Below the pieces are notes generated by a model. It was not told the origin of the DNA. It saw nothing but the letters and a program-made list of their open reading frames with translations, and ran no database searches. The translations under genes were made by a program, and so were the position numbers. DNA of 64,000 nucleotides from Minisyncoccia bacterium (GTDB lineage Bacteria > Patescibacteriota > Minisyncoccia > Phycocordibacterales > UBA9973), in contig JBAQFO010000014.1 of NCBI GenBank assembly GCA_049287305.1, positions 64,453 through 128,452 on the forward strand, in the 5' to 3' direction. Positions 1 through 64,000 of the stretch are shown here, one piece after another. Position 1 is the stretch's first letter. Each line of letters begins with the position of its first letter.

Positions 1-1697
1 TTAACTTTTATGAAAAAATAAAAGTTCCTCCGCCCACATTTTGCCATTTATGCAGAGCCGAAAGGCGTTTTAGTTATAGAAATGAAAGAAAACTTTTCAA
101 GGTAAAAGACGCTTTCACGGGAAAAGAAATTCTATCTACTTACCCAACTGAAAGTGGCAGAAATATAATCACCAGAGACACATGGCTTGGCGACAGCTGG
201 GACGCGATGGATTACGGCATGGATGTGGATTTTTCCAGACCATTTTGGGAGCAAATACATGAGCTTGAAATGAAAGTCCCGATGTATAACTATAATGTTA
301 TAAAAATGATAAACAGTCCTTATGCTTTTAATGCCACAGGGTTGAAGAACAGCTATCTCGTAGTAAATTCTAGTTACTCCGAAGATTGCATGTTCGGCAA
401 CGCAATTGACTATTGTAAGGATTGTGTAGACAACTCTCATATCCAGGAAACCGAAAGATGTTATGAATGTTTCTGGCTGCGCAAATGCTATCAATGTTAT
501 TTTACGATAATGTCATGGGACTCAAGGAATTTATGGTTTTCTAGAGATTGCGGAGGTTGCAGTGATTGTTTCGGGTGTGTTAATTTGCGCCAATCATCCT
601 ATTGTATTTTCAACAAGCAATATACGAAAGAAGAATATGAGAAAGAGATAGAAAAGATGAAACTTGATACCTCTTCAGGCATTAAAGAGGCGCGAGAAAA
701 AGTCAGAGCTTTTTGGCAAACTCAAATAACAAGGCATCAGCAAGGTGTAAGAAATTTAAACTCAACCGGTTCTTATGTAACGGACAGCAAGAATGTAAAA
801 GATAGCTATCTAGTGAGAGAAAGTGAAAATTTAAAATATTGCCAGTACTTACAAGTTCCCAGCAGTAAGGACAATTACGATGTTGCTAACTGGGGCCAGA
901 ATATTGAATTATGCTACGAAACGATAGAGTGCGGAGAAAATTCTTATAATAATAAATTTTCTAGAAATTGCTGGCCATCATGCCGAAACATAGAGTACGG
1001 CGTCCACCTTTTTAGCTCCTCTGATTGTTTTGGCTGCGTAGGTCTGAAGAAGAAACAATATTGTATCTTGAATAAGCAGTATACCAAAGAAGAATATGAG
1101 GAGTTGGTGTCAAAAATAAGAAAGCACATGGAAGATATGCCTTATATTGATTCGCGGGGAATTATTTATAAATATGGGGAATTTTTTCCTATTGAGCTTT
1201 CGCCTTTTGGGTATAACAATACTCTCTCTATTCAGCATTTTGACCTTACAAAAGAAGAAGCAGAAGGTAAGGGATATACTTGGATCGAGTCAGAGAAAGG
1301 GGAATATGTTATTACCATGAAAGCCGACGAGTTGCCTGATGCGATAGAAGATATTGCCGATTCTATTGTAAAAGAAGTTATAGAATGTGAAAAATGCCAG
1401 CGAGCTTATCGTATACTAGAAAACGAATTTATTTTCTTGAAAAAAGAAAATTTACCTCTTCCACGATTATGCAGCGAATGCAGACATGAGCGTCGTATAA
1501 GTGATAGACTAAAGTTGTTTTTATACGAGCGAACCTGCATGTGTGCCGGGGTTACGGACGAAACTGGCAAATATCAAAATACTGTCCAGCATGCGCACAG
1601 AAGCTCCGCCTGTTCGGAAAAATTTAAAACCGGATATTCGGGTGAGCGCCCCGAAATAGTTTATTGCGAAAAGTGCTATCAGCAGGAAGTGTATTAA
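1..1697 (+). CDS. Cysteine-rich multi-zinc-ribbon paralog family member 1 (5' end truncated by window edge; about 20 aa missing)
   Basis: Continuous reading frame from position 3 (NFYEKIKVPPPTFCHLCR...). Shares internal repeats C..C..CFGCV.L+.K.YCI.NKQYTKEEYE (x2), MPYIDSRG..YKYGEFFP..SPFGYN, and the C-terminal C..C..YxI..NE..F.K...LPLPR.C..CRH ... EFETSYAP.RPEIVYCEKCYQQEVY with ORFs at 2759, 4498, 34967, 37574 and 63426(-). Confidence 0.8.
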   Translation, partial: NFYEKIKVPPPTFCHLCRAERRFSYRNERKLFKVKDAFTGKEILSTYPTESGRNIITRDTWLGDSWDAMDYGMDVDFSRPFWEQIHELEMKVPMYNYNVIKMINSPYAFNATGLKNSYLVVNSSYSEDCMFGNAIDYCKDCVDNSHIQETERCYECFWLRKCYQCYFTIMSWDSRNLWFSRDCGGCSDCFGCVNLRQSSYCIFNKQYTKEEYEKEIEKMKLDTSSGIKEAREKVRAFWQTQITRHQQGVRNLNSTGSYVTDSKNVKDSYLVRESENLKYCQYLQVPSSKDNYDVANWGQNIELCYETIECGENSYNNKFSRNCWPSCRNIEYGVHLFSSSDCFGCVGLKKKQYCILNKQYTKEEYEELVSKIRKHMEDMPYIDSRGIIYKYGEFFPIELSPFGYNNTLSIQHFDLTKEEAEGKGYTWIESEKGEYVITMKADELPDAIEDIADSIVKEVIECEKCQRAYRILENEFIFLKKENLPLPRLCSECRHERRISDRLKLFLYERTCMCAGVTDETGKYQNTVQHAHRSSACSEKFKTGYSGERPEIVYCEKCYQQEVY

Positions 1698-2386
1698 ATT
1701 CTATTAACCGCGCGGTAAGTAGCCACTATGGCGGCGGTTTCTCCTCGTAGGGTTAGGGAACCAAGAGAGGCGACTCGGTAGCCTGCTTTTTTTGCAAGTG
1801 CTACTTCTGCTTCAGTAAATCCGCCTTCTGGTCCTATAAAGATATTTACAGTTTTCACATTTTTATTTTGCGAATATGATTCGCCACCGAGGTGGAAGAT
1901 AGTCTTTTCTTCTGCTTCCGGATTATTCTTTAGCGCGTCTTCAAATTTTAAAATAGGGGACAGGGTAGGGACTACGCTTCTTCCTGATTGTTCGCTCGCT
2001 TCCCGGATAATTTTTATGAGGCGTTCGGTATTTAATCCGGTTTTGACAGTCCGCTCGGTAATTATTGGAGTAATGTTTGAAACTCCCGTTTCAACCGCTT
2101 TTTGAACAGCCAGTTCAAAATTTTCTTTCTTTAATATCGCTAAATATAAACTTACTTTTGTTTCGGTTTCTTCCAAGTGTATAATTTTCTCCATACCTAC
2201 AGAAATACTCTTCGGAGACATGTCTAAAATTGTAGCTTCTGCTACACCGCCTTTACCATCTCCCAAAATTATTCTATTTCCAATTTCCAGCCTCAAAACA
2301 CCCTTTATTTGCTTGATATTTTCTGGGTTGGTAATTTTCAGCTCTTTTTTTGACAAATTAAAATCTCCAATAAATCTATGTAATCT
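1694..2386 (-). CDS. rsmE: 16S rRNA (uracil1498-N3)-methyltransferase RsmE (SPOUT family)
   Basis: N-terminal MRLHRF..., C-terminal IFIGPEGGFTEAE...SLG..TLR.ETAA motif typical of RsmE. The ORF track extends to 2404; the internal MRLHRF start at 2386 is more likely. Confidence 0.7.
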   Translation of the reverse strand, partial: RLHRFIGDFNLSKKELKITNPENIKQIKGVLRLEIGNRIILGDGKGGVAEATILDMSPKSISVGMEKIIHLEETETKVSLYLAILKKENFELAVQKAVETGVSNITPIITERTVKTGLNTERLIKIIREASEQSGRSVVPTLSPILKFEDALKNNPEAEEKTIFHLGGESYSQNKNVKTVNIFIGPEGGFTEAEVALAKKAGYRVASLGSLTLRGETAAIVATYRAVNRI

Positions 2387-2447
2387 CATGTTTACATAAT
2401 ACACCCGAAATGTTAAAATAAAAAGTAGTAAATAGTTTCAGATATCA

Positions 2448-2465
2448 TTCTAAAGTTCGTTAGAA
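2448..2465. promoter_or_regulatory. Palindromic operator-like site 1, TTCTAAagttcgTTAGAA (6-6-6 inverted repeat), 17 nt upstream of the ArsR-type gene start
   Basis: Perfect 6-bp inverted arms seen directly. A near-identical copy occurs at 2726-2743. Both are followed by (t/c)at(t)AGAATA. Confidence 0.4.
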
Positions 2466-2481
2466 TTATAGAATATATAAT

Positions 2482-2754
2482 ATGAAAAAATCAAACCGAG
2501 CATTAGAAAGAATTATAAAAGGTTTTGCCAGCTATAGGAGATTACAAATACTAGAACTTTTGAAAAAAGAGCCGGAATTATCCTTGCAGGAAATTTCTGA
2601 AAGGGTTAATTCTGATTTCAAAAATATCTCCTCTCATATTGGTAAAATGGCAATTGCTGGTTTGTTGATGAAGCGCAGTGATGCACATTCAGTAAGACAC
2701 AAATTAACTAAAAGAGGAATTAATGTTCTTAAGTTCGTTAGAACATTAGAATAA
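2482..2754 (+). CDS. ArsR/SmtB-family winged-helix transcriptional regulator
   Basis: 90 aa. SYRRLQILELLKKEPELSLQEISERVNSDFKNISSHIGKMAIAGLL matches the ArsR HTH pattern (L..RL.IL..L...ELS..EI......S.HL..L..AGL). No canonical metal-sensing ELCVCD motif seen. Confidence 0.7.
   Translation: MKKSNRALERIIKGFASYRRLQILELLKKEPELSLQEISERVNSDFKNISSHIGKMAIAGLLMKRSDAHSVRHKLTKRGINVLKFVRTLE
2726..2743. promoter_or_regulatory. Palindromic operator-like site 2, TTCTTAagttcgTTAGAA, overlapping the 3' end of the ArsR-type gene and 16 nt upstream of the Cys-rich paralog 2 start
   Basis: Second copy of the 18-bp motif (17/18 identical to the site at 2448-2465) with the same downstream AGAATA. Confidence 0.4.
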
Positions 2755-2758
2755 AAAA

Positions 2759-4495
2759 ATGGAACAAGAAACAAAAAACTGTCAAAATTGCAAAAAAGAT
2801 TTCATTATAGAGTTCGAGGACTTTAACTTTTACGAGAAAATAAAGGTGCCTCCGCCTACTTTTTGTCCGGAATGCAGAATGACCTCAAGAATGATCTGGA
2901 GAAATGAGCGCTCGCTATACAAACGAGACTGCGATTTCTGTAAAAAGAGTATTATTTCAGTATATTCAAAGGACGCAAATTTTCCTGTTTATTGTTATGA
3001 ATGCTGGTGGGGTGATAATTGGGATCCCAGAGAATATGGACAAGATTACAATTTTTCTAAAGTTTTTTTTGAGCAATTACTTGAGTTATCTACGAAAGTA
3101 CCGCGTCAAGCTCTCGGCGTTATTAGTAATTTTAATAGTCCATATTTAAATTATGCTTGGCATAGCAAGAACAGCTATATGTGTTTTGATCTCGGTTACG
3201 GGGAAAATGTTCTATATTCAAATGCTTGTCATTACCTGAAAGATTCTTCAGATAATAGCTACTGTAAAAAACTTGACCTCTGTTATGAGTGTGCAGATAG
3301 TCAGGAATCAAGTATGTCAGATACCCTTGAAAAATGTAAAAATTGCCTAGATTCTTCTTTTCTTTTTAATTGCAAAAGCTGCTCCTCTTGTATTCTTTGT
3401 TCTAATTTAACTAGCAAGCAGTATTGTATTTTAAATAAACAGTATACAAAAGAAGAATATGAAAAGATAAAAAAAGATTATATCGATGGCAGTTTTGCAA
3501 AGAGGGAAAGCACTGCTAAGTTATTTAAACAATTAAAAATAGAATCAATTCAGAGAGAAAACAATAATGTTCAGGTAAAAAACTGTACAGGAGATAATAT
3601 TTGGAGTAGCGATAATTGTAAAAAATCTTTTAATGTTTTCAAATCTCAAAATTGTAAATTCGTGAATGACATTGATAGCAGTTTAAAGGATAGTATGGAT
3701 TTAAGTAATGCAGCAGAAGGAGAACTTATGTATTACAGCACTTCAGCTAGCGGTAGAAGCCTATTTTTTAATGTTTTTATCTCGTCCTCCTTCAATATAT
3801 TTTATTCAATCTTATGTCCTAACAATAACAACAATTTGTTTGCATGCATTGGCTTGCGAAACAAAAGTTATTGCATATTAAACAAACAGTACACAAAAGA
3901 AGAATACGAAGAGCTTATACCTAAAATTAAAAAACATATGGACGAAATGCCATATATTGATTCTAGGGGTCTTGTATATAAATATGGGGAATTTTTCCCA
4001 AGAGAATTCTCACCATTTTCTTACAACGAAACAGTAGCTCAAGAAAACTTTCCGCTCAACAGAGACGAAGCCATAAATCAAGGTTATAAATGGAAAGATA
4101 AGGATGCCCGAAATTATGCCGTAGAAATCATGAATGAAAATATCCCTGATAATATTAAAGATGCAACTGATGACGTTATAGGTAAAGTTATAGAATGTAA
4201 AAACAAAGGAGAAAACAGCGAACAATGCACAGAAGCGTTCAAAATTATCGAGCAGGAGTTTTATTTTTATAAGAGAATGAATTTACCTTTACCTCGTTTT
4301 TGCCCCAATTGTAGACACCACGAAAGGTTAGGAAAAAGAAACCCCATGAAACTCTGGAAAAGAGGATGCATGTGCGAAAAAGAAAATCATATGCACGGCT
4401 CAATTAAATGTGAAATCGAATTTGAGACAAGTTATGCTCCCGACCGACCAGAGATAATTTACTGTGAAAAGTGCTATCAGCAGGAAGTTTACTAA
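2759..4495 (+). CDS. Cysteine-rich multi-zinc-ribbon paralog family member 2
   Basis: 578 aa. N-terminal C.NC..F.IE.EDFNFYEKIKVPPPTFCPECR...RNE..LY.R.C.FCKK zinc-ribbon module; two internal C..C..C..C..L..K.YCILNKQYTKEEYE repeats; C-terminal module ending EFETSYAPDRPEIIYCEKCYQQEVY. Starts 5 nt after the ArsR stop. Confidence 0.85.
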   Translation: MEQETKNCQNCKKDFIIEFEDFNFYEKIKVPPPTFCPECRMTSRMIWRNERSLYKRDCDFCKKSIISVYSKDANFPVYCYECWWGDNWDPREYGQDYNFSKVFFEQLLELSTKVPRQALGVISNFNSPYLNYAWHSKNSYMCFDLGYGENVLYSNACHYLKDSSDNSYCKKLDLCYECADSQESSMSDTLEKCKNCLDSSFLFNCKSCSSCILCSNLTSKQYCILNKQYTKEEYEKIKKDYIDGSFAKRESTAKLFKQLKIESIQRENNNVQVKNCTGDNIWSSDNCKKSFNVFKSQNCKFVNDIDSSLKDSMDLSNAAEGELMYYSTSASGRSLFFNVFISSSFNIFYSILCPNNNNNLFACIGLRNKSYCILNKQYTKEEYEELIPKIKKHMDEMPYIDSRGLVYKYGEFFPREFSPFSYNETVAQENFPLNRDEAINQGYKWKDKDARNYAVEIMNENIPDNIKDATDDVIGKVIECKNKGENSEQCTEAFKIIEQEFYFYKRMNLPLPRFCPNCRHHERLGKRNPMKLWKRGCMCEKENHMHGSIKCEIEFETSYAPDRPEIIYCEKCYQQEVY

Positions 4496-4497
4496 AT

Positions 4498-6216
4498 ATG
4501 AAAACCGAAACAAAAAATTGTCAAAATTGTAAAAAAGACTTCACTATAGAGCCGGAAGATTTTAACTTTTATGAAAAAATAAAAGTTCCCCCACCAACAT
4601 TTTGTCCGGAATGCAGACTTATGCGTCGTATGACCTGGCGCAATGAACGTACTTTACATAGAAATAAATGTGCTAAAACTGGCAAAAGTTTAATAAGTTG
4701 TTTTTCTGCAGAATCTCCATTTACCGTTTACGAGAGAGATATTTGGTGGGGAGATGAATGGGATCCGACAGGATATGGAATAGAATATGATTTTGAAAAA
4801 CCATTTTTTGCTCAAATTCGCGAATTATTAGAAAAAGTGCCTCACCCAAATCTGTTCATTGGAAAGTGTGTAAATACTTCTTACGGTAATCATATTGGTG
4901 AATTTAGAAATTCATATCTTATATCTGCATCTTGGGGAGGAGATAATATAGCATATGGGTCTCGTTGCAATTACTGCAAAGATTCGATGGATATGTATAT
5001 AACTACTAACTCTGAATTTTGTTATGGTGATATTTCTTCAAATAAATGTTACGAAACTTTCTTCTCTCAGAACGCAGATTCTTGTACGAGCTCATATTTT
5101 CTTTATGATTGTAAAAACTGTATAAATTGCTTCGGTTGCACATCACTTCGCGATAAGTCTAATTGTATGTGGAATGTTCAATATACGAGAGAAGAATATA
5201 ATGAAAAATTAAAAGAATTAGATATTGGTGATTTTGAAAAGTTTAAAAAGATAAAAGAGAAGTTCGAAAAATTTAAATTAAATGCTGTCAGAAGATTTGC
5301 AAATATCACGAACTCAACTAATGTTTCTGGGGATGATATTTCTCATGCAGATAATTCTCAATCTTGCTTTGGTGTCTTTGAAGAAATAAAAAATAATAAA
5401 TTCTTAATGAATGCTTTTCGTATCAAGGATAGTTATGATGGCTATGGTGTTGGCATTGGAGAATTGATATATGAAGCTTTAGATTCTGGTCTTAATGCAT
5501 ATCGGCAACTTTTTGCATTTATAAATTGGGAATGTCTCAATGCTGAATATTCTTTCAACTGTCATGGATGTAACAATATTTTCGGTTGTGTCGGTCTTCG
5601 CAAGAAGAATTACTGCATTTTTAATAAACAATATTCTAAAGAAGAATTTTTAAAACTTCGTGAACAAATTATTGAGCACATGGATAAGATGCCATACATT
5701 GATAAAAAGAAGCGAGAGTATAAATATGGAGAATTTTTCCCGACAGAAATTTCTCCGTTTGGATACAATGAGACTATTGCACAGGATTATTTTCCTCTTT
5801 CTAAAGAAGAAATTTCTAATAATGGTTATAATTGGATAGAACGAGAAAAACCTGAATACCAAGCAACTTCTTTATCTAAAGATTTACCTAATCACATAAA
5901 ATATGCTACAGAAGATATATTAAACCTAAGTATAGAATGTGAATTTTGTAAAAGGCCTTATAAAATAATCCAAAATGAATATATATTTTTAAAAAGGTTT
6001 GGTCTGCCATTGCCGAGAGCTTGTTTCGAATGTAGGCACCAAGAACGATTTAAGAAAGTTAATCCTCCAGAGCTTTGGCACAGATCTTGTATGTGCAATA
6101 AAGAAGGTCATATACACGAATTAACTAAATGCGAAGTTGAATTCGAAACCTCGTATGCTCCCGACAGACCCGAGATTGTCTACTGCGAAAAGTGTTATCA
6201 GCAGGAAGTTTACTGA
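4498..6216 (+). CDS. Cysteine-rich multi-zinc-ribbon paralog family member 3
   Basis: Same family. N-terminal region is about 80% nucleotide-identical to paralog 2, then diverges; C-terminal ...EFETSYAPDRPEIVYCEKCYQQEVY. ATG at 4498 (3 nt after the paralog 2 stop) preferred over the ORF-track start 4471, which overlaps the upstream gene. Confidence 0.85.
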   Translation: MKTETKNCQNCKKDFTIEPEDFNFYEKIKVPPPTFCPECRLMRRMTWRNERTLHRNKCAKTGKSLISCFSAESPFTVYERDIWWGDEWDPTGYGIEYDFEKPFFAQIRELLEKVPHPNLFIGKCVNTSYGNHIGEFRNSYLISASWGGDNIAYGSRCNYCKDSMDMYITTNSEFCYGDISSNKCYETFFSQNADSCTSSYFLYDCKNCINCFGCTSLRDKSNCMWNVQYTREEYNEKLKELDIGDFEKFKKIKEKFEKFKLNAVRRFANITNSTNVSGDDISHADNSQSCFGVFEEIKNNKFLMNAFRIKDSYDGYGVGIGELIYEALDSGLNAYRQLFAFINWECLNAEYSFNCHGCNNIFGCVGLRKKNYCIFNKQYSKEEFLKLREQIIEHMDKMPYIDKKKREYKYGEFFPTEISPFGYNETIAQDYFPLSKEEISNNGYNWIEREKPEYQATSLSKDLPNHIKYATEDILNLSIECEFCKRPYKIIQNEYIFLKRFGLPLPRACFECRHQERFKKVNPPELWHRSCMCNKEGHIHELTKCEVEFETSYAPDRPEIVYCEKCYQQEVY

Positions 6217-6240
6217 TTTTTATGGTAAAATAACCTATAT

Positions 6241-7737
6241 ATGCCCAAGCCGAATCGAGTGCAAATAATAAAATATGGGCCACCACCGCCAGAGCTGCCT
6301 GTTTTCGGCAAAGTTAAGCCCGAAGAATGCTCTTTCATTGGACGCACGAATTATGTGGCTTCTCTTGAAGAAAAAAAGTTCGTTTTCGGAATCAAAAGAG
6401 TAGACCGCCGCAGGCACCTATATATCATTGGAAAGTCGGGTGTAGGTAAGACCAAACTTCTCGAGCTCATGATTCGACAAGACGTGTCCTACGGGCATGG
6501 ACTATGTTTAATTGACCCGCACGGAGACGTGATAGACGCAATGCTGGATTATATACCGAAGGAGCGAATTGAGGATGTTTGTATTATCGACCCATCCGAT
6601 ATTGATTTTCCGGCGTCCTTCAATCCTTTGGCGAACGTTGACCCCATGTTTAAATTCCAGTTAACGCAAGGGTTGATAGAAGTTTTTCAAAAACAGTTCG
6701 GAGCCAACTGGACGCCCCGCCTGGAGCACGTTTTTCGTTTTACTTGTCTCGCGCTCTTGGACTACCCGCATGCGACCATGCGTGGGATGATATCCATGCT
6801 AACCGACCGAAACTACAGACAGAAAGTTGTGGAATACATTACTGATGACATGGTTAAAAGATTCTTTGCCATAGAATTTGCCGACTGGTCCGAGAAATTT
6901 GATACAGATGCGATTATTCCGTTGGTGAACAAACTCGGGCAATTCCTATCAGACCCGCTTCTTAGAAACATTTTCGGACAGAAACAAAACAAAATTGATA
7001 TCAGTAAATTAATGAATGAGAGAAAAATTATTTTCATTAATCTTTCCAAGGGACGCCTTGGAGAAGAGAATTCCTCATTTCTTGGTTCCATATTTTTAAC
7101 AAAGATAAAACAGGCGGGTATGGAGCGGGCGGCTATCCCGGAAGCTGAACGTAAAGATTTTTATCTTTACGTGGATGAGTTCCAAAACGTCGTGACTCAG
7201 ACTTTTGAGAACATCCTCTCTGAGGCTCGCAAATACGGACTTAATCTTACAATGGCGCATCAATATGTAGGACAGATAATACCTAAAGTTCACCAGGCGG
7301 TGCTAGGTAACTGCGGAAGCATCATTACTTTTCGAATCGGAGGTGAAGATGCAGTGAAAATGAAGCCGGAATTTGCGCCATTGTTTGACGTTAAAGATAT
7401 GATAAATCTAGCCGTGGGAGAGATTTATATAAAGATGACTATTGATGGCGAATCTTACGATCCATTTTCAGCAGAAACTCTGATGGTTCTTCCGGCTACG
7501 CATCCATCTTACAGACAGGAAATAATTGATGCTTCGCATAGAAAATACTCCATACCGAAAGGAGACGCGGCCAAGCTTATTGCCGAAGAAGAAGCAACCA
7601 TAATCAGAAGCTCCGAAGAGAAAGCCATAATAGAAGGAAGGAATAAAACAAAACCCCAAGGACCAGAAGGAGACACAAATTCTTCGGAAGAAAATTCCAA
7701 ATCTCGGACTTCACAAGAGGCGGAGCCTATGATATAA
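6241..7737 (+). CDS. Soluble TraD/VirD4/TrwB-like (type IV coupling protein-like) P-loop ATPase
   Basis: Walker A HLYIIGKSGVGKTKLL, CLIDPHGD, Walker B YLYVDEFQNV, no N-terminal TM segments. Acidic/Ser-rich C-terminal tail. Confidence 0.7.
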   Translation: MPKPNRVQIIKYGPPPPELPVFGKVKPEECSFIGRTNYVASLEEKKFVFGIKRVDRRRHLYIIGKSGVGKTKLLELMIRQDVSYGHGLCLIDPHGDVIDAMLDYIPKERIEDVCIIDPSDIDFPASFNPLANVDPMFKFQLTQGLIEVFQKQFGANWTPRLEHVFRFTCLALLDYPHATMRGMISMLTDRNYRQKVVEYITDDMVKRFFAIEFADWSEKFDTDAIIPLVNKLGQFLSDPLLRNIFGQKQNKIDISKLMNERKIIFINLSKGRLGEENSSFLGSIFLTKIKQAGMERAAIPEAERKDFYLYVDEFQNVVTQTFENILSEARKYGLNLTMAHQYVGQIIPKVHQAVLGNCGSIITFRIGGEDAVKMKPEFAPLFDVKDMINLAVGEIYIKMTIDGESYDPFSAETLMVLPATHPSYRQEIIDASHRKYSIPKGDAAKLIAEEEATIIRSSEEKAIIEGRNKTKPQGPEGDTNSSEENSKSRTSQEAEPMI

Positions 7738-7784
7738 ATAGCCGGGAGAGTCGGAGTTTTTGGCATTAACTACAATTTAAATAT

Positions 7785-8879
7785 ATGAAACAAGACTACT
7801 ACGAAATTCTAGGCATAAATAAAGGCGCATCTAAGGATGAAATCAAAAAAGCCTTTTATAAATTGGCTCATAAATATCACCCTGATAAAAAAGGAGGGGA
7901 TGAGACCAAGTTCAAGCAGGTAAACGAAGCTTATCAAGTGCTCTCTGACGATTCTAAACGCTCTAAATATGACCAATTCGGAGCGGGGTTTGAGAACATG
8001 GGACAGCAAGGAGGATACGGACGGGGACAAGGAGGAGGCTTTGAAGGATTTGACTTCAGTAATTTTTCTGGAGGCTTTCAAAATGGGGGAGCGGATTTTG
8101 ACCTTAATGACATATTTAGTGACTTTTTTGGTGGTGGAATGGGGAGAGCGCAAGCTCGTCGGGGCCGGGATATTTCCACGGAGATTCAAATTTCTTTTGC
8201 GGACTCTGTCTTTGGAACTACCAGAAAAATTTTAATCACAAAAACTTCCAAGTGTATTACTTGCAATGCTACGGGGGCGAAAGCAGGCTCCAAGATGGAA
8301 ACTTGCAAGCACTGCAACGGACAAGGAAAAATTCACGAACAAAAAAGAACTATCTTCGGCACAATAGCCAATACCAAGCTTTGCGAAGTTTGCCTGGGTT
8401 CCGGGGAAGTTCCAAAAGAGCCTTGTGAAAAATGTAAAGGCAAAGGAGTATTGCGCCGAGAGGAAGAAGTTTCTATCGTTATACCAGGAGGAATTCGAGA
8501 CGGAGAGATGGTGCGCATGTCTGGGCTCGGGGAAGCAATTTCAAAAGGAACATCCGGAGACTTGTATATAAAAATAAACGTCGCTTCCCACCCGGTCTTT
8601 AAGCGTGACGGTAATGATTTGGTTATGAATTTAAATTTAAAACTTTCCGATGCGCTTCTGGGGACCAAGTACCCAATACAAACCTTAGACGGAGAAATAG
8701 AAGTTACTATTCCCGAAGGAGTAACCATTAATGAAGTTCTCCGCGTGCGGGGCAAGGGCGTGCCAATAAGTAAATCAAAAAGAGGGGATTTGCTTATTAA
8801 ACTTAATATCAAGCTTCCGGAAAAATTAAACCGCAAATCTAGAGAAATGATAGAAGAGCTCAAAAAAGAAGGAATATAA
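7785..8879 (+). CDS. dnaJ: Chaperone DnaJ
   Basis: J-domain [31 protein letters not shown], Gly/Phe-rich linker, four C..C.G.G zinc-finger repeats, C-terminal substrate-binding domains. Confidence 0.9.
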
Positions 8880-8880
8880 A

Positions 8881-9492
8881 ATGATTCCGGAACAATTCAT
8901 ATTTCTTGGAATACTTCTTCATTCTATCGGACAGCTAGCTTATATTATTAGTATTGCAAGAGGGCATGCAAAGCCAAATTTGGTATCTTGGACGATTTGG
9001 GCAGTAGCACCCATGATCGGAGCCTTTTTCCAATTCAGAGCAGGAGCAGGCTTGTCTGCATTGCCGGTATTTTGGGCAGGATTCGGTCCATTTATCGTTA
9101 TTCTTTTTTGTTTATATAAAAGAAATGCATATTGGAAACTTACTACTTTTGATATACACTGCGGAATCCTATCCATTCTTGCTTTAATTTTTTATTTTTT
9201 CACAAAAAATTTAGGGATATCTCTTCTTTTTGCAATGTTGAGTGATGCTTTGGCTAGTTTGCCAACAATAGTTAAGGCTTGGAAATTCCCAGAAACAGAA
9301 ATTAGCCTGAATTATTTTTTAGCTATGATATCAAACATAATTGGCCTTCTTATAATTAAAAGCTGGTCTTTTTCAGTATCAGCTTTTGGTATTTCCTTAG
9401 TTTTGCAATCAGCCATAATCATATTCTGCATTAATCGCAAAAAGATTTTATTTTGGTATAATGAACAGCATGTCAAAAAACCAACCCAATAA
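8881..9492 (+). CDS. Integral membrane protein, unknown function
   Basis: 203 aa with several hydrophobic helices; no recognisable motif. Confidence 0.45.
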   Translation: MIPEQFIFLGILLHSIGQLAYIISIARGHAKPNLVSWTIWAVAPMIGAFFQFRAGAGLSALPVFWAGFGPFIVILFCLYKRNAYWKLTTFDIHCGILSILALIFYFFTKNLGISLLFAMLSDALASLPTIVKAWKFPETEISLNYFLAMISNIIGLLIIKSWSFSVSAFGISLVLQSAIIIFCINRKKILFWYNEQHVKKPTQ

Positions 9493-10318
9493 CTTTTTAG
9501 GAATAGAAAATATCACTCCAGAGGAAGCTGACGTTTTAATTTTGCCTATTCCGTTTGAAAAGACGGTAAGTTACGGAAAGGGAACGGGGAATGGCCCAAA
9601 AGGCATAATAGAAGCTTCCGAGCAAGTGGAACTCTACGACCATGAGCATGGGTATGAGGTTAACGAAAAAGTTAAGATTGCCACTTTGCCATATGTTCCC
9701 GTGGAGCCGGAAGAAAATTTGGAAAAAATTCAAGAAATGATAAACACCGCTGCCAAACCTTGGACGGACAAGTTTCTTTTAAGTTTGGGAGGAGAGCATT
9801 CGTTGACGCCAGCTATAGTAAAAGCATACCAAGAAAAGTATCCAGACTTATCTATTCTTTATTTTGACGCGCATACTGACATGCGAGAAGAGTGGGGAGG
9901 CACTAAGTGGTCTCATGCTTGCGCGGCGCGAAGATGCCAGGAACAGGGAATAAAAAACATTGTTTGGGTGGGCACCAGAAATACGGCACTTTCAGAACAG
10001 CAATACATAAATCACGAGCAAGTAAACTACGGCAACACCTATGACCTGCCTAAAATTTTAAGCCAGCTTGGAGAGAATGTATACATATCCTTTGACGTAG
10101 ATGTATTTGATTCATCCGTCATGCCTGCTACGGGAACACCTGAACCTGGAGGCATCACTTGGTATCAGGCTATGGAGATATTTGAAGCGGTCACTCGAGA
10201 GAAAAATGTAGTCGGTGCCGACTTTGCCGAATGCGCACCAATACCAAGATTTCACGCATATGATTTTCTTGTAGCTAAACTTGCTTTTAAGCTTATCGGG
10301 TATAAGTTTAGAAAATAA
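9461..10318 (+). CDS. speB: Agmatinase/arginase (ureohydrolase) family protein
   Basis: GGEHSLT, DAHTDM, SFDVDVFDSS metal-binding motifs of the arginase/agmatinase fold. Start is ambiguous (overlaps upstream gene; MSKNQ at about 9470 is possible). Confidence 0.75.
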   Translation: MNSMSKNQPNNFLGIENITPEEADVLILPIPFEKTVSYGKGTGNGPKGIIEASEQVELYDHEHGYEVNEKVKIATLPYVPVEPEENLEKIQEMINTAAKPWTDKFLLSLGGEHSLTPAIVKAYQEKYPDLSILYFDAHTDMREEWGGTKWSHACAARRCQEQGIKNIVWVGTRNTALSEQQYINHEQVNYGNTYDLPKILSQLGENVYISFDVDVFDSSVMPATGTPEPGGITWYQAMEIFEAVTREKNVVGADFAECAPIPRFHAYDFLVAKLAFKLIGYKFRK

Positions 10319-10321
10319 AAA

Positions 10322-11671
10322 TTAAAGTTTATAGGGTCTTGGACCAGATGTAGTATCATCAATTCCATAACCAGCACTACCAGTTACTCCACGGATTTCG
10401 TCAGCTTTTTTAAAATCTCCGATAAGTCGTGCCTGCTCACGTGCTTCCACGAGTTTTTCTATTTCTTCAGGTACTTTTTCTTTTTTTAAATTTTCAAACC
10501 CAAGCCCGAGCACTTTATCAAAATCCAAAATTGTAGCCTTTTTGTCTTCATTTAACATATTTTCATCTTTTGCCACGTCCCAGAGAAGAGCAAGAGCGCG
10601 AGGAGTATCCAGGTCATCTTCCACGAATTCCTTGAATTTATTTCTGTATTCTTCGTGCACGTTTCCTACAGCTTCCCCAAGGCCTAAATATAGCCCCTGG
10701 AGCCTTTTTAGGGCGGTTTCGGCTCCTTCTAGAGCGTCCCAAACAAAGTTAACCCTGGTCCTGTAATTGGCCATTAAAAGCCAGAATCTGTAAGCGAGCG
10801 GGTTTATGCCTTTATCCATGAGGTCGCGAAGAGTGTAGAAATTATTAAAAGACTTCGCCATCTTTTTCTGGTCCACAAGCACCCATTCGTTGTGCATCCA
10901 ATATTTTACGAATTCTTTGCCGGTAGCGCCTTCGGATTGGGCAATTTCGTTTTCGTGATGGGGGAAGATGTTATCCACTCCGCCGGTGTGTAAATCTATC
11001 TGTTCTCCCAGATTGCTCATTGACATCGCGGAACATTCTATATGCCAGCCAGGTCTGCCTTTTCCCAAATCCGTTTCCCAAAAAACATCTCCGTCTTTTT
11101 CGTCCCACGATTTCCAAAGAGCGAAGTCTTGAGCGTTTTCTTTTTCGTATTCATCTGTTTTTATTCTGCCCGAAGCGTTTTCTTTTTGCTCTTCCAGAAC
11201 CAGGTGTGAAAGTTTCCCGTAATTTTTAAATTTTTTAATATCAAAGTAAACAGAACCATCTTCGCTTTTATATGCCAGCTCTTTAGCTAGAAGTTTTTTT
11301 ACGATTTCAACCATTTCGTCCACATAGTCGGTGGCTTTCGTGAATTTTTCCGGAGGCAATATATTGAGAATTTTTACGTCTTTGTAGAATTCTTCGGTGT
11401 AAAATTCAGTGAACTCTTTTAATGTTTTGCCTTCCGCCTGAGAGTTTCTAATAGTCTTGTCGTCTATGTCCGTGAGGTTCATTATATGCTTAACTTTATA
11501 TCCGCCATATGTCAAAACTCTTTTTAAAGTGTCCGCGAAAACATATGCCCGATAATTTCCGATATGCGGGTAATTGTAGACCGTTGGTCCGCAAGAATAA
11601 AAAGTAACGTTCGGAGGATTTATCGGGGTAAAGGTTTCTTTTTTACGGGTTAGTGTATTATAAAATTGCAT
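10322..11671 (-). CDS. cysS: Cysteinyl-tRNA synthetase
   Basis: FYSCGPTVYNYPHIGNYR (HIGH region), KMAKSFNNF (KMSKS), class I aaRS length of 449 aa. Confidence 0.9.
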   Translation of the reverse strand: MQFYNTLTRKKETFTPINPPNVTFYSCGPTVYNYPHIGNYRAYVFADTLKRVLTYGGYKVKHIMNLTDIDDKTIRNSQAEGKTLKEFTEFYTEEFYKDVKILNILPPEKFTKATDYVDEMVEIVKKLLAKELAYKSEDGSVYFDIKKFKNYGKLSHLVLEEQKENASGRIKTDEYEKENAQDFALWKSWDEKDGDVFWETDLGKGRPGWHIECSAMSMSNLGEQIDLHTGGVDNIFPHHENEIAQSEGATGKEFVKYWMHNEWVLVDQKKMAKSFNNFYTLRDLMDKGINPLAYRFWLLMANYRTRVNFVWDALEGAETALKRLQGLYLGLGEAVGNVHEEYRNKFKEFVEDDLDTPRALALLWDVAKDENMLNEDKKATILDFDKVLGLGFENLKKEKVPEEIEKLVEAREQARLIGDFKKADEIRGVTGSAGYGIDDTTSGPRPYKL

Positions 11672-12701
11672 TTTGTTTGAAGAATTCGTTTCTGTAAATT
11701 GAGATGAGGGTGTAAAGCAGGCTTATGGTCAAAGGACCGATGATAAGGCCAACTGGCCCTAAAAGCGAAATTCCTCCGAGCACGGAGAATAATATCATCA
11801 GAGATGGCATCTGTATTTTCTTGCCAACTATAAGCGGGCTTAAAAAATTATCAACCAATCCCACCGCAACTACTGCCCAAATCAAAAGTCCGATAGCGGA
11901 GCCTGTGCTTCCGGAATAAAGCAGGAATAGAATGGCCGGAGCTGATACCAGGGCGGTTCCAATCATTGGCAGAAAGGCAGCAACTGCGGCAACTACCCCC
12001 CATAAGGCGGGGTTGGGAACATTAAAAATCCAAAGACCTATTCCCATTATAATACCCTGCACCAAGGCAACGAACATGGAGCCTTTTATGACAGCATTTA
12101 CTGACAAGGCAAGTCTAGAAATTATTTTTTCATCATCCTTGTCTCCTAGTGGGGAAATTAAAACCAAGGCTCTTTTCCATTCTGCGCCGTCCTTTAAGAA
12201 ATAAAACATTATAAGGAGGACCAGCAAGAATGAGAAAAATCCGGTAAGAGTGGCGCTGAATATACTTGCGATATTATCCGATACGTAGGAAACAAAGGCG
12301 GAAGTTTTTTCATTGATATCAAAATTTACAACATCCGGCAAAACATTATTAATTTTTGTTTCAATCGTGTCTAGAAATGGTCTTGCGCTACCTTCGCTTA
12401 CAACAGTGCGATAAACATCTTGGCTTTGGTTAAAAACAATTGCCCCAATACCAAGAAGAGGTCCGCAGAGAACAAAAATAAAAAGAAGAACAGTTAAAAA
12501 CGAGGCCAGCCAATTTGGAGTCTTTTTACTTACTAGCCAGGCGTATATGGGATGAAGGACTATGGCAAAAGATATACCCAGGATGAGAACTATCCAAAAC
12601 GGGCGGAATATCATGAAAGTGAAAATAAGAGTAGCCAATAATAGCCCAAAGAAAAATAATCTTTCTATAGTTTTTGTTTGCATAGGCCTATATTGTAGCA
12701 A
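11658..12701 (-). CDS. AI-2E family transporter (UPF0118/PerM-like permease)
   Basis: 347 aa polytopic membrane protein with AI-2E-like topology and conserved Gly-rich C-terminal helices. Confidence 0.65.
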   Translation of the reverse strand: MLQYRPMQTKTIERLFFFGLLLATLIFTFMIFRPFWIVLILGISFAIVLHPIYAWLVSKKTPNWLASFLTVLLFIFVLCGPLLGIGAIVFNQSQDVYRTVVSEGSARPFLDTIETKINNVLPDVVNFDINEKTSAFVSYVSDNIASIFSATLTGFFSFLLVLLIMFYFLKDGAEWKRALVLISPLGDKDDEKIISRLALSVNAVIKGSMFVALVQGIIMGIGLWIFNVPNPALWGVVAAVAAFLPMIGTALVSAPAILFLLYSGSTGSAIGLLIWAVVAVGLVDNFLSPLIVGKKIQMPSLMILFSVLGGISLLGPVGLIIGPLTISLLYTLISIYRNEFFKQNAIL

Positions 12702-12743
12702 AAACTTGCCTTTTTGTGAAATATCCTATAATATAAGCCGAGT

Positions 12744-13091
12744 ATGATTAAAACGAAGAAAGATGAATTTGCGGTAATATTTACAGGTGGCAAACAATAC
12801 AAGGCATCCGTTGGGAGCGTCCTTTCTATTGAGAAAATAAAGGCTACCGGCAAAGAAGACTATAAGAAGGGGGACAAGCTCTCTTTTGAGCAGGTTCTTC
12901 TCGTTGATGACGGCAAAGACACAACCATTGGAACTCCATATATTGACGGGGCAAAAGTAGACGCAGAAATCGTAGAAATAGGCAGAGCTCGAAAAATTCT
13001 AGTTGTAAAATACAAGCAGAAATCCCGATACCTCCGCAGAAACGGCCACCGCCAGCCATTCTTTAGAGTAAAGATTACTTCTATAAAATAA
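12744..13091 (+). CDS. rplU: 50S ribosomal protein L21
   Basis: FAVIFTGGKQYKASVGSVLSIEKI...ILVVKYKQKSRYLRRNGHRQPFFRVKI typical of L21. rpmA (L27) is not adjacent here. Confidence 0.85.
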   Translation: MIKTKKDEFAVIFTGGKQYKASVGSVLSIEKIKATGKEDYKKGDKLSFEQVLLVDDGKDTTIGTPYIDGAKVDAEIVEIGRARKILVVKYKQKSRYLRRNGHRQPFFRVKITSIK

Positions 13092-13111
13092 TTTAATCAA
13101 CTTATAACTAC

Positions 13112-13588
13112 ATGGGAGAACCAACAGGTCTAGAACACCCTTCCCGTAAAGCAGAGACGGAAACTCAAGTAGAGCTTGGTAACAGGCAATCATTAGCTCT
13201 ATCAGAAGCTAGGGGTTTTTTTGTGACAGCAAATTTAGAACATTTAACTTCAGAGCAAATTATAAAAGGTTTAGACGATATCAAGATTTTACAAAAAGAA
13301 GCAAAATTCCGTTTAGTTGAGCAAATAACCCGTAGAGCTGTTGCATATATGAAAAAAGAACTCGGATTAAATGTAACAAAAGTCGCAAGAACGCCAATGC
13401 ATGAAACTGGTCACACTGTTTTTTTTGAAAAAAATATTGACGGGGATACTCCAAAGGAGTCTAAAGAAACAACCAACAAAAGGATTGCAAAACAAGTTGA
13501 ATTAAATTTAAAATCGGAATTTTATAAAATTCAAGTATTTGGTTCAGATCGTTACGGTTTGGAAATAACCATTGATTGGCGGGACTAG
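13112..13588 (+). CDS. Hypothetical protein
   Basis: 158 aa ORF without a recognisable motif, downstream of rplU; true start uncertain. Confidence 0.3.
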   Translation: MGEPTGLEHPSRKAETETQVELGNRQSLALSEARGFFVTANLEHLTSEQIIKGLDDIKILQKEAKFRLVEQITRRAVAYMKKELGLNVTKVARTPMHETGHTVFFEKNIDGDTPKESKETTNKRIAKQVELNLKSEFYKIQVFGSDRYGLEITIDWRD

Positions 13589-13591
13589 TTT

Positions 13592-14203
13592 CTACTGCCT
13601 ATTTTTTAACGCATTTTTTAGAGTATCGTTGTCCGAGTATTCCAGCTCGGTGCCGGTGGAAAGGCCTTTGCCTAGTGAGGAGATTTTTATATTATTCTTT
13701 TCACATGTTTCCTTCAATTGTTCCCGGACATATTGGTCTGTATGCTCGCCTTGTGGACTGATGGAAAAAGCCAGAATAATTTCTTTTAGCTCTGAGCTTC
13801 CTAAAATTTTCTTTTTTAATTCTTCAATGCGCACCCGGCTTTTCGTGTTTTTTTCCACTATAGGAACGAGTCCGCCCAAGATGAAATATTTTCCGCCATA
13901 TACGCGGCTTTTCCTTATGCTTTCCAAGTCGGAATCTTTCTCTACTACCAGAAGGGTAGAAGGGTCAGTGTGCGAGTTTCCGCAGATATCGCACAACTTT
14001 TCTTTAGTGGAACTTTGGATGAAAAATTTAAAACACTCTTTGCATTGAGCAATCTCTTTTTTTAATTCAAGAATAAGTCGAGACAGGTTTTCCGAGTAAG
14101 CTGGGTTGCGAGACATCAGAAAATAAACAAAGCGTTTTGCTTGTCTTTCTCCGATGCCGGGAAATTCTTTAAAGATTTCGGTTAATTTATCAATGATATC
14201 CAT
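13592..14203 (-). CDS. recR: Recombination protein RecR
   Basis: C4 zinc finger CKEC...CDIC, Toprim region, about 200 aa. Confidence 0.85.
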   Translation of the reverse strand: MDIIDKLTEIFKEFPGIGERQAKRFVYFLMSRNPAYSENLSRLILELKKEIAQCKECFKFFIQSSTKEKLCDICGNSHTDPSTLLVVEKDSDLESIRKSRVYGGKYFILGGLVPIVEKNTKSRVRIEELKKKILGSSELKEIILAFSISPQGEHTDQYVREQLKETCEKNNIKISSLGKGLSTGTELEYSDNDTLKNALKNRQ

Positions 14204-14311
14204 GTCTTGTGATTTTAAGATAGCTTCTCTCGAAAAGCAATCTATCTGGTAAAGCTTTACCAGCGAACTGCTCGCACCGTCGTGCTGCGCAAGGCTTTTC
14301 TTAAGAACTAT

Positions 14312-15709
14312 CTAAAAATCATCGAGTTCTCCGCTAATTTTCGACGGAGCAAATTCACTCAAACTGCTTTTTTCAAGATTTAAGAAAGTGGTGGTTTTTT
14401 CGTCGAAATAAAGGTCAACTTTGCCGACCGGGCCATTTCTGTGTTTCTCAATCAATATCTCGGCGATATTTGTTTTTTCAGATTCGTCTCTGCCTTTATC
14501 TTCCCGATGAATAAACATCACCACATCGGCGTCTTGCTCTATGGAACCGGAGTCCCTGAGATCGGAGAGTCTAGGTTTGCCTCCGCGGGATTCCACAGCA
14601 CGAGAAAGCTGAGAAAGAGCCAAAACGGGAACATTCAGTTCCTTTGCCAAGCTCTTTAAGGAGCGGGAAATTTCCGTAACTTGGTTGACCATAGAGTCAT
14701 AATTTTTAGAAGTGGTCATGAGCTGGAGGTAGTCCACAACTATAAGGTCCAGTCCTTTTTCTGCTTTCAATCTACGGCAGAGGGCTTTCATGCGAACAAT
14801 GGAGTTACCCGCTTGGTCATCAATGTAAATTTTTGCCTTGGCTAGTTTGTCCAGAGAATCTCTAAGAAGTGAAAAATCTCTGTCCGAAGAAAGATTTCCG
14901 GTGCGCAAGTTCCAGGCATTCACCCTCGATTGCGCCGAGAGCATCCTGTCCACCAATTGCTGAGAAGACATTTCAAGTGAAAATATCACCACTGACTTGT
15001 CATGATTTACCGCGGACATACGGGCGATGTCAAGCGCGAGTGTAGTCTTACCCATGGAAGGCCTTGCTGCCAAAATTATCAAGTCGGAATCTTGCAAGCC
15101 CGAGAGCATGTTGTCTAAGTCTTTGAAGCCGGTAGGTAGTCCTCGAAGCATACCTTTTGTCTCATGAAGTTTTTCCAGTCGTTCATATGCTTCAGGAAGA
15201 GCGTCTTTCAAGTTTACATATTTTTGATTTTTAGGAGAAGACACCACGCTAAACATTTTCTTCTCCGCCATATCCAATATGTCATCCATATGGTCATCGC
15301 CTTCTTCAAACGCAAGTTCAGCGACATAGTCTGCCGCTTCAATTAAGCTTCGTAACACATATTTCTTTTGGACGATATCCGCGTAGTGTTTGACGTTTAA
15401 AGAAGAAGGCACGAGGTTGACCATTTCTGCCAAATATTGATTGCCTCCAACGGCCTCTAGAAGTTTCTGTTCCGTGAGTTTAGTTGAAAGAGAAAGCATA
15501 TCAATGGGCTCATTTTTAGAAGCTAAGTCAAGCATTGCTCGAAAAATCATTTTATGTTTTTCAACGTAAAAAGAATCCGGGCTTACCATGTCTTCCACTT
15601 CTTGCACCGCGTCTTTCCGAAGCATAAGAGAACCGAGCACTGCTTGCTCGGATGGTATGCTTTGCGGTGGGATTCGCAAGGCGTTATTTCTAGAGTTGTT
15701 TTTTGCCAT
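14312..15709 (-). CDS. dnaB: Replicative DNA helicase DnaB
   Basis: GLPTGFKDLDNMLSGLQDSDLIILAARPSMGKTTLALDIA Walker A, plus the remaining DnaB helicase motifs. Confidence 0.9.
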   Translation of the reverse strand: MAKNNSRNNALRIPPQSIPSEQAVLGSLMLRKDAVQEVEDMVSPDSFYVEKHKMIFRAMLDLASKNEPIDMLSLSTKLTEQKLLEAVGGNQYLAEMVNLVPSSLNVKHYADIVQKKYVLRSLIEAADYVAELAFEEGDDHMDDILDMAEKKMFSVVSSPKNQKYVNLKDALPEAYERLEKLHETKGMLRGLPTGFKDLDNMLSGLQDSDLIILAARPSMGKTTLALDIARMSAVNHDKSVVIFSLEMSSQQLVDRMLSAQSRVNAWNLRTGNLSSDRDFSLLRDSLDKLAKAKIYIDDQAGNSIVRMKALCRRLKAEKGLDLIVVDYLQLMTTSKNYDSMVNQVTEISRSLKSLAKELNVPVLALSQLSRAVESRGGKPRLSDLRDSGSIEQDADVVMFIHREDKGRDESEKTNIAEILIEKHRNGPVGKVDLYFDEKTTTFLNLEKSSLSEFAPSKISGELDDF

Positions 15710-15811
15710 GAAGTTATTCTATCACGGGCGAATTTTTATGAAAGGGGCGCAAAAAGGCAAAAGTTGGTAAGGGTGTTATTAAAATGTGGAGAATCATGAT
15801 AATATATTTAT

Positions 15812-16762
15812 ATGGCTAAAAAGGTATTTTTATCGGGTATTCAGCCTTCGGGCAGGCCTCATTTGGGGAATTATTTCGGCATGATGCGGCAGCTTTTGGC
15901 GCAACAGGAGGATTATGACGTCTATGTCCTAATAGTGGATTATCATGCAATGAAATCAGTCCGAAATCCAAAGGAAATGAAAGACAATATTATCGGTGTG
16001 GTGCTGGATTATTTGGCTCTCGGCTTGGACCCTAATAAAGTAACTTTTTTCAAACAAAGCGATGTTTCTGAACACACTGAGCTGTGCTGGATATTTGACA
16101 CGATTACATCTATGCCATATCTGATGCGGGCTCACGCATTTAAAGACGCCGAGGCAAAAAATAAAGGAATAGACGTGGGCACCTTTAATTACCCGATGCT
16201 TATGGCCGCGGATATCCTTCTTTATGAGCCGGACATTGTGCCGGTGGGAGCCGACCAAAAACAGCATATAGAAATTGCGCGTGATACCGCGGAGAAATTT
16301 AACCGGACATTTGGCGACACTTTTAAGCTTCCCGACGTTATGACTGTTGAGGAAGTGGCTATAGTTCCGGGAACCGACGGACGCAAGATGAGCAAAAGTT
16401 ACGGCAATACGATTCCGCTTTTTGCCGAACACGAAGAAATCAAAAAATCGGTAATGAGTATAGTCACCGATTCTAGCGGTGAACTCCCTCAGAATGTATA
16501 CGCCATACATAAACTGGTTCGTTCGGAAAATGAACTAAAGAAAATATATGAAGAAAAAGCAGGGAAATACAAAGAGCTTAAAGAGTTGCTCATAGAAGAT
16601 ATCGAGAAATTTATAGCGCCACTGCGGGAGAAAAGGAAAGAATTTGAAAAAGATATTCCGAAAGCGCTCGCAATCCTAAAATCTGGTGGAGAAAAGGCTA
16701 AAAAAGTGGCTTCTGCCAAAATGGATGAAGTGCGTGAAAAGATAGGCGTGAAGGTTTATTAA
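15812..16762 (+). CDS. trpS: Tryptophanyl-tRNA synthetase
   Basis: SGIQPSGRPHLGNYFG (HIGH-type), KMSKSYGN, about 316 aa class Ic aaRS. Confidence 0.9.
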   Translation: MAKKVFLSGIQPSGRPHLGNYFGMMRQLLAQQEDYDVYVLIVDYHAMKSVRNPKEMKDNIIGVVLDYLALGLDPNKVTFFKQSDVSEHTELCWIFDTITSMPYLMRAHAFKDAEAKNKGIDVGTFNYPMLMAADILLYEPDIVPVGADQKQHIEIARDTAEKFNRTFGDTFKLPDVMTVEEVAIVPGTDGRKMSKSYGNTIPLFAEHEEIKKSVMSIVTDSSGELPQNVYAIHKLVRSENELKKIYEEKAGKYKELKELLIEDIEKFIAPLREKRKEFEKDIPKALAILKSGGEKAKKVASAKMDEVREKIGVKVY

Positions 16763-16828
16763 GTTTTTTACTCATTAAACTTTAGTGTTTTAGTATACTG
16801 ACGAGGAGCGGGTAAAAACGTAAACAAA

Positions 16829-17116
16829 ATGAAAAACAATCACGAGTTGTATAAAAAAGAGGTTGTGGAAGTTATTCACCAAATTGCCAAAGACAAAAAT
16901 CTTTTAGCAGATTTTATAAAAGAAATACTTACTCCTAGGGAATTTGAAAATATTAGCGTCCGCTGGCAAATAGTGAAGCGCCTGGAAAGAGGGGAGCACC
17001 ATCAGGCCATAGCGGAAGACTTGCATTTAGGTGTAGCAACCGTTACTCGCGGGTCTCGTGAAATGCGCAAGAAAGATGGAGGCTTCCGCCGGGCCTTAAA
17101 AGTTATCCACAGGTAG
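16829..17116 (+). CDS. TrpR-like YerC/YecD family DNA-binding protein
   Basis: LTPREFENISVRWQIVKRLERGEHHQAIAEDLHLGVATVTRGSREMRK matches the TrpR-related YerC/YecD HTH. Lies immediately downstream of trpS. Confidence 0.7.
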   Translation: MKNNHELYKKEVVEVIHQIAKDKNLLADFIKEILTPREFENISVRWQIVKRLERGEHHQAIAEDLHLGVATVTRGSREMRKKDGGFRRALKVIHR

Positions 17117-17148
17117 GCATACTACAGCCTTGCTTTTACTTTTTATAA

Positions 17149-17167
17149 ATACTAGCATACTAGTATG
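17149..17167. promoter_or_regulatory. Perfect 12-bp palindrome CATACTAGTATG embedded in tandem ATACTAG-C-ATACTAG
   Basis: Seen directly; lies about 35 nt downstream of the TrpR-like gene stop. Confidence 0.3.
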
Positions 17168-17387
17168 AGGATATATAGAAATTCCAAATTAAAAAAGTTA
17201 TTAACTGAATCCTGGTGGAGCGGAAAGCTTTCAGCTTTTGCGCTATTCTGTTGATTTCTTTGCCTCACTAAATCTTTACAAAGAATCCATTAAATGGCGC
17301 AAGAGCGCCATTTGTTCTTTGACAGGCCTATGTGGTAGTAGAGGCGTTAGTCAATTTAGTAAACCCTTAACTTCATGAGGAGAGAAA

Positions 17388-18497
17388 ATGAAATACCTTG
17401 AATCGCTTGTTCCCAGGGGTCACTCTTTCAGGCTTAGCGATGAGCTGTTTATGATAAGCAAGTCCGAGCTGGATGTCTTGATTAGCCTCGGACCTGCCGT
17501 AAGTAAATTCATGACGGCTTCTCAAGCCATTATTCAAATGGCATTGCTCGACCTGGATTTATCGGCAAGATGGAAAAGAGTCCGGGAGCTCCTTTTTACC
17601 GACATCAACGCTCAATACAAAAAAACTCTTCATCTTCATCCGCAGCGAAACTCGCGAGTCACCAGGGTGGATTTCATGGTGGACCAAAAAGGGGAATTCA
17701 AAATTGCTGAAATTGACCCCCTAAATAAGCATGGTCTCGGGTTCGCGCTTGCGTGCAGAAACGAGAGCGGCAACGGTGATAGGCAGAAAATCCTGTCATA
17801 TTTTGGGGAGCTTATGCACAACTACGACGAGATGTGCATTATTCTTTCCCCAAAAGATAAATTCTTTACCCTGGAGCAGACTTACTTCGCCGCCAAGCTA
17901 AGCGAAAGCACGGGCAAGCCGGTTTCTGTGATTTCAGGCGAAGACCTCGAAGAATTGAAGAGAAAGGCTCTCAGCGAGAGATGCTGTTTCCTCGATTGTC
18001 CCGTGTTGGATAACGAGACAGCAAACGAGGCACTAATCAAGGTGTTCGTGTCCTCTCCAAAAAGGTTCATTATCCCTCCCAAGCACTGGATGGGTAATAA
18101 GTCTTTAATGGCTTTTGTTCACGACAACGAATCCGGGGTCTCTGGACTTCTAGAGCTTCTACTCGATACTGCTGCTCTCAAAAAGATGAAGTTCCATACG
18201 CCGCCTACTTTCGTAGGCGAACCCTGGGATGACGACGCCCTTGTCATGAAAAAGGTGATGTCGTCGGGGGCAAAAGGTGTTTTCTTTGAAGGGAGAGTTT
18301 CTGATCGAGACGTTATCTATCAGAGATTCGTGCCTCAAAGAACGTATTTGCTGGATGGTAAGAATCAATTCATCCGGCTGGCGGCGCACTATGTAGGGTC
18401 CCGTCTGGCGGAGCTTACGGTTACTGCCTCGGAAAAAATTCCCGTACACGGCAACTCTTCATCAATTAACTACCACGTAGGGCTGAAAACAGACTAA
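17388..18497 (+). CDS. Hypothetical protein (369 aa), moderately GC-enriched
   Basis: Long ORF with an RBS-like aggagag 6 nt upstream of the ATG. No motif I can name with confidence. Confidence 0.45.
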   Translation: MKYLESLVPRGHSFRLSDELFMISKSELDVLISLGPAVSKFMTASQAIIQMALLDLDLSARWKRVRELLFTDINAQYKKTLHLHPQRNSRVTRVDFMVDQKGEFKIAEIDPLNKHGLGFALACRNESGNGDRQKILSYFGELMHNYDEMCIILSPKDKFFTLEQTYFAAKLSESTGKPVSVISGEDLEELKRKALSERCCFLDCPVLDNETANEALIKVFVSSPKRFIIPPKHWMGNKSLMAFVHDNESGVSGLLELLLDTAALKKMKFHTPPTFVGEPWDDDALVMKKVMSSGAKGVFFEGRVSDRDVIYQRFVPQRTYLLDGKNQFIRLAAHYVGSRLAELTVTASEKIPVHGNSSSINYHVGLKTD

Positions 18498-18599
18498 GGG
18501 GGCATCATACCTAAGGGGTGGACTCGTTTTTATACGACCCATCCCTTACTATTTCAATTCAGATTTTTAAAAATTTATTAAATGTAATAATATTAAATT

Positions 18600-19142
18600 A
18601 TGAAAATATATTTTTTACGGCACGGGAAAACACAGCTTAATAAGGAAAAGCGCACAAGCGGACATTTAGATGTGCCTCTGCTAAGCGAAGGCAGAGAGGA
18701 AGCAAGGAAGGTATTTAAATTGGAACAAGAAAAGTTTGATATCATATACTCATCTGACCTTATCCGTTGTCAGGAAACTTCCGAAATTATAAATGAAAAA
18801 CTAAAATTACAAATTATATATGATATTCGTCTGAGAGAAAGAGATTTTGGCACACTCGCCGGAAAACTAATAGACGAATTGGGCTCAGAGCTGATGGAGA
18901 GAGAAAAGAACCAGCAATACGATTATCGTCCTTTTGGTGGCGAATCGGTCGAAGATGTTAGAGTCCGTGTTCTAACATGCATTCGTAGTATTATTGGGAA
19001 TAATAAAAATAAAAGAGTTTTAGTTGTTACTCACGGCGGGGTCATTCGATTATTGCACAATCTTGTAAACAGTGAAGTAAAGGAAAATATAATAAACGGC
19101 TTTTTATACGAATTTGATTTCCCAGATTACAACAAGAACTAA
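18600..19142 (+). CDS. Histidine phosphatase family protein (phosphoglycerate-mutase-like)
   Basis: N-terminal YFLRHGKT (RHG catalytic motif), THGGVIR near the C-terminus. Confidence 0.7.
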   Translation: MKIYFLRHGKTQLNKEKRTSGHLDVPLLSEGREEARKVFKLEQEKFDIIYSSDLIRCQETSEIINEKLKLQIIYDIRLRERDFGTLAGKLIDELGSELMEREKNQQYDYRPFGGESVEDVRVRVLTCIRSIIGNNKNKRVLVVTHGGVIRLLHNLVNSEVKENIINGFLYEFDFPDYNKN

Positions 19143-19327
19143 CTTCGTGTTTTCCACAGGCGGTTGCACTTGCTTACATTTGTGCTATAATACAAAGGTA
19201 ATGAAAAATTTACAGCCAAAAGCCAATATTTCCGCCAATAGCTATTTCTTCTTTTTTAGCTTTAGCCCTAACCTTAGAGGCCGGATATTTGCGCTGTAAA
19301 AAAGAATCCAACTAACTTACAACTCAA

Positions 19328-19358
19328 ACACCCGCTCTCTAAGGCGGGTGTTTTCGTT
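19328..19358 (+). terminator. Rho-independent terminator (ACACCCGC-tctctaag-GCGGGTGT then T-run)
   Basis: 8-bp GC-rich stem plus TTTTCGTTT downstream of the histidine phosphatase gene. Confidence 0.55.
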
Positions 19359-19425
19359 TAACGAAAACAAAACGTGTTCTTTGTCAAAAAAATAACAACT
19401 ATCTTAAGAAGAAGGAGTAAACTTA

Positions 19426-19695
19426 TGGCAAGACGTCTTCCGAAGGTCATTGCACAAGCGATTCGTTCTGAACTCGGCATTGCAAAGAATGCTTTGCCGG
19501 AGAACATTCCCTGGGAAAAATCTGAGGGAGGCTGGTGCTGGACTTTTCGATTTCCAGATCCACACTTCCACAACAGGGCTGAATCCGAAGTCACGATCCG
19601 GGTATTCAACGGGTCCTCTGAGGTTCATATCAGGGACAGCAACAAGCGCTCGTGGTCGGGGTGGCTTCCGAGTCATCTTTGCCCTACCTCGTAGG
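19426..19695 (+). other. GC-rich (about 52%) small transcription unit: AAGGAG RBS plus an 89-codon ORF (MARRLPKVIAQAIRSELG...); could instead be a structured ncRNA
   Basis: AAGGAG sits 7 nt before the ATG. The region is markedly more GC-rich than its flanks and open in several frames. It is bounded by terminators at 19328-19358 and 19764-19800. Confidence 0.3.
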
Positions 19696-19763
19696 GGAGC
19701 GGTTTCTGAACCGTAAAACCAGACGCCGATCTTTGTCGGGCGAAAATAGACAGAGGAAATAAG

Positions 19764-19800
19764 GGGGCAGTCTTCGGACATAAGACCCCTTTTTCTTTTT
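19764..19800 (+). terminator. Terminator-like hairpin GGGGGCAGTCTT...AAGACCCC followed by TTTTTCTTTTT
   Basis: Seen directly, at the end of the GC-rich unit. Confidence 0.45.
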
Positions 19801-19839
19801 GCATTTGATTTTACAAATAAATATGTTACTATATAAATA

Positions 19840-20020
19840 TAGCCTTTGAACCAGATGACACTGGGGAGGCAAGGGAAGAAAACCTTTGGTTATTAGACCC
19901 CTTCGTTTAACCACGTTACGGTTATAATTAAGTAAAAAGTAGGGTGGCACCGCGAGCAAAATCGCCCCTGCAAATTTATCAATAAAGATAAGTTTGGAGA
20001 GGCGATTTTGTTTTTTGTGC
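19840..20020 (+). promoter_or_regulatory. T-box riboswitch leader, probably Asp-specific, with a reduced Stem I
   Basis: Exact T-box core AGGGTGGCACCGCG at 19941-19954. TGGC implies N=C, pairing with a G73 discriminator as in tRNA-Asp. Candidate specifier hairpin CCAG-atGACa-CTGG at 19851-19864 (GAC = Asp codon). Terminator 19956-20017 (GCAAAATCGCC...GGCGATTTTG plus TTTTTTGT) whose 5' arm abuts the T-box core. Upstream TTGATT/TATATA promoter-like elements at about 19805/19830. Downstream operon contains aspS. Confidence 0.7.
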
Positions 20021-20046
20021 TATTATTAAACTAATTAGAAATAAAA

Positions 20047-20430
20047 ATGAACCAAGAAATTAAATTAGAATACATACATTTATGCGACTTCGCATCCCCA
20101 GCCCCTAGCGGAAAAGTTAATCTTTTGGGAATTTTCGATTCCTTTTTAGCCACAAAAGCTCCTGATTTTTATGTGGTAGTTAAAATTATTAACGCGGAGC
20201 CTCAAAAAGAGTACAAGATTTCGTTTGAAGTTGTTTCAGTAAATGATAATAAAAGAATTTATGTAGATCAGAACCCTATTCAAATTCCTTCAACTAACAC
20301 CAACTCAACTTTTAATATTCTACAATTAATTAAAAATTTAGATTTTCTAAGCTTCGGAACCTACAAAATTACAGCTTTAGTGGACGGCAACCCTATAGGA
20401 TATAAACAACTAGAAGTTAAAAAATCCTAA
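20047..20430 (+). CDS. Hypothetical small protein (127 aa), first gene of the T-box-controlled aspS operon
   Basis: ORF begins 27 nt after the terminator T-run; aspS follows 9 nt after its stop. Confidence 0.5.
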   Translation: MNQEIKLEYIHLCDFASPAPSGKVNLLGIFDSFLATKAPDFYVVVKIINAEPQKEYKISFEVVSVNDNKRIYVDQNPIQIPSTNTNSTFNILQLIKNLDFLSFGTYKITALVDGNPIGYKQLEVKKS

Positions 20431-20439
20431 ATTAAATAT

Positions 20440-21951
20440 ATGGAAAATTCACGCGACGAAAGCTTAAAAACATTTTCTATAGGCTACTTAACAGAGTCCT
20501 CCTCCTCTGTTTACAGTTCTTCTTATCCTAAAATAAAAGTTCTTGGAAGAATTCTGATTAATGATTTACGAAACCATATTGATACGGAAGTAACAATCAA
20601 AGGGTGGATAAACATACGACGCGACCAAGGTAAAATGGTTTTTTTCGATTTTCGCGATAGTTCTGGATTTATTCAAGGCGTTGTTTTGCCTAATAGTGGT
20701 GCTTTGGAAGTTGCAAAAATAGCTAGACCTGAATGGGTGGTAGAAATTACTGGAAAAGTTAGCAACCGAATAGGAAAGACGATAAACACCAACATTCAAA
20801 ATGGGGATATTGAACTACAAGTTTCCTACATCAAAGTGTTAAATGAAGCTAACACGCCATATTTTGAAATCAACACAGAAGGCTACGAGATAGGGGAAGA
20901 GCATAGGCTGAAATACAGGTATCTGGACTTACGCAGGTCGCGGATGCAGAAAAATATCCGCCACAGGCATAAAGTCGTTAAATTTATCCGGGATTACCTG
21001 GACAAAGAAAATTTTATTGAAGTTGAAACTCCGATATTAACCAAGTCTACTCCCGAGGGCGCGCGTGACTACATAGTGCCTTCCAGGCTTTGGCAGGGGA
21101 CGTTTTACGCCCTTCCGCAATCACCGCAGCAGTACAAACAGCTTTTGATGGCTTCCGGCGCCGAAAAATATTTCCAAATCGCACGCTGTATGCGGGACGA
21201 AGACACTCGGGGGGACAGGCAGCCGGAGTTTACTCAGCTGGATATGGAAATGAGTTTCGTGGATAGAGAAGACGTAATGTCTCTGAACGAAGCGCTTTTG
21301 ATAAACATAGTGCAGACTCTTTACCCCGAGAAAAAAATCCAGGAAATTCCTTTTCCGAGGATTACCTACAAGGAGGCGATAGAAAAATACGGGACCGACA
21401 GGCCGGACTTCAGGAAAGACAAGGATGACAAAAACCTTCTGGCTTTTTGCTGGGTTATCGATTTTCCTTTTTTCGAACGCACGGACAAGTCGGATAACGC
21501 GCAGACGGAAGGCGAGTGGACCTTCACCCACAATCCTTTTTCCCGCCCGCAAAACGAACATATGGAAATGCTGATGGGCAAAAAAGACATCGGGGACATT
21601 TTAACCACTCAATACGACGTGGTTCTAAACGGCTCGGAGATAGGGGGAGGCAGTATCAGAAACCACGAACCGGAGGCTCTCAGAAAAGTTTTTGAGATTA
21701 TGGGCTATTCATCCGAACGCATTGAAAAAAACTTCAGCCACATGCTGGAAGCCTTGGGTTCTGGCTGCCCGCCACACGGAGGCATCGCCTGGGGGTTTGA
21801 CCGGCTGATGATGCTTCTCGAGAACGAGCTAAACATACGGGAAGTGATAGCCTTTCCAAAAACCGGCGAAGGCAAAGACCTGATGATGAATTCACCGTCT
21901 GAAGTTTCCGAAAAACAGCTCAAGGAGCTTGGCATCAAACTTGGTAAGTAA
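20440..21951 (+). CDS. aspS: Aspartyl-tRNA synthetase (compact form, no GAD insertion; possibly non-discriminating)
   Basis: N-terminal OB-fold anticodon-binding domain. Class II motif 2 region FYALPQSPQQYKQLLMASGAEKYFQIARCMRDEDTRGDRQPEFTQLDMEMSF, and motif 3 GSEIGGGSIR. Confidence 0.85.
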   Translation: MENSRDESLKTFSIGYLTESSSSVYSSSYPKIKVLGRILINDLRNHIDTEVTIKGWINIRRDQGKMVFFDFRDSSGFIQGVVLPNSGALEVAKIARPEWVVEITGKVSNRIGKTINTNIQNGDIELQVSYIKVLNEANTPYFEINTEGYEIGEEHRLKYRYLDLRRSRMQKNIRHRHKVVKFIRDYLDKENFIEVETPILTKSTPEGARDYIVPSRLWQGTFYALPQSPQQYKQLLMASGAEKYFQIARCMRDEDTRGDRQPEFTQLDMEMSFVDREDVMSLNEALLINIVQTLYPEKKIQEIPFPRITYKEAIEKYGTDRPDFRKDKDDKNLLAFCWVIDFPFFERTDKSDNAQTEGEWTFTHNPFSRPQNEHMEMLMGKKDIGDILTTQYDVVLNGSEIGGGSIRNHEPEALRKVFEIMGYSSERIEKNFSHMLEALGSGCPPHGGIAWGFDRLMMLLENELNIREVIAFPKTGEGKDLMMNSPSEVSEKQLKELGIKLGK

Positions 21952-21962
21952 AGTATTACGTA

Positions 21963-22292
21963 ATGCATTACATATTATCAGGTAAGGTGATAAGAGGGGA
22001 TGGATACGGCAGAAAGATAGGATTCCCTACGGCTAATTTGGAAGTTATAGACCAAGAACTTCCACCCGAGGGAGTTTACTCGGGAGAGGCAATGTTGGAA
22101 AATAAAAAATATAAGGCGGGCATAGTGATAGGGCCGGGTGATAAGGTTGAGGCGCATCTGATAGGGTATAATGGAGATGCTTATGGTAAAAATGTTACTT
22201 TGGAAATAAATAAATTCCTGAGAAATTATATAAAATTTGAAACGGAAGAGGCGCTTATTTTACAAATTAAAAAAGATATAAGTCTATGCTAA
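21963..22292 (+). CDS. Riboflavin kinase (stand-alone RFK domain)
   Basis: GKVIRGDGYGRKIGFPTANL...GVYSGE...HLIGYNGDAYGK matches the RibF C-terminal kinase domain. Confidence 0.7.
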   Translation: MHYILSGKVIRGDGYGRKIGFPTANLEVIDQELPPEGVYSGEAMLENKKYKAGIVIGPGDKVEAHLIGYNGDAYGKNVTLEINKFLRNYIKFETEEALILQIKKDISLC

Positions 22293-23212
22293 AAATTTAT
22301 CAAGGTCCTGTGTTTATTATCATCGCGGCGTTACTTTGGGCTTTTGACGGACTCATTCGCCAGCACTTGTATTCGCTGCCGCCAATCACAATAATTTTCT
22401 TCGAACACCTAATAGGACTCCTTATTTTGTCTCCGTTCGTATTTAAATATATTTTTAAGACAAAATTATCTGGGCGCGATTGGGGGCTTGTCATTTTGAT
22501 AGCAATTCTAAGCGGTCTTTTCGGCACGCTCTGGTTTACTACCGCGCTAGGAAAGGTGCATTTCATTACTATCTCTGTGGTGTTCCTCCTCCAGAAGTTA
22601 CAGCCGATTTTTGCCATAACCACTGCGAGAATTTTCTTGAAAGAAAAACTGGACAGCAGATATATAAAATGGGCGGTTCTGGCAATCGTTTCAGCTTACT
22701 TCGTTACGTTCCCAAATGGAGTCGTTAACCTGGAAACCGGGGAAGGCACCGCCATAGCCGCGCTTTACGCCCTCGGAGCGGCTTTCGCCTGGGGGTCTTC
22801 TACCACTTTTTCCAAAATGCTTTTAGGCAAAATTGATTTCAAGGTGAGCACCTTTTACAGATTTCTGGTAACCGTGGTTGTGGCATTACCTGTTTTGTAT
22901 TTATTTGGGAGAGGAGGGGAAGCGGGTTCTCCAAGTATTTTAGTTCCATCCATCTCACAGTTTGGATTCTTGGCGATTATTGCTTTGTCTACCGGCATGG
23001 TGGCGCTTCTTATATATTACAAAGGCCTCGCGAAAACTCCGGTGCATATTTCAACCATTCTGGAACTAACTTTTCCTTTCATCGCGATATTTTTAGATAT
23101 GATAGTAAACGGCACGGCGCTTTCCTTGTCACAGTGGGTTGCCGCCGTAATCCTGGTATTTAGCATCTATAAAATTTCTCGTTTACGGGAAAGCTTCTCT
23201 GTTGTAATCTAG
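22286..23212 (+). CDS. EamA/DMT-superfamily transporter
   Basis: 308 aa with about 10 TM helices and duplicated EamA-like halves. Confidence 0.6.
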   Translation: MLKIYQGPVFIIIAALLWAFDGLIRQHLYSLPPITIIFFEHLIGLLILSPFVFKYIFKTKLSGRDWGLVILIAILSGLFGTLWFTTALGKVHFITISVVFLLQKLQPIFAITTARIFLKEKLDSRYIKWAVLAIVSAYFVTFPNGVVNLETGEGTAIAALYALGAAFAWGSSTTFSKMLLGKIDFKVSTFYRFLVTVVVALPVLYLFGRGGEAGSPSILVPSISQFGFLAIIALSTGMVALLIYYKGLAKTPVHISTILELTFPFIAIFLDMIVNGTALSLSQWVAAVILVFSIYKISRLRESFSVVI

Positions 23213-23218
23213 TAATTT

Positions 23219-24079
23219 TTAATTCTTTGGAAGGCTTAGAACTTTTACTAAGCCTGCGTCTACTCCGCCTAAAATCGCATTGGTGGTAAAAATCTCATTA
23301 CACTTGCTTCCGAGCAACTTTTCTGGGATTTTCTCCCCGCAAAATACTCCATGCGTGGCGCCCACGATTATTTTCTTGGCGCCCTTAGCCTTTAGGTGTT
23401 CTGATGCCCGCATAATTGTTCCGCCGGTAGCTATTATGTCGTCTAGGATACAGACATTTTTTCCTTTCACATCCAAAAGCTCATTTAATTTGTTTTCCAT
23501 GTTTACTTTCGTTTCCACTTCGCCCTTTTTTATACGCACACGTTTCTTGTGAAGAGAATATCCTTCGGCATTTTCAGTGAAATAAGAAGAACCTTGGTCA
23601 GGAGAAATAACGATAAATTTTTCCTTGCCGAAATATTTCCTGGCGTAGCCCATTAGCTGTTTGCCCGCGGAACAGTTCTCAATTTTAAGTCCGCTTCTGG
23701 TGAAATTCCCCGGCTTTGGCAGAAAGTGGCAGTCGTAAGTAATTAATTTTTTAACGCCTCGAGATTTCAGAAGTTCGCATATAACATTTGCGCTTATAAC
23801 GTCGCCCACCTCGTGTTCCTTGTCTTGGCGGGCGTAGGGGAGGTAAGGCACAAATAATTCAATTTGGCTTGTTTCTTTTTTAACCCGAGACAAGATAAGT
23901 AATAGCTCAAAAAGCCTCTTATCCGGTTCTGGGAACATTCTGTGATAGATAGTTACTTTTTTATTTTTTAGAGATTTTACTTTCGGGATAAATACATAAG
24001 ATTCGGTGTCGGGAAAATGCTTGATGATAATGTTGGGTTTGCCGAAGGAAGCTGCGTAAGGAGTTATTAATTTATGCAT
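23219..24079 (-). CDS. prs: Ribose-phosphate pyrophosphokinase (PRPP synthetase)
   Basis: PRPP-binding loop VCILDDIIATGGTIMRASEHLKAKGAKKIIVGATHGVF. Internal start MHKLIT at 24079 preferred over the ORF-track start at 24169. Confidence 0.8.
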   Translation of the reverse strand: MHKLITPYAASFGKPNIIIKHFPDTESYVFIPKVKSLKNKKVTIYHRMFPEPDKRLFELLLILSRVKKETSQIELFVPYLPYARQDKEHEVGDVISANVICELLKSRGVKKLITYDCHFLPKPGNFTRSGLKIENCSAGKQLMGYARKYFGKEKFIVISPDQGSSYFTENAEGYSLHKKRVRIKKGEVETKVNMENKLNELLDVKGKNVCILDDIIATGGTIMRASEHLKAKGAKKIIVGATHGVFCGEKIPEKLLGSKCNEIFTTNAILGGVDAGLVKVLSLPKN

Positions 24080-24295
24080 ATACGGGTATTGTATAAAACC
24101 CCACCGAAATACACAAATTGACGTCTCGGTAGCTGTCTGGTAATATATGTTTGTGAGTAAATTATTCAAAAATTTCGGAAACTATTATATCTGCCCAGCG
24201 GGACGGAACTTTTTGCGTTAATATTTTAAAATACGCAAAAAACCGCCCTGCTGGGCGGTTTTTTGTTTCTAAATTATCATATTAATTTGTAAAAA

Positions 24296-25012
24296 ATGAA
24301 ATTAAAAAATAGGAAGAATAAAAGTATTTTCAGGAAGTTTTCTAAAAAAGAACATGAAGTTTGGGGTATCTTATCGGAAAGGCGACTAAAAAGCTTAAAA
24401 GATAATGCTCACCCGATGCACAAGAAAGGGTGGAGAGTATTAAACTTAAATACAAAAAGGATTCCGGACTTTCGAGAGATAAACAAAAAACTAAAAAAAC
24501 TTACCGGCTGGCAAGTGGCTAGCACGGGGGTGCAATACGAAGAAGACGGGCCTTGGATTTCCAGTCTGGCCGAAAAGAAAATTAGAGTCACCGAATACAT
24601 CAGAGACAAGAAAGATTTGGATTACACACCCCTACCGGATGTTTTTCACGACGCCTTTGGTCATTTGCCGTTCTTGGCGGACGCGCAATACGCTCGCATT
24701 GCGCATAAATTTGGTTTGGCATACATACAAGCTGAAACAAAAGAAGACAAACTAAAAATTGCAAACAATTGGTGGTATGGGATTGAGTTCTCTTTCATAA
24801 AAGTGCGAGGTAAGGTGAAGGCTCTGGGAACCGGCCTGATATCTTCGGAGGGGGAGTTGAAGAATGCTTTGTCCGACAAGGTGGAAAAATTGCCTTACGA
24901 TGCGGAAATGGTAGGGAAGATAGACAGAAGCGCTCACAAATTTCACGACAAGCTTTTCATGTTGGAAAGTTTGAATCAACTAGAAGACATTGTTGATTCC
25001 TGGTTAAAGTAG
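24296..25012 (+). CDS. phhA: Phenylalanine-4-hydroxylase (short bacterial type)
   Basis: PDVFHDAFGHLPFLADAQYA (iron-binding His pair), WWYGIEFSFI and GTGLISSEGE align with the Chromobacterium-type PhhA core. Confidence 0.8.
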   Translation: MKLKNRKNKSIFRKFSKKEHEVWGILSERRLKSLKDNAHPMHKKGWRVLNLNTKRIPDFREINKKLKKLTGWQVASTGVQYEEDGPWISSLAEKKIRVTEYIRDKKDLDYTPLPDVFHDAFGHLPFLADAQYARIAHKFGLAYIQAETKEDKLKIANNWWYGIEFSFIKVRGKVKALGTGLISSEGELKNALSDKVEKLPYDAEMVGKIDRSAHKFHDKLFMLESLNQLEDIVDSWLK

Positions 25013-25024
25013 TATCATAAATTT

Positions 25025-25354
25025 ATGGATGACCTATTAAATCAAAAATGTGTTCCGTGTGAAGGGGGGATTATGCCTTTTGACAAAGGAACGGCGGAAA
25101 AATATCTATCCCGTATTTCGGGGTGGATGCTTGATGAAAAAGCGCAAAAGATATCCAAAGAATATAAATTCCAGGATTTTATTGGTGCGGTAAATTTCGT
25201 GAACCATGTGGCGGAAATAGCCGAATCCGAAGGGCATCATCCAGATATCAAAATTAATTACAACAAAGTTCTGCTTGAGCTATCCACTCACGCCATTGGC
25301 GGATTGTCGGAAAATGATTTCATATTGGCCGCGAAAGTGGATGCAAGTAAATAA
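25025..25354 (+). CDS. phhB: Pterin-4a-carbinolamine dehydratase
   Basis: EGHHPDIKINYNKVLLELSTHAIGGLSENDFILAAKVD, the canonical PCD/DCoH motif. Confidence 0.8.
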   Translation: MDDLLNQKCVPCEGGIMPFDKGTAEKYLSRISGWMLDEKAQKISKEYKFQDFIGAVNFVNHVAEIAESEGHHPDIKINYNKVLLELSTHAIGGLSENDFILAAKVDASK

Positions 25355-25369
25355 GAAAAAATAAAAAAA

Positions 25370-25409
25370 GGGCGTAGTAGTTGTGTTCCAAACTTGCTAC
25401 GTCCTTTTT
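25370..25409. terminator. Bidirectional terminator hairpin GGGCGTAG...CTACGTCC plus TTTTTG between convergent genes
   Basis: Seen directly between the phhB stop and the stop of the minus-strand small ORF. Confidence 0.4.
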
Positions 25410-25430
25410 GCGTGATGGTCCGTGGAGTGA

Positions 25431-25694
25431 TCAAAAGTCGATGTTTTCCTCGAAACAATTCTCACACCACGGAAGAGGCCGTTGTCCTTCGGCGTCGATG
25501 CTGTCCTCGAACCGGGGGAGTCTCCATTTGTGCTTGCCTGTGAGCGATTTTTCACACAGGAGACGCGCCCGCCTTTCTTTCTCCACTTCCAGGGCTTGGA
25601 GCATGATCATGCCCCAGCAATGATTGTGGTCCTGAAAAGGTTCGATGACCGCTAAAGTCTCTTTACGAGTAAGGAACAAATCCGATGCTTTCAT
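25431..25694 (-). CDS. Small Cys/His-containing hypothetical protein (87 aa) in the GC-rich island
   Basis: ATGA start/stop overlap with the upstream VanX-like gene. Contains HCWG and C-terminal WCENCF. Confidence 0.4.
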   Translation of the reverse strand: MKASDLFLTRKETLAVIEPFQDHNHCWGMIMLQALEVEKERRARLLCEKSLTGKHKWRLPRFEDSIDAEGQRPLPWCENCFEENIDF

Positions 25695-26380
25695 GCTTTC
25701 TCCTTTTGGGTTCGGAAAAGAACTGGGTTATATTTAGCATTTTGGCGTTTTTCCCAAAATGCCCATTCTTTATCTCCGTGAGAAAAGTGCCACCATTCTC
25801 CGTTGAAGGGGACAAAGCCACTTTCCATCATTGCCATCCTGAGATAGAGGCGATTTTTCCGTTGAAGTTCCGTGAGCTGAGTGGAAAAAGTGGTAATCTT
25901 TTCAGGGTCGCGAAAATCCGAAATTTTCGTACCCATGTCCAGCTCTTGGCCTTCTGCGTTAACCAGCGTGAGGTCTACTGCGCCCCCAGTCAGGTGTCCA
26001 GCAACTTCTGGAACTGCGATGAAGTTGTGTGTTAGGGAATACAGGTCCTCTTCCGACATACCCGCGTTTTCTTCGTCCCTCCGCAGCTTCTCCAACATTT
26101 CGTAGAACCGGCTTTCCTGCACCCGCGGATGGCGGTAGCCGTACACCACCAGCAGGAACATCGAGAGAAGTCTTAACTGGCCTGAGGCCATTATCAGTCG
26201 CTCAGCCACGTTTTGGCGGACAAAAATTTCGCTACCCGTGTATTCCTGCATCTCGGGGCGAGGCCTTGTTTGGAACAGGTCGTTTAAGGACACCATACTT
26301 TCCTTGGCTGTGAAGCTGTCGGCGTCTTTGATTGAGCGAACGTCTTTCCAAGTAACAATTCTTTTTTCCAGCATGTCCAT
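25691..26380 (-). CDS. ddpX: D-Ala-D-Ala dipeptidase, VanX/DdpX-like (peptidase M15D)
   Basis: HLTGGAVDLTL and GEWWHFSHGD are the VanX zinc-ligand and catalytic signatures. The gene is GC-rich (about 50%) against the AT-rich background. Confidence 0.8.
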   Translation of the reverse strand: MDMLEKRIVTWKDVRSIKDADSFTAKESMVSLNDLFQTRPRPEMQEYTGSEIFVRQNVAERLIMASGQLRLLSMFLLVVYGYRHPRVQESRFYEMLEKLRRDEENAGMSEEDLYSLTHNFIAVPEVAGHLTGGAVDLTLVNAEGQELDMGTKISDFRDPEKITTFSTQLTELQRKNRLYLRMAMMESGFVPFNGEWWHFSHGDKEWAFWEKRQNAKYNPVLFRTQKEKA

Positions 26381-26465
26381 ATTCTCCTCCTTGTCGAAGA
26401 ACTGTCAGGTGTTGCAAAACGCAAAACCCCTTCCGCTGGGAAGGGGTTAGCTTCAAAATTTATTT

Positions 26466-26834
26466 TTAAGCGTGGATACGCGAAGACAACCCTTTCCCAA
26501 CCGAAGTTTTGGATAGGGGATGGTGAGTTGAAAGTCTGGAAAGAACCAAGCGATATCCGCCTAGCGAGCCCTTGAGCCATTTGGAAATACGAGCGATGGT
26601 AGTGGAAGATAGGCCTGTAGACTCACTAATAGCATTGTATTGAACGTCTTCCGCAAGCAAGCGTGCAGTTTCCAGGCGACTGGAGAATTCTTTTATTTCG
26701 GCCGGAGTCAAAAGGTCGCGCATAAAACGCTTGGTTTCATCGGAATTTTTTAAAGCCAAAATAGCTTCCACCAGCTGTCTGTTGCTTTTGGTGGTCCAAT
26801 CCAAGTTTTTGTTTTTCTTAGCTGCTTTTTTCAT
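26466..26834 (-). CDS. TrpR-like YerC/YecD family DNA-binding protein (second paralog)
   Basis: LTPAEIKEFSSRLETARLL...YNAISESTGLSSTTIARISKWLK, same fold as the gene at 16829. Confidence 0.7.
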   Translation of the reverse strand: MKKAAKKNKNLDWTTKSNRQLVEAILALKNSDETKRFMRDLLTPAEIKEFSSRLETARLLAEDVQYNAISESTGLSSTTIARISKWLKGSLGGYRLVLSRLSTHHPLSKTSVGKGLSSRIHA

Positions 26835-26841
26835 ATATACT

Positions 26842-26920
26842 CCACTTTACTAAACTAAAGTGTTTTAATCAAGTAAAGTGGAAGGGTAGGGTGTGGATAA
26901 CTTTACTTAACTAAAGTGGT
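26842..26920. promoter_or_regulatory. Two copies of the quasi-palindrome CACTTTACTAAACTAAAGTG / ACTTTACTTAACTAAAGT directly upstream of the TrpR-like gene (candidate operators)
   Basis: Seen directly at 26842-26862 and 26899-26920. The 18-nt core recurs at 36652-36669. Confidence 0.35.
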
Positions 26921-26957
26921 GGGGGAATTGTCTAGCTAGTGTAGCATATTCGAATTC

Positions 26958-27707
26958 TTGAAATTTTTAAACTGCGTAAAAACGCCATACTTGAGGTATA
27001 ATGAAAATATGAGCGTCCCAGCTTCTAGCCAACAAGGAATTTCCAAAGAGCAAATTGAATATTTTATAACTTGGGCTAAGCGCTTGGTGGATGACGATGC
27101 CGTTGTGGAGAAAACTCCTCATGGGGATGAAGCACTGGTATATAAGGTGGATAGTAAAAAAGGAAATTACTTTCTTAAAATAAAACCCGGTTCAAAATCT
27201 ACAAAGGAGCTAGATCGACTAAAGTGGTTTAAGGAGAAGCTGCCGGTTCCAGAGGTTGTGGGTGCGGTGGAAAAAGATGGTTCACGAGCTATGCTCACGA
27301 CGGCGCTTCTAGGGAAAGACCTTAAGGAGCTTGCCCAAGAGTGGCCTGCGGAGAAAGTTGTTGAAAAACTGGTAGAAATTTTGCACACATTCCATAGTGT
27401 GGATGCAAAGAGTTGGCCGTTTGATGAGCCGGCATTCGGCAAGATTATTATTCACGGGGATGCATGCTTGCCCAATTTTATATTTAACAAAGATAATTTT
27501 TCAGGATACATTGATTTAGGGGGCGCGGAATTGGGGGATAGAGATGTTGATTTAGCTACCGCCATTTGGAGCTTGGAATACAACTTGGGTAAGGGTTACG
27601 GACTTCAGTTTTTACAAAAATACGGATATGAAAATCCCACCGAAGAAATTGTAGAAAAACTTTGCCTGTCAGAAGAAGCCCGCCAGCGTGAACTAGGATT
27701 TTTATGA
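26958..27707 (+). CDS. Aminoglycoside 3'-phosphotransferase-like kinase (APH family)
   Basis: IIHGDACLPNFIF...SGYIDLGGAELGDRDVDLA closely resembles the APH(3') catalytic loop and DFG-like motif. Start ambiguous (internal Met at 27009 possible). Confidence 0.7.
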   Translation: MKFLNCVKTPYLRYNENMSVPASSQQGISKEQIEYFITWAKRLVDDDAVVEKTPHGDEALVYKVDSKKGNYFLKIKPGSKSTKELDRLKWFKEKLPVPEVVGAVEKDGSRAMLTTALLGKDLKELAQEWPAEKVVEKLVEILHTFHSVDAKSWPFDEPAFGKIIIHGDACLPNFIFNKDNFSGYIDLGGAELGDRDVDLATAIWSLEYNLGKGYGLQFLQKYGYENPTEEIVEKLCLSEEARQRELGFL

Positions 27708-27745
27708 AAAATGTAAAACTTTTATCTAGATGATATACTAATAAT

Positions 27746-28426
27746 ATGGACAAAGAGCGTAGAATAGTAGACCTCACTCATGAGCTTTCCCCCGAAATTC
27801 CTTTTTGGAGCGGAAAAAGCGCTTTTGAATTGGAAATTAAAACTGACTACAAAGACTGCACCCCTCCAGATACTTTTCGAACGAATAAAATAAATTGTGC
27901 AGCAGGCATAGGTACTCATATTGATTCCCCTGCGCATGCAATCGAAAATGGGCGGACTACTGACAAATTAACCCTGGAAGAATTGGTAGTGGACTGTGTT
28001 GTTGTTAATGTTAGCAACGAGGCAAGTGAAGATTATATGATTATGCCATCAGCGGTAGAGAAATTCGAAAAAGACTACGGACAAATACCATCTGATTCGT
28101 TCGTGATTTTTTATACCGGCCGGGATAATCTTTGGGAAATCCCCGAAAAATATAATAATAATTATAAATTTCCGGCTGTCCATATTTCTACGGCGGAACT
28201 GCTTTTAAAGAGGGATGTTGTAGGTATAGGAACTGATACTTTGTCTTGCGATAGGGGAGACGCAGGCTTTCCGGTACATAGAGCTATCCTGGGCGCCGAC
28301 AAATACTTGGTTGAGAATATTGCTAATGCCAAAATGCTTCCAGCCACAGGGGCAAAAATTTTCGCTTTGCCTATGAAGATCAAAGATGCCACAGAATCAC
28401 CTTTAAGATTAATAGCTTTAATATGA
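27746..28426 (+). CDS. Cyclase-family protein (kynurenine/aryl-formamidase-like)
   Basis: VDLTHEL, GIGTHIDSPAHAIE and VVGIGTDTLSCD motifs of the cyclase family. Confidence 0.75.
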   Translation: MDKERRIVDLTHELSPEIPFWSGKSAFELEIKTDYKDCTPPDTFRTNKINCAAGIGTHIDSPAHAIENGRTTDKLTLEELVVDCVVVNVSNEASEDYMIMPSAVEKFEKDYGQIPSDSFVIFYTGRDNLWEIPEKYNNNYKFPAVHISTAELLLKRDVVGIGTDTLSCDRGDAGFPVHRAILGADKYLVENIANAKMLPATGAKIFALPMKIKDATESPLRLIALI

Positions 28427-28430
28427 AAAC

Positions 28431-29132
28431 ATGAAAGTTCACATCATAATGCATGAAAGTTTTGAAGCTTCGGCGGCTATTGAAACATGGGCGGAAGGCA
28501 GGGGACACGGCGTTACTTATACTAGGCTATATGCCGGGGACTCTTTCCCCGCAGAATGTGATTTTGATTTTTTGGTTGTTATGGGCGGACCGCAATCTCC
28601 GGCGACCACACTGGAAGAATGTCCACATTTTGATGCTCAAAAGGAAATTGCATTTATTAAAAAAGCTGTGGAACAAAAAAAGATATTGCTTGGGGTGTGC
28701 CTGGGCGCGCAACTTATTGGCGAGGCTCTAGGGGCACACTTTGACCACAGCCCGAATAAAGAAATTGGTGTTTTCCCGATTACTCTTACCGAAGACGGCA
28801 AGCAAGATCCGATATTTTCCACTTTTCCTGAAAAATTCTTGGTTGGTCATTGGCATGGAGATATGCCGGGGCTTACGTCTGAATCAAAGATTCTCGCAAC
28901 GAGCGAGGGCTGTCCAAGGCAGATTGTTCGCTACGCACCTAATATTTACGGATTTCAATGCCATTTTGAATTTACGCCGGAAGCAATTGAGGGAATGATA
29001 CAAAATAGCACAAGCGAACTTGAGCAACTGAAGGGTTTACCTTACGTCCAAACTCCAGAGCAATTAAGGGTAAATGATTACTCTGAGATGAATAAGTTTC
29101 TTTTTAATTTTTTAGATAAAATAGTTAAATAA
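28431..29132 (+). CDS. Class I glutamine amidotransferase-like protein
   Basis: LGVCLGAQLIG (catalytic Cys) and a C-terminal HFE motif. Confidence 0.7.
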   Translation: MKVHIIMHESFEASAAIETWAEGRGHGVTYTRLYAGDSFPAECDFDFLVVMGGPQSPATTLEECPHFDAQKEIAFIKKAVEQKKILLGVCLGAQLIGEALGAHFDHSPNKEIGVFPITLTEDGKQDPIFSTFPEKFLVGHWHGDMPGLTSESKILATSEGCPRQIVRYAPNIYGFQCHFEFTPEAIEGMIQNSTSELEQLKGLPYVQTPEQLRVNDYSEMNKFLFNFLDKIVK

Positions 29133-29136
29133 AATT

Positions 29137-30414
29137 ATGTCAACAGACTATAATTCAAAATTAATAGCTAGTTTATATGAAGAGACGGAGGAAGAGAAAG
29201 CCTCAGAAATAGCTGACGAAATGCTCGAAATTGGAGATGCTATTTTTATACAACCTTTATACTCGGCTTATAAAAAATTCTTCCAAACTAGCATGTCTCA
29301 CTATTTCGTGCAGGATATATCCAATTTTAAAAACCCGGAAGCCACAGAGATATTGAAGAGTATTGCTCGGGAAGGAAAAGAATCAGGGTTTAGTTATTGC
29401 TTGAGTCACTTCATAAAAATTGAATTATATGAACTATGGTTAATAGAAAAAACTTACAGTCTTGTTTTTTCTGAGATAGGTTCAAAATACCCAAATGTTT
29501 ATTCTCTTGAGACTTATTTAGAATATTTACGTAAAGCAAAGTCACAATTGCCCTTAACAGATATGCTCAGGGTATATTTTGAAGATAGTACTAAAAGAAT
29601 TGACCTAAAAACTGTGATTTTAAAATTTTTATTAAAAGAAAATCCGGCAGATAACCTTACGTACTACCTTGAAAACTTCGAAAAGATTAAGGGGGATAAG
29701 TCAGAAATTATTTTAGCAAAAGAAATAGTTGGGTGGAAAGGTTCAATAATAAAAGCTTTGAAAGAAAAAATAATGAAAATTGGATCTCCCTACGCAAAAG
29801 AAATAATCGAAGATGAAATAAAAAAAGAAAAAAAAGAGCAAGAACAAGAGCAAGAAAAAAAGGTTGAATCAAATACGATGGTTTATTCTAATGCAGATAT
29901 TGTAAGTGAAATTTACGATCTAAGAAATTTGATTAACGTCCTCTCTTTAGATAATAAGGATTTTGCATTTGCTCTTTTTCCTGACTCTGAAATTTTATTT
30001 TCTCAAATAAAAACTGCACAAACTAAAGCCGACTTAGATTCATATTGCATCGAACTTAGATCTTTCCTAACTTTGTTTAACAAAAATATAAATAACCACG
30101 GGCTAGATTATGTAGCAGCGTCTAAGTTGATTGCTAACACGACTGAAGATCAGATGAGGACCCCCTTAAACCAACTAGAGTTATATATGACTACAAAAAA
30201 TAAAACTATTTCGGAAAAACTATTTGGGCTTAGAAACCTTATTTTTATTGTTAATAAATTTGCTCATCCCGATGACCAAGAAGGTTTAGTAGATTCTTTA
30301 CAAAAAATTGGCCTTATTGATTTTTATAAAAATAACGATTGGTCAGGTCTTCATAGAAAAATATTAGAAGTCTACAGAGATTCGTTAGTAAAAATTAGGG
30401 AATCTCTCTCATAG
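29137..30414 (+). CDS. Hypothetical protein (425 aa), very AT-rich, with a KKEKKEQEQEQEKK low-complexity linker
   Basis: Long ORF with no recognisable motif. Confidence 0.45.
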   Translation: MSTDYNSKLIASLYEETEEEKASEIADEMLEIGDAIFIQPLYSAYKKFFQTSMSHYFVQDISNFKNPEATEILKSIAREGKESGFSYCLSHFIKIELYELWLIEKTYSLVFSEIGSKYPNVYSLETYLEYLRKAKSQLPLTDMLRVYFEDSTKRIDLKTVILKFLLKENPADNLTYYLENFEKIKGDKSEIILAKEIVGWKGSIIKALKEKIMKIGSPYAKEIIEDEIKKEKKEQEQEQEKKVESNTMVYSNADIVSEIYDLRNLINVLSLDNKDFAFALFPDSEILFSQIKTAQTKADLDSYCIELRSFLTLFNKNINNHGLDYVAASKLIANTTEDQMRTPLNQLELYMTTKNKTISEKLFGLRNLIFIVNKFAHPDDQEGLVDSLQKIGLIDFYKNNDWSGLHRKILEVYRDSLVKIRESLS

Positions 30415-30421
30415 CCACATA

Positions 30422-32938
30422 TTAATTTTTTGCTTTTAGAAATTTCTCAATTATTTTTCCGTCTCTTTTGAGCCAGGCGATGTTGCCTTCAAGGCGTTCA
30501 AGGACTTGGTCTATGGCGCGTTTGGCGCCGGGGGCTTTGTGGGTCTGGAAGAATTGCTTGAAGGATTTCAAGTGTTTGGTTTCAGCGCTTCCGCCTATAG
30601 CTTTCACGGCGCTTGATAGGGTGAGTCCACCTTCACCGTAGCGAGAGACAAAAGTTTTCCAATTCTTTTTCATAAAATTCCACCAAATGTCTCGTCCTAT
30701 AGGATTGGCACCCACATTAGACAGGATGCCGATGCTGTCTTGCTGGCGGACGTGGGGAGACATGGCAAATTCACAGGCAAGCTGTAATATTTTTGGATTT
30801 TGGAAATCTCCCAAATTACCCCCTATGCGGTTCTTCTCTTCGTGGAGAGTTTCCTTTTTATACATCTTTACCAGCGTTTCGTATTCTTTCATATCTCCCC
30901 AGGTGGCGATAATGGAATATATTGCTCCCCGAATGTCTGGAGAAATGTGCCCGCCTTTTTGCAAAGATAAAAATTTCTTTCTGGCTTCTGAAATTACTTT
31001 CTTATCTCCCGCACGTCCCGCCCGAGAAATCGCCAAAGAGCGGAGGAGGATGTCCGAATGAGCCTCACCATCCTTGCTCTGCCAACCCAATTTCTCTACA
31101 AGAGGGGAGAACAATTGTCGAGAAAGAGCGTCCAGCTTATTCACCGCATTCTGCGGGACCCCGCCTGAGGCGGTGGCTTTGGATTTAGAATGAGCCAATA
31201 GTTGTTCAAAGCGAGCCAGACCGGAAGCAATTTCTACCCATACGGTATAATTATCCTCGTTTTCATACGCAGTTAAAAATTTAAGCGCATCCACCGAAGG
31301 CCGGTCACCGGATTCGGCGAGCGCAAATAAGTCGCGGATGATGCCCAGCCTGTCCCGAGCCGGAAGCTCTTTAGTTGAAACAGGTGACACCAACCTTTGA
31401 AGCAACGGCTCATCATAGGCGGTGCGGTAGAATCCAACTTCACCGAAATTCATTTTTAAAAAATCTTCGGAAACGAAAGCGAGCGGAACTTGCCAAACAG
31501 TTCTCATCTTATTTTTCCTTTTGGAAACAGGGCTGGCGAAAAATCTCTCTTGCGAAATTATTAAGTCTTTGCTTATTTTTATTACGGGATAGCCTGGCTT
31601 CTTAGTCCAATCATCCATCATTTTCGCAACCGATTTTCCCGAAACTTTCTCAAACGCTTGCCAAAGGTGCGTAGTCTCCGCATTTTTATAGCTATATTTT
31701 TTTAAATAATACCTGAGTCCGTTTCTGAAATTTTCTTCACCTAAATATTCGGCGAGCATGCGAATAACCGAAGCGCCCTTAGAATAGGAAACTGCGTCAA
31801 AAATTTCACCTATTTCGTCTGGATGATGGACTTCTACTTCAATGGGATGGGTGCTTTCTAGTGCGTCTAAGCGCAGGGCCCGGCCGAGGTCATCGGTGGC
31901 AAAGTGCGTCCAGATATCCCACTTCGGGAAAAGTTTGTCTACCGCAAGGTATTCAATAAACGAAGCAAAGCCTTCGTTTAGCCACAGGTGAGTCCACCAT
32001 TCCATTGTTACCAGGTTGCCGAACCATTGGTGAGCGAGTTCGTGAGCAACGACAAGCGCTACCCATTGCTTATTGGAAGTCGAGGAGTGTTCTTCATCCA
32101 CAAGCAAGGCGCTTTCTCTATAAGTTATTGCTCCCCAGTTTTCCATTGCCCCAGACGCGAAGTCTGGGATAGCTATCATGTCCAGCTCAGGAAGAGGGAA
32201 AGGGATGTTAAAATATTTTTCGTAAAATTCCAGTGTTTTCACGGCGCATTCTAGGGCAAATTTTGCCTGATGTTTTTTGCCGGCGGTGGTAAACACCCGG
32301 ACGATGGTGCCGTTCTTAGATTTTCTTTCCAAAAATTCGAAATCTCCGACAATGAATGCGAGAAGGTAGGTAGACATTTTCGGCGTGGGAGAAAACTTAA
32401 TAATTTCATATCCTGCCTCATGCTCCGCCACGGATATGGGTAGGGTATTTGAAATTGCGGTTTTGCCTTTAGGCACCACCAGAGAAACATTAAAGATAGC
32501 TTTTTGCGCCGGTTCGTCAATGCAAGGGAAAGCGCGACGGGCGTCGGTGGCTTCAAATTGGGTTGTGGCCATCACACACTCTTTACCGTCCACGTTGTAA
32601 CAGCTTCTATAAAAACCACGCATCTTGTCGTTTAAAATTCCGCGGAAAAATATTTTAAGTTTAACTTTACCGGCGGGGAGAAATTCTGGAAATGAAAAGG
32701 TAGCTGTCTCGCTTTTTTTGTCATAGGAAATTTTGGCAAATTTTTTTGCTATGTCTGCTGTCTGAATTTCAATTTCCTTGGAGTGAAGAGTTAGGGTTTT
32801 TGTTTTTTCTAAAATAGATAGGGTTATGGTCTCAAAACCGGAAAAAGTGAAATTCTCCAAATCGGGTTTCAGCTGTATGTCGTAGTCCATAGGAATGATA
32901 TTTTTGGACAGGCGGACGCTGTTTCGCTTTATTTTCAT
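30422..32938 (-). CDS. pepN: Aminopeptidase N (M1 family)
   Basis: GAMENWG, HELAHQWFGNLVTMEWWTHLWLNEGFA (HEXXH-E zinc site), 838 aa. Confidence 0.9.
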   Translation of the reverse strand: MKIKRNSVRLSKNIIPMDYDIQLKPDLENFTFSGFETITLSILEKTKTLTLHSKEIEIQTADIAKKFAKISYDKKSETATFSFPEFLPAGKVKLKIFFRGILNDKMRGFYRSCYNVDGKECVMATTQFEATDARRAFPCIDEPAQKAIFNVSLVVPKGKTAISNTLPISVAEHEAGYEIIKFSPTPKMSTYLLAFIVGDFEFLERKSKNGTIVRVFTTAGKKHQAKFALECAVKTLEFYEKYFNIPFPLPELDMIAIPDFASGAMENWGAITYRESALLVDEEHSSTSNKQWVALVVAHELAHQWFGNLVTMEWWTHLWLNEGFASFIEYLAVDKLFPKWDIWTHFATDDLGRALRLDALESTHPIEVEVHHPDEIGEIFDAVSYSKGASVIRMLAEYLGEENFRNGLRYYLKKYSYKNAETTHLWQAFEKVSGKSVAKMMDDWTKKPGYPVIKISKDLIISQERFFASPVSKRKNKMRTVWQVPLAFVSEDFLKMNFGEVGFYRTAYDEPLLQRLVSPVSTKELPARDRLGIIRDLFALAESGDRPSVDALKFLTAYENEDNYTVWVEIASGLARFEQLLAHSKSKATASGGVPQNAVNKLDALSRQLFSPLVEKLGWQSKDGEAHSDILLRSLAISRAGRAGDKKVISEARKKFLSLQKGGHISPDIRGAIYSIIATWGDMKEYETLVKMYKKETLHEEKNRIGGNLGDFQNPKILQLACEFAMSPHVRQQDSIGILSNVGANPIGRDIWWNFMKKNWKTFVSRYGEGGLTLSSAVKAIGGSAETKHLKSFKQFFQTHKAPGAKRAIDQVLERLEGNIAWLKRDGKIIEKFLKAKN

Positions 32939-32983
32939 AAATACATCTTAGCATAAAGTAAAAAAACGCATAAAAATACAAAG

Positions 32984-33015
32984 CCCCGTAGAGAGCAACA
33001 GGGCTCTGTACGGGG
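32984..33015 (-). terminator. Terminator hairpin CCCCGTAGAGAGC...GCTCTGTACGGGG downstream of the GC-rich gene on the minus strand
   Basis: 13-bp stem with one mismatch, T-rich tract on the minus strand. Confidence 0.4.
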
Positions 33016-33029
33016 CAGGGTGTGATGTC

Positions 33030-33557
33030 TTACGAACGGAACCTGCTCCTGGAGAGTTTCTGACCGGTTCGTCTGTCGAGCGAGCCGTTCTGCACCAGCA
33101 CTTTTGGAGCGTGACTGCAGAATGGACCTGCAGTGATTTCCAACGTGTGCTGGTAGCGCCCTTTGCCGTTACGGACCTTTACTCCGGCCCGTTTGTGGGT
33201 CAAGACCACCCCAATCAAGTAGTCCTTGATGGGATGGTCGTGGGAGTGCTGATTGACGGCGAAGATTGCCGCCAACACTTCTCTCCCCGACATGTCGGCT
33301 GTCAGGAGTCCCTGGTTCCCCAGGGCGATAATCCTGCTGCCGACTTGCTTGACCCAGGTGTAGTCCTTGCCAGTCCGCTTGGCTCTCTCCAAGCCAGACC
33401 GGTGCTTCTTGATGTACTTAGTGAGCGCGCCACGCTCACTCGGTACCGGTGAGTGTTTCTTTGGTGTTCTTCTGCCGAGGGCGATGCCCACGACAAGGAC
33501 TACCACCCCGATGAATGCAATTACTCCCCAAACCTCAGCAGGCATAGAGCCCTCCAA
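33030..33557 (-). CDS. Hypothetical membrane-anchored protein (175 aa), GC-rich (about 55%)
   Basis: N-terminal TM helix VWGVIAFIGVVVLVVGIALG followed by a basic region. Composition is strongly atypical for this genome. Confidence 0.45.
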   Translation of the reverse strand: MEGSMPAEVWGVIAFIGVVVLVVGIALGRRTPKKHSPVPSERGALTKYIKKHRSGLERAKRTGKDYTWVKQVGSRIIALGNQGLLTADMSGREVLAAIFAVNQHSHDHPIKDYLIGVVLTHKRAGVKVRNGKGRYQHTLEITAGPFCSHAPKVLVQNGSLDRRTGQKLSRSRFRS

Positions 33558-33683
33558 GTGATTAATTCCATTAATTGTGAAGCCAATTCCCAGGAAAGGG
33601 CATGGCGAACGTTTGCAGAATTATAGCATAATAATAGCTCAAAGTCAAGACGACGATGTAACGAAAAATGCTAGTATATAAAG

Positions 33684-34427
33684 GTGGAAAACCAAACTTA
33701 CCAAATAAAAATGACCGGCTTTGAGGGTCCGTTCGGACTACTTTTAGACCTAATAGAAAAACGCAAACTTCACATCAACGATGTTTCTTTGGCTGAAGTA
33801 ACAGAAGATTACTTGAAACATTTGAACACACTAGGCGGGCTTCCTCCTGCCGAGATTTCAAGCTTCGTTCTGGTTGCTTCCACTCTCCTTTTAATAAAGT
33901 CCAAATCTTTGTTACCGAATTTAGACCTGACAACAGAAGAAGAAGGGGATATTAAAAACCTTGAAGAGAGACTTCGCCTATATGAACTTTTCACCAAGCT
34001 TGGAGGAAATATAAAAAGTGATTTTGGTCAAAACATAATCTTTGCGCCGCAAGAGCGTAAAAATAATCTTCTAGTGTTTTTGCCCGATGAGCAAACCACA
34101 CCCGACTCCATGATGACCTTCGCTCAAAATGTGCTGGGTGCTATGCCGAAAAAAGTGTTTTTGCCTGAAGTTGAAGTCCGAAAAGTTATAAGCATAGAGG
34201 AAATGATAAATAGCCTTACGGAGAGAATAACTAAATCTTTGAAAATGAATTTTAAAGAGTTCAGCGGCAAGGCCGTAACTCGGGAAGAGAAAGTCTTTGT
34301 AATCGTGGGGTTTCTTGCTATGCTGGAACTTGTAAGAAACGGGATAATAGACGCTATACAGTCTTCGCACGGGGAAGATATTTTTATAGAAAAGACAGAA
34401 GTTGTGGTTGAAGCTACTTATGAATAA
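33684..34427 (+). CDS. scpA: Segregation and condensation protein A
   Basis: MTGFEGPFGLLLDLIEKRKLHINDVSLAEVTEDYL, the canonical ScpA N-terminus. Confidence 0.8.
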   Translation: MENQTYQIKMTGFEGPFGLLLDLIEKRKLHINDVSLAEVTEDYLKHLNTLGGLPPAEISSFVLVASTLLLIKSKSLLPNLDLTTEEEGDIKNLEERLRLYELFTKLGGNIKSDFGQNIIFAPQERKNNLLVFLPDEQTTPDSMMTFAQNVLGAMPKKVFLPEVEVRKVISIEEMINSLTERITKSLKMNFKEFSGKAVTREEKVFVIVGFLAMLELVRNGIIDAIQSSHGEDIFIEKTEVVVEATYE

Positions 34428-34983
34428 TGACTTAGAAAAAAAAATAGAAGCCATCCTTTTTTGGAAAGGGGAGCCGGTCGCACTGAAAAAACTCGGTGAA
34501 ATATTGAAAGTTTCGCCGGGGGAAGTGCTGGAAGCTATTTCGCATTTGAAAGTAACTCTGGAGAGCCGGGGAATAGCGCTTCAGGAAAATAACGAAGAAT
34601 TTACATTGGGCACGGCGCCCGAGTTTTCTGACCTTTTTGAGAATTTACAAAAAGAAGAACTGAACAAAGACCTTTCCAAGGCGGCGCTTGAAACATTGTC
34701 CGTCGTGCTTTATAAAAACGGCGCAAGCCGAGCGGAGATTGATTATATTCGAGGAGTAAACTCAAGCTTCTCTTTACGAGCTCTGTCTATCCGAGGGCTG
34801 GTGGAAAAAACCCTGGATCCGAAAGACAGCAGAAGATTTATCTACAAACCAAGCTTTGACCTCTTGTCGTTTATGGGCGTGAAATCGGTGCAAGAGCTAC
34901 CGGGATGGGAAGAAGTTAATGCTTCCGTAGAAATTGCCGCGAAAAACTTAGAAGAAGAAACTAATAATGAAAGTTCAGGTTAA
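34402..34983 (+). CDS. scpB: Segregation and condensation protein B
   Basis: IEAILFWKGEPVALKKLGEIL...tandem winged-helix, overlaps scpA. Confidence 0.8.
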   Translation: MWLKLLMNNDLEKKIEAILFWKGEPVALKKLGEILKVSPGEVLEAISHLKVTLESRGIALQENNEEFTLGTAPEFSDLFENLQKEELNKDLSKAALETLSVVLYKNGASRAEIDYIRGVNSSFSLRALSIRGLVEKTLDPKDSRRFIYKPSFDLLSFMGVKSVQELPGWEEVNASVEIAAKNLEEETNNESSG

Positions 34984-36646
34984 AACTTGTGTTAACTGCC
35001 AACTAGACTTTACGATAGAGCCGGATGATTTCGGATTTTACGAAAAAATAAATGTGCCTGCACCTACATCCTGCCCAGATTGTAGACTGCAAAGACGTCT
35101 GGCGTGGAGAAATGATCTTACTTTTTATAATCGCAAATGCGATGTGTGTAAAAAAGAGATAATTTCACTTTATCACCAAGATAAACCACTGACTGTTTAT
35201 TGCAATAAGTGCTGGTGGAGCGACAAGTGGGACCCGAAAAGTTACGGCCAAGAGATAGATTTTTCAAGGCCATTTTTTGAGCAGTTTAGAGAATTGCAGG
35301 ACCGAGTGCCGTTGCTCGCAATGTTCAATGATGATGGAGTAGGAAGCGTAAACTGTGAATATACGCAAAATACCACCTTTGCAAAAAATTGCTACATGGG
35401 AGCAATGACCTGGAAAAGCGAGGACGTTATGTATTACTATCATATTGCCGGACCAGAAACGAGAGATGTTGTGGATCCTTTAGATATATTCAACTATTCT
35501 CAAATTATTTATGATTCAATCTTTCTGGAACACTGCTACAATTGCAAGAATTGTTATTACTCAACTGGTCTTACTGATTGTAATTTTTGCTATGACTGCA
35601 AAGGTTGCTCCGATTGTTTTATGTCGGTAAATCTGAGACAGAAAAAATATTGTATTTTAAATAAACAATACACAAAAGAAGAATACAAAAAAATAATAAA
35701 AAGCTACCGGTTGGATACTTTTTCGGGTGTGGCGCGGGCTAAAAAAGAGTTTGCTGATTTTCTTTCTATGCAGATAAGAAGATTTGCAAATATTCGAAAT
35801 TCTGTTAGTTGTACTGGTGATGGAATATTTAATTGTAAGAATGTAAAAAATTCGATATTCGCTAGAGCCTGTGAAAATGTGCGATTTTTTTGGAGAGGCA
35901 ATGATGTTAAAGATAGTTACGACTTAACTCCGGCTGGGGAAACATCGGAGTGCTACGAAGGCCTAACTCCCGACCATGATTATCGCGTCCTATTCTCAAT
36001 CTACTCTTTAAAAAGCCAGGAATTGAGCTATGTAGAAAATTGCCATTCTTCCAAGCACCTATTTGGATGTGCGGGCATCAGGCATGGGCAGTATTCTATT
36101 TTAAATAAAGAGTATTCTAAAGAAGAATATTTCCAACTACGAGATAAGCTTATTAAACACATGAAAACTACGGGGGAGTATGGGGAATTTTTCCCAGGCT
36201 CAATGTCAAATTTTGGCTACAATGAAACAATGGCCCAAGATTATTTTCCTCTAACGAAAGAACAAGCTCTAGCTCGTGGCTTTAAATGGTGGGATAAGAT
36301 CCAAAAAACTCATGGGAAGGAAACGCTTTCCCACGATCAGATACCAGATTCAATTAACAATATTACTGATGCTATACTTGGAGAAGTGTTCGCGTGTCTT
36401 GAGTGTAAAAGAAATTACAAAATTATTAAAAATGAGTTCTTGTTCTACAAAAAACATTTAATACCTATACCTAGAAAATGTTTCTTTTGCAGGCATAGCG
36501 ATCGTATGAAGTTTGAGAATCCCTGTAAACTCTGGCACCGAAAATGTATGAACGAAGGGTGCATAAACGAATTTGAAACCAGCTATGCGCCAGAGCGGCC
36601 GGAAATAATTTACTGCGAAAGTTGTTATAACAAAGAAGTTTATTAG
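34967..36646 (+). CDS. Cysteine-rich multi-zinc-ribbon paralog family member 4
   Basis: 559 aa. TCVNCQLDFTIEPDDFGFYEKINVPAPTSCPDCRLQRRLAWRND..., internal CKGCSDCFMSVNLRQKKYCILNKQYTKEEY, C-terminal FETSYAPERPEIIYCESCYNKEVY. Overlaps the scpB stop by 17 nt. Confidence 0.85.
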   Translation: MKVQVKTCVNCQLDFTIEPDDFGFYEKINVPAPTSCPDCRLQRRLAWRNDLTFYNRKCDVCKKEIISLYHQDKPLTVYCNKCWWSDKWDPKSYGQEIDFSRPFFEQFRELQDRVPLLAMFNDDGVGSVNCEYTQNTTFAKNCYMGAMTWKSEDVMYYYHIAGPETRDVVDPLDIFNYSQIIYDSIFLEHCYNCKNCYYSTGLTDCNFCYDCKGCSDCFMSVNLRQKKYCILNKQYTKEEYKKIIKSYRLDTFSGVARAKKEFADFLSMQIRRFANIRNSVSCTGDGIFNCKNVKNSIFARACENVRFFWRGNDVKDSYDLTPAGETSECYEGLTPDHDYRVLFSIYSLKSQELSYVENCHSSKHLFGCAGIRHGQYSILNKEYSKEEYFQLRDKLIKHMKTTGEYGEFFPGSMSNFGYNETMAQDYFPLTKEQALARGFKWWDKIQKTHGKETLSHDQIPDSINNITDAILGEVFACLECKRNYKIIKNEFLFYKKHLIPIPRKCFFCRHSDRMKFENPCKLWHRKCMNEGCINEFETSYAPERPEIIYCESCYNKEVY

Positions 36647-36649
36647 CTA

Positions 36650-36675
36650 CTTTACTTAACTAAAGTAGCTAGAGG
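36650..36675. repeat. Perfect 10-bp-arm palindrome AGCTACTTTA-cttaac-TAAAGTAGCT between convergent gene ends; its core ACTTTACTTAACTAAAGT is identical to the site at 26899-26918
   Basis: Seen directly. Confidence 0.45.
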
Positions 36676-36678
36676 AGA

Positions 36679-37515
36679 TTACAGACACTCAGTATTTATG
36701 CCGAGGACGTAATTGTTTATCAGATTCAAGTTTTTTACATTTTCTTCTCCCGCAAAACCTTGTAGGTCGATATCGGTAATCAAAGTTTTATATCTTTCCG
36801 TAAAATTTTTCGCGAGCGGAAGATAAGACCAATGCCACTTTTCTTCATTGTAGCCAGAAGGGCGAACGAGACTTTTCTCATTGTAGGGCTGGCAAAATCC
36901 ATAAGTTGAAGCATTTTTAACTAGCCATTCATAAACTCTTTTCCCGTCTTCGGTTTGAAAATAATAGGGGACTGTCATGTTTACGTCTATGTCAGTGCCC
37001 CAGTGGTGGCGAGAAGTGCCGGGGACCGAACTGTATTCCAGAATTTTTTCAAATCTTGCTAATCCGTCAGGGATAGAAATGTTTAATTTTTTTCCATCTA
37101 CCAAGGTAATCCCATTCCACTTGTCGTCCCAAATTTTTTTCTGGGAATCAAAATTTCTGGCAGCTGAAACTATTTGCAAATTTACGCCTTCCTTGCTGGC
37201 TGCTTCCGCCATCGCGATAAATGCCCCCAAGGCCTCTTTCCTTAAGTGGGTGTTGTATCCGCTCATGTTATATTTTGCCGGCACAGGTAGAAATTCAACC
37301 ACTTGGCTAGGAATAAATTTACCAAGCAGGTAAACCTTCTCTGCTTCTTCTTTGGCTTTTCTGCCGGCTTCCTTTTGAGCCAGCTCTTCTTGCAGGGCTT
37401 TTTGCGCAAGCAGTTTTTGTTCTTTAATCGTCGAAAGGGAAAAATTAACTATTATTGCTCCTACAACAGCCAATATAATTAAAGAAATTAGGATTTTTGT
37501 TGAATTTTTTTTCAC
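36679..37515 (-). CDS. Membrane-anchored M15-family D-Ala-D-Ala carboxypeptidase (VanY-like)
   Basis: N-terminal TM helix, then SAARNFDSQKKIW and GTSRHHWGTDIDVN (LAS-type zinc site). Confidence 0.7.
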   Translation of the reverse strand: MKKNSTKILISLIILAVVGAIIVNFSLSTIKEQKLLAQKALQEELAQKEAGRKAKEEAEKVYLLGKFIPSQVVEFLPVPAKYNMSGYNTHLRKEALGAFIAMAEAASKEGVNLQIVSAARNFDSQKKIWDDKWNGITLVDGKKLNISIPDGLARFEKILEYSSVPGTSRHHWGTDIDVNMTVPYYFQTEDGKRVYEWLVKNASTYGFCQPYNEKSLVRPSGYNEEKWHWSYLPLAKNFTERYKTLITDIDLQGFAGEENVKNLNLINNYVLGINTECL

Positions 37516-37573
37516 TTCCGAACAATAACATATGGATGCATTTTAATCAAAAAAGTCCTATATTATAAGGACA

Positions 37574-39313
37574 ATGAAGGCAGAGACGAAACAATGCCAG
37601 AACTGCAAATCGGACTTTACTATTGAGCCGGACGATTTCGGGTTTTATGAGAAAATAAAAGTTCCTCTGCCTACATTCTGTCCGGATTGCAGAAGACAAA
37701 GGCGCTGGGCGTGGAGAAACAACATGTCCCTTTACAACCGCCAATGTGAATTATGCGGGAAGGGAGTCGTCTCTCTTTATCATCCAGATTCAGACCTTGT
37801 AGTTTATTGCAATAAATGCTGGTGGAGTGACAAATGGGATCCTAAAAGATATGGAGTAAATTATGATTTTTCCAGAACATTCTTTGCTCAATTCCGCGAG
37901 CTTGTAAGTAAGGTTCCCCATATGGCTATCGTAAATGATGATGGCATAGCCAGTTTAAATTGTGAATATACGCACGACTGGTGGTTCTCAAAAAATTGCT
38001 ATATGTGTTTTTCGGGGTGGTATGTGGAAAATGTGATATATAGTTTTTTCGTATTGAAGGGCAAGGATATTATGGATTGTATGAATATACGTTCGGAAAG
38101 CAATTGGATATACGACTGCACCCTGACAAGCTTGTCTTATAATTCAAAGTATTTAAATTACTGCCTCTCTTGCATTGATTCTCAATTTTTATATAACTGC
38201 ATTAATTGCAATAGTTGTTTCATGTGCGTAAATTTAACCAATAAAAAATATTATTTTAAAAACCGACAATACTCAAAAGAGGAGTATGAAAAAATTTTAG
38301 AAAGTTACCGGCTGGATACGTTTTCCGGAGTAGAAAAAGCCCGAAGAGAGTTTGATACATTTCGCCTGCCTTATCCCCGCCGATTCTTACATCTTTTTCG
38401 CACAGTAAATAGTGTCGGTGACATACTTTCCGATTCTAAAAATACAAAATACTGTTTTGTTACAAAAAATTCCGAGAATTGCAGATACAGCGAATACGCG
38501 GGAGACAAAAATAATCCGAACAAAGACTGCTATGACCTCACTCTGTGCGGAGGTGTGTCGGAGTGCTATGAAGGAGTTGTGTTGGACCATTCCCAATTGA
38601 ATCTTTTCGGACTCTTTTCGGTTAAAAGCCAGGACATACAATATAACCAGCATTGTCACAACTGCAAGCATGTTTTTGGGTGTGTCGGCCTTAGAAACGC
38701 GAGCTATTGTATTTTCAACAAGCAATACACAAAAGAAGAATATGAAAAACTTGTGCCACAAATAATAAAACACATGAATGAGATGCCTTACATGGACAAG
38801 GTCGGCAACGAATATCGCTACGGAGAATATTTTCCGGCTGAGCTTTCTTATTTTGGCTACAATGAATCTTCGGCAATGGAGCAATATCCGCTTACGAAAA
38901 CAGAAGCTATGGAAAAAGGTTTCAGGTGGCAGGATGAAACGCAGCGCACCATTGGGAAGGAAACTTTAAAACCGGAGAATATCCCGGAAGGTATCGAAGA
39001 AATAACAGATTCTGTCTTAAATGAGATATTGGCCTGCGTTGACTGCAAGAGAAACTACAAAATCATTCCCAACGAGCTTATATTTTATAAAAAAATGAAA
39101 ATTCCAATTCCGAGGAGGTGTTTTTATTGTCGTCACGAAGCAAGAGTTAAGAGGTGGAATCCTTTCAAGCTTTGGCACAGAGAATGCATGTGCGGTAAAG
39201 ACAATCATTTCCACGGAGAAGAGAACTGCACAGTGGAGTTTGAAACATCTTACGCGCCGGGCAGGCCGGAAATAGTGTATTGTGAAAAATGTTATCAGGC
39301 AGAGATGTATTAA
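37574..39313 (+). CDS. Cysteine-rich multi-zinc-ribbon paralog family member 5
   Basis: 579 aa. KQCQNCKSDFTIEPDDFGFYEKIKVPLPTFCPDCRRQRRWAWRNN..., C-terminal EFETSYAPGRPEIVYCEKCYQAEMY. Confidence 0.85.
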   Translation: MKAETKQCQNCKSDFTIEPDDFGFYEKIKVPLPTFCPDCRRQRRWAWRNNMSLYNRQCELCGKGVVSLYHPDSDLVVYCNKCWWSDKWDPKRYGVNYDFSRTFFAQFRELVSKVPHMAIVNDDGIASLNCEYTHDWWFSKNCYMCFSGWYVENVIYSFFVLKGKDIMDCMNIRSESNWIYDCTLTSLSYNSKYLNYCLSCIDSQFLYNCINCNSCFMCVNLTNKKYYFKNRQYSKEEYEKILESYRLDTFSGVEKARREFDTFRLPYPRRFLHLFRTVNSVGDILSDSKNTKYCFVTKNSENCRYSEYAGDKNNPNKDCYDLTLCGGVSECYEGVVLDHSQLNLFGLFSVKSQDIQYNQHCHNCKHVFGCVGLRNASYCIFNKQYTKEEYEKLVPQIIKHMNEMPYMDKVGNEYRYGEYFPAELSYFGYNESSAMEQYPLTKTEAMEKGFRWQDETQRTIGKETLKPENIPEGIEEITDSVLNEILACVDCKRNYKIIPNELIFYKKMKIPIPRRCFYCRHEARVKRWNPFKLWHRECMCGKDNHFHGEENCTVEFETSYAPGRPEIVYCEKCYQAEMY

Positions 39314-39315
39314 TT

Positions 39316-39822
39316 ATGAAAAATGAAATTTTAGAATTTGGAATAAAAAGAGAAAACGAAGAGCGCCGTGATGGGGGGTGTGGAGTAGTTTTTGACCCAA
39401 AAACTCAAAAGTATGCCGCAGGGATAAAACCGAATGGTCTGCTCATACTTTTTGCTGGAGGGGTTGATAAAGAAGAGGATGTGCAAGAAGGAACCATGAG
39501 AGAGGTTACAGAAGAAAGCGGATTATATGACTTTCTTTATATTGAAAAAATAGGGGAGGGATTGTCGCATTTTTATAACAGCGCAAAAAACGTAAACCGA
39601 GTCGCGCATTTTACCTGTTTTTTGGCGGTCCTTAAGAGCGCTAATTTGGTCCCCACAAAACTCGAGGAGCATGAAAACTTTACGCTTACTTGGGTGAGCG
39701 CGCAAGAATTTATATCCAACTGGGAAGAAAGAAATCAAAATAAAGACTACGAACATTGGATTTATTTTTTCAAAAAGGCCGTAAATCGAGCGAAAGAACT
39801 GGGTTACGATGCAGTTAGTTAA
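39316..39822 (+). CDS. NUDIX hydrolase
   Basis: Nudix box GGVDKEEDVQEGTMREVTEESGL. Start taken at MKNEILEF (39316) just after the paralog 5 stop. Confidence 0.75.
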   Translation: MKNEILEFGIKRENEERRDGGCGVVFDPKTQKYAAGIKPNGLLILFAGGVDKEEDVQEGTMREVTEESGLYDFLYIEKIGEGLSHFYNSAKNVNRVAHFTCFLAVLKSANLVPTKLEEHENFTLTWVSAQEFISNWEERNQNKDYEHWIYFFKKAVNRAKELGYDAVS

Positions 39823-39854
39823 GTATTTTATAAAAAACACCCAAAATGCTATTA
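39819..39854. repeat. About 36-nt promoter-like direct repeat, copy 1 (TTAAGTATTTTATAAAAAACA(c/t)C(c/t)AAAATGCTAT)
   Basis: Near-identical to the copy at 40462-40498. Both lie immediately upstream of a gene start and contain TATAAT-like boxes. Confidence 0.4.
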
Positions 39855-39870
39855 TCTATATAAATAAAAT

Positions 39871-40455
39871 ATGAAAGAAAAAATTATAATTATTGAAGGG
39901 GCAAGTTATTTAAGGTCGGACATAAAGTTGGTGCAAAAACTCATAGTGTTGTTTTATAAAATATTTAACGTAGTTCCATTTTATGATAAAGAACATGAAA
40001 AATGGCTCAAATTGATAGAAAACGGTAATAGGGAAATGATTTATTTTGATTGGTCTGGTCAAGTGTGGCCTCATGTGGTAAATAAAGCCGCACGTAAACT
40101 TGCCTTGTTGGTGGAGAAGGAAGGGCCGGTTAAAATTATATCAACTAGTCTGGGAACCCAAATCGCCATCAAAGCCAGTAAGCACACACAAAACATTAAA
40201 AAAATCGTATCCCTCTCCGGTGTGTATACTCCTCGTCCAATATCAATAGAGTTTATAGATATATATTCTACAAGTGATCGCTTTGCAAATGTATTTAGAT
40301 GCCTGTTGAAATTTATAGCTATACACAGAAGAATCAAGCGCCGAGAGGTAATATTGCATAATATTCGCCACGACCAGTTTCGCGACGATCTGCGATTTAC
40401 AGAAGGTGAATTTAAAGGTTTTACTATGTCTGAATTGTTAAATCATTTTTTATAG
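39871..40455 (+). CDS. Hypothetical protein (194 aa)
   Basis: ORF bracketed by the two repeat copies; no recognisable motif. Confidence 0.4.
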   Translation: MKEKIIIIEGASYLRSDIKLVQKLIVLFYKIFNVVPFYDKEHEKWLKLIENGNREMIYFDWSGQVWPHVVNKAARKLALLVEKEGPVKIISTSLGTQIAIKASKHTQNIKKIVSLSGVYTPRPISIEFIDIYSTSDRFANVFRCLLKFIAIHRRIKRREVILHNIRHDQFRDDLRFTEGEFKGFTMSELLNHFL

Positions 40456-40461
40456 AACTTT

Positions 40462-40498
40462 TTAAGTATTTTATAAAAAACATCTAAAATGCTATAAT
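40462..40498. repeat. Promoter-like direct repeat, copy 2
   Basis: See copy 1; this one lies upstream of the MFS transporter gene. Confidence 0.4.
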
Positions 40499-40504
40499 TT
40501 TGAA

Positions 40505-41737
40505 ATGAAAAACCCGGTAAGGCTTTGGTATCTTTATGATTTTGCCAATTCTTTCGCGTCTGTTGTTTTGATTTTTTATTACCCTCTTTTGCTTTCGGAA
40601 AAAGGCGCAAGCGATACTTGGATTGGAGTATCTGCTTCCATTGCTACCGCACTTTTACTCATAATCTTACCGGTTTTGGGCCGATACTCTGACAGAACCG
40701 GGAAAAGAATATATTTCATAAAAATTGCGTCGTGGCTTATGGTTTTATCCCTTGTCGCCATCGCCTTCCTGTCTCAAAAAACAGAAGTTTTTACCGAAGC
40801 AACATTGTTTACACTTTCAGTATTATATATTTTATTTTTTACATGTTTCCAGGGGTCTTATGTTTTCTACTCTTCGATGTTGCGAGAAATTACGGATAGC
40901 GACAACAGTGCGCGGGTGTCGGGGATAGGGTTGGGCTTTGGGCAGTTGGGTAATACCATGGCTCTCTCTTTAATCGGTCCTATTATGGGTTCTTCTTTTA
41001 TTTTTTTAGGATTTCACGACAAACCCTTGGCGTTTTTATTGGGCGCGGTCCTTTTTGCTTTAGTTTCTCTGCCATTTTTGAGACAAAAAGAAGCGCAAAC
41101 TAATTTCCCCAAAATAAATTTTTCTTATAAAGAATTTCTTAAAAAAATATTTGCTGTTAGAAAAGTTTATCTATTCATAATCGGCTATGCTCTTTTGTCC
41201 GACGCCATTCTTACTTTCCAGCTTTATATATCTCTATACATGAGGAATGTTTTTGATTTTTCAGACAAATTGGTTACATATGTGGCGGTGATAGGATTGG
41301 TTGGAACAGTATTAGGGGGATTTTTTGCCAGCAAATTTTCTGTCAAAATCAAAAACGAGGAAAGAGCTTTAAGAATAGCAAGTTTGATGTATGCTGTCTG
41401 CTTTGGATTGTGCGCGCTAATGCCCAAAATAACCGTTCTTGTTTTTGCTGTCTTGTTCATGAGCGGGGTATCATATGGCCTGGTTTTTTCACTTGCCCGC
41501 GCCGTTTATTCTAAGATTTCTCCTCCGGAAAGCCAGGGTGAATTCTTCAGTGTCTTCACCGTATTTGAAAGAGCTGCGTCTGTGATTGGTCCTTTGGTTT
41601 GGATTGGGACTTTTTATTTGTTTCAAAAATTCGGAGAGAGCATTCAATACAGGGGGTCGATTCTTGTTCTGGCAGTAGTATGTCTATTGGGATTTTCTTT
41701 TTTAAGAAAAAGCGGTAAACTGCCAAATAGTGTATAA
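40505..41737 (+). CDS. MFS transporter
   Basis: 410 aa, 12 predicted TM helices, GRYSDRTGKR loop motif between TM2 and TM3. Confidence 0.7.
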   Translation: MKNPVRLWYLYDFANSFASVVLIFYYPLLLSEKGASDTWIGVSASIATALLLIILPVLGRYSDRTGKRIYFIKIASWLMVLSLVAIAFLSQKTEVFTEATLFTLSVLYILFFTCFQGSYVFYSSMLREITDSDNSARVSGIGLGFGQLGNTMALSLIGPIMGSSFIFLGFHDKPLAFLLGAVLFALVSLPFLRQKEAQTNFPKINFSYKEFLKKIFAVRKVYLFIIGYALLSDAILTFQLYISLYMRNVFDFSDKLVTYVAVIGLVGTVLGGFFASKFSVKIKNEERALRIASLMYAVCFGLCALMPKITVLVFAVLFMSGVSYGLVFSLARAVYSKISPPESQGEFFSVFTVFERAASVIGPLVWIGTFYLFQKFGESIQYRGSILVLAVVCLLGFSFLRKSGKLPNSV

Positions 41738-42800
41738 TTTTCATATGCTTTTAAATTTGGTCAAAATTTCCATACCGACGGCAGCAGCATTCTTTATTGC
41801 CCTTATTTTAACTCCAATTGCCACCCATTTTTTCTATAAATATAAAATGTGGAAGAAGTATTCGCGCAATTTGGACGCGCACGCGGTAGAATTCCATGCT
41901 ATCCACAACGAAGCCGAAGAATTGAAGACTCCGCGAGTCGGGGGAATAATTATCTGGGTCTCGGCGCTTTTTACCACTATAATTTTTTATTTAGCCGAAA
42001 TATTATTTCCTTCTGCCGGCACGGAAAAAATGAATTTCTTAAGTCGCAATCAAACTTTGATACCGTTCTTTACGCTCCTCCTGGGCTCGCTTATCGGGCT
42101 ATGGGATGACCTTATACAAATATACGGGAATGGTCGATTTGCTAGAGATGACACATCTTGGCGGAAATGGAAGGCAGTAATGGTCTCTGCAGTGGCACTT
42201 TTAATAGGAATGTGGTTTTACTATAAACTCGGAATGACATCTCTCCATATTCCGTTCGGGGGCGAGATGTTCCTTGGCATATTGATTATTCCATTTTTTA
42301 TAATTGTAGCCTTGGCGACTTTTTCGGGCGGAGTCATAGACGGGATAGACGGCTTGTCGGGCGGAGTCTTGGCATCCATGTTCGGTGCTTTTTCCATAAT
42401 CGCTTTTGCTAATAATCAAATAGACCTTGCCGCTTTTTCAGGAGTGCTTATGGGGGTGACCTTGGCGTTTTTGTGGTTTAATATCCCGCCAGCCAGATTC
42501 TACATGGGGGAGACGGGGATAATGGGACTTACTATTACGCTTGCCACCTTGGCGTTTCTAACTGACTCTGTTTTTGTTCTTCCCGTGGTCGCTATGCCAT
42601 TGGTTGTGACTTCGGGGTCCGTAATTTTGCAGTTACTTTCAAAAAAATTCAGGAACGGGAAAAGACTATTTCAGCTTGCGCCGATACATCACCATTTTGA
42701 AGCTATTGGCTGGTCTTCTTATAAAGTCACCATGCGTTTTTGGATTCTATCCGTAATTTTTGCGATTATCGGAGTAATTTTAGCGGTTATTAGTCGGTAA
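41730..42800 (+). CDS. mraY: Phospho-N-acetylmuramoyl-pentapeptide transferase
   Basis: IGLWDDL, GVIDGIDGL, APIHHHFE motifs. Confidence 0.8.
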   Translation: MYNFHMLLNLVKISIPTAAAFFIALILTPIATHFFYKYKMWKKYSRNLDAHAVEFHAIHNEAEELKTPRVGGIIIWVSALFTTIIFYLAEILFPSAGTEKMNFLSRNQTLIPFFTLLLGSLIGLWDDLIQIYGNGRFARDDTSWRKWKAVMVSAVALLIGMWFYYKLGMTSLHIPFGGEMFLGILIIPFFIIVALATFSGGVIDGIDGLSGGVLASMFGAFSIIAFANNQIDLAAFSGVLMGVTLAFLWFNIPPARFYMGETGIMGLTITLATLAFLTDSVFVLPVVAMPLVVTSGSVILQLLSKKFRNGKRLFQLAPIHHHFEAIGWSSYKVTMRFWILSVIFAIIGVILAVISR

Positions 42801-42802
42801 AT

Positions 42803-43906
42803 ATGAAAGAGAAAAAAGTAGACAAATTTTTTTTGGTAATAATATTTTTGCTTCTCTCTGTGGGGGTAGCTATTTTTGTTTCGGCGTCCTTGGGGATTCT
42901 GGCGAAAAATCAACAGACTTTTTTTTCCGTCCTATTTAGCCAGCTTGTGCTGGGCTTAGGCTTGGGACTTGTCGGCATGTATTTATCTCTTAAAGTAAAT
43001 TATAAATTTTGGCGCAACTATTCTTTCCTTATTTTTCTCGGGTCAATTATCCTCACGGCCCTGGTTTTTGTGCCGTCTTTAGGGTGGAGTCATGGAGGCG
43101 CTACCAGGTGGCTGGATTTGGGATTTACCCGTCTTCAGCCGGTAGAATTTTTGAAATTCGGATTTGTTATTTATTTTGCGGCGTGGCTGTCCTGGGTAAA
43201 AAACAGAGTGCAAGATTTCAGGTTTGGGATTTTACCTTTCTCGATAATGATTGCGATAATCGCCTTGGTTTTATTTAAACAGCCTGATACTAAAAGTTTT
43301 ATTTTGATTACCGTTACCGGAGTTTCCATGCTCTTTATTTCCGGAGTTCCGCTTAAATGGGTTTTAGGCGCTGGGCTTGGCTTTACCATACTCCTTGCGG
43401 GCTTGGTTTATTTTACGCCCTACCTTCAGGCGCGAGTAAAAACTTTCATCAACCCGGCCCAAGATGCCAAAGGTTCGTCATATCAAATACAGCAGTCTCT
43501 CATAGCTCTGGGGTCGGGAGGAGTGTTCGGAAGAGGTTTTGGACAAAGTGTGCAGAAATTTAGCTATCTACCTGAGCCCCAAGGGGACTCAATTTATGCC
43601 GTGCTGGGGGAAGAACTCGGATTTGTCGGGGCATTTGCCACCTTGTTTTTATACGTGCTATTTCTCCTGCGAGGCCTGCGTATTGCCAATAGAGCCCCAG
43701 ACCTTTTCAGTGGACTAATGGTGTCAGGAATTGTTATACTCATCACAGTGCAGTCTTTTATGCACATAGCTTCTATCACCGGGGTTTTCCCGCTGACCGG
43801 AGTGCCGCTCGTGTTTATGAGTCACGGAGGGACTTCGCTTATGATATATCTTATCGCCATCGGCATCGTGCTTAACATATCTAAATTTCAAAAAAAATCA
43901 TTATGA
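42803..43906 (+). CDS. ftsW: SEDS-family peptidoglycan glycosyltransferase (FtsW/RodA)
   Basis: 10-TM SEDS architecture with the conserved extracellular-loop motif PEPQGDSIYAVLGEELGF and LPLTGVPLVFMSHGGTS. Confidence 0.8.
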   Translation: MKEKKVDKFFLVIIFLLLSVGVAIFVSASLGILAKNQQTFFSVLFSQLVLGLGLGLVGMYLSLKVNYKFWRNYSFLIFLGSIILTALVFVPSLGWSHGGATRWLDLGFTRLQPVEFLKFGFVIYFAAWLSWVKNRVQDFRFGILPFSIMIAIIALVLFKQPDTKSFILITVTGVSMLFISGVPLKWVLGAGLGFTILLAGLVYFTPYLQARVKTFINPAQDAKGSSYQIQQSLIALGSGGVFGRGFGQSVQKFSYLPEPQGDSIYAVLGEELGFVGAFATLFLYVLFLLRGLRIANRAPDLFSGLMVSGIVILITVQSFMHIASITGVFPLTGVPLVFMSHGGTSLMIYLIAIGIVLNISKFQKKSL

Positions 43907-45033
43907 AAATAGTTTTTACAGGGGGCGGAACAGGCGGGCATTTTTATCCGATTATTGCCGTAGTTCAAAGAGTTAACAAAATAATAGCGGAGGAACATAT
44001 AATAGGAGCGAAGCTTTATTATTTTTCAGACAGCCCATACGACAAAGCGCTACTCAAAGAAAACGAGCTTGAATACGAAGAAGTAGGCTCCGGCAAGATG
44101 CGCATGTATTTTTCCTTTAAGAATTTTTCCGATGTTTTTAAAATTTTATTCGGCAGCATTAACGCAAGTTTTAAATTGTTCTCTATTTATCCAGATGTTG
44201 TTTTCGGCAAAGGAGGATACGCTTCGTTCCCGACAATTTTCGCAGCGAGGATTTTGCGAATTCCCGTTGTGATACACGAGTCCGATTGCGCGCCCGGACG
44301 AGTAAATAAATGGGCTGGACGTTTTGCTAAAAGAGTTGCCGTATCGTTCCCGGAGGCTGCGGAATATTTTGCAAAAGAAAAAACCGCCTGGACCGGACAG
44401 CCGATACGGAGCGAAATAGAAAAAGGCGTTCCTCGAGCCGAAGCTCTTTCGTATTACAAACTTGAATCCGACGTTCCGACTGTCGTCATTCTGGGAGGGT
44501 CTCAGGGGGCGGAGCTCATCAATAACGCAATCCTGGATGCCTTGCCTCGGCTGGTGCAAAATTATCAGGTTATCCATCAGACCGGCGTCAAAAATTTCAA
44601 AACAGTTTCGGGGCAAGCCGAGGTTGTTCTTGCCGACAACAAAAACAAATCCCGATACCAACCAATAGATTTTTTAAATTCTCTCCAGCTTAAAATGGCG
44701 GCCGGAGCCGCTTCTATTATCGTGTCCCGGGCGGGTTCAACACTTTTTGAAATTGCTTCTTGGGGAGTGCCGTCAATTCTTGTTCCTTTTACGAAATCCA
44801 ACGCTAACCACTCAAAGAAAAATGCTTTTAGCTACGCCAGGGCGGGAGGGTGTAGTGTTATAGAAGAGCCTAACATGACAGCCAACATTCTAAGTTCCGA
44901 AATAGAAAGAATCCTGGGTGATAAAACTACATCCGAGCTCATGAAGCAAGGAGCTCAAGCGTTCAGTAAATCCGGTGCCGCGGAAAAAATAGCCCGCCAG
45001 CTCGTAGATATTGCCTTAAGTCACGAAAAATAA
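43903..45033 (+). CDS. murG: UDP-GlcNAc:undecaprenyl-PP-MurNAc-pentapeptide GlcNAc transferase
   Basis: KIVFTGGGTGGHFYP N-terminal G-loop and GT-B fold; overlaps ftsW by 4 nt. Confidence 0.85.
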   Translation: MKIVFTGGGTGGHFYPIIAVVQRVNKIIAEEHIIGAKLYYFSDSPYDKALLKENELEYEEVGSGKMRMYFSFKNFSDVFKILFGSINASFKLFSIYPDVVFGKGGYASFPTIFAARILRIPVVIHESDCAPGRVNKWAGRFAKRVAVSFPEAAEYFAKEKTAWTGQPIRSEIEKGVPRAEALSYYKLESDVPTVVILGGSQGAELINNAILDALPRLVQNYQVIHQTGVKNFKTVSGQAEVVLADNKNKSRYQPIDFLNSLQLKMAAGAASIIVSRAGSTLFEIASWGVPSILVPFTKSNANHSKKNAFSYARAGGCSVIEEPNMTANILSSEIERILGDKTTSELMKQGAQAFSKSGAAEKIARQLVDIALSHEK

Positions 45034-45054
45034 AAAATATGTTAATATAGAAGG

Positions 45055-46482
45055 ATGCAGGATAAAACAGTCGTAACCAGATTTGCTCCTTCACCCACGG
45101 GCTTTATGCATGTGGGTAATTTACGCACCGGTCTTTTTGCGTGGCTTTGGGCTCGAAAAAATAAAGGAATTTTCATACTAAGAATAGAAGACACTGATAA
45201 AAAACGAGAAGTAGAAGGCTCAATTGAGCATATAAAAGAATCCCTAAGGTGGATAGGAATAGATTGGGATCAGGGACCAGATATCGGCGGACCACATGCG
45301 CCTTATGTTCAATCACAAAGATTAGATTTATATAAATCATACGGAGAAAAATTAATTGAAAAGGGCTTGGCATATGCCGACCCATATACCGAAGAAGAAC
45401 TGAATGCTTTCAGAAAACAGGCTGAGGCAGACAAAAAGCCTTTTTTGTATCGCGAGCGTCGGCCCGAAAACCCCCCCGCATGGGACGGTAGCATGCCGCT
45501 TCGTTTTAAGGTGCCTGAAATTAAAAAATATTCTTGGACAGATGCGGTGTGGGGAAATCTTTCTGCCGGACCTGAGGCACTGGATGATTTTATTTTGATA
45601 AAAAGTGATGGATATCCTACATATAACTTTGCGCATTTAGTGGATGATATAGAAATGGGGGTTACGCATGTGATGCGTGGGCAGGAGTTTATATCTTCAA
45701 CCCCCAAATATCTCTCCGTTTATGAAGCGTTAGGAGTTAATCCTCCTGTTTTTGCTACTACTCCGCCAGTTATGTCAGATGAAGGAAAAAAGAAGTTGGG
45801 AAAAAGAGACGGCGCAAAAGACGTTTTGGAATATGCCAAGGAAGGATATTTGCCCCAGGCCATGCTCAATTTTCTTGCTCTATTGGGTTGGAATCCCGGA
45901 GGAGAGAAAGAAGTTTTTACCAAAGAGGAGCTGATAAAACTTTTTAGTTTAGACAAGATTCAACACTCCGGAGGACAATTTGGCGACGAAAAATTAGATT
46001 GGCTGAACAAGGAACATATAAAACTTTTACCAAAAGAAGAGGTTGAAAAAAATATTTTAGAAAGATTGCCGGAGAATTTGCGTCATCCTAAGCTGGTACC
46101 ATTAATTTCTGAAAGAATTTCCAAGTGGGGAGAAGTAGGGGAGATGGCAGAAAGAGGGGAGTTGGACTTGTTTGTTAAAGCCCCCGACATGACCGATGTC
46201 CAAAAAACAAAATTAATATTCAAAAATACTTCTGCCGAAAAAATATCCGCGAACTTAAAGGTGGCCATAGAAGTGCTTGAGCAAATTCCAGAGAACGATT
46301 TTTCCCTTGAACACATTAAAAGTTCGTTAATGTCAATAGCTGACGGGATGGAGAGCAGGGGAGAGCTTCTGCACCCTGTGCGATTTGCGCTTTCGGGCAT
46401 GGAGAAGTCGCCGGACCCATTTACCATAGCGTCTATAATTGGAAAAAATGAAACGATTTCAAGATTACAAAAAGCAGTTTAG
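45055..46482 (+). CDS. gltX: Glutamyl-tRNA synthetase
   Basis: RFAPSPTGFMHVGNLRTGLF (HIGH-type) and a KLGKRDG KMSKS-like motif. Confidence 0.9.
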   Translation: MQDKTVVTRFAPSPTGFMHVGNLRTGLFAWLWARKNKGIFILRIEDTDKKREVEGSIEHIKESLRWIGIDWDQGPDIGGPHAPYVQSQRLDLYKSYGEKLIEKGLAYADPYTEEELNAFRKQAEADKKPFLYRERRPENPPAWDGSMPLRFKVPEIKKYSWTDAVWGNLSAGPEALDDFILIKSDGYPTYNFAHLVDDIEMGVTHVMRGQEFISSTPKYLSVYEALGVNPPVFATTPPVMSDEGKKKLGKRDGAKDVLEYAKEGYLPQAMLNFLALLGWNPGGEKEVFTKEELIKLFSLDKIQHSGGQFGDEKLDWLNKEHIKLLPKEEVEKNILERLPENLRHPKLVPLISERISKWGEVGEMAERGELDLFVKAPDMTDVQKTKLIFKNTSAEKISANLKVAIEVLEQIPENDFSLEHIKSSLMSIADGMESRGELLHPVRFALSGMEKSPDPFTIASIIGKNETISRLQKAV

Positions 46483-47716
46483 TTTTTTATTTTTAGCGGT
46501 TTTACTTTTGGGCATGACTCCTTTTCTTTTTTCCTATGCGGAAACCGCTGATGAAATCAGAGATAAGATAAACCAAAGAAGCGCTGACATTGCGGAGGTA
46601 GAGAAACAGATAAAGGCGTATCAGGCGGAGCTGAACTCTCTAGGCAAGCAGAAAGACTCATTAAGTGTTTCTATAAAAGAACTGGACATTACCAAGAAAA
46701 AACTGGGCGCGGATATTTCGCTTACTCAAAACAAAATAGCAAAGACTAACCTCCAAATTCAAAATTTATCCAGCGATATAGGTGATAAAGAAAGTTCCAT
46801 TAAGACGAATACGGATTCCATTAAGCTTGAAATTAGAAAAATAAACGAGTTAGAAGATAATACGTTTTTAGAGACCATGCTTTCCAACGATGATTTTACG
46901 GTTATTTGGAATGATGTAGATAATATTATGACTGTGCGCGAGGTCATGAGAGACCATATATCTGACCTCAAGGAAACCAAAACAGTTCTGGAAGACACTC
47001 GTCAAGTGACCATAGAAGCCAAAAATGAGCTTACCAGGCTCAAGAACCAACTTTCCGACCAGCAAAAAATAGTTGTCCAGAATGCGAACGAAAAAAACAA
47101 ACTTTTGGCCCAAACTAAAAACAGCGAAGCTAACTATCAGAAACTGGTGCAGGCTCAACTGGCAAAAAAAATAGCTTTTGAAAAAGAGCTGGAAGGCTTT
47201 GAGTCGCAATTGAAATTTATATTAGACCCATCCAAAATACCTTCAGGCAGAGTGTTGAGCTGGCCGCTGGACAGCATATTGGTAACTTCGCCTTATGCCC
47301 CGAGATGGGGAGGATTCCACCGCGGAACGGACTTCCGAGCGCCTGTCGGAACCCAGGTTAAATCGGTCGCGGATGGTGTAGTGAAAGGGGTTGGAGATAC
47401 GGATATTTGCTGCCCAGGAGCATCGTTCGGCAAATGGGTGTTCATAGAACACACCAACGGCTTGTCCACTACCTATGCCCATCTCTCCCTGATTAAAGCC
47501 ACGACAGGGCAAAAGGTGTCCAGGGGGACGGTGATAGGCTATAGCGGTAACACGGGGTCTTCTACGGGCCCGCACTTGCATTTATCATTATACGTATCAA
47601 GCGGGGTTAAGGTGGATTCTTTTGCCAGTAAGTCCTATCCGGGCAAAACTCTGACTCAACCAATATCCGCCACAACCGCTTATCTTGACCCAATGAAATA
47701 TTTACCCGCGCAATAA
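46439..47716 (+). CDS. M23-family peptidase with N-terminal coiled-coil (EnvC/NlpD-like)
   Basis: Signal-anchor, long coiled-coil region, C-terminal HRGTDF...GNTGSSTGPHLHLSLY LytM motifs. Start overlaps the gltX end and is uncertain. Confidence 0.75.
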   Translation: MEKMKRFQDYKKQFSFLFLAVLLLGMTPFLFSYAETADEIRDKINQRSADIAEVEKQIKAYQAELNSLGKQKDSLSVSIKELDITKKKLGADISLTQNKIAKTNLQIQNLSSDIGDKESSIKTNTDSIKLEIRKINELEDNTFLETMLSNDDFTVIWNDVDNIMTVREVMRDHISDLKETKTVLEDTRQVTIEAKNELTRLKNQLSDQQKIVVQNANEKNKLLAQTKNSEANYQKLVQAQLAKKIAFEKELEGFESQLKFILDPSKIPSGRVLSWPLDSILVTSPYAPRWGGFHRGTDFRAPVGTQVKSVADGVVKGVGDTDICCPGASFGKWVFIEHTNGLSTTYAHLSLIKATTGQKVSRGTVIGYSGNTGSSTGPHLHLSLYVSSGVKVDSFASKSYPGKTLTQPISATTAYLDPMKYLPAQ

Positions 47717-47766
47717 AACTTATTTATCTTGCCTGGTTTGGTAATTATGGTAAAATATATCTACAA

Positions 47767-47910
47767 TGAAAAATAAATCAAACAGCCAACAGGGAGGGTT
47801 CCTTCAAATAATTATCGGTATTATAATAGTGCTCATTATCATGAAGCTTTTAGGGATAACGCTTTCAGGGTTTTTTGGCTGGTTCTCGTCTTTTTTTAGT
47901 GACGTTTTAA
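47767..47910 (+). CDS. Unannotated 47-aa hydrophobic peptide (MKNKSNSQQGGFLQIIIGIIIVLIIMKLLGITLSGFFGWFSSFFSDVLR)
   Basis: Translated by hand from the intergenic region; single TM helix; below the ORF-track size cut-off. Confidence 0.25.
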
Positions 47911-47923
47911 GATAAACAACACA

Positions 47924-48250
47924 ATGAAAAATTTAAAAGCAACTAGAGGGATAAGCATACTCGGGTTACTGTTTTTGGGTTTTATTATAATCTTGGTGCT
48001 TAGCTACTTCAGAGTAAGTGTTAAAGACGTCGTGGAGAGCCCTACAGGCCAAGAGAACATAAACTACATAAAAGGGGAGACAGAGAGCTTTTGGGACGCC
48101 TATTTAGCCGAACCTGCCTCTTATCTATGGAACGATGTTTGGATAAATATTTTTTGGAAAGGTTTTATAAACAATATGGAGCGTATTCGCGATGGCAAAC
48201 CTACTGACTATGACGAAGCCTCTACCAACCTTATGGTTACGCCGCAATAA
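47924..48250 (+). CDS. Small membrane-anchored hypothetical protein
   Basis: 108 aa with N-terminal TM helix. Confidence 0.4.
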   Translation: MKNLKATRGISILGLLFLGFIIILVLSYFRVSVKDVVESPTGQENINYIKGETESFWDAYLAEPASYLWNDVWINIFWKGFINNMERIRDGKPTDYDEASTNLMVTPQ

Positions 48251-48375
48251 ACTCGAGGGGGCTCTATAAGGCCTTAGTCAATATAAGTAATACCCCAAAC
48301 ATATATTGTGCGACACGGCCATATAATAAAGATATCAATAAATAAGCCCTGCCCTATCTAATCATCTGTGATAGA

Positions 48376-48753
48376 TTACCTGCTTGTGTCAAAATAAGAA
48401 TTACGTCCGCCAGAAGAATTATTTCTTGATGCTCTCCTGCTGTGTCTTGAGCTATCGTAATATACGTTGCTTCCGGAATTGTCAGAGTTATTGAACCTAG
48501 GCTGGGTCCTTCTAGGCCTATTAGTGCCATATTGGGCGTTGTTGCCGTAGTCTGAGCTAGTGTTATATGTCCTTTCAACCCCCCTTGAGCCATATACGTC
48601 GTTTTGCCCGTAATGTTCATTGCTTCCTCTTATACCCCGGCGAGAAGCCGCATTGGCATGCGTAGCGTCAAAAGCCAGAAAAGTAAAAACAAAAACAAAA
48701 ACAAAAAGTAGAACTGAAAAATTTTTCATGAAAGTAATTCTAAAAGTTAACAA
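48376..48753 (-). CDS. Secreted low-complexity (Ser/Asn/Arg/Tyr-rich) small protein
   Basis: Signal peptide MKNFSVLLFVFVFVFTFLAFDATHA followed by a compositionally biased region. Confidence 0.4.
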   Translation of the reverse strand: MLTFRITFMKNFSVLLFVFVFVFTFLAFDATHANAASRRGIRGSNEHYGQNDVYGSRGVERTYNTSSDYGNNAQYGTNRPRRTQPRFNNSDNSGSNVYYDSSRHSRRASRNNSSGGRNSYFDTSR

Positions 48754-48827
48754 TAATTTAACAGTTTACTTCTTTAAGCGCCGGCAAGCAATATTTACGT
48801 TTTTGAGCTTGTGTGTTCTAATACACA

Positions 48828-49160
48828 CTATGGATACATCTCCCCTTTTATCTTTTGAAGCGCAGTTATGACTTTTTCGTCGGTAATTTTTTGAAATCTT
48901 GGAAAAGTTTTATTTTCTTTTGTAGTATTTTCCATAAACATTTCAAGCGGTCGGGCGTCCAAGAATTTCCCGGCTCTATAGGCTCCGCTTTCGTAAATAG
49001 GCAGATATATGGCAAGGTTGGCGTCTTCTGGCCTACAATCCGCCTCTGTGTGCATAGCTACACCGATGAGTTCGTAGGCGTAATTGTTTACCGTGCCCGC
49101 GGGGTTGTGCTTGTAGTGGTAGTAGAATCCTTTTCCTGGAATTTTTGCTGGTATTTTCAT
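48828..49160 (-). CDS. DUF1653-like small protein
   Basis: YYHYKHNP...YAYELIGVAMHTE...LAIYLPIYE...RPLEMF resembles the DUF1653 family pattern, recalled from memory without a database check. Confidence 0.4.
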   Translation of the reverse strand: MKIPAKIPGKGFYYHYKHNPAGTVNNYAYELIGVAMHTEADCRPEDANLAIYLPIYESGAYRAGKFLDARPLEMFMENTTKENKTFPRFQKITDEKVITALQKIKGEMYP

Positions 49161-49163
49161 AAA

Positions 49164-49982
49164 TTAATTCTGATCTTCTTTAATTAATTCAAAAATAAAA
49201 TCTACAGGAACTACAACGGCATAGCCTGAGTTCTCCCAAGATATATTTTTATATTTATATTGATAATGAAGGCTGGTAGTTTCAGTTATTTCAAGAAAAG
49301 GAACCATTTGAGTGACTAGTCCAATAAGCCTTATCTCAAAGCCTGAATCTGTATTTTCTTTTTCAAATACTGGTCCGCCACTATTCCCTTGGTACACAGG
49401 AGAGTCAATTATTATTGTTTTTTTGAGTTTATTTTTTCCTGCCACAATTCCCTTTCTTAATAAAGGTCTGAGCACATCAATTTCACCATTACTTTTTAAA
49501 GAAGATGGATATCCGAGTAAAAAAATATCATTAGCTATCATTACTTCTTTAAATTGCTTTGTGCCTACTACGCATACCATAGATCCATTTTCTATCTTCA
49601 TTTGTATTGCAGTAGAAGAAAAGTCCATATGTCCCTCTTTGCTTTGAGGGGCTTTTTCGTCTTTTCCTATTTTAATAATTACAACATCAGCACTTTTGTG
49701 AACCAAGATAAGGTGTTCCTTTTCTAAATTAAGTAAATTCAACTCCATTTCATTTGCTAGGTCTGTATTTTTCCCGTAGTAAGTTAAGGAAATTATAGAA
49801 TAATTCAGCAACCCTTTTTCGTTATACAAAACATGTTTTGCTGTTGCAAAATAAAAACTTTTGTCGGATAGAAAAAACACACCACTCCCCATTAAGTGAG
49901 TAATGTCTTCCCCTTTATCGTTTTTTATAAGAGTTCTAACTAGAACTGGGTATTTTAAATTATCGTCTGGAATTTGTCTCAT
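49164..49982 (-). CDS. Trypsin-like (S1/chymotrypsin-fold) serine peptidase, no signal peptide
   Basis: FATAKHV (His), DVVIIKI (Asp), GNSGGPVF (Ser) catalytic triad context. Confidence 0.6.
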   Translation of the reverse strand: MRQIPDDNLKYPVLVRTLIKNDKGEDITHLMGSGVFFLSDKSFYFATAKHVLYNEKGLLNYSIISLTYYGKNTDLANEMELNLLNLEKEHLILVHKSADVVIIKIGKDEKAPQSKEGHMDFSSTAIQMKIENGSMVCVVGTKQFKEVMIANDIFLLGYPSSLKSNGEIDVLRPLLRKGIVAGKNKLKKTIIIDSPVYQGNSGGPVFEKENTDSGFEIRLIGLVTQMVPFLEITETTSLHYQYKYKNISWENSGYAVVVPVDFIFELIKEDQN

Positions 49983-49988
49983 TTTATT

Positions 49989-50384
49989 TTAATTGCATGA
50001 TGTTGATAATGTATATCCTGCCTTTTCGGCTTCTTCCGCTGTGGCGAAATAAATTCTGTTTTCTTGCTTAATGGTCTTACCTCCGGAACAGCCCAAGGAG
50101 TAATATTTGCTTCCCCTGTTGGAGGCGAAAAAATTTTTGCCTGAACTATTCAAGGTTGAGAACGGCTCCGGGTCGGCGTATTGGATGGCTTGAATCGCAT
50201 TTCCGGTCTGGTTCACTGCTTCCGCTCCTTCTGGGTTTAAGTATTCAATCTGAATTCCTGAAGACGAGCTTCCTTTGGACAATCTTCCCAATTCAAAAGA
50301 ACCCATACCCACGAGGATAACAATCATAACGACCAGGATATCCTTACCCTTGTCGCTGTCCAGGAATTGCTTGATTTTTCCCAT
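49989..50384 (-). CDS. Membrane-anchored hypothetical protein with a C-terminal Ada-metal-binding-like segment
   Basis: TM helix ILVVMIVILVGMG; C-terminal ...RIYFATAEEAEKAGYTLSTSC weakly resembles the Ada zinc-binding-like fold. Confidence 0.35.
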   Translation of the reverse strand: MGKIKQFLDSDKGKDILVVMIVILVGMGSFELGRLSKGSSSSGIQIEYLNPEGAEAVNQTGNAIQAIQYADPEPFSTLNSSGKNFFASNRGSKYYSLGCSGGKTIKQENRIYFATAEEAEKAGYTLSTSCN

Positions 50385-50433
50385 ATAATCGTTTATACTC
50401 TCTTTACCTATTAAATAATATCATAAAAACAAT

Positions 50434-50706
50434 ATGGCACATAGAAAAGCTGGCGGAACCGCCAAAAACTTAAGAGACTCACAGCCAAAATACCTCGGTA
50501 TTAAGCTTGCTGACGGTCAAAAGGCTCAAGCAGGCTCTATTATCGTCCGACAGCGTGGAACGGCCATTTTAGCCGGAACAAACGTGTCCACAGGCAAGGA
50601 CCACACACTTTTTGCTCTCAAGCCCGGAACAGTCAAGTTCGGCTCTAAGCGAAAAACTTCTTTCCATGGCAAGACCGCTGTAAAGAAAACCGTAAACGTA
50701 ATATAA
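50434..50706 (+). CDS. rpmA: 50S ribosomal protein L27
   Basis: [24 protein letters not shown]...[10 protein letters not shown]...[15 protein letters not shown]. Confidence 0.9.
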
Positions 50707-50710
50707 AAAA

Positions 50711-50735
50711 AGTCCCCTTGTGGGGACTTTTTTTA
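50711..50735. terminator. Bidirectional rho-independent terminator AGTCCCC-ttgt-GGGGACT plus T7
   Basis: Seen directly after rpmA, abutting the minus-strand gene end. Confidence 0.55.
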
Positions 50736-51248
50736 TTCCTCTTGGAGGACAAAAAGAAATCTTTCTACTTCCCTGTCGTTTTTTAGCACGATAACATTTT
50801 TTGTATTTTTATGCCGTTCCAATCTTGCCAGCATTTTTTTCTTTGGGTAAAAAAGTATTTTCTTAACCAAGTGCCAGGATATTTTATGGAAATTTCCCGG
50901 AGCTTTGTCCGAAGGCTGGGTCCTGTTAAATATCCGCAGGAAAGCTCTATATAAACACAGGGCTTTGTTAAAGTTCAAGAAAATTATTGTATTCGAAGCC
51001 TCTATTCTTCTTTCCAGCGAACTCGGATATGTGCCGTCCATTATCCATTTGTCTTTTGAAATTATATTTTTAATAACTTCAGACCATTCGTCTTTGGATA
51101 CGGCTTCCCACTTCTGTTTAAAATAATGCTTATCTAAATGAATAACCTCCAATTTTAAAATTTTACCCAATTTTTTGGCAAGAGTTGATTTACCAGAGCC
51201 ATTTAGGCCTATAATCAATATTTTATTATTGGTGCTATTGTTTTTCAA
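50733..51248 (-). CDS. P-loop NTPase, topology-modulation-protein (FlaR)/adenylate-kinase-like
   Basis: ILIIGLNGSGKSTLAKKLGKILKLEVIHLDKHYFKQKW pattern. Confidence 0.55.
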   Translation of the reverse strand: MKNNSTNNKILIIGLNGSGKSTLAKKLGKILKLEVIHLDKHYFKQKWEAVSKDEWSEVIKNIISKDKWIMDGTYPSSLERRIEASNTIIFLNFNKALCLYRAFLRIFNRTQPSDKAPGNFHKISWHLVKKILFYPKKKMLARLERHKNTKNVIVLKNDREVERFLFVLQEE

Positions 51249-51678
51249 TTATCAGTTTAAACCAGGATTTTTTGCCTTTTATTTCAATCGGGATGGTAAA
51301 TTCTCCCACTTCTTTTATTGGTTTTTCCAGAACTATAAATTCCGCGCTAATGTCGGCGTGGTGCTGTTTCTTCATTTCGTCTACAAGCTCTTTGCTGTGG
51401 ATTCCTTTAAACAGATGACCCTTCTCGTCGGTTTTCGCGCCAATTGTAAGCACCTTTCCTTTCATTTCTTCCAGGTTTTTATCCAGCAAGTCTTCCTGAA
51501 TTCTGTTCTCTATTTCCAAGTTCTTTTTTCTTTTTTCAAGTTCAGCTACGGCTTGAGGCGTAGCGGCTTCGGCTAGTTTCCGAGGCATAAGAAAATTCAT
51601 AGCATATCCGTCATTTACTTCTTTTATGTCGTGTCTCTTCCCTACCCTTGGAACATCTTGTAAAAAAATTACTTTCAT
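51235..51678 (-). CDS. rplI: 50S ribosomal protein L9
   Basis: MKVIFLQDVPRVGKRHDIKEVNDGYAMNFLMPRKLA. Confidence 0.85.
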   Translation of the reverse strand: MKVIFLQDVPRVGKRHDIKEVNDGYAMNFLMPRKLAEAATPQAVAELEKRKKNLEIENRIQEDLLDKNLEEMKGKVLTIGAKTDEKGHLFKGIHSKELVDEMKKQHHADISAEFIVLEKPIKEVGEFTIPIEIKGKKSWFKLIIEKQ

Positions 51679-51685
51679 TTTTTGG

Positions 51686-52900
51686 TTATTTCAATAATAA
51701 TAGTTCAACTGCTTTATCCATCTGCGGGTCAAGTGATGCTTCCAAGTCTTTAGCGGTTATTTCCACCGGGTAATCAGGCGTAAGTCCTTTTTCTGAAATG
51801 GAGTTGCCGTTTGGTGTGAGCCACTTGGCTACCGTTACTTTCAACAGGGTGTCAGGGGTAATTTTTACGACTTCCTGAACCGAACCTTTTCCGAAGCTCT
51901 GGGCGCCCACCAGTTTTGCTCTTCCGTAATCCTGCATCGCGCCTGCCAATATTTCAGACGCAGAAGCCGAACCGCCATCTATGAGAATTACAAATTTTAG
52001 TTTGTCGTTGAAAACATCATACCCCTTACTTCTGAATACTTCCGGAGGCTGGTTGTTCCCATAATCTTCAGTGACGACGACTTTCCCGCCTTTCAAGAAC
52101 CAGCTGGACATGTCAACTGCCGCGTTTAAATATCCCCCCGGATTTCCTCTCAAGTCTAAAATTAATTTATCGGTTTTAGATTCGGCAAATTTCTTTATTG
52201 CGTTTCTAAAAAGTCCGGTGGAATTCGCGGAGAAACTATATAATTTGATTACAAAAATTCCATCCTTGCGTAGCTCCGTATCAAGGGTAGGGATGTTGAT
52301 AGTATCCCTGACTATTTTTACTTCTATCGGGAGCTTAGAATCTTCACGTGTGACAGTAAGGGTTACCGAGGTCCCCTTTTCTCCCCGAATCAACTTGATG
52401 GCTTCTTCTATGGATAGTCCGGCAGTTACCACATCGTCAATCTTAATGATTTTATCCCCTGCTTTTATATCGGCCCTGTAGGCGGGGGTGTCTTTGAGGG
52501 GGGCTATCACCGTAAGCACTTTGTTTTTTAATCCTACTTCCATTCCAATTCCGGTGAAATTTCCGGAAATTTCCTCTTCAAATTCTTTTGCCTCTTCGGG
52601 CGAAAAGAATACGGTGTATGGGTCATTTAATGAGTCTACTAATCCCGAAATGGCGCCGTAAATTCGTTCTTGGTCGGTAGTCTTTGAAGCGCTTGGGTAT
52701 TTTTCGTTTATTTTATTCCAAACTTCCCAGAAAATAGAAAAATCCGCTTCGGTGGTAATTGCGGTTTCTTTTCCTGCCACTCCTGTTATTTTTTCTATGG
52801 CTGGGCGATTATTCGCGCCGACATGAATTCCGAAAAGAAAAAATGAAATTATAAACAGGAAGATTATTCCGTAGTGTTTTATTTTTGAATATTTTTCCAT
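51686..52900 (-). CDS. ctpA: Carboxy-terminal processing protease (S41, with PDZ)
   Basis: PDZ region plus ILDLRGNPGGYL and DGGSASASEILAGAMQD catalytic motifs; N-terminal signal anchor. Confidence 0.8.
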   Translation of the reverse strand: MEKYSKIKHYGIIFLFIISFFLFGIHVGANNRPAIEKITGVAGKETAITTEADFSIFWEVWNKINEKYPSASKTTDQERIYGAISGLVDSLNDPYTVFFSPEEAKEFEEEISGNFTGIGMEVGLKNKVLTVIAPLKDTPAYRADIKAGDKIIKIDDVVTAGLSIEEAIKLIRGEKGTSVTLTVTREDSKLPIEVKIVRDTINIPTLDTELRKDGIFVIKLYSFSANSTGLFRNAIKKFAESKTDKLILDLRGNPGGYLNAAVDMSSWFLKGGKVVVTEDYGNNQPPEVFRSKGYDVFNDKLKFVILIDGGSASASEILAGAMQDYGRAKLVGAQSFGKGSVQEVVKITPDTLLKVTVAKWLTPNGNSISEKGLTPDYPVEITAKDLEASLDPQMDKAVELLLLK

Positions 52901-52908
52901 AAAAATGT

Positions 52909-53151
52909 TTAGTTAAGAGATGTGCCCGGAGAACTTTCTGTTTTGTCGAAGTTGTCGTTCTCCCTAAAATTATCAAATGTTTTTTGGTTACCCTCCTTTT
53001 CTCTGATTTCCTTATACAAAACATAGCTGAGGCAGATGAGAGCGATTCCGGTAATCGTGAACAAAATATCTTTCCATGAGTAAGGGAAACCCAGATAAGG
53101 TAAAATCGCCACCCAAACACCCAAAATTAAAAATATTCTTGCTTTTTGCAT
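52909..53151 (-). CDS. Small membrane protein (80 aa)
   Basis: Two hydrophobic helices. Confidence 0.3.
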   Translation of the reverse strand: MQKARIFLILGVWVAILPYLGFPYSWKDILFTITGIALICLSYVLYKEIREKEGNQKTFDNFRENDNFDKTESSPGTSLN

Positions 53152-53204
53152 AGGCGTATTATATCAACAAAAGAGGAGCATGCGCAACCTTGACTTGCTC
53201 CATA

Positions 53205-54902
53205 TTAGTTGAAATATTCGGGAGTGTTAGTAGACATCCAATCCAGAAGCTCTCTCATTATTGAGGAAGCTCCCACGCTATTAGTGGATGGCCCCGCTTC
53301 CATCATTACAGTAAAAGCATATTTTGGATTTTCATACGGGAAGAACCCTACCACCCATGAGTTTACCTTATTTTTAGCTATTCCGAGCTGGGCAGTTCCT
53401 GTCTTGGCGGCAACATCCACATAAGGCACATTTAAAGATACTGCCGTTCCATACGTCACAGCTTGCCTCATTCCGTCATGGATAAAATCATATTGTTCTC
53501 TGGTAAAACCTTCCAGCTTAACTGGATTTTCTTTCTCGGGAGAACTTAATATAAAATGCGGAGTAAATAATGTCCCATTGTTGGCGATAGCACCAGTTCC
53601 TCTCACGATTTCCATTGGCGTAACCTGGAACCCGTATTGACCGATGGCCGTGTGGTAAGTGTTTCCTATGCGCCAGGGGTCGTTTTTAAAGTTCTTTGCT
53701 TTCCACTCGGGGCTAGGAATTACTCCCTGTTTTTCATCCGGCAGGTCTACTCCAGTCTTGGTGTCAAAACCAAAAAGCTTGGAATATTTTTCAATATTAG
53801 CTATTCCCAATCCTTTTTGAGATTCGTATCCGCCTCCCACGGCGTAAAAATAAATGTCAGACGATACGGCAATCGCCTCCATCATATTTGTCCATCCGTT
53901 TACCCGCCAGTCCTTGAAAACGGTTTCTTGTCCAGGGAAATACGGGTTAGGTATGGAGATAGAGCCAGTAGAAAGAATTTCTTTGTGCGGGTCAATAATG
54001 CCTTCCGCTAAGGCTCCCAGCGCGAAAAAAGGCTTTACTATGGAGCCTGGAGTGTAAAGACCCGAGATGTTTCTGTCTAGAAATACTTTCCGCTCGTCTT
54101 TAAAATAATTGCTGATTATCGCCCTGTCTTTACCAATGGATAGGATTTCCGAATCGTATTCGGGATAGCTTGTGGATACCAAAATTTCTCCGTTAGTGGA
54201 ATCCATGATTACTCCCGCTCCTCCCGTGAAAGATCTGTTTTCCGAGGCTTTTTTGATGAGGTTAAATAACTCTTGTTGTATTCGCGAATCCACTGTCGTA
54301 ATCAAATCGGCTCCCTGCTTAGGAGAGTTTACGATATTTTCCGAATATACTTGCCCTCGGGCATCGGTTTCAATGATTTTTGCCCCGTTCTCCCCTTTTA
54401 AAATATCATGATATTGTTTTTCCAGTCCGTCTTTCCCAATAAATTCTCCTTGCCAGTATTTACCCGATTTGTCTTGGGTGGGATAGCTGACATACCCTAA
54501 AATATGAGAAAACCCGGGAGAAAGATATGTCCTTGTAGGAACCGACGTTTCTTCCGTTTCTCTTTTGTTCCAAGCCAACTCTTTTTTATTGCGGTCGTAT
54601 ATGATTCCCCTTCCGGTGAACAATATGACTTTTTCAAGAACGTTGTTTTGGCTTCTGTTGAAATAAGCCTCCCCTTTTTGCACTTGCAGGTAAAAAAGCC
54701 GTGAACCGAAAACTCCCGTAAAAAATAAAAATAAAAATCCGAGCAGGATAATTGTTTTTTTCGGGATTGGTTTTTCTATGCGCCCCTCAAACTGCTGGCG
54801 GTCAAAGTTTTGCAGGTTGGAAGAATCAATAAAAATTTCGTCGGGCTCCACGAATGAATTCTTGCTTCTTATATTATTTTTTTTAAATATTCTTCTTATC
54901 AT
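53205..54902 (-). CDS. mrdA: Penicillin-binding protein 2-type transpeptidase
   Basis: N-terminal TM anchor, SxxK as PGSIVKPF, SSD (SxN variant), KTGTAQ. Confidence 0.8.
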   Translation of the reverse strand: MIRRIFKKNNIRSKNSFVEPDEIFIDSSNLQNFDRQQFEGRIEKPIPKKTIILLGFLFLFFTGVFGSRLFYLQVQKGEAYFNRSQNNVLEKVILFTGRGIIYDRNKKELAWNKRETEETSVPTRTYLSPGFSHILGYVSYPTQDKSGKYWQGEFIGKDGLEKQYHDILKGENGAKIIETDARGQVYSENIVNSPKQGADLITTVDSRIQQELFNLIKKASENRSFTGGAGVIMDSTNGEILVSTSYPEYDSEILSIGKDRAIISNYFKDERKVFLDRNISGLYTPGSIVKPFFALGALAEGIIDPHKEILSTGSISIPNPYFPGQETVFKDWRVNGWTNMMEAIAVSSDIYFYAVGGGYESQKGLGIANIEKYSKLFGFDTKTGVDLPDEKQGVIPSPEWKAKNFKNDPWRIGNTYHTAIGQYGFQVTPMEIVRGTGAIANNGTLFTPHFILSSPEKENPVKLEGFTREQYDFIHDGMRQAVTYGTAVSLNVPYVDVAAKTGTAQLGIAKNKVNSWVVGFFPYENPKYAFTVMMEAGPSTNSVGASSIMRELLDWMSTNTPEYFN

Positions 54903-55165
54903 TTATAAAACTTCAGTTTCTTTTTTAAAAGCTCAACCAATACCAACGCCGCAAGAAATGTAAAAAAAGATATAAAAACTATTCCGTTGAATTTCATTTC
55001 ACTTACTCCGTAAAGCACATCCGAAACGAGGAACAATGCTGTTGCTTCCCAAAATATCGGGAAATACACCATTCCCGCAAATGCTAGTATAACAGATACC
55101 CATAAAGGCATAAAAAGTATGGAAAATAACAGAATTACGGAAAGCGAAATGCGAAGTATTATCAT
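54899..55165 (-). CDS. Small polytopic membrane protein immediately upstream of the PBP2 gene (possibly MreD-like)
   Basis: 88 aa, three hydrophobic helices, 4-nt overlap with the PBP2 start. Position is analogous to mreD in mreCD-mrdA operons. Confidence 0.3.
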   Translation of the reverse strand: MIILRISLSVILLFSILFMPLWVSVILAFAGMVYFPIFWEATALFLVSDVLYGVSEMKFNGIVFISFFTFLAALVLVELLKKKLKFYK

Positions 55166-55176
55166 TACTTCTTATA

Positions 55177-56559
55177 TTACTTTGAAGCGAGTTTTCCCGC
55201 AAGACCGACATAATTCAGCGGAGTAAAGGAAAGCAGTTCCTTTTTAATTTTTTCACTAACTTCCAACTTTGTTATAAATTCGTGAATATCCGAAAGCTCT
55301 ATTTTTTTACCTCGGGTTAAAGCCTTCAGTTTTTCATAAGGCATTTCCACTCCTTCCCGTCTTAGAATAGTCTGGATTGCTTCCGCCACAACTTCAGGGT
55401 GTTTTGCCAAGTCTTCTTTAATTTTTATTTCATTCACACTTATTTTCTCCAGTCCTTTCAGTAGATATTCGTAAGCAATCAAAGAGTGGGCAAAAGCTGT
55501 TCCAAAATTTCTTTGCACCGTGGAATCCGAAAGGTCTCGCTGAAGTCGGGAAATTGGCAGTTTGCGTCCAAAGAATTCAAACAAAGAGTTTGCAATTCCA
55601 AGGTTGCCCTCGCTGTTTTCAAACTTTATCGGGTTTACTTTGTGAGGCATGGTGGAAGAGCCTACGGCGCCCTCTGTGGGCTTTTGAACAACCCATTCAT
55701 CGCTTATGTATCGCCACATGTCCTGGTTTAACCCCATTAGGATTGTGTTGATTTTCCTCAAATTATCAAAGAGATCTATATAAGAATCATGGGGTTCAAT
55801 TTGAGTAGTATGCATATTGGCTTCCAGCTTTACGCCAAATTTTTTGTTCAAGCCGGAAATGAAATCTTTGCTGAATTTTATCCAATTTATATTCGGATAT
55901 GCCGCTACATGAGCGTTAAAGTTTCCGGTTGCTCCGTTTAATTTTGCGGATATTCCAACATTCTCAAGAATATTGGAATATCGTTTTAGACGTTCGGCAA
56001 ATACTTTCATCTCTTTGCCGAAAGTGGTAGGGCTTGCGCTCTGGCCATGGGTGCGGGCCAACATCGGAGTATTTTTGTGTTTTGCGGCCAGGGTATTCAG
56101 TTCTAAAATTATTTTATTTATTTTAGGTAAAACAACATCTTCCAAAGACTGAGAGAGCATTAAAGCATAAGATAAGTTGTTGGTATCTTCACTGGTTAAT
56201 CCGAAATGGATCCATTCCAAGGTATCCTTAAGTGACGTGCTTCCCAGTTTTTCTTTCATAAAATATTCCACTGCCTTCACGTCGTGGTCAGTCGCTTTTA
56301 TATTTTTATATCCCTTGGTTTCTATGTCGCTGATTATTTTTGCGTCGGTGTCTGACAGGGCATAAAGAGACCGGACAATTTTCTTTTCATTTTCGGATAA
56401 TTTTCGTAATTTTAGCTTCAGTTCGGATAAAGCGATAAAGTATTCCCCTTCTACTATAATCCTGTAACGCATTAACCCCTGCTCACTCATAAATGGTGAG
56501 AGAGCCGAAGCAGATTTTTCGTAGCGTCCATCTATGGGAGAAATTGAATTTAATGACAT
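55177..56559 (-). CDS. purB: Adenylosuccinate lyase
   Basis: SPIDGRYEK..., TSEDTNN, fumarate-lyase signature GSSTMPHKVNP. Confidence 0.85.
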   Translation of the reverse strand: MSLNSISPIDGRYEKSASALSPFMSEQGLMRYRIIVEGEYFIALSELKLKLRKLSENEKKIVRSLYALSDTDAKIISDIETKGYKNIKATDHDVKAVEYFMKEKLGSTSLKDTLEWIHFGLTSEDTNNLSYALMLSQSLEDVVLPKINKIILELNTLAAKHKNTPMLARTHGQSASPTTFGKEMKVFAERLKRYSNILENVGISAKLNGATGNFNAHVAAYPNINWIKFSKDFISGLNKKFGVKLEANMHTTQIEPHDSYIDLFDNLRKINTILMGLNQDMWRYISDEWVVQKPTEGAVGSSTMPHKVNPIKFENSEGNLGIANSLFEFFGRKLPISRLQRDLSDSTVQRNFGTAFAHSLIAYEYLLKGLEKISVNEIKIKEDLAKHPEVVAEAIQTILRREGVEMPYEKLKALTRGKKIELSDIHEFITKLEVSEKIKKELLSFTPLNYVGLAGKLASK

Positions 56560-57518
56560 TATATCTTAGTTAAATTATTGGTAATTCTCTCCACCATGGT
56601 GCGCGAAAAGTCGTGATTAAAACTTTTGCCTGTAATTATTTCGTAAATTTCAATATATCGGCGGGAGAGTTCAGCCACGAGTTCTGGCGGAGCCTGCGGA
56701 AGCACTTCGTCTTTATATGGGTCGCAATTTTCTTTAAACCACAAGCGTAAAAATTCCTTATCAAAAAATTCCGGGTCTAATCCTTGGCTGAAGCGCTCTT
56801 CGTATGTATTTGCTTTCCAGTAGCGGGAAGAGTCTGGGGTGTGGATTTCATCTATAAGCATCAGTTTGCCGTTTTCATCCAAACCGAATTCGTATTTGGT
56901 GTCCACGAGAATAAGCCCCTTACTTAAAGCTATTTCTTGTCCGCGAGTAAATATTTTTATCGCCTTATCCGCCATTTCGTTCCACAGCTTCTCGGGCACC
57001 ATCCCCTCTTCCACGATTTCTTTGGGAGTTATCGGCCTGTCGTGTTTTTCGGATTTAGTTGTCGGCGTTAGAACAGACTTGTCTAATTTTTGGTTTTTTT
57101 TCATTCCGTCAGGCAAAATGAAATTTCCAAAGTCTCTTTGTCCGTTTTTGTATATTGTCCACAGGGAAGTATTGGTGGAGCCCGTTATGTATCCTCGGAC
57201 AACCATTTCTATTGGAATGACCTTACATTTTTTGGCGACGACGATGTTGGGGTCGGGGGTGCTTATTACGTGGTTTGGAACTATGTCCTTAGTGTTTTCA
57301 AACCAAAAAAGACTGATTTGATTTAATACTTCTCCCTTGAAAGGGATGGATGCGATATTTCGGTCAAAAGAAGAGTGCCTATCGGTAGAGATTAGAGTAA
57401 TGTGGTCAGTGGCTGTGTAAATGTCTCTAACCTTTCCCACCTTCTTTTCTCCCAATGCCGGAAAATTTGTTTCAACTAAAACGTCATCTATGTGTTCTTT
57501 TATTTTTTCTATATCCAT
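56559..57518 (-). CDS. purC: SAICAR synthetase
   Basis: KVGKVRDIY...LISTDRHSSFD. Confidence 0.85.
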   Translation of the reverse strand: MDIEKIKEHIDDVLVETNFPALGEKKVGKVRDIYTATDHITLISTDRHSSFDRNIASIPFKGEVLNQISLFWFENTKDIVPNHVISTPDPNIVVAKKCKVIPIEMVVRGYITGSTNTSLWTIYKNGQRDFGNFILPDGMKKNQKLDKSVLTPTTKSEKHDRPITPKEIVEEGMVPEKLWNEMADKAIKIFTRGQEIALSKGLILVDTKYEFGLDENGKLMLIDEIHTPDSSRYWKANTYEERFSQGLDPEFFDKEFLRLWFKENCDPYKDEVLPQAPPELVAELSRRYIEIYEIITGKSFNHDFSRTMVERITNNLTKI

Positions 57519-57523
57519 AAAAT

Positions 57524-58681
57524 TTACATGTAGCTTATAACTTTACCTTTGGTTAATTTTGAATTTATTAAAACTTTCGGTTCAACGCTTCTCGTGATTT
57601 TCCCCGCCACCCTAGCTTTTATTCCGAAATCCTCCGCTCTTTTTATGCAGTAATCCGCATCCTTTTCCTCTATTATTAGTAGCATGCCTTGCCCTCCGTT
57701 CCAAACCTCATAAAACTCTTCGTCGGAAATTTTTCTCCATTCTGCGCAATTCTTCATAATTAAAGGAGGTTCCCATAAATCAAAAAGTTCTGCTGAAAGA
57801 TTCTTTGGGAAAAGAATATCTTTTGCCAGTTTTTCTTTCAGCGCTCCTCCGGAAAGGTGGACGATAGACTTAATATCTATTTCCGGCTTGAAATTTTCAT
57901 CAAACCATCCGTGTAAGGTATTAACAAACATATCGTATAAAATGGAAGGGTGAGCAGCCTGTTTAATACTTTCTTTGGCCTCTGGATTATTCCACCACTC
58001 TCCGCCGAATTTTTCCCTTAAAGCCTTTCGCACGGAACTTATGCCATTACAACGAAACCCTTCTTCCTTGAGAGCAATAATAACCTGCCCTTCCATAAGA
58101 CTATCTCCTGTTATCATTTTGTCGGGGTGGTAAGCGCCGATCATTACCCCCGACCAGTTTAATTTTGTTTTGGAATCGGTAATTTCGGAGCCTAAGGCAT
58201 CCCCCATCTGAGCAGTCTCACCTTTTAAAACTACAACTTTGCCCTCTTTCGCGACCTCTCCCAAACCCGTAATCGCGCTTTTGTAAGTTTCGTTCACCTC
58301 GTCGCCCTTATTCCCAACAGAAGTGGTGTCAAAAATGTTTATGAAAACAAGCGGGACTCCTCCGAACCTAGTAATGTCGCTTGCCGTCATAGCAATAATG
58401 TCATACGCAGCTAATTTGTGGGTTTTGGCGGCGTCTATTAATATCCCTTTGGTGCCTATTCCGTCCGCGGATGCCTCGGTAAAATATCCGTTAGGAAGAT
58501 TTTTAAAAACAAAAGGCCTGGGGCCGCGAAAATTGCCCTGAGATAAGTCTTTTACCTCCACGAACGGAGAATTATTGTAGCTTGCTTTGCAAACAGACCC
58601 TGCAAAACTACTGAACAAGGCTTCTTCTTCTATGTCTACTCCGTCTTTGGAAGAATTTTTTTTCTTGGTCAGTTCGCTCAT
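57524..58681 (-). CDS. purM: AIR synthetase
   Basis: Aligns with the E. coli PurM N-terminus (DGVDIEEE, SADGIGTKGILID, DIIAMTASDI, GETAQMGD). Confidence 0.75.
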   Translation of the reverse strand: MSELTKKKNSSKDGVDIEEEALFSSFAGSVCKASYNNSPFVEVKDLSQGNFRGPRPFVFKNLPNGYFTEASADGIGTKGILIDAAKTHKLAAYDIIAMTASDITRFGGVPLVFINIFDTTSVGNKGDEVNETYKSAITGLGEVAKEGKVVVLKGETAQMGDALGSEITDSKTKLNWSGVMIGAYHPDKMITGDSLMEGQVIIALKEEGFRCNGISSVRKALREKFGGEWWNNPEAKESIKQAAHPSILYDMFVNTLHGWFDENFKPEIDIKSIVHLSGGALKEKLAKDILFPKNLSAELFDLWEPPLIMKNCAEWRKISDEEFYEVWNGGQGMLLIIEEKDADYCIKRAEDFGIKARVAGKITRSVEPKVLINSKLTKGKVISYM

Positions 58682-58684
58682 GAT

Positions 58685-59200
58685 TTATTTTTCAAGATAT
58701 TTTTTATACCCAATCTCAGAAAGCTTATTGCCTTTTGCTTCTACTTCATCCGCCATCTTCTTTTTATAGGTTATGAGCTTGTCCTCTAAAGTTTTATCTC
58801 CCGTTGCCAGTATTTGCACCGCCGCAAGACCTGCATTTTTTCCGGAGTTAATACCTACGGTGATGACTGGAATTCCCGGAGGCATTTGCACCGTGGAGAG
58901 CAAAGAATCCAACCCGTCCAAGCTCTTGGCTTTAACAGGAAGTCCGATGACCGGCAGAGTTGTATGCGCGGCAATAACTCCGGCAAGGTGAGCCGCGCCG
59001 CCCGCCCCCGCAATTAAAACTTTTATTCCCCTGTCGGCTGCGCCTGCAGAATATTTCTGTGCCCGTTCTGGAGAACGGTGCGCAGAACCCACGGTTATAT
59101 CATAAGATACGTCAAAATCTTCCAGAACTTTGGCCGCCTCAGCCATTACTTCCAGGTCCGAATCGGAGCCCATAATTATTCCAACTTTTGGATTATTCAT
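58685..59200 (-). CDS. purE: N5-CAIR mutase
   Basis: [11 protein letters not shown]...SAHRSPE...[14 protein letters not shown]. Confidence 0.85.
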
Positions 59201-59236
59201 ATGAAGCTATTTTAGCATTTTGTGAATAAAAAACAA

Positions 59237-60535
59237 TCAGAGAGAAGGAGGAAGAGAAAGCGCTTTTTGCCCGATATCTTTGCGGTATTGCATTCCTTCA
59301 AACGATATACTTTCTATCGCTTTGTAAGCTTTTGTCAGAGCTTCTTTTAGTTTGTCTCCCGTTGCGGAGACTCCTAAGACTCTTCCTCCGTTTGTGACTA
59401 TATTGCTTCTATCAAATTTTGTTCCGGCGTGGAATACGACAATGTCTGGGTTTGTTTCTGCTTCGTTAATGCCAGAAATAACTTTTCCTTTTTCGTAGTT
59501 ACCGGGATAGCCACCCGAAGCTAGGACAATATTGCAGGCAAATCCGGATTTCCATTTTATATCCACCTTGTCCAATGTGCCGTCTATGCACGCATTAAAT
59601 ATATCCAAAATGTCAGTGTCCAGAAGTCGCATGTAAGTTTGGGTTTCGGGGTCTCCGAAGCGGGCGTTGTATTCCAAGATTTTCGGGCCGTCTTTTGTGA
59701 GCATGAGCCCGGGATATAAAAGCCCGGAAAAAGGCGTCCCCTCTTGTTCCATGGCTTTAATGCTTTGGGCTACAATTTGTTCTTCAATTTCTTTGATTAG
59801 CTTGCTCCCAATAAAAGGCAGAGGGGCTATTGTTCCCATTCCGCCAGTGTTGGGGCCGGAGTCGTTTTCTCCTATCTTCTTATGGTCCTGTGAAGGCGGA
59901 ATAATTTTATAATTTACGCCGTCTGAAAAGACGTGGATGGAAATTTCGGGCCCGGCCAAGAATTTTTCTATTACAATTTCCTTGCCAGCATCGCCAAAAA
60001 TTTTATTTATGAAAATGTCTTCAAGGGTTTTGTGGGCGTCTTCTCGAGTTTCGCAAATAATTACACCTTTACCTAGAGCGAGTCCGCTGGCTTTGATGAC
60101 AATAGGTAAAATCTGTTCATCAGCGTATTTTTTTGCACTATCAATATTGTTAAAAATTTCAAATTTGGCTGTGGGCAAGAAATGCTTCTTCATAAAATCT
60201 TTGGAAAAGGCCTTGGACCACTCCAGTCTGGACGCTGCTTTGGTTGGGCCCCAAATACGGAGATTTTCCTTTTTAAATTCGTCAACTATTCCAAGCGCCA
60301 ACGGGTCGTCAGGAAGCGCCAAAGTCAAACTAATATTTTCTTTTTTGGCAAACTCCAAAAGTTTCGGAATGTCGGTGGCTTGGATATCCATGTTTGTCCC
60401 TATTTTACTTGTTCCAGCATTGCCCGGGGCGAAATATATTTCGCCGGCGCGCATAGATTGTCTTACTTTCCAGCCTATCGCGTGTTCCCTCCCTCCTCCC
60501 CCTATGATTAAAATTTTAAGCCTGTTGTTATCCAT
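59237..60535 (-). CDS. purD: GAR synthetase
   Basis: KILIIGGGGREHAIGWK plus the ATP-grasp body. Confidence 0.85.
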   Translation of the reverse strand: MDNNRLKILIIGGGGREHAIGWKVRQSMRAGEIYFAPGNAGTSKIGTNMDIQATDIPKLLEFAKKENISLTLALPDDPLALGIVDEFKKENLRIWGPTKAASRLEWSKAFSKDFMKKHFLPTAKFEIFNNIDSAKKYADEQILPIVIKASGLALGKGVIICETREDAHKTLEDIFINKIFGDAGKEIVIEKFLAGPEISIHVFSDGVNYKIIPPSQDHKKIGENDSGPNTGGMGTIAPLPFIGSKLIKEIEEQIVAQSIKAMEQEGTPFSGLLYPGLMLTKDGPKILEYNARFGDPETQTYMRLLDTDILDIFNACIDGTLDKVDIKWKSGFACNIVLASGGYPGNYEKGKVISGINEAETNPDIVVFHAGTKFDRSNIVTNGGRVLGVSATGDKLKEALTKAYKAIESISFEGMQYRKDIGQKALSLPPSL

Positions 60536-61268
60536 TGGGATATAATTTTTTTGCGTTTTCTTTGCATTCGTTAAGCATTACCTCTTCTCCGGGCAGAATA
60601 AGCGGAGTTTTTCGGTGGAATTCTTCCACGGTGCCGTTTATGAAATCTTGCAAAAGTTCTATTTGGACTTCATGCTCAATTGGTAATACTCTCATTGAGA
60701 GCGTTTCAGCCGTGTCGTATGGCAAAATGGGAACTTGCTTGTTTTTTAAAACAATACCTTCGTCAAATTTTTCCGTAACTCTATGCGCTGTGGCTTCCGT
60801 CCAGAAATCCGTATTTGTTTTATTCACGAATTCTAGACGTGCTTGGTGCACCCGCATACCGAACATTCCCGCGCCACCGAAATCCGGTCTGCCATTGTCG
60901 AGAGGTCCGGGATGCTGGTTTATAACTCGGTCTTTGTATTTTTTAATAACATTTAGCGGTGTTTTCCAAAGCCAGCCGTATTGACCGATAAAATTCACGT
61001 CTCTTTTTTCGCACTCCTCTATTATTTTTTGTCCGAACTCTTCTCGGCTGGTAAAGTCTTTCGGGTTTATTATTAAAATATCCTCGTCCTTTATTTTTAA
61101 CGCCCGCGCCTTGGCAATACCCCCGGCCTCCGCACTACTTGAAATGACGAGAACTGGTTCGCAATTTGTTAATTTTCCGCTTCGGCAAGCCTTAATAATG
61201 GCTTCCATTGTCGTGCCGCTGCCGGAAATAAGCAGCGCGATTTTTAAGTTATTCTTTTGGTACGTCAT
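60528..61268 (-). CDS. purN: GAR formyltransferase
   Basis: KIALLISGSGTTMEAII, HPGPLD catalytic region. Confidence 0.8.
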   Translation of the reverse strand: MTYQKNNLKIALLISGSGTTMEAIIKACRSGKLTNCEPVLVISSSAEAGGIAKARALKIKDEDILIINPKDFTSREEFGQKIIEECEKRDVNFIGQYGWLWKTPLNVIKKYKDRVINQHPGPLDNGRPDFGGAGMFGMRVHQARLEFVNKTNTDFWTEATAHRVTEKFDEGIVLKNKQVPILPYDTAETLSMRVLPIEHEVQIELLQDFINGTVEEFHRKTPLILPGEEVMLNECKENAKKLYPNG

Positions 61269-62649
61269 GATTTACTTCAATGTTTCTTTCCTTTAAATCA
61301 ATAGGATATTCCCCGGTAAAAAAAGAGGTGGACAAATGGTTGGCCGGAAGACCTATGGATTTTATCAAATTAGGGAGGGATAAATAATGAAGACTGGTGG
61401 CTCCCAAGAATTTTCGGATTTCCTCCACTGTTTTGTTCGAAGCAATCAAATCTTTCTGCTCCGGGGTGTCTATACCATAAAAATCAGGGAATCGCACAGG
61501 GGGCGAAGATACCAAGAAGTGAACTTCTTTTGCTCCTGCCTTAAAAAGCGTTTGCACAAGCTTTCTGCTGGTAGTGCCCCGCACAATAGAGTCGTCTATT
61601 ACCGCTATTTTCTTACCTTTTAGCACTTGTTTAAGTGGAATAAGCTTTAATGCTACGCTGTGTTCTCGGGATTTTTGGTCGGGTTCAATAAATGTTCGGT
61701 GCACGTATCGGTTTTTTACCAAAGCCATTTCTATTGGAATTCCCGAAACTTCGGAATATCCCAAGGCTACGGGAGTTGCGGTGTCGGGCACAGGCACGAT
61801 CGCGTCAACCTTTAATTTGTGTTCATGAGCAAGAGCTTTGCCGAAATTTTTTCTCACGTCATAAATCAATTTTCCCGCCAGCACGCTGTCGGGACGGGAA
61901 AAATACACATATTCAAAAATATCATGCTTTGGCGTAGCTTTTGCCAGCTTAACGCTTTTTAATCCTTTTTTGTTTATTACCACCATTTCTCCCGGCACAA
62001 TTTCTCTGACAAATGAAGCACCAATGGTTTCCAGGGCGCAGGTTTCCGAAGCAACCACATAGCCTTTATCTATTTTACCCAACACTAGCGGACGCATGCC
62101 GAATGAATCTCGAACTGCCACCAGTGTGTCTTTGTTCATCATTACCAAAGAAAAAGCTCCGGTAATGAGCGGGAAAACTTTTTTTATCGCAACCGGAAGA
62201 GTATTCTTTTCTTTTAAATAAAAATTTATAGCGTCAGTTATGAGCTCGGAGTCCATGCGATTTTTTTGCAGTGTTTTTTTTGACAAAAGAAATTTTTCCA
62301 GCGCTTTTACACTAGGTAAATTCCCGTTATGAGCAAGCGCAAAAGTGTGCTCAAAATTTATTACAGGCTGGGCATGGTCAAGCGCCCCGCCACCCGAAGT
62401 TGAATATCTGTTGTGTCCAATTCCAATATATCCTTTTAAATTTTCAATATCTTTCTCTTTGTAAACTTGAGCTACCAAACCAGCGCCCTTATGGGAATGA
62501 AATTTCTTGCCGTCGCTCGTGGTAATGCCGGAAGCTTCCTGCCCCCTGTGCTGTAGGGCAAAGAGCGCGAAAAAAGCCAATCGAGAGACGGGTAATCCTT
62601 GACCGAACATTCCTACGATTCCGCATTTTTCGTTTAACTCCTCAATCAT
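61249..62649 (-). CDS. purF: Amidophosphoribosyltransferase
   Basis: Short propeptide MIEELNEK then catalytic CGIVGMFG; PRTase motif KKIAVIDDSIVRGTT. Start moved to 62649 (the ORF-track extension to 62907 would run through purQ). Confidence 0.85.
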   Translation of the reverse strand: MIEELNEKCGIVGMFGQGLPVSRLAFFALFALQHRGQEASGITTSDGKKFHSHKGAGLVAQVYKEKDIENLKGYIGIGHNRYSTSGGGALDHAQPVINFEHTFALAHNGNLPSVKALEKFLLSKKTLQKNRMDSELITDAINFYLKEKNTLPVAIKKVFPLITGAFSLVMMNKDTLVAVRDSFGMRPLVLGKIDKGYVVASETCALETIGASFVREIVPGEMVVINKKGLKSVKLAKATPKHDIFEYVYFSRPDSVLAGKLIYDVRKNFGKALAHEHKLKVDAIVPVPDTATPVALGYSEVSGIPIEMALVKNRYVHRTFIEPDQKSREHSVALKLIPLKQVLKGKKIAVIDDSIVRGTTSRKLVQTLFKAGAKEVHFLVSSPPVRFPDFYGIDTPEQKDLIASNKTVEEIRKFLGATSLHYLSLPNLIKSIGLPANHLSTSFFTGEYPIDLKERNIEVNHDVPKE

Positions 62650-63424
62650 TTTTATTAAAATACTTAATCGCGTTTTTAAAAATTTGCAATCCTGCGCCTT
62701 CTTTTTCCAGCTTTTTTTTCTCGTCAGAGGAACGGGCGAACATTTGCCACATTGGATTCTGGTGGGGAAACATCGCTCTCTCCGGATGAGGCATAAGACC
62801 CAACACTCTGCCATTATATGCCAAAACCCCGGCAATGTCATAATCGGAGCCGTTAGGATTCTTTTCCAGATTTTGATATTTGCAAATTTCTCCTTTTTCG
62901 TAAACAAAAGCTATCTCCCCATTCGCTTTCATTTTCTCATACTCTTTTGCGGAGACGACATAATGCCCTTCCCCGTGGGCAATTGGTATAGAAAGTTTTT
63001 TGATTCCCCCGAGCCAAGGGCTTTTGCCCACAACTTTCAAATCCACCCATCTGTCTATATATTTTCCGTTTTTATTGAAAGTAAGTCCTCCAGGCAGAAT
63101 TCCAAGATTGGTTATAATCTGAAATCCGTTACAAATTCCAATCACTAGAGTGTCCCGGGACAAAAATTCTTCCAGTTCTTTGCTTAAGTGGTTCTTGAAT
63201 TTGTTTGCGAAAGCTTTGCCACTGCCGGTGTCGTCGCCATAAGAAAATCCGCCAGGGAAAACAAGGACTTGGTATTGTGAAAGAATTTTTGGCTTGGCAA
63301 TAAGGTCGTTCAGATGCACTATGTTCGCCTCGCCGCCCGACCAATCAAAAGCGAATTTAGTTTCCTCTTCGCAATTAAGCCCGTAGCCCGACATTATTAT
63401 GATTTTTGGTTTTTTGTTTTTCAT
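62642..63424 (-). CDS. purQ: FGAM synthase glutamine amidotransferase subunit
   Basis: KIIIMSGYGLNCEEE..., GICNGFQII (catalytic Cys), HPERAMFP. Confidence 0.8.
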   Translation of the reverse strand: MKNKKPKIIIMSGYGLNCEEETKFAFDWSGGEANIVHLNDLIAKPKILSQYQVLVFPGGFSYGDDTGSGKAFANKFKNHLSKELEEFLSRDTLVIGICNGFQIITNLGILPGGLTFNKNGKYIDRWVDLKVVGKSPWLGGIKKLSIPIAHGEGHYVVSAKEYEKMKANGEIAFVYEKGEICKYQNLEKNPNGSDYDIAGVLAYNGRVLGLMPHPERAMFPHQNPMWQMFARSSDEKKKLEKEGAGLQIFKNAIKYFNKND

Positions 63425-63425
63425 A

Positions 63426-64000
63426 TTAATAAATCTCTTGCTGGTAACATTTTTCGCAATGTATAGGGTATTTTACCTGATCTTCTGGCTGATAAGAAGT
63501 GAGTATGTCAGTATCGCATTTAACGCATTTACCATTCCATAAATTTCTGATATTTCTTCTACTCATGCGAGCTGTGTGTCTGCAATTAAAACATTTTACT
63601 GGGATAGAAATTTTATTTCTTTTATAAAAATTTATTTCCCGACCAATCAACTTATAGTTTTTTTGGCAAGTTTCGCAGGTGAATATTTCATTTAAAAGGT
63701 CGTCACCAAACTCTTCCGGATTTTTAGGTATGTCCTTATTACTTATAGTTCCCTGTCCACTAGTGCTGGGTATGTTATCTTTCCATGAAAAGCCCTGAGC
63801 CAAGGCCTCTTCTTTAGTAAGAGGCATATATTCGTTGACTATAGCTTCATTATAACCAAGCGGGCTGAGTTCTTTTGGAAAAAAGTTGCCCCATTCCCCT
63901 GTTGCTTTTAAACTCTCAATTATTTTTTCTTTTAACTCCTCGTATTTGTCTTTACTGTATTGTTTGTTTAAAATACAAAAAGATTTTTTCCTTAAACCAT
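63426..64000 (-). CDS. Cysteine-rich multi-zinc-ribbon paralog family member 6 (5' end outside window)
   Basis: Frame continues open to the window edge: ...SFCILNKQYSKDKYEEL...GEWGNFFPKELSPLGYNEAIVNEYMPLTKEEALAQGFSWKD...CETCQKNYKLIGREINFYKRNKISIPVKCFNCRHTARM...HCEKCYQQEIY. Its stop is 1 nt before the purQ ATG (TAA-T-ATG). Confidence 0.8.
   Translation of the reverse strand, partial: GLRKKSFCILNKQYSKDKYEELKEKIIESLKATGEWGNFFPKELSPLGYNEAIVNEYMPLTKEEALAQGFSWKDNIPSTSGQGTISNKDIPKNPEEFGDDLLNEIFTCETCQKNYKLIGREINFYKRNKISIPVKCFNCRHTARMSRRNIRNLWNGKCVKCDTDILTSYQPEDQVKYPIHCEKCYQQEIY

Follow-up and report, generated by a model that had tools for sequence, protein, structure and literature searches.

A large, undescribed family of Cys-rich paralogs in Paceibacteria-type bacteria, predicted to combine paired beta-solenoids with terminal zinc modules

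What are the six Cys-rich proteins encoded within 64,000 nucleotides of a Minisyncoccia bacterium genome, and what might a bacterium of this kind do with so many of them? A sequence-only reading of this stretch, which we refer to as the window, had assigned six ORFs to a single paralogous family, and we recovered all six where it had placed them. Paralog 1 (3-1697, plus strand; 564 aa visible) is supported by translation, alignment and a match to the family HMM; its N-terminus is cut by the window edge and its reading frame starts at base 3. Alignment and HMM matches also support paralog 2 (2759-4495, plus strand; 578 aa, complete), paralog 3 (4498-6216, plus strand; 572 aa, complete), paralog 4 (34967-36646, plus strand; 559 aa) and paralog 6 (63426-63998, minus strand), of which only the C-terminal 190 aa lie inside the window. 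Paralog 5 (37574-39313, plus strand; 579 aa) is identical to the NCBI MAG protein WAV15_04010 (Minisyncoccia bacterium); residue numbers throughout refer to this copy, and it is the one whose structure was modelled. For paralog 3, an open upstream GTG at 4471 was considered as the start, and the alignment favours the ATG at 4498. The five long copies share 39-52% identity in pairwise comparisons.

The window paralogs are functional genes, old and under purifying selection, and are not pseudogenes. Every copy is intact and uninterrupted, and a direct search, run with paralog 5 only, found full-length relatives at 64-79% identity, which disposes of the concern that the ORFs might be pseudogenes. 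Among fetched loci, relatives from other species at 68-78% identity exist for all long copies but paralog 2 (2759-4495), whose best relative there is only ~50% identical. The conserved termini of the window copies show no excess of identical codons; hence, selection at the protein level, not gene conversion, keeps them alike. The idea that these genes are decaying or selfish DNA, either pseudogenes or an intragenomic mobile cassette, would fit the occurrence of same-subfamily copies in different neighbourhoods in different species. It is effectively refuted, however, by the intact frames, by termini conserved as protein without codon identity, by the lack of recent duplicates (paralogs within an array are 30-54% identical and never above), by intergenic gaps of a few bases that leave no room for element ends and by the absence of any transposase or nuclease domain.

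The family extends far beyond this locus, with 5,121 clusters (50% identity) at E <1e-3, of which 2,239 are found at E <1e-30, and tandem arrays of up to 7-8 genes. All members sampled come from MAGs of the Paceibacteria type (CPR bacteria with tiny genomes) and all are annotated as hypothetical, in agreement with the earlier view that the family is large and lineage specific. No match above cut-off to the family as such was found in Pfam, NCBIfam or PADLOC, PHROGs yielded only a weak match (E 5e-5) of the solenoid to phrog_15341, a function-unknown family of phage proteins, and searches of the PDB by sequence and by fold returned no specific relative. These searches gave no full-length match to a characterized family, and a literature search found no paper describing this one. 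It is an undescribed, unnamed family covered by no curated family. Tandem arrays with variable middles, together with the phrog_15341 match, might suggest an anti-phage or conflict system in which an array of sensors presents variable recognition surfaces. We consider this highly improbable, as PADLOC gave no meaningful match, the proteins carry no effector domain, IMG/VR and GenBank phages contain no members, the paralogs evolve slowly and several of their contexts recur across species in housekeeping operons rather than in variable islands.

The AF2 model of paralog 5, built from an alignment of 143 diverse sequences, is a single compact body (pLDDT 92), and its pTM of 0.91 indicates that all parts are confidently placed relative to each other. 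The predicted fold consists of two homologous narrow beta-solenoids with a Cys/Ser-ladder core, held between two homologous zinc modules that each pair a zf_Tbcl treble clef with a CxxC-x17-CxxC finger and an Arg-rich helix. The N-terminal zinc module (residues 1-95; 37574-37858, plus strand), supported by Cys conservation, Pfam mapping and Cys spacing, contains a first site of the zf_Tbcl type (C8, C11, C36, C39), an Arg-rich helix (CRRQRRWAWRN) and a second site of the zf_Tbcl_2 type (C58-x2-C61-x17-C79-x2-C82). Beta-solenoid 1 (residues 121-232; 37934-38269, plus strand) is built from coils of ~12 residues in which Cys or Ser recurs with a period of three; its closing cap is YYFKNRQYSKEEYE. 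A helical hairpin (residues 233-266; 38270-38371, plus strand; model helices 235-245 and 250-264) leads to the homologous beta-solenoid 2 (residues 267-384; 38372-38725, plus strand), which ends in the cap YCIFNKQYTKEEYE. A long helix and a small conserved acidic domain follow (residues 385-484; 38726-39025, plus strand), with the motif YGE(F/Y)FP...S.F.YNE(T/S).A, in which G417, P421, S425, Y429 and N430 are invariant or nearly so. The C-terminal zinc module (residues 485-579; 39026-39310, plus strand), homologous to the N-terminal one, has its first site at C488, C491, C516 and C519 and its second at C538, C552, C570 and C573, with an optional C540/H545/H547 loop in 66% of the family.

Both internal repeats noticed in the sequence are confirmed: residues 1-100 (N-terminal module) match residues 471-579 (C-terminal module) at 31% identity over 97 aa (pairwise E 1e-17), and solenoid 1 with its YCIxNKQY(S/T)KEEYE cap matches the corresponding segment of solenoid 2 plus cap with E 6e-14 (32% identity, 107 aa). 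The copies share one architecture, except that 34967-36646 and the minus-strand copy carry a deletion of the MPYID block, which had been ascribed to all of them; paralog 4 also lacks the His-rich loop of the C-terminal finger. The absence of a TM helix is confirmed (highest 19-residue Kyte-Doolittle mean <=1.59), and the sequences support soluble, cytoplasmic proteins.

The view that the proteins match no named domain holds only in part: the terminal modules are tandem treble-clef fingers of the zf_Tbcl and zf_Tbcl_2 (CxxC-x17-CxxC) types. Matches to zf_Tbcl (PF13451) were found in 26 and to zf_Tbcl_2 (PF23477) in 31 of 74 diverse members, with best E values of ~2e-6, and they map to sites 1 and 2 of both modules; the window copies score below the Pfam threshold for these fingers (13-14 bits against a cut-off of 27). 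Spacing and order of the Cys residues are the same as in the Pfam domains, with site 1 as CxxC, an insert with a helix, CxxC and a helix, and site 2 as CxxC-x17-CxxC. The CxxC-x17-CxxC domain has been shown experimentally to bind zinc in small proteins of M. mazei (PMC12704099). The two Pfam profiles are short (48 and 37 positions), as are the M. mazei proteins, whereas here two tandem pairs cap a body of ~400 residues. No function is assigned to either domain in the sources found.

A clear distinction exists between the Cys residues of the fingers and those of the centre. When finger Cys are lost, the whole set goes (phi 1.00 and 0.82-0.90), which is the signature of zinc sites in the terminal modules: the Cys of N-terminal site 1 are 98-100% conserved, while 46% of the family, including copies 3-1697 and 4498-6216, has lost site 2 of that module outright. 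In contrast, Cys columns of the solenoids are replaced independently of one another (phi <=0.38) by Ser, the second commonest residue in nearly every one of them, and only C215 and C370 exceed 90% conservation. The earlier suggestion of a multi-zinc protein therefore applies to two to four (possibly five) terminal sites and not to the Cys-dense centre, whose Cys look like core packing in a narrow beta-solenoid rather than an Fe-S or conserved multi-metal centre. The Cys content, put at 35-45 in the sequence-only reading, is lower in the window: the four complete copies have 32-37 and the truncated 3-1697 has 31, with a family-wide median of 37 (range 26-49). Paceibacteria-type organisms are generally held to be anaerobes, in which thiols would stay reduced, and up to four Cys per 12-residue coil are spaced at i, i+3, i+6 and i+9; these features and the sheer number of Cys (26-49) could be taken to indicate that stacked solenoid Cys coordinate a row of metal ions or Fe-S clusters, as a protein for metal storage, detoxification or electron transfer might. 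The same could be said of the final solenoid 1 coil, whose four positions (C209, C212, C215, C218) are 78-93% Cys. We regard such a metal or redox protein as very improbable, given the independent exchange with Ser, the loss of genuine sites as units (phi 0.82-1.00), the conservation of only two solenoid Cys above 90% and the lack of any ferredoxin, radical-SAM or metallothionein signature.

The short coils resemble those of curli CsgA (8c50), the antifreeze proteins of Tenebrio and spruce budworm (1ezg, 1m8n) and the ryegrass ice-binding protein (3ult), although sequence identity to these is only 3-5%. TmAFP has 12-residue coils and a Cys-filled core. These known solenoids are secreted (the beetle antifreeze protein being disulfide bonded) or amyloid forming, whereas the present family appears cytoplasmic, places Cys or Ser at each third position and has two helical-capped blocks flanked by zinc fingers. 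The 18-residue hexapeptide coil, the trimeric active sites and the hexapeptide sequence signature of left-handed beta-helix enzymes such as LpxA, the GlmU C-terminal domain and gamma-carbonic anhydrase are absent, and Pfam Hexapep gave no match.

Conservation is uneven along the protein. Column conservation reaches 0.5-0.67 in the modules, the caps and the motif of the C-terminal domain but stays at 0.32-0.44 within the solenoid blocks. Both zinc modules carry a net positive charge (median +2 and +5), and the remainder is acidic. Our preferred reading, to which we give a probability of roughly 40%, is that these functional Paceibacteria-specific genes encode rigid, zinc-stabilized proteins with a recognition or adaptor role, whose solenoid surfaces are specific to each paralog. 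The adaptor role is inferred from the shape of the model and the conservation pattern. The conserved basic zinc modules and C-terminal domain may serve a common docking or nucleic-acid/protein-binding role, and the poorly conserved solenoid faces may each bind a separate ligand; if each paralog has its own ligand, each genome would keep a panel of non-redundant specificities, which may act in core cellular processes. Fold searches gave no structural match in support of nucleic-acid binding by the zinc modules. Eight polar residues (D86, D98, Q106, N230, N382, K383, S425, N430) are invariant or nearly so. The invariance of D86, D98, N230, N382, S425 and N430 would fit an enzyme equally well.

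It is also possible, if doubtful, that the paralogs are enzymes, with a catalytic or cofactor site formed by the invariant polar residues of the linker, solenoid caps and C-terminal domain, and with a separate substrate for each paralog, such as RNA, protein or a cell-wall precursor. The single compact body (pTM 0.91), the eight conserved polar residues, the evolution of orthologues at ordinary housekeeping rates (65-79% identity) and the location of genes in housekeeping operons are consistent with this. However, no catalytic motif or enzyme family was matched by sequence or fold, the ~12-residue, period-3 Cys/Ser coil differs from the 18-residue hexapeptide coil of the enzymatic left-handed beta-helix and the invariant Asn of each cap is more simply explained as a structural capping residue.

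The sequence-only reading had spoken of a system. We found no obligatory partner gene and only a partial association with VirD4-like ATPases. In the window, a VirD4/TraD-like (T4CP-like) P-loop ATPase of 498 aa (6241-7737, plus strand; Pfam TrwB_AAD_bind, T4SS-DNA_transf, DUF87 and TraG-D_C) follows paralog 3 after 24 bases and is itself followed by dnaJ. VirD4-like ATPases are the commonest neighbour family, with genes in 27 of 82 loci and 28 direct same-strand adjacencies (gaps of -34 to +126 bp); about one would be expected by chance, by an estimate that assumes ~800 genes per genome and ~2 T4CP homologues, the latter figure derived from 5,713 homologues in 2,918 genomes (PMC12102498). The fetched loci are phylogenetically related, so these counts are not independent, and genes are so tightly packed in these genomes that short gaps say little about co-transcription. 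The adjacent ATPases fall into three length classes, and the long ATPase paralog carries a zf_Tbcl_2 finger, as the family does. However, many family copies occur in contexts without any ATPase, and of four distinct loci centred on ATPase genes, two showed no member of the family within 10 kb; there, the two ATPase genes abut. With the adaptor reading, the panel might conceivably feed or regulate these orphan hexameric ATPases that often flank it.

A different use of the same ATPases would be recognition of the C-terminal module by VirD4-like coupling-protein homologues, so that the proteins are exported as effectors to a host of these presumed episymbionts. Xanthomonas T4SS effectors share a conserved C-terminal VirD4-binding domain, and like the present paralogs they are multi-copy with an otherwise variable sequence; this resemblance would be an analogy from general knowledge only, with no sequence or fold relation seen. 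Gene adjacency, arrays of several copies in which the middle varies and the C-terminus is very conserved, and the lack of a signal peptide (by eye) and TM helix also fit export. We nevertheless find it improbable. Unlike those of the Xanthomonas case, the ATPases here are orphan and housekeeping-like: the window ATPase has no evident N-terminal hydrophobic segment that could serve as membrane anchor (by eye), few proteins here are as conserved as these ATPases (84-93% identity among the matches listed), their genes lie between dnaK and dnaJ and not near virB4, and no T4SS channel gene is present among the annotated window genes. Moreover, the paralogs diverged long ago and are kept by purifying selection instead of evolving fast, and a rigid multi-zinc fold would be a poor translocation substrate. 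Of 5,713 patescibacterial T4CP homologues in 2,918 genomes, only 148 lie near virB4 (PMC12102498).

Across loci, family copies adjoin housekeeping genes, namely scpAB, vanY/mraY-ftsW-murG, the end of the secY-adk-map operon, pur genes and dnaK/dnaJ. In the window, paralog 4 directly follows scpA-scpB, paralog 5 lies between vanY (minus strand) and a NUDIX gene, and paralog 6 is upstream of purQ/purF on the minus strand. Paralog 3 starts 2 bases past the end of paralog 2, which in turn starts 4 bases past the stop codon of a winged-helix (ArsR/MarR-like) gene of 90 aa (2482-2754, plus strand). A direct repeat of AAGTTCGTTAGAA, with copies at 2453 and 2731, flanks this gene, which lies directly upstream of paralog 2.

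We find that these genes form a genuine paralogous family that is ancient and very large, looks expressed and has a novel architecture: a pair of homologous solenoids with Cys/Ser cores, together with a small conserved domain, lies between two homologous double zinc-finger modules. A mechanical listing of open reading frames with translation confirmed six family members in the window, at 3-1697 (copy 1, cut at the left window edge), 2759-4495, 4498-6216, 34967-36646 and 37574-39313 (copies 2 to 5) on the plus strand and at 63426-63998 (copy 6, cut at the right window edge) on the minus strand. Together they occupy ~9.1 kb, about 14% of the 64-kb window. The sequence-only reading had placed all six in one paralogous family, and a multiple alignment bore this out, recovering the conserved blocks it had named and giving pairwise identities of 39-52% among the five long copies. 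The two internal duplications that it had described are also genuine: the N-terminal 100 residues align with the C-terminal 109 at 31% identity (pairwise E 1e-17), and the first central block with its YCIxNKQY(S/T)KEEYE cap aligns with the second at 32% over 107 residues (E 6e-14). None of the proteins contains a 19-residue stretch hydrophobic enough for a transmembrane helix, as had been claimed. They are indeed rich in cysteine, but the complete copies have 32-37 residues each, slightly under the 35-45 proposed.

The window paralogs are old. Residues that are identical between them share the same codon in only about half of cases (fraction about 0.5), conserved termini included; gene conversion, considered as a source of the near-identical termini, was rejected because this value holds everywhere among identical residues, and selection at the protein level therefore explains why the termini are alike. 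Identity within arrays of other genomes is 30-54% and never above. Relatives that are 68-78% identical occur in other species, among the fetched comparison loci (L numbers below), for four of the five long window copies, while the closest relative of copy 2759-4495 in these loci is only about 50% identical. At 58% identity, the 172 full-length family genes from these loci group into 68 clusters. That the copies are pseudogenes or mobile cassettes can effectively be excluded.

The extent of the family became evident from database searches. A word-indexed search with the protein of 37574-39313 returned more than 6,200 proteins, one of which (WAV15_04010) is identical in sequence to the query. 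Among the matches listed, relatives were named 'hypothetical protein' throughout, none had a precomputed Pfam domain, and all came from Minisyncoccia, Paceibacterota, Nomurabacteria or Patescibacteria metagenome-assembled genomes (MAGs). When 1.84 billion cluster representatives were searched exhaustively with an HMM, 5,121 clusters (50% identity) matched at E < 1e-3 and 2,239 at E < 1e-30; the best 150 were without exception full length, at 433-612 aa and for the most part 527-612. Scanning a single genome of each species gave more than 560 family loci; the taxon labels of the 80 loci listed are Paceibacteria-type CPR bacteria or unclassified MAGs, with the exception of one contig binned as Ignavibacteria. 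This contig (JBHEKU010000072.1, locus L059) is only 2.6 kb long, and its label is most likely a binning error rather than a genuine occurrence outside the CPR.

Known families account for little of this. Single-sequence scans of the window copies against Pfam, NCBIfam and PADLOC gave nothing that reaches curated cut-offs, and a profile of the six copies had no match among PDB sequences. An origin from phage genes was dropped, as neither a scan of IMG/VR nor tblastn against GenBank phages found relatives of the family. Weak matches were seen to phrog_15341, a phage family of unknown function, at residues 122-233 of copy 37574-39313 and in the solenoids of copies 3-1697 and 34967-36646 (the three E values are 5e-5, the value for copy 37574-39313, 3e-4 and 8e-3). 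The N-terminal module of three window copies also weakly matches the C-terminal end of phrog_9336. The idea that the proteins are defence sensors is highly improbable: the window copies do not belong to any of the PADLOC models of known anti-phage defence-system proteins, the single stray match there being to Csx20 in one copy (E 0.027), and the genes do not lie in an island context.

The structure of the protein could be predicted with confidence. The AlphaFold2 model built from 31 fairly close sequences was mediocre (pLDDT 75), and 143 sequences (33-56% identical to the target, the 579-aa copy 37574-39313, by which residues are numbered here) yielded one with pLDDT 92 and pTM 0.91, so that we can be confident of how all the parts lie to one another and that they form a single compact body. 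In this model a zinc module (residues 1-95) is followed by a conserved acidic and aromatic linker with one helix (~96-120), a first solenoid of short strands with a period of ~12 (121-232), a helical hairpin (233-266), a second solenoid (267-384), a long helix with a small domain carrying the YGEFFP...SPF.YNET.A motif (385-484) and a second zinc module (485-579). The stacked short coils superpose on solved beta-solenoids, although all of the superposed structures are only 2-8% identical to the model. By fold, the middle of the protein is nearest to the narrow beta-solenoids of CsgA, antifreeze and ice-binding proteins, but it has no sequence relation to them. Foldseek gave no match in the PDB with E below 0.05, and fold comparison against the PDB found no solved structure like the whole protein, the C-terminal domain or the paired zinc modules. 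The modules are of known kinds and it is their combination that is new, as no known protein joins these zinc modules and solenoids. Column conservation is highest (0.5-0.67) in the zinc modules, the two caps and the C-domain motif, and lowest (0.32-0.44) in the solenoid bodies and the hairpin. Invariant polar residues might be taken to indicate a set of paralogous enzymes, but we detect no catalytic signature and regard this explanation as rather unlikely.

The sequence-only reading had suggested a multi-zinc or Fe-S protein. For the centre of the protein, this does not hold: the candidate ligand cysteines there are neither conserved nor co-varying as sets (pairwise phi <= 0.38), and metal sites in the solenoids were dropped for want of co-variation among the Cys columns. 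The solenoid cysteines occur at every third residue, with a Cys+Ser autocorrelation of 0.73 at lag 3, 0.57 at lag 6 and 0.56 at lag 12. In the central Cys columns, Cys makes up 20-93% and Ser is what usually replaces it, each column varying independently; only C215 and C370, at equivalent positions of the two FGC motifs, are more than 90% conserved in the solenoids. Because of this spacing, the exchange with Ser and the independent variation, we read the central cysteines as small residues that probably line the core of a very narrow solenoid. A role of the protein as a metal or redox wire is decidedly improbable, since Cys and Ser exchange independently. Matches to Med15_N in 16 of 74 mutually distant family members fall on the KEEYE cap helix and were treated as compositional.

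The terminal modules behave differently from the centre. A Pfam survey of the same 74 members at E < 1 gave only one consistent signal, to zf_Tbcl_2 (PF23477; 31 members) and zf_Tbcl (PF13451; 26 members), with a best E of ~2e-6 (2.5e-6 for zf_Tbcl). The claim that the family matches no named domain thus needs correction at the two ends and stands for the remaining ~70% of the protein. Within each terminal module, zf_Tbcl maps to the first Cys4 site and zf_Tbcl_2 to the second. The ends resemble the treble-clef fingers of these families (CxxC-x17-CxxC), but the window copies score below the Pfam cut-offs, which only occasional family members pass: zf_Tbcl does not match the window copies at E <= 1 and reaches at best 22.6 bits among ten members mapped individually, against a gathering cut-off of 24 bits, while zf_Tbcl_2 gives 12.7-13.5 bits in the window copies, against a cut-off of 27 bits, and 27.8 bits in one other member (P0182). 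In the AlphaFold2 model, the zf_Tbcl treble-clef pattern is present at both ends, as C8xxC11 ... C36xxC39 with a helix at 37-46 and as C488xxC491 ... C516xxC519 with a helix at 517-525. The exact CxxC-x17-CxxC spacing occurs at the N-terminal second site of copies 2759, 34967 and 37574; at the C-terminal second site the x17-CxxC half is exact (C552-x17-C570xxC573) and a loop splits the first pair.

Cysteine frequencies in the 143-sequence alignment support the assignment of these sites. Those of the first site are 83-100% in both modules (C8, C11, C36 and C39, 98-100%; C488, 100%; C491, C516 and C519, 83-85%). At the second site they are 99% in the C-terminal module (C538, C552, C570 and C573) and lower in the N-terminal one (C58, 85%; C61, C79 and C82, 54%), and an extra C-terminal loop carries C540, H545 and H547 (65-66%). 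Terminal-site cysteines are present or absent as sets, with phi of 1.00 for 61/79/82 and 0.82-0.90 for 491/516/519, and in copies 3-1697 and 4498-6216 the N-terminal second site is entirely gone. Such all-or-none loss is how metal sites are expected to behave. A CxxC-x17-CxxC domain in small proteins of Methanosarcina (M. mazei) binds zinc, as determined by ICP-MS (PMC12704099), and zinc binding is likewise predicted for the terminal sites of this family. The zinc modules are basic, with median net charges of +2 and +5.

Family genes recur in housekeeping neighbourhoods. The 82 fetched loci contain 195 family ORFs, and same-strand arrays reach seven contiguous genes in L070 and eight ORFs (~seven genes) in L062, with five or six in L069, L022, L063 and L081. 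Copies 1 to 3 of the window lie in the dnaK ... dnaJ region, copies 4 and 5 in the order scpA-scpB-FAM-vanY(-)-FAM-mraY-ftsW-murG (FAM, family gene), and copy 6 among purine-synthesis genes; other annotated window genes encode aminoacyl-tRNA synthetases, DnaB, PBP2, peptidases and purine enzymes. A further recurrent setting is a cluster whose last gene encodes a methionine aminopeptidase; from inspection of the sequence, we take this cluster to be the probable secY-adk-map end of the ribosomal-protein operon.

Of the families found next to these genes, VirD4/TraD-like P-loop ATPases are the most frequent, with 43 genes in 27 of the 82 loci. The window example at 6241-7737 matches TrwB_AAD_bind, T4SS-DNA_transf, DUF87 and TraG-D_C. 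There are 28 direct same-strand adjacencies between a family gene and an ATPase gene, with gaps of -34 to +126 bp; about one would be expected by chance among 172 genes, given ~two ATPases per genome and an assumed ~800 genes, a figure that is only a rough estimate because the loci are not phylogenetically independent. However, in four distinct ATPase-centred loci with a conserved core of dnaK, long ATPase, short ATPase and dnaJ, family genes lie between or beside the ATPases in only two. The association is therefore real as a tendency and not obligatory. The adjoining ATPases form three length classes (about 500, 670-830 and about 910 aa), and those of the middle class have a C-terminal CxxC-x17-CxxC finger of their own, with precomputed PF23477 matches. 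In the window (6241-8879) and in L083-L087, two such ATPase genes separate dnaK and dnaJ: a long one of ~700 aa, which bears a zf_Tbcl_2 finger at its C-terminal end and has a low-complexity tail, and a short one of ~500 aa. Homologues of the window ATPase share 84-93% identity among the 120 matches listed and are thus far more conserved than the family; so high a value is unusual in a 'conjugation' protein and suggests that the short ATPase has a core function in the cell. No VirB4 or other T4SS channel gene is present among the annotated window genes. One census counted 5,713 VirD4-like homologues in 2,918 patescibacterial genomes, with only 148 near virB4, and its authors raise the possibility of exaptation (PMC12102498). 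It is improbable that the family proteins are T4CP-dependent cargo, as the ATPases are of housekeeping character and evolution is slow.

The reading that we prefer, with a probability of about 0.4, takes the family to be a panel of rigid proteins that act in recognition or as adaptors. A common function in docking, or in binding nucleic acids or proteins, would be provided by the C-domain and the zinc modules, which are conserved and basic, while the variable solenoid faces would confer paralog-specific recognition; such a panel fits the retention of many old, non-redundant copies. More weakly, we infer that family proteins may work with the orphan VirD4-like ATPases. A bolder and unlikely extension of the adaptor reading makes the family the specificity layer of an undescribed ATP-driven machine of Paceibacteria, in which zinc-capped solenoid adaptors would present different clients (DNA, RNA or proteins) to VirD4-like hexameric ATPases. 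The receiving ATPases would be the orphan, extremely conserved ones encoded between dnaK and dnaJ, as coupling-protein homologues exapted away from type IV secretion. If true, this would explain the many 1.7-kb gene copies in sub-megabase genomes and give a purpose to the ~two orphan T4CP homologues per patescibacterial genome.

Paceibacteria genomes are well under 1 Mb, yet this gene, 1.7 kb long, is kept there in arrays of up to 7-8 old paralogs. The large coding share, purifying selection and location in housekeeping operons point to an important lineage-specific activity that annotation has not captured. Searches of the literature on cysteine-rich or zinc paralog families of Patescibacteria and on the Pfam accessions, and of the FESNov paper, gave no description of the family. 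Uncharacterised families are common in CPR bacteria; this one stands out by how large it is, by its dosage in sub-megabase genomes, by a structure that is confident yet unmatched and by its tie to unexplained orphan coupling-protein ATPases. The confident model is that of an unusual protein, a solenoid of the cytoplasm whose core is lined by Cys and Ser, whose zinc caps are duplicated and which has no specific structural relative, and the partial ATPase link offers a testable handle on a question from the literature, the role of exapted coupling proteins. A curated model for the family would allow thousands of 'hypothetical proteins' to be named and counted.

Several minor features of the window accompany the family genes. 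A 90-aa winged-helix gene upstream of copy 2 was considered as a regular partner and rejected, being found in only 3 of 83 sources (the window and two loci). A direct repeat (AAGTTCGTTAGAA..T.AGAATA, with 13 exact bases and flanks) brackets this gene, with one copy at 2451-2475, just upstream of its start, and the other at 2729-2753, just upstream of copy 2; only 0.2 matches would be expected by chance, and the repeat may serve both genes as an operator or be what an insertion or duplication left behind. Copy 6 stands at the head of a minus-strand purine run (55177-63424) with purB, purD, a purF-like gene and purQ; CPR bacteria usually have no nucleotide biosynthesis. Between ~47700 and 49200 the GC skew passes from positive to negative and the genes from mostly plus to mostly minus, converging at about 48 kb as at a replication terminus. 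Two ORFs, at 17388-18497 (369 aa) and 39871-40455 (194 aa), have no Pfam match at thresholds of E 1e-5 and 1e-3, and the 194-aa ORF also follows the NUDIX gene in L001, a locus with an identical copy 5 gene.

Follow-up and report, generated by a model that had tools for sequence, protein, structure and literature searches.

The conserved ends and divergent centres of the paralogous genes in this window (the whole stretch of DNA analysed, 64,000 nucleotides) very probably reflect differential purifying selection since old duplications, not exchange of DNA between the copies. A sequence-only reading had described the pattern as cassette-like and attributed it either to gene conversion or recombination between copies, or to purifying selection acting only on the terminal modules. 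It had also described three copies, whereas tblastn searches and translation revealed six, P1 to P6, with amino-acid identities of 39-54% among them. The copies and the genes flanking the P2-P3 pair are as follows.

3-1697, forward strand: P1, with its 5' end lost at the window start and ~22 codons missing (tblastn and translation)
2482-2754, forward strand: small winged-helix (ArsR/MarR-like) regulator, immediately upstream of P2
2759-4495, forward strand: P2, 578 aa, GC 0.33, with a poly-Asn run inside the second solenoid half
4498-6216, forward strand: P3, 572 aa, with its true start at the ATG at 4498, 2 nt past the P2 stop
6241-7737, forward strand: VirD4/TrwB/HerA-like ATPase, immediately downstream of P3 (Pfam TrwB_AAD_bind, T4SS-DNA_transf, DUF87 and TraG-D_C)
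34967-36646, forward strand: P4, 559 aa
37574-39313, forward strand: P5, 579 aa
63429-64000, reverse strand: P6, C-terminal 190 aa only, since the gene runs past the window end

P3 is a 100% match to an NCBI protein from a metagenome-assembled genome labelled 'Minisyncoccia bacterium'. In L002 and L003, too, the P3 ortholog adjoins a homolog of the winged-helix regulator. The GC content of all six copies is below the window mean. Recent transfer was considered as a source of the low GC of P2 and P3 and was rejected, the K/N/Y/F/I-rich composition being probably the simpler account of all six.

Our analysis demonstrates a layout that runs, from the N terminus to the C terminus, through a zinc-finger module, a beta-solenoid half, a homologous second half, a small alpha/beta domain and a homologous zinc-finger module. 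In P3 the main parts are placed as follows.

4498-4797, forward strand: N-terminal zinc-finger module, residues 1-100, with a CxxC...CxxCR core
4816-5223, forward strand: solenoid half 1, residues 107-242, with 12-residue repeats and Cys/Ser/Thr/Ala at every third position
5263-5673, forward strand: solenoid half 2, residues 256-392, homologous to half 1
5926-6213, forward strand: C-terminal zinc-finger module, residues 477-572, with YCEKCYQQEVY as its last residues

The two zinc-finger modules are homologous to each other (hhalign probability 98.8%, E 5.6e-17), as are the two solenoid halves (99.8%, E 5.2e-30), which marks an internal duplication. Four cysteines, C8, C11, C36 and C39, forming two CxxC knuckles, are invariant in 30 diverse N-modules, and their C-terminal counterparts are invariant in A2. 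Solenoid half 1 of P3 terminates with CxxCxxCFGC..LR...YCI.N.QY.KEEY. The every-third register of small residues in the solenoid is kept family-wide, as judged from column statistics, with an autocorrelation of +0.27 to +0.35 at each multiple of 3 for lags up to 24 in columns 125-225 that was absent from a control region. Cys and Ser swap freely at the same solenoid columns, which makes obligate disulfides or metal ligation at those columns unlikely. The AlphaFold2 model (pLDDT 85, pTM 0.86) has short strands each 6-12 residues. No evident N-terminal signal-peptide-like hydrophobic stretch was seen by eye in the translated sequences.

Comparison with known systems produced partial likenesses. 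The Pfam families zf_Tbcl (PF13451) and zf_Tbcl_2 (PF23477), each a 'probable treble clef', have, like the modules here, four cysteines in a CxxC...CxxC arrangement. Matches of the N-modules to them are weak and below threshold: 28 of 30 to PF13451 (best E 3.4e-5) and 15 of 30 to PF23477, with the first N-module member scoring 17.9 bits against a PF13451 gathering cut-off of 24. Unlike zf_Tbcl, the module here is longer (~80 residues), has a WW.D.WD tail and sometimes a second pair of knuckles, and occurs twice per protein, on both sides of the solenoid. The central repeats may also resemble Cys-rich beta-solenoids built from 12-residue repeats, of which the Tenebrio molitor antifreeze protein is one. 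Shared with that protein are repeats of ~12 residues with a small residue (Cys/Ser/Thr/Ala) at every third position, which here extend over ~90 residues, whereas cytosolic-type zinc fingers and Cys/Ser interchange set the family apart. The top Foldseek matches in the PDB were left-handed beta-helix proteins (gamma-carbonic anhydrase/PaaY, GlmU, serine acetyltransferase and dynactin p25/p27), all non-significant (E >=2.9, probability <=0.03, TM-score <=0.16); these model-based matches suggest a solenoid-type central fold. The paralogs have no Hexapep match in Pfam, and their 3/12 periodicity is unlike the hexapeptide pattern of left-handed beta-helix proteins.

The contrast between ends and centres is clear at the protein level. 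Amino-acid identity between paralogs is 54-69% at the ends and 30-45% in the centres, in agreement with the earlier description of a highly diverged central region, and dN is 0.22-0.53 and 0.5-0.76, respectively. We show that the conservation profile is family-wide: across 193 family proteins, information content reaches its maxima in columns 1-50, 351-425 and 551-573 and its minima in columns 151-200 and 251-350. Columns 351-425 (FGC..LR.K.YCILNKQY.KEEY...YGEFFP) thus form a third block, conserved like the termini. The same end/centre contrast recurs in every array of other genomes. At the nucleotide level, the ~80% identity claimed for the first ~130 nt of P2 and P3 is 83% over 100 nt and 77.7% over 130 nt; the equivalent stretch of P1 at the window start matches P3 at 80% of positions over 60 nt, but at only 66% by 100 nt. 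Near-identical 3' ends were found for P1 to P3 (the window contains three copies of the 36-nt end motif with <=1 mismatch, where chance would give 0) but not for P4 and P5, each of which has 10 differences from P2 in the 36 positions. The lack of a second N-terminal CxxC knuckle in P1 was borne out, and P3 lacks it as well, while the 'different Cys spacing' of the centres is mostly a matter of Cys and Ser replacing each other at fixed positions, every third one, in a repeat of conserved register. The data also support purifying selection on the zinc modules, but not its restriction to them, given the block at columns 351-425 and the constraint on the centre within orthogroups.

Orthologs in other species were found for P1 (70-73% identity, in L020, L062, L081 and L002), P3 (76-78%; the nearest available P3 homolog is 79% identical), P4 (73%, in L076) and P5 (64-70%, in L065, L058, L072 and others). 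For these four, identity to orthologs thus reaches 70-78%, compared with 39-54% among the paralogs. P2 has no close ortholog among the sampled genomes (best 54%), and the orthology argument is therefore weakest for P2-P3, the very pair on which the cassette claim had drawn. Region-wise comparisons show that the ends follow orthology as well: the nearest neighbours over N-terminal residues 1-100 are the orthologs for P1, P3, P4 and P5, and over columns 475-573 for P1, P3 and P5, with paralogs of the same genome outranked by 1-97 foreign sequences. We also considered, and rejected, a chimeric origin of P2 with ends taken from P3, as the nearest N-terminal sequence to P2 is a member of its own subfamily in L004 and as 46 foreign sequences outrank P3 over columns 475-573. 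Between orthologs, dN is flat along the gene at 0.13-0.24; within orthogroups it is 0.13-0.27 in the centre versus 0.09-0.24 elsewhere. This even divergence indicates that the centre of each paralog is constrained too.

These data bear on three other explanations. That conversion or ectopic recombination repeatedly homogenises the terminal segments and leaves the cores variable, as a cassette-like system, is highly improbable. The ends of the adjacent P2 and P3 are indeed ~78-83% identical in nucleotides, values close to the upper end of those seen between genomes, but identity to unrelated genomes is equally high: the first 44 codons of P2 share 78% identity with P3, whereas for 188 foreign-genome homologs the highest value is 79% and the median 67%, and its last 11 codons are 94% identical to P3, with a foreign-genome maximum also of 94%. 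Silent sites are demonstrably saturated, with pS of 0.63-1.0 in all four segments of every pair and 0.65-1.0 in the ends, a level that would hide conversion events that are very old or very short. At identical degenerate residues of the ends, same-codon counts fit the codon-usage expectation (for P2-P3, 32 of 51 versus 26.5 expected, z 1.6), with z ranging from -2.2 to 2.6 across pairs and mostly below 2 (P1-P3, 2.0; P4-P5, 2.6). A small pooled same-codon excess in the ends would favour conversion, at 0.553 within the genome versus 0.498 for cross-genome controls, where the nominal z of ~2 comes from non-independent pairs; ortholog pairs range from 0.36 to 0.65. No silent-site identity tracts were found in the ends with a permutation run test (P >0.19 in 14 of 15 pairs), and the lone nominal match, P2-P4 (P = 0.026), is located in the centre. 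Among 253 same-locus paralog pairs in other genomes, median identity is 42% and none exceeds the maximum of 61%. A Pfam scan of 40 window ORFs found no recombinase, invertase, integrase, reverse transcriptase or transposase, the ORFs with matches being all housekeeping or VirD4-like ATPase genes. Saturated silent sites without identity tracts, ends that track orthology and equal identity to unrelated genomes thus speak against the proposed exchange. The likeness to concerted-evolution or cassette families is superficial, consisting of several copies, conserved ends and divergent centres; every diagnostic of gene-conversion cassette families that we tested is missing here.

It is also very unlikely that the centre is hypervariable and under ongoing diversifying selection, for instance from changing targets, while the ends stay fixed. 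The low identity of the paralogs in this region, its indels, and a P2 centre whose best sampled match reaches 38% identity would fit such a scenario. Within orthogroups, however, the centre is no less conserved than the ends (amino-acid identity 0.64-0.78), and the family as a whole keeps the every-third small residues of the solenoid in register. The differences in the centre thus lie between ancient subfamilies and do not amount to hypervariability. Finally, the 5' and 3' ends could be conserved for their nucleotides, as mRNA structure, translation-initiation or termination signals, or small-RNA target sites, since the conserved stretches fall exactly on gene starts and stops. We consider this scarcely credible: median codon identity between genomes is 0.45-0.51 in the ends versus 0.46-0.52 in the rest, differences between copies cluster at third positions, and an Rfam scan of the window returned 0 matches.

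Under differential purifying selection, the explanation we favour, the six genes would be ancient, stably kept paralogs of one Patescibacteria-specific family. Constraint would act family-wide on the metal-binding end modules and on the closing block of the second solenoid half, while the solenoid surfaces would be constrained within each orthogroup only, and would for that reason differ strongly between paralogs. The likeness of the ends in nucleotides would then arise because the conserved amino acids (K, E, N, F, Y, C and Q) use AT-biased, low-degeneracy codons. We infer that binding specificity resides in the solenoid centres and differs from paralog to paralog, and that the zinc modules serve a function common to all.

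The family is large and specific to Patescibacteria: >7,700 clusters remain when its members are grouped at 90% identity, and 5,257 representatives when they are grouped at 50%. In other genomes as many as 12 copies follow one another head to tail in an array, and at single loci elsewhere in Patescibacteria the family spans up to ~20 kb of contiguous sequence. Full-length copies have no match above threshold in Pfam or NCBIfam, PDB sequence profiles gave 0 matches at E up to 10 for the whole protein and for the N-module, and the AlphaFold2 model had no significant Foldseek match in the PDB. The paralogs match none of the PADLOC defence models, and a literature search found no description of the family. 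With PADLOC, the neighbouring ATPase gene gave generic HerA/mad8-type matches only. A VirD4/TrwB-like ATPase is the commonest neighbour of the family elsewhere, its cluster occurring in 26 of 81 loci, and the version of this ATPase in related genomes has a genuine zf_Tbcl_2 domain (E 6.6e-11). A further, rather doubtful possibility is that, throughout Patescibacteria, 5-12 or more non-redundant paralogs per genome work with the frequently adjacent VirD4/TrwB-like zinc-finger ATPase, with two treble-clef-like zinc modules clamping a duplicated, Cys/Ser-lined solenoid whose paralog-specific surfaces provide adaptor or recognition specificity. If this were true, each paralog might bring its own substrates to a machine that translocates DNA or protein in these episymbiotic bacteria.

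A recombining cassette, if true, would have meant a mechanism of variation in a reduced-genome bacterium. The evidence is that of ordinary domain-wise purifying selection in old paralogs, and the cassette claim can therefore be dropped. The lasting value lies in the family, heavily retained, multi-copy and uncharacterised, which makes it a reasonable target for structural and functional work on Patescibacteria.

A tblastn search of the window with three obvious copies as queries found six paralogs of one Patescibacteria protein family, with pairwise amino-acid identities of 39-54%.

Family members in the window
P1, 3-1697, 5' end cut by the window start
P2, 2759-4495
P3, 4498-6216, starting at the ATG 2 nt past the P2 stop and not at the GTG at 4471
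P4, 34967-36646
P5, 37574-39313
P6, 63429-64000, minus strand, C-terminal 190 amino acids only, the gene running off the window end

The 2-nt spacing between the P2 stop and the P3 start (TAA AT ATG, 4493-4500) suggests co-transcription and possibly translational coupling. GC content is 0.33 in P2 and 0.32 in P3 (GC3 of 0.31 and 0.24), 0.34-0.40 in the other copies and about 0.41 in the window on average. P3 matches, at 100% identity, an NCBI protein whose source MAG carries the label Minisyncoccia bacterium (Patescibacteria). The interval between P1 and P3 (1694-4495) holds RsmE on the minus strand, a small winged-helix regulator and P2, and the orthologs of P1 and P3 are directly adjacent in related genomes (L002:8192-11725, L003 and L062, family loci in other genomes).

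A sequence-only reading had proposed that the paralogs share conserved ends around diverged centres, a cassette-like pattern attributable to gene conversion or to purifying selection on the end modules. The pattern is real and was largely described correctly: paralog identity is 54-69% over the first 100 residues and 54-67% over the final 100, versus 30-45% in the centre. The claimed 80% nucleotide identity over the first 130 nt is borne out for P2 and P3 (83% over 100 nt, 77.7% over 130 nt), but for P1 and P3 it holds only over 60 nt (80%), falling to 66% by 100 nt. A 36-nt terminal motif occurs three times, with none expected by chance, although extending it to all copies was an overstatement, as P4 and P5 each carry 10 mismatches to P2 in those 36 positions. 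The second N-terminal CxxC...CxxC knuckle pair is, as stated, missing from P1, and from P3 as well; it is absent throughout both orthogroups (window 3-1697 and 4498-6216; P3-type consensus NKCA.TGK...VYDRD.WW) and kept in P2, P4 and P5. Since orthologs share the loss, it is an old subfamily trait.

We took silent-site similarity as the decisive quantity for gene conversion, and it gave no indication of such exchange. For all pairs and all segments, including the ends, Nei-Gojobori pS was 0.65-1.0. Where two copies share the same degenerate amino acid in the alignment, their codons in the ends coincide about as often as gene-specific codon usage predicts (P2-P3, 32 of 51 versus a predicted 26.5, z = 1.6; z of 1.0-2.6 for the remaining pairs), and for P2-P3 the ends (63%) matched no more often than the centre (65%). 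When runs of identical silent sites were tested by permutation in 15 pairs, the ends yielded no tract of silent identity; the sole nominal hit, for P2-P4 (P = 0.026), lay in the centre. When, as a control, each paralog was compared with the other paralog's ortholog from another genome, pooled codon identity was 958/1925 (0.498), versus 219/396 (0.553) within the genome; true ortholog pairs ranged from 0.36 to 0.65. A shared genomic codon preference could account for this excess of roughly five percentage points, which falls far short of that expected from a conversion tract.

Other genomes lead to the same answer. A protein search returned more than 7,700 relatives, none of them named or with precomputed Pfam domains, and an exhaustive profile search gave 5,257 representatives at 50% identity (E up to 1e-3). 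A scan of GTDB species genomes found 79 loci which, together with three contig loci (L001-L003), carried 220 family ORFs, 193 of them full length. Best orthologs in other species reach 73% (P1), 78% (P3), 73% (P4) and 70% (P5), well above any within-genome pair; P2, which carries a poly-Asn run, has no match among family ORFs above 54%. Region by region, foreign sequences outrank same-genome paralogs: nearest neighbours are the protein's own orthologs for P1, P3, P4 and P5 in the N-terminal 100 residues, and for P1, P3 and P5 in columns 475-573 of the family alignment. The first 44 codons of P2 are 78% identical to P3 at the nucleotide level, and 188 foreign homologs reach 79% (median 67%); for its last 11 codons, both P3 and foreign homologs reach 94%. 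Foreign homologs thus match the ends of P2 as well as P3 does, so the similarity is not genome-specific. It reflects amino-acid conservation across the family plus AT-biased two-fold codons, and the gene-conversion reading is not supported.

Purifying selection on the zinc modules, the alternative offered, is upheld and can be extended. Across the 193 full-length proteins, information content is highest in columns 1-50 (~3.0 bits), 351-425 (2.6-3.0) and 551-573 (3.2), and lowest in columns 151-200 and 251-350 (1.5-1.8). Ortholog dN is 0.09-0.24 in all four regions, an almost uniform divergence, whereas paralog dN is 0.5-0.76 in the centre versus 0.22-0.53 in the ends. The centre is therefore constrained within each orthogroup and different between ancient subfamilies, the signature of old functional divergence and not that of a hypervariable cassette. 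Every other multi-copy locus gives the same picture, with identities of ~0.5-0.6 in the ends and ~0.3 in the centres (253 same-locus pairs; median 42%, maximum 61%). In some loci the copies lie head to tail on a single strand, forming long arrays (L029, L051, L026, L045, L077). In Patescibacteria group bacterium AH-259-L05, 12 ORFs, 10 full-length and 2 cut by the locus ends, nearly fill 21.8 kb (L029:1-21773); the L051 array has 9. Array copies are 39-58% identical. Two of the loci were recovered from MAGs with a Proteobacteria label (L007, titled Burkholderiales bacterium, and L064, uncultured Gammaproteobacteria); these are probably mis-binned contigs, because the family is otherwise exclusive to Patescibacteria.

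Full-length copies had no matches in Pfam, NCBIfam, PADLOC or PDB sequences. Profile self-comparison showed the N-terminal module (residues 4-80) to be homologous to the C-terminal one (477-565; E = 5.6e-17), and residues 107-242 to 256-392 (E = 5.2e-30). The isolated N-module, with four invariant Cys, had sub-threshold matches to treble-clef zinc fingers (PF13451 in 28 of 30 members, PF23477 in 15 of 30). In columns 127-214, every third residue is Cys, Ser, Thr or Ala over a stretch of ~90 residues, with a repeat of ~12 residues (autocorrelation +0.27 to +0.35 at every lag divisible by 3, with no such signal in a control region); in P3 the pattern covers residues 107-242 (window 4816-5223) and is less pronounced in the homologous second half. 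Cys and Ser swap freely at the same columns, which explains the central differences in Cys spacing reported earlier and favours tightly packed small residues over obligate metal ligation. An AlphaFold2 model from 85 sequences was confident overall (pLDDT 85, pTM 0.86), less so in the repeats (pLDDT 60-72), where short strands were drawn every 6-12 residues. Foldseek against the PDB found nothing significant, left-handed beta-helix proteins being the top weak hits. The periodicity is reminiscent of 12-residue Cys-rich beta-solenoids such as beetle antifreeze protein.

Among 40 window ORFs scanned against Pfam, six had no match and the others matched housekeeping families (among them RsmE, DnaJ, CysS-type synteny, RecR, DnaB, four aminoacyl-tRNA synthetases, ScpA/B, FtsW, MurG, a PBP and purine biosynthesis genes), with no recombinase, reverse transcriptase or transposase; no tRNA, rRNA, riboswitch or other RNA family reached the Rfam gathering score across the 64 kb. 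The commonest immediate neighbour of the family is a VirD4/TrwB/HerA-like ATPase (26 of 81 loci; for example window 6241-7737, L020:4107-6263 and L002:6146-8122), followed by a PaaX_M protein, GrpE, DnaJ and CutA1. The end modules of the family weakly resemble the zf_Tbcl_2 type of treble-clef finger, and longer versions of the ATPase bear such a finger. The association may be partly inherited synteny within Paceibacteria.

Conserved ends around diverged centres are thus, as originally posed, an ordinary finding; the large, uncharacterised, multi-copy Patescibacteria family in which they occur has some interest of its own.

Follow-up and report, generated by a model that had tools for sequence, protein, structure and literature searches.

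We analysed a 64-kb window (the whole stretch of DNA under study, 64,000 nucleotides) from an uncultured Paceibacteria (CPR) genome, in which a small regulator gene is bracketed by two near-identical palindromes and followed, on the same strand, by two Cys-rich paralogs and a T4CP-like ATPase gene. The features are listed here by position.

1–1697, plus strand: Cys-rich paralog 1, with its 5' end outside the window
1694–2404, minus strand: RsmE, between Cys-rich paralog 1 and the regulator cassette
2445–2474, plus strand: upstream palindrome copy, TCATTCTAAAGTTCGTTAGAATTATAGAAT, a 30-bp composite and proposed operator overlapping the regulator promoter
2482–2754, plus strand: ArsR/SmtB-like winged-helix regulator of 90 aa without cysteine, with Pfam, NCBIfam and PDB profile matches
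2723–2752, plus strand: embedded palindrome copy, ATGTTCTTAAGTTCGTTAGAACATTAGAAT, proposed operator/promoter of the downstream gene
2759–4495, plus strand: Cys-rich paralog 2, 578 aa with 35 Cys, directly behind the embedded putative operator
4498–6216, plus strand: Cys-rich paralog 3, 572 aa with 32 Cys, starting 2 nt after paralog 2
6223–6231, plus strand: extended −10-like motif, TGGTAAAAT, 9 nt before the ATPase ATG and proposed as the ATPase's own promoter
6241–7737, plus strand: soluble T4CP-like P-loop ATPase (T4CP-B), a neighbour placed outside the regulated cassette
34967–36646, 37574–39313 and 63429 to beyond 64000 on the minus strand: three further Cys-rich paralogs
55950–55981, no strand assigned: third operator-like site, within a purB-like ORF, with the almost perfect palindrome ATATTCCAATATTCTTGAGAATGTTGGAATAT of 32 bp

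The original prediction had named these regulator, Cys-rich and ATPase reading frames together with the bracketing palindromes, and all of them were recovered as claimed. The 18-bp cores, TTCTAAAGTTCGTTAGAA at 2448–2465 and TTCTTAAGTTCGTTAGAA at 2726–2743, are each followed after 4 nt by AGAATA, and they were the sole matches at three or fewer mismatches in the window, a non-random result given that shuffled windows held a mean of 0.11 matches and reached two in only 1 of 100 shuffles. The likeness between the two copies reaches 42 nt at 76% identity. The upstream copy, with the hexamers ATTCTA, TAGAAT and TAGAAT as its half-sites, ends 7 nt before the regulator ATG. The second palindrome had been assigned to the intergenic junction but actually falls within the final 10 codons of the regulator gene, where it codes for ..VLKFVRTLE-stop, its last T being the first base of the stop codon, and 6 nt separate its end from the paralog 2 ATG. 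The gap sizes between the genes likewise had to be corrected, to 4 nt (2755–2758), 2 nt (4496–4497) and 24 nt (6217–6240). Upon scoring the window with a 30-bp matrix made from homologous loci, we obtained 44.0 bits for the upstream copy and 33.3 bits for the embedded one; the only other match of at least 12 bits was the palindrome at 55950–55981 (30.8 bits on the minus strand, 22.6 bits on the plus strand), which was missing in a PurB ortholog of 72% identity. No −35 element could be placed convincingly.

By profile comparison, the regulator is predicted to be ArsR/SmtB-like. It matched NCBIfam NF033788 with an E value of 5.5e-11 at 42.1 bits, below the cut-off of 55, and Pfam HTH_5 at 20.0 bits against a cut-off of 22, while the Pfam models HVO_A0114, HTH_24 and HTH_27 were matched above cut-off, and a profile of the regulator family found HlyU (3jth, E 1.8e-8) and CadC (E 9.5e-4) in the PDB. 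As in the window regulator, which has no α3N/α5 metal motif (ELCVCDL-like included), the family consensus contains no Cys; it has no DxHx10HxxE-type motif, and only three His, at positions 18, 52 and 73, are conserved. Judged from these residues, the inducing signal appears to be neither thiol-based nor based on a canonical metal site, and the metal or redox cue suggested originally finds no counterpart in the protein, where no sensor site was recognised that could feed the conditional induction.

The two-copy layout was conserved. Among 80 metagenomic regulator loci, 59 of them distinct, both copies were found at the same positions in 58 of the 59, at median distances to the start codon of 7 nt (upstream copy) and 9 nt (embedded copy). 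Since the loci were partly retrieved with a C-terminal peptide pattern, amino-acid conservation at that end is partly by construction, but codon-level fixation is not, provided that the search patterns were fully degenerate: in 65 homologs, the embedded copy used CTA for Leu83 (64/65), TTC for Phe85 (64/65), GTT for Val86 (64/64), AGA for Arg87 (65/65) and GAA for Glu90 (63/64). Elsewhere in the regulator gene, the codon entropy of Leu, Val and Arg codons was mostly 1.4–2.5 bits, with the lowest value, 0.61, at Arg10, and the fixation of synonymous codons was confined to the embedded copy. Furthermore, the copies resembled each other more within a locus than between loci (25.1/30 versus 22.9/30 identical positions, with 0 of 20,000 permutations as high), and variable columns agreed within a locus at 0.57–0.88, compared to an expected 0.27–0.50; at flanking and spacer columns, this co-variation could arise from gene conversion rather than from selection for binding. 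A 45%-identical subfamily (loci L005, L036 and L043) carried a different palindrome, CATTTTGCAAAATG, both upstream and in the same C-terminal codons. In the embedded copies, the first TAGAAT read TAGAAC in 13/58 and the last hexamer read TGGAAT in 15/58, so that the −10 identity of any one hexamer is in doubt.

The genes behind the regulator belonged to at least 19 unrelated families, which argues for a portable autoregulated cassette and against a dedicated Cys-rich/ATPase operon. Solo palindromes were found directly before the start codons of Cys-rich genes at four loci (L010, L040, L045 and L049) and before the start of an ABC-transporter-like gene at a fifth (L016), and at L084, three Cys-rich genes lie in series, each with an identical copy 9 nt before its ATG. 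Together with the conserved copy pair, the fixed codons, the co-variation and the subfamily-specific palindrome, these solo copies support the view that the duplicated palindrome behaves like a working pair of operators for an ArsR-type repressor, one that regulates itself and also controls the Cys-rich gene behind it. Whatever gene lies downstream of the cassette is probably placed under the repressor's control; here, it is a Cys-rich paralog.

The Cys-rich paralogs are a large unannotated family, with at least six copies in the window and 5,326 representatives at 50% identity. Paralog 2 had no matches in Pfam, NCBIfam, PHROGs or PADLOC, and a Foldseek search of the PDB with its AlphaFold2 model (pLDDT 84, pTM 0.83) returned no match with an E value below 4. 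Paralogs 2 and 3 share 46.7% identity (tblastn). With 2 nt between it and paralog 2 and no operator of its own (no nearby matrix match of at least 12 bits), paralog 3 is probably co-transcribed with paralog 2. Orthologs of paralog 3 were found at the corresponding locus of L005 and of L043 (76–77% identity), and those of paralog 1 at that of L005, L006, L008, L030, L043, L049, L070 and L072 (64–78%).

The ATPase, in turn, is a highly conserved core gene, with 84–93% identity across 80 species, and appears to be separate from the cassette. It carries a Walker A motif (GKSGVGKT, residues 64–71) and no transmembrane segment (maximum 19-residue Kyte-Doolittle value, 1.02). Pfam TrwB_AAD_bind (29.8 bits, cut-off 20.5), T4SS-DNA_transf (29.0, cut-off 20.1), TraG-D_C and DUF87 (DUF87/HerA) matched above their cut-offs, whereas the conjugative equivalogs of NCBIfam stayed far under theirs (conju_CD1115, 54 versus 250; SXT_TraD, 52 versus 366); no PDB sequence match was found, and the AlphaFold2 model (pLDDT 48) was too poor for fold comparison. 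With ten window proteins as queries in the 80 species, the genes that could be recognised beside the ATPase encode T4CP-A, Cys-rich proteins, RsmE, DnaJ and CysS. The ATPase precedes dnaJ in most loci, and in L162 it sits between dnaK and dnaJ, with DnaK, T4CP-A, a Cys-rich gene, DnaJ and CysS as neighbours and no relaxase or VirB genes called. The motif TGnTAnnnT was present within 30 nt upstream of the ATPase start at 42/78 orthologous loci, compared to 41/1560 control windows (2.6%), and it ended 6–12 nt from the ATG at 40/78 loci regardless of the upstream gene, be it an opposite-strand RsmE (15 species) or, directly, the other T4CP-like paralog (13 species). Its geometry relative to the ATG is similar to that of both palindrome copies.

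These results bear on the original reading of the regulator, both Cys-rich genes and the TraD-like ATPase as a single operon, induced by a metal or redox signal and reflecting a joint function of ATPase and Cys-rich proteins. The genes are indeed co-directional with gaps of 2–24 nt, and since 6217–6240, between paralog 3 and the ATPase, holds no terminator-like site, transcripts from upstream may read through into the ATPase. A Cys-rich gene also lies immediately upstream of the ATPase in 36/69 species, and one to four such genes lie between two T4CP-like paralogs in 40/56. However, only 3/80 species had a regulator homolog within 10 kb of the ATPase ortholog, only 3/80 regulator loci had a T4CP-like gene no more than 7 kb away, the ATPase keeps its own −10-like motif whatever lies upstream, and GC content is 30–33% in the regulator and the Cys-rich pair against 41–48% in the ATPase. 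With a regulator devoid of Cys and of α3 or α5 metal motifs, and with Cys-rich genes scattered among housekeeping genes as well, where they adjoin ScpAB, VanY, pur genes, CutA1 and pilus genes, we regard the single operon as quite unlikely. Of the co-regulated unit, the part that finds support is the downstream Cys-rich gene, which the solo copies point to, and not the ATPase; genomic co-occurrence lends weak support to a Cys-rich/T4CP link. A slightly better, although still unlikely, account takes the repeats primarily as att-like recombination ends, which bound a small mobile cassette with the regulator gene inside and owe their likeness to insertion or gene conversion and not to binding. 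It would explain why the gene is flanked by direct repeats, why the downstream cargo is so diverse, the low GC content of the region, and why flanking and spacer columns co-vary too. Cassette occupancy at one locus differs among related species, and in the occupied/empty pair L043 versus L067, the solo site of the empty form corresponds to the upstream-left flank joined to the 3'-right one, with ..FCKMLE-stop still encoded. Against this account, the cassette comes without an associated recombinase or transposase, solo copies are invariably found a few nt before start codons, as are tandem [element + gene] units, and the palindrome is of the type bound by ArsR dimers and differs between regulator subfamilies. 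Mobility and operator function are compatible with each other.

Two other accounts were weighed. In one, the second copy has no promoter role but serves as an auxiliary operator that cooperates with the first and tightens autorepression by DNA looping, the next gene being co-transcribed from the upstream promoter. The window copies, ~278 bp apart, do flank a small gene, coding sequences are well known to harbour internal auxiliary operators, and the gaps from the regulator to the next gene are very short; but homologous loci show spacings of ~268–291 bp that follow no helical phasing, the distance to the next start codon is conserved, and embedded-type copies occur alone before genes with no upstream regulator gene, all of which makes looping very improbable. 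The least probable account, in our view, is an RNA-level element, with a hairpin at either end of the regulator mRNA acting on stability, processing, termination or start-codon occlusion. Both copies do fold (−9.5 and −8.2 kcal/mol; z −2.9 and −3.6 versus shuffles), and fixed synonymous sites would suit an RNA element equally well, but the stems are weak and A/U-rich with no T-tract terminator, and symmetric positions are mismatched without compensation: 13 upstream copies have C-A at the column pair 7–26, and every embedded copy is mismatched at the pairs 15–18 and 16–17. Solo copies, moreover, overlap start codons, and most of the upstream copy would be untranscribed if the TAGAAT hexamers are −10 elements.

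We consider it rather probable that the 90-aa winged-helix protein is an autorepressor that carries its own output site. The computations show the element and how well it is conserved, along with constraint at the DNA level, co-variation of the copies, their geometry relative to start codons and the variable cargo; from these we infer that the protein binds DNA and represses, which sequences are promoters, and that transcripts lack leaders, as follows. One or more regulator dimers would bind the ~30-bp composite palindrome through hexamer half-sites at 8-bp spacing, with the two halves of the proposed site reading ATTCTA-nn-(A)TTC(T/G)(A/T) / TAGAA(T/C)-nn-TAGAAT and the right-hand TAGAAT half-sites resembling −10 hexamers. 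At the first copy, ~7 nt before the regulator ATG, binding would occlude the regulator's own promoter, and the mRNA made from it would start with no leader or only a very short one. The second copy, in the regulator's last nine codons (I/V-L-K-F-V-R-x-L-E-stop), ends ~6–9 nt before the next start codon and would thus put the next gene, in the window Cys-rich paralog 2, under the same repressor. The cassette, which precedes at least 19 unrelated gene families and has occupied and empty forms at one site, would be portable, solo operators would mark additional regulon members, and the downstream T4CP-like ATPase would be an independently promoted core gene.

More tentatively, the [operator-regulator-operator] unit may be a mobile Paceibacteria cassette that recombines at its own operator and draws accessory genes into one regulon, a possibility to which we give limited credence and which we base on one occupied/empty pair and on the diversity of contexts. 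It would move in Campbell fashion, inserting into solo operators and being deleted from them, and the Cys-rich paralogs would expand as tandem [operator + gene] units. If true, a binding site that overlaps the coding region ensures that regulator and output promoter are inherited together.

As an analogy only, such a unit recalls integron cassettes, being short, lying between similar imperfect palindromes, and occurring in many contexts with occupied and empty sites. It differs from them in that no integrase or attI was seen, a regulator and not promoterless cargo is carried, and one repeat lies inside a coding sequence. A further parallel is with the ArsR/SmtB autorepressors (SmtB, CadC and CzrA, and the non-metal HlyU and BigR), which are small winged-helix proteins, dimeric in those systems. 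Our regulator shares the conserved ..FANHRRLQIL.. region with that family and, by prediction, an imperfect inverted repeat over its own promoter region that adjoins the controlled gene. Unlike those systems, it has only 90 aa, lacks Cys and an α3N/α5 site, and scores below curated cut-offs; its putative site comprises four half-sites spaced 8 bp apart, the regulator's own last nine codons contain another full site, and the cargo is unrelated to metal resistance. Auxiliary operators within coding DNA are known from lac O2 in lacZ and gal OI in galE. There as here, a repressor site (a candidate one in our case) inside an ORF duplicates a promoter-proximal operator, whereas the internal site described here lies at the extreme 3' end of the repressor's own gene, at a promoter-like distance to the next start, with stand-alone occurrences and no fixed helical phasing. 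The ATPase, finally, resembles the VirD4/TraD/TrwB coupling proteins as a P-loop NTPase matching TrwB_AAD_bind, T4SS-DNA_transf and TraG-D_C, but it departs from them in having no N-terminal membrane anchor, in scoring far below the cut-offs of conjugative equivalogs, and in its core-gene conservation (84–93%) and dnaK/dnaJ context (L162). A survey of 2,918 Patescibacteria genomes counted 5,713 VirD4 homologs, just 148 of them near virB4, and raised exaptation of orphan patescibacterial T4CP homologs as possible (PMC12102498). Its ratio of about two homologs per genome fits the T4CP-A/T4CP-B pair found here.

The window originates from a Paceibacteria/Minisyncoccia (CPR) metagenome-assembled genome, and the Cys-rich protein encoded at 2759-4495 is identical to the NCBI entry 'MAG: hypothetical protein WAV15_03830 [Minisyncoccia bacterium]'. 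The contig is also found in SRR28062879. The genes and the putative promoter motif around the regulator, a winged-helix ArsR/SmtB-like protein, are arranged as follows.

Genes and motif in the regulator region of the window
<1-1697, + strand, Cys-rich paralog 1 (5' end outside the window)
1694-2404, - strand, RsmE
2482-2754, + strand, winged-helix ArsR/SmtB-like gene, 90 aa (the regulator)
2759-4495, + strand, Cys-rich paralog 2
4498-6216, + strand, Cys-rich paralog 3
6223-6231, -10-like motif of the ATPase gene, TGGTAAAAT
6241-7737, + strand, T4CP-like P-loop ATPase, 498 aa (T4CP-B)
7785-8879, + strand, DnaJ

The two 18-mer palindromes bracketing the regulator were found exactly where the original prediction had placed them, differing at 1 position, and they constitute the sole matches in 64 kb at ≤3 mismatches (0.11 expected), with a likeness that reaches 42 nt. 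The second copy, previously taken to be intergenic, actually falls inside the regulator's ten final codons (..VLKFVRTLE*). A protein search returned 312 regulator homologs, mostly of 90 aa and with a conserved C-terminus (..ILKFVRxLE), and a metagenome scan yielded 80 regulator loci, 59 of which were distinct. At 58 of these 59, we observed a 30-bp element in both positions, just 5' of the regulator start and in the last 30 coding bases, with the consensus nnATTCTAAnnTTC(T/G)(A/T)TAGAA(T/C)nnTAGAAT. It has the form of a composite palindrome with hexamer half-sites spaced 8 bp, and we treat it as the putative operator.

Synonymous fixation, co-variation of the two copies, and a divergent subfamily with a different site speak for selection on the embedded copy at the DNA level. 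Upon counting codons across homologs, we found synonymous codons to be fixed only within the embedded copy: Leu83 was CTA in 64/65, Val86 GTT in 64/64, Arg87 AGA in 65/65, Glu90 GAA in 63/64, and Phe85 TTC in 64/65 homologs, TTT being favoured elsewhere, while the entropy of the regulator's other Leu, Val, and Arg codons was mostly 1.4-2.5 bits, with a minimum of 0.61 at Arg10. As the loci were fetched with two peptide patterns, one of them the C-terminal peptide, amino-acid conservation there follows in part from the way the loci were chosen; this retrieval bias does not extend to the codon-level fixation, provided that the back-translated patterns were, per the tool's description, fully degenerate. 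The two copies within a locus were identical at 25.1 of 30 positions versus 22.9 of 30 across loci (0 of 20,000 permutations as high), and at the variable columns the within-locus match was 0.57-0.88 versus 0.27-0.50 expected. Furthermore, a regulator subfamily of ~45% identity (subfamily 2, found in the homologous loci L005, L036, and L043) carries another palindrome, CATTTTGCAAAATG, upstream, and repeats it in the same C-terminal codons (..SFCKMF..). The two subfamilies also differ at residues of the presumed recognition helix (44-58). A reading in which the element acts as an RNA hairpin was not supported by the pair counts over 58 loci, where symmetric positions were either invariant or mismatched and no informative compensatory changes occurred. 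DNA looping between the copies was set aside, as their spacing, ~268 to 291 bp, showed no 10.5-bp periodicity.

The position of the element relative to start codons, and its occurrence without a regulator, suggest a promoter/operator role. Across loci, the median distance from the end of the upstream copy to the regulator start codon was 7 nt (7 nt in the window), and that from the end of the embedded copy to the next gene's start codon was 9 nt (6 nt in the window). Because the right-hand half-sites, TAGAAT, resemble a -10 hexamer and lie about as far from the ATG as does the -10-like motif before the ATPase gene, the operator-linked mRNAs may be leaderless or carry very short leaders. No consistent -35 hexamer could be placed 5' of either TAGAAT, and a generic promoter scan yielded no excess (29 sites versus 28.5 in shuffles). 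Copies lacking a regulator were seen immediately 5' of Cys-rich genes in L010, L040, L045, and L049, the ATG there overlapping TAGAATG, and of an ABC-transporter-like gene in L016; six loci had extra copies 460-1000 nt 5' of the regulator. One locus, L084 (2940-6804), contained four operator copies, and three consecutive Cys-rich genes there each had, 9 nt before the ATG, a 30-mer that matched the copy at the regulator's 3' end exactly, which implies tandem duplication of units consisting of an operator and a Cys-rich gene.

The only other match to the operator matrix in the window (30.8 bits) was a third operator-like site at 55950-55981, a near-perfect 32-bp palindrome ATATTCCAATATTCTTGAGAATGTTGGAATAT within a purB-like ORF (55177-56559, - strand), where the residues it specifies, ..RYSNILENVGIS.., fall in a variable segment. 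It was missing in a 72%-identical PurB ortholog (L089), and we did not retain it as a conserved element. Regulator cassettes were also seen directly 5' of purD (L086 and L093) and within a few kb of purB (L086, L088/L089, and L091).

We interpret the regulator and its operators as a probable portable cassette, not as a dedicated Cys-rich/ATPase operon. The gene following the regulator belonged to at least 19 families among 49 assessable distinct loci.

Families of the gene following the regulator
FAD-linked oxidase, 11 loci
Cys-rich, 7 loci
YdjM-like, 5 loci
Nucleotidyltransferase-like, 4 loci
Unknown 217-aa family, 4 loci
PurD, alpha/beta-hydrolase, NUDIX, and peptidase S51, 2 loci each
HD_4, metallophosphoesterase, and others, 1 locus each

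Two loci from different species, L043 and L067, have the same flanking genes: T4CP-B, a Cys-rich gene, and a 325-aa gene. L043 carries a subfamily-2 regulator flanked by two operators, and L067 a single operator with a left flank of the upstream-copy type and a right flank still encoding ..FCKMLE*, a state that would be expected as the residue of a deletion by recombination between the repeats, or that may represent the state before insertion. The 325-aa gene (MEQETKILKNKKEFFIFPTVPFHFDGTFHKPSHFPD..) lies between the subfamily-2 operator and T4CP-B (8956-9990 in L043, 1531-2508 in L067). In L005, a subfamily-2 regulator, unlike that of the window, is located 5' of the ortholog of paralog 3. The closest homologs of Cys-rich paralog 2 (P0002, P0008, and P0011; 67-71% identical) had no regulator beside them, so we dropped the idea of the two as a conserved pair. 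GC content was 30-33% in the regulator and the two Cys-rich genes versus 41-48% in the ATPase gene. Along the sequence it fell to 27-36% over the regulator and paralogs 2 and 3 (2200-6200) and was 39-48% for the ATPase and DnaJ (6200-8800) and most of the window. The low-GC segment is consistent with recent acquisition or with faster AT-biased evolution.

An autoregulated repressor with a duplicated operator, as originally proposed, is well supported by this comparative evidence, and we regard the overall repressor/operator mechanism as reasonably probable. The predicted control would extend to paralog 2 and probably to paralog 3. Its proposed extension to the ATPase is not supported: of 80 species, just 3 had a regulator homolog ≤10 kb from T4CP-B, and of 80 regulator loci, 3 had a T4CP-like gene nearby. 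Judged by co-occurrence in related genomes, the check named in the original prediction, the link between regulator and ATPase fails. Read-through into the ATPase gene could still take place, as the 24-nt gap before it contains no terminator-like site in the window. The suggested metal or redox cue is unsupported, since the regulator has no Cys and neither an alpha3N nor an alpha5 metal motif; in profile comparison, HlyU-type proteins are the nearest relatives with a solved structure.

Transcriptional regulation in CPR/Patescibacteria, organisms that cannot be cultivated alone, is to our knowledge almost entirely undescribed, and our literature search found nothing relevant on a patescibacterial ArsR operator or a Cys-rich CPR family. 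The most interesting result is that the final codons of the repressor gene conservedly contain a full putative operator, yielding a portable regulator-plus-output module. This would be an unusually compact design, in which the last nine codons double as operator/promoter of the next gene and recombination cannot part regulator from output, which may explain how one small repressor came to precede at least 19 families of unrelated accessory genes. The regulon is concrete and testable, with a defined 30-bp site, a 90-aa protein whose purification should be straightforward, and dozens of naturally occurring variants of the site that co-vary with the protein.

The Cys-rich family, flagged here as large (>5,000 clusters), unannotated, and without a solved structural relative, expands and contracts beside a pair of T4CP-like genes. 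It comprised 5,326 representatives at 50% identity (2,254 at E ≤ 1e-30) of uniform length, about 550-600 aa, and had no match in Pfam, NCBIfam, PHROGs, or PADLOC; a confident AlphaFold2 model (pLDDT 84, pTM 0.83) had no Foldseek match in the PDB. The window encodes at least six paralogs of ~570 aa (<1-1697, 2759-4495, 4498-6216, 34967-36646, 37574-39313, and 63429->64000 (minus strand)) with about 32-35 Cys, CxxC...CPxCR modules at the N- and C-termini, and an internal duplication around ..YCILNKQYTKEEYE..; besides the ATPase, their neighbours include ScpAB, VanY, NUDIX, and pur genes. The density of Cys-rich genes was 0.94 per 10 kb around the T4CP pair versus 0.21 in regulator loci without a T4CP gene, a ratio of ~4.5 that makes this neighbourhood a real Cys-rich hot-spot. 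A functional link is a weak lead.

The TraD-like ATPase, at annotation level seemingly part of a mobile or inducible module, belongs instead to a pair of soluble T4CP-like proteins whose chromosomal genes are highly conserved. It lacks a hydrophobic segment, has a Walker A motif at residues 64-71, and exceeds the thresholds of the Pfam T4CP and HerA domain models, while conjugative equivalog models scored far below theirs. Its identity was 84-93% across 80 species-level genomes, its Cys-rich neighbours being far less conserved (49-72% among the homologs listed). Gene order was conserved as T4CP-A (a paralog ~45% identical to T4CP-B), 0 to 4 Cys-rich genes, T4CP-B, and DnaJ, with RsmE optional on the opposite strand (L002-L081, 80 species, and L162 1736-10572). 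In L162, DnaK lies 5' of T4CP-A, so that dnaK and dnaJ flank two T4CP-like ATPases in this locus, a possible hint that these function in something other than DNA transfer. T4CP-A in L162 has 678 aa, a zf_Tbcl_2 match, and a conserved tail (..EVPEDVLRKILE); the T4CP-B tail ..EPMI is invariant. The motif TGnTAnnnT occurred within the last 30 nt before the ATPase ATG in 42/78 loci versus 2.6% of control windows, and in 40 of those loci its end lay 6-12 nt from the ATG regardless of the upstream gene. A phmmer search of the ATPase against the PDB gave no match, and its AlphaFold2 model was poor (pLDDT 48; a shallow alignment of 30 sequences, 86-92% identical to the query). Residues 37-461 aligned with positions 392-818 of the 824-position PHROG profile phrog_5156 (unknown function; E 3e-51), indicating that some phages encode a larger protein ending in this domain; PADLOC mad8 also matched (E 4e-14). 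A survey of Patescibacteria counted 5,713 VirD4 homologs in 2,918 genomes, only 148 near virB4, and raised exaptation of these homologs as a possibility (PMC12102498). Its average of about two VirD4 homologs per genome fits the T4CP-A/T4CP-B pair described here.
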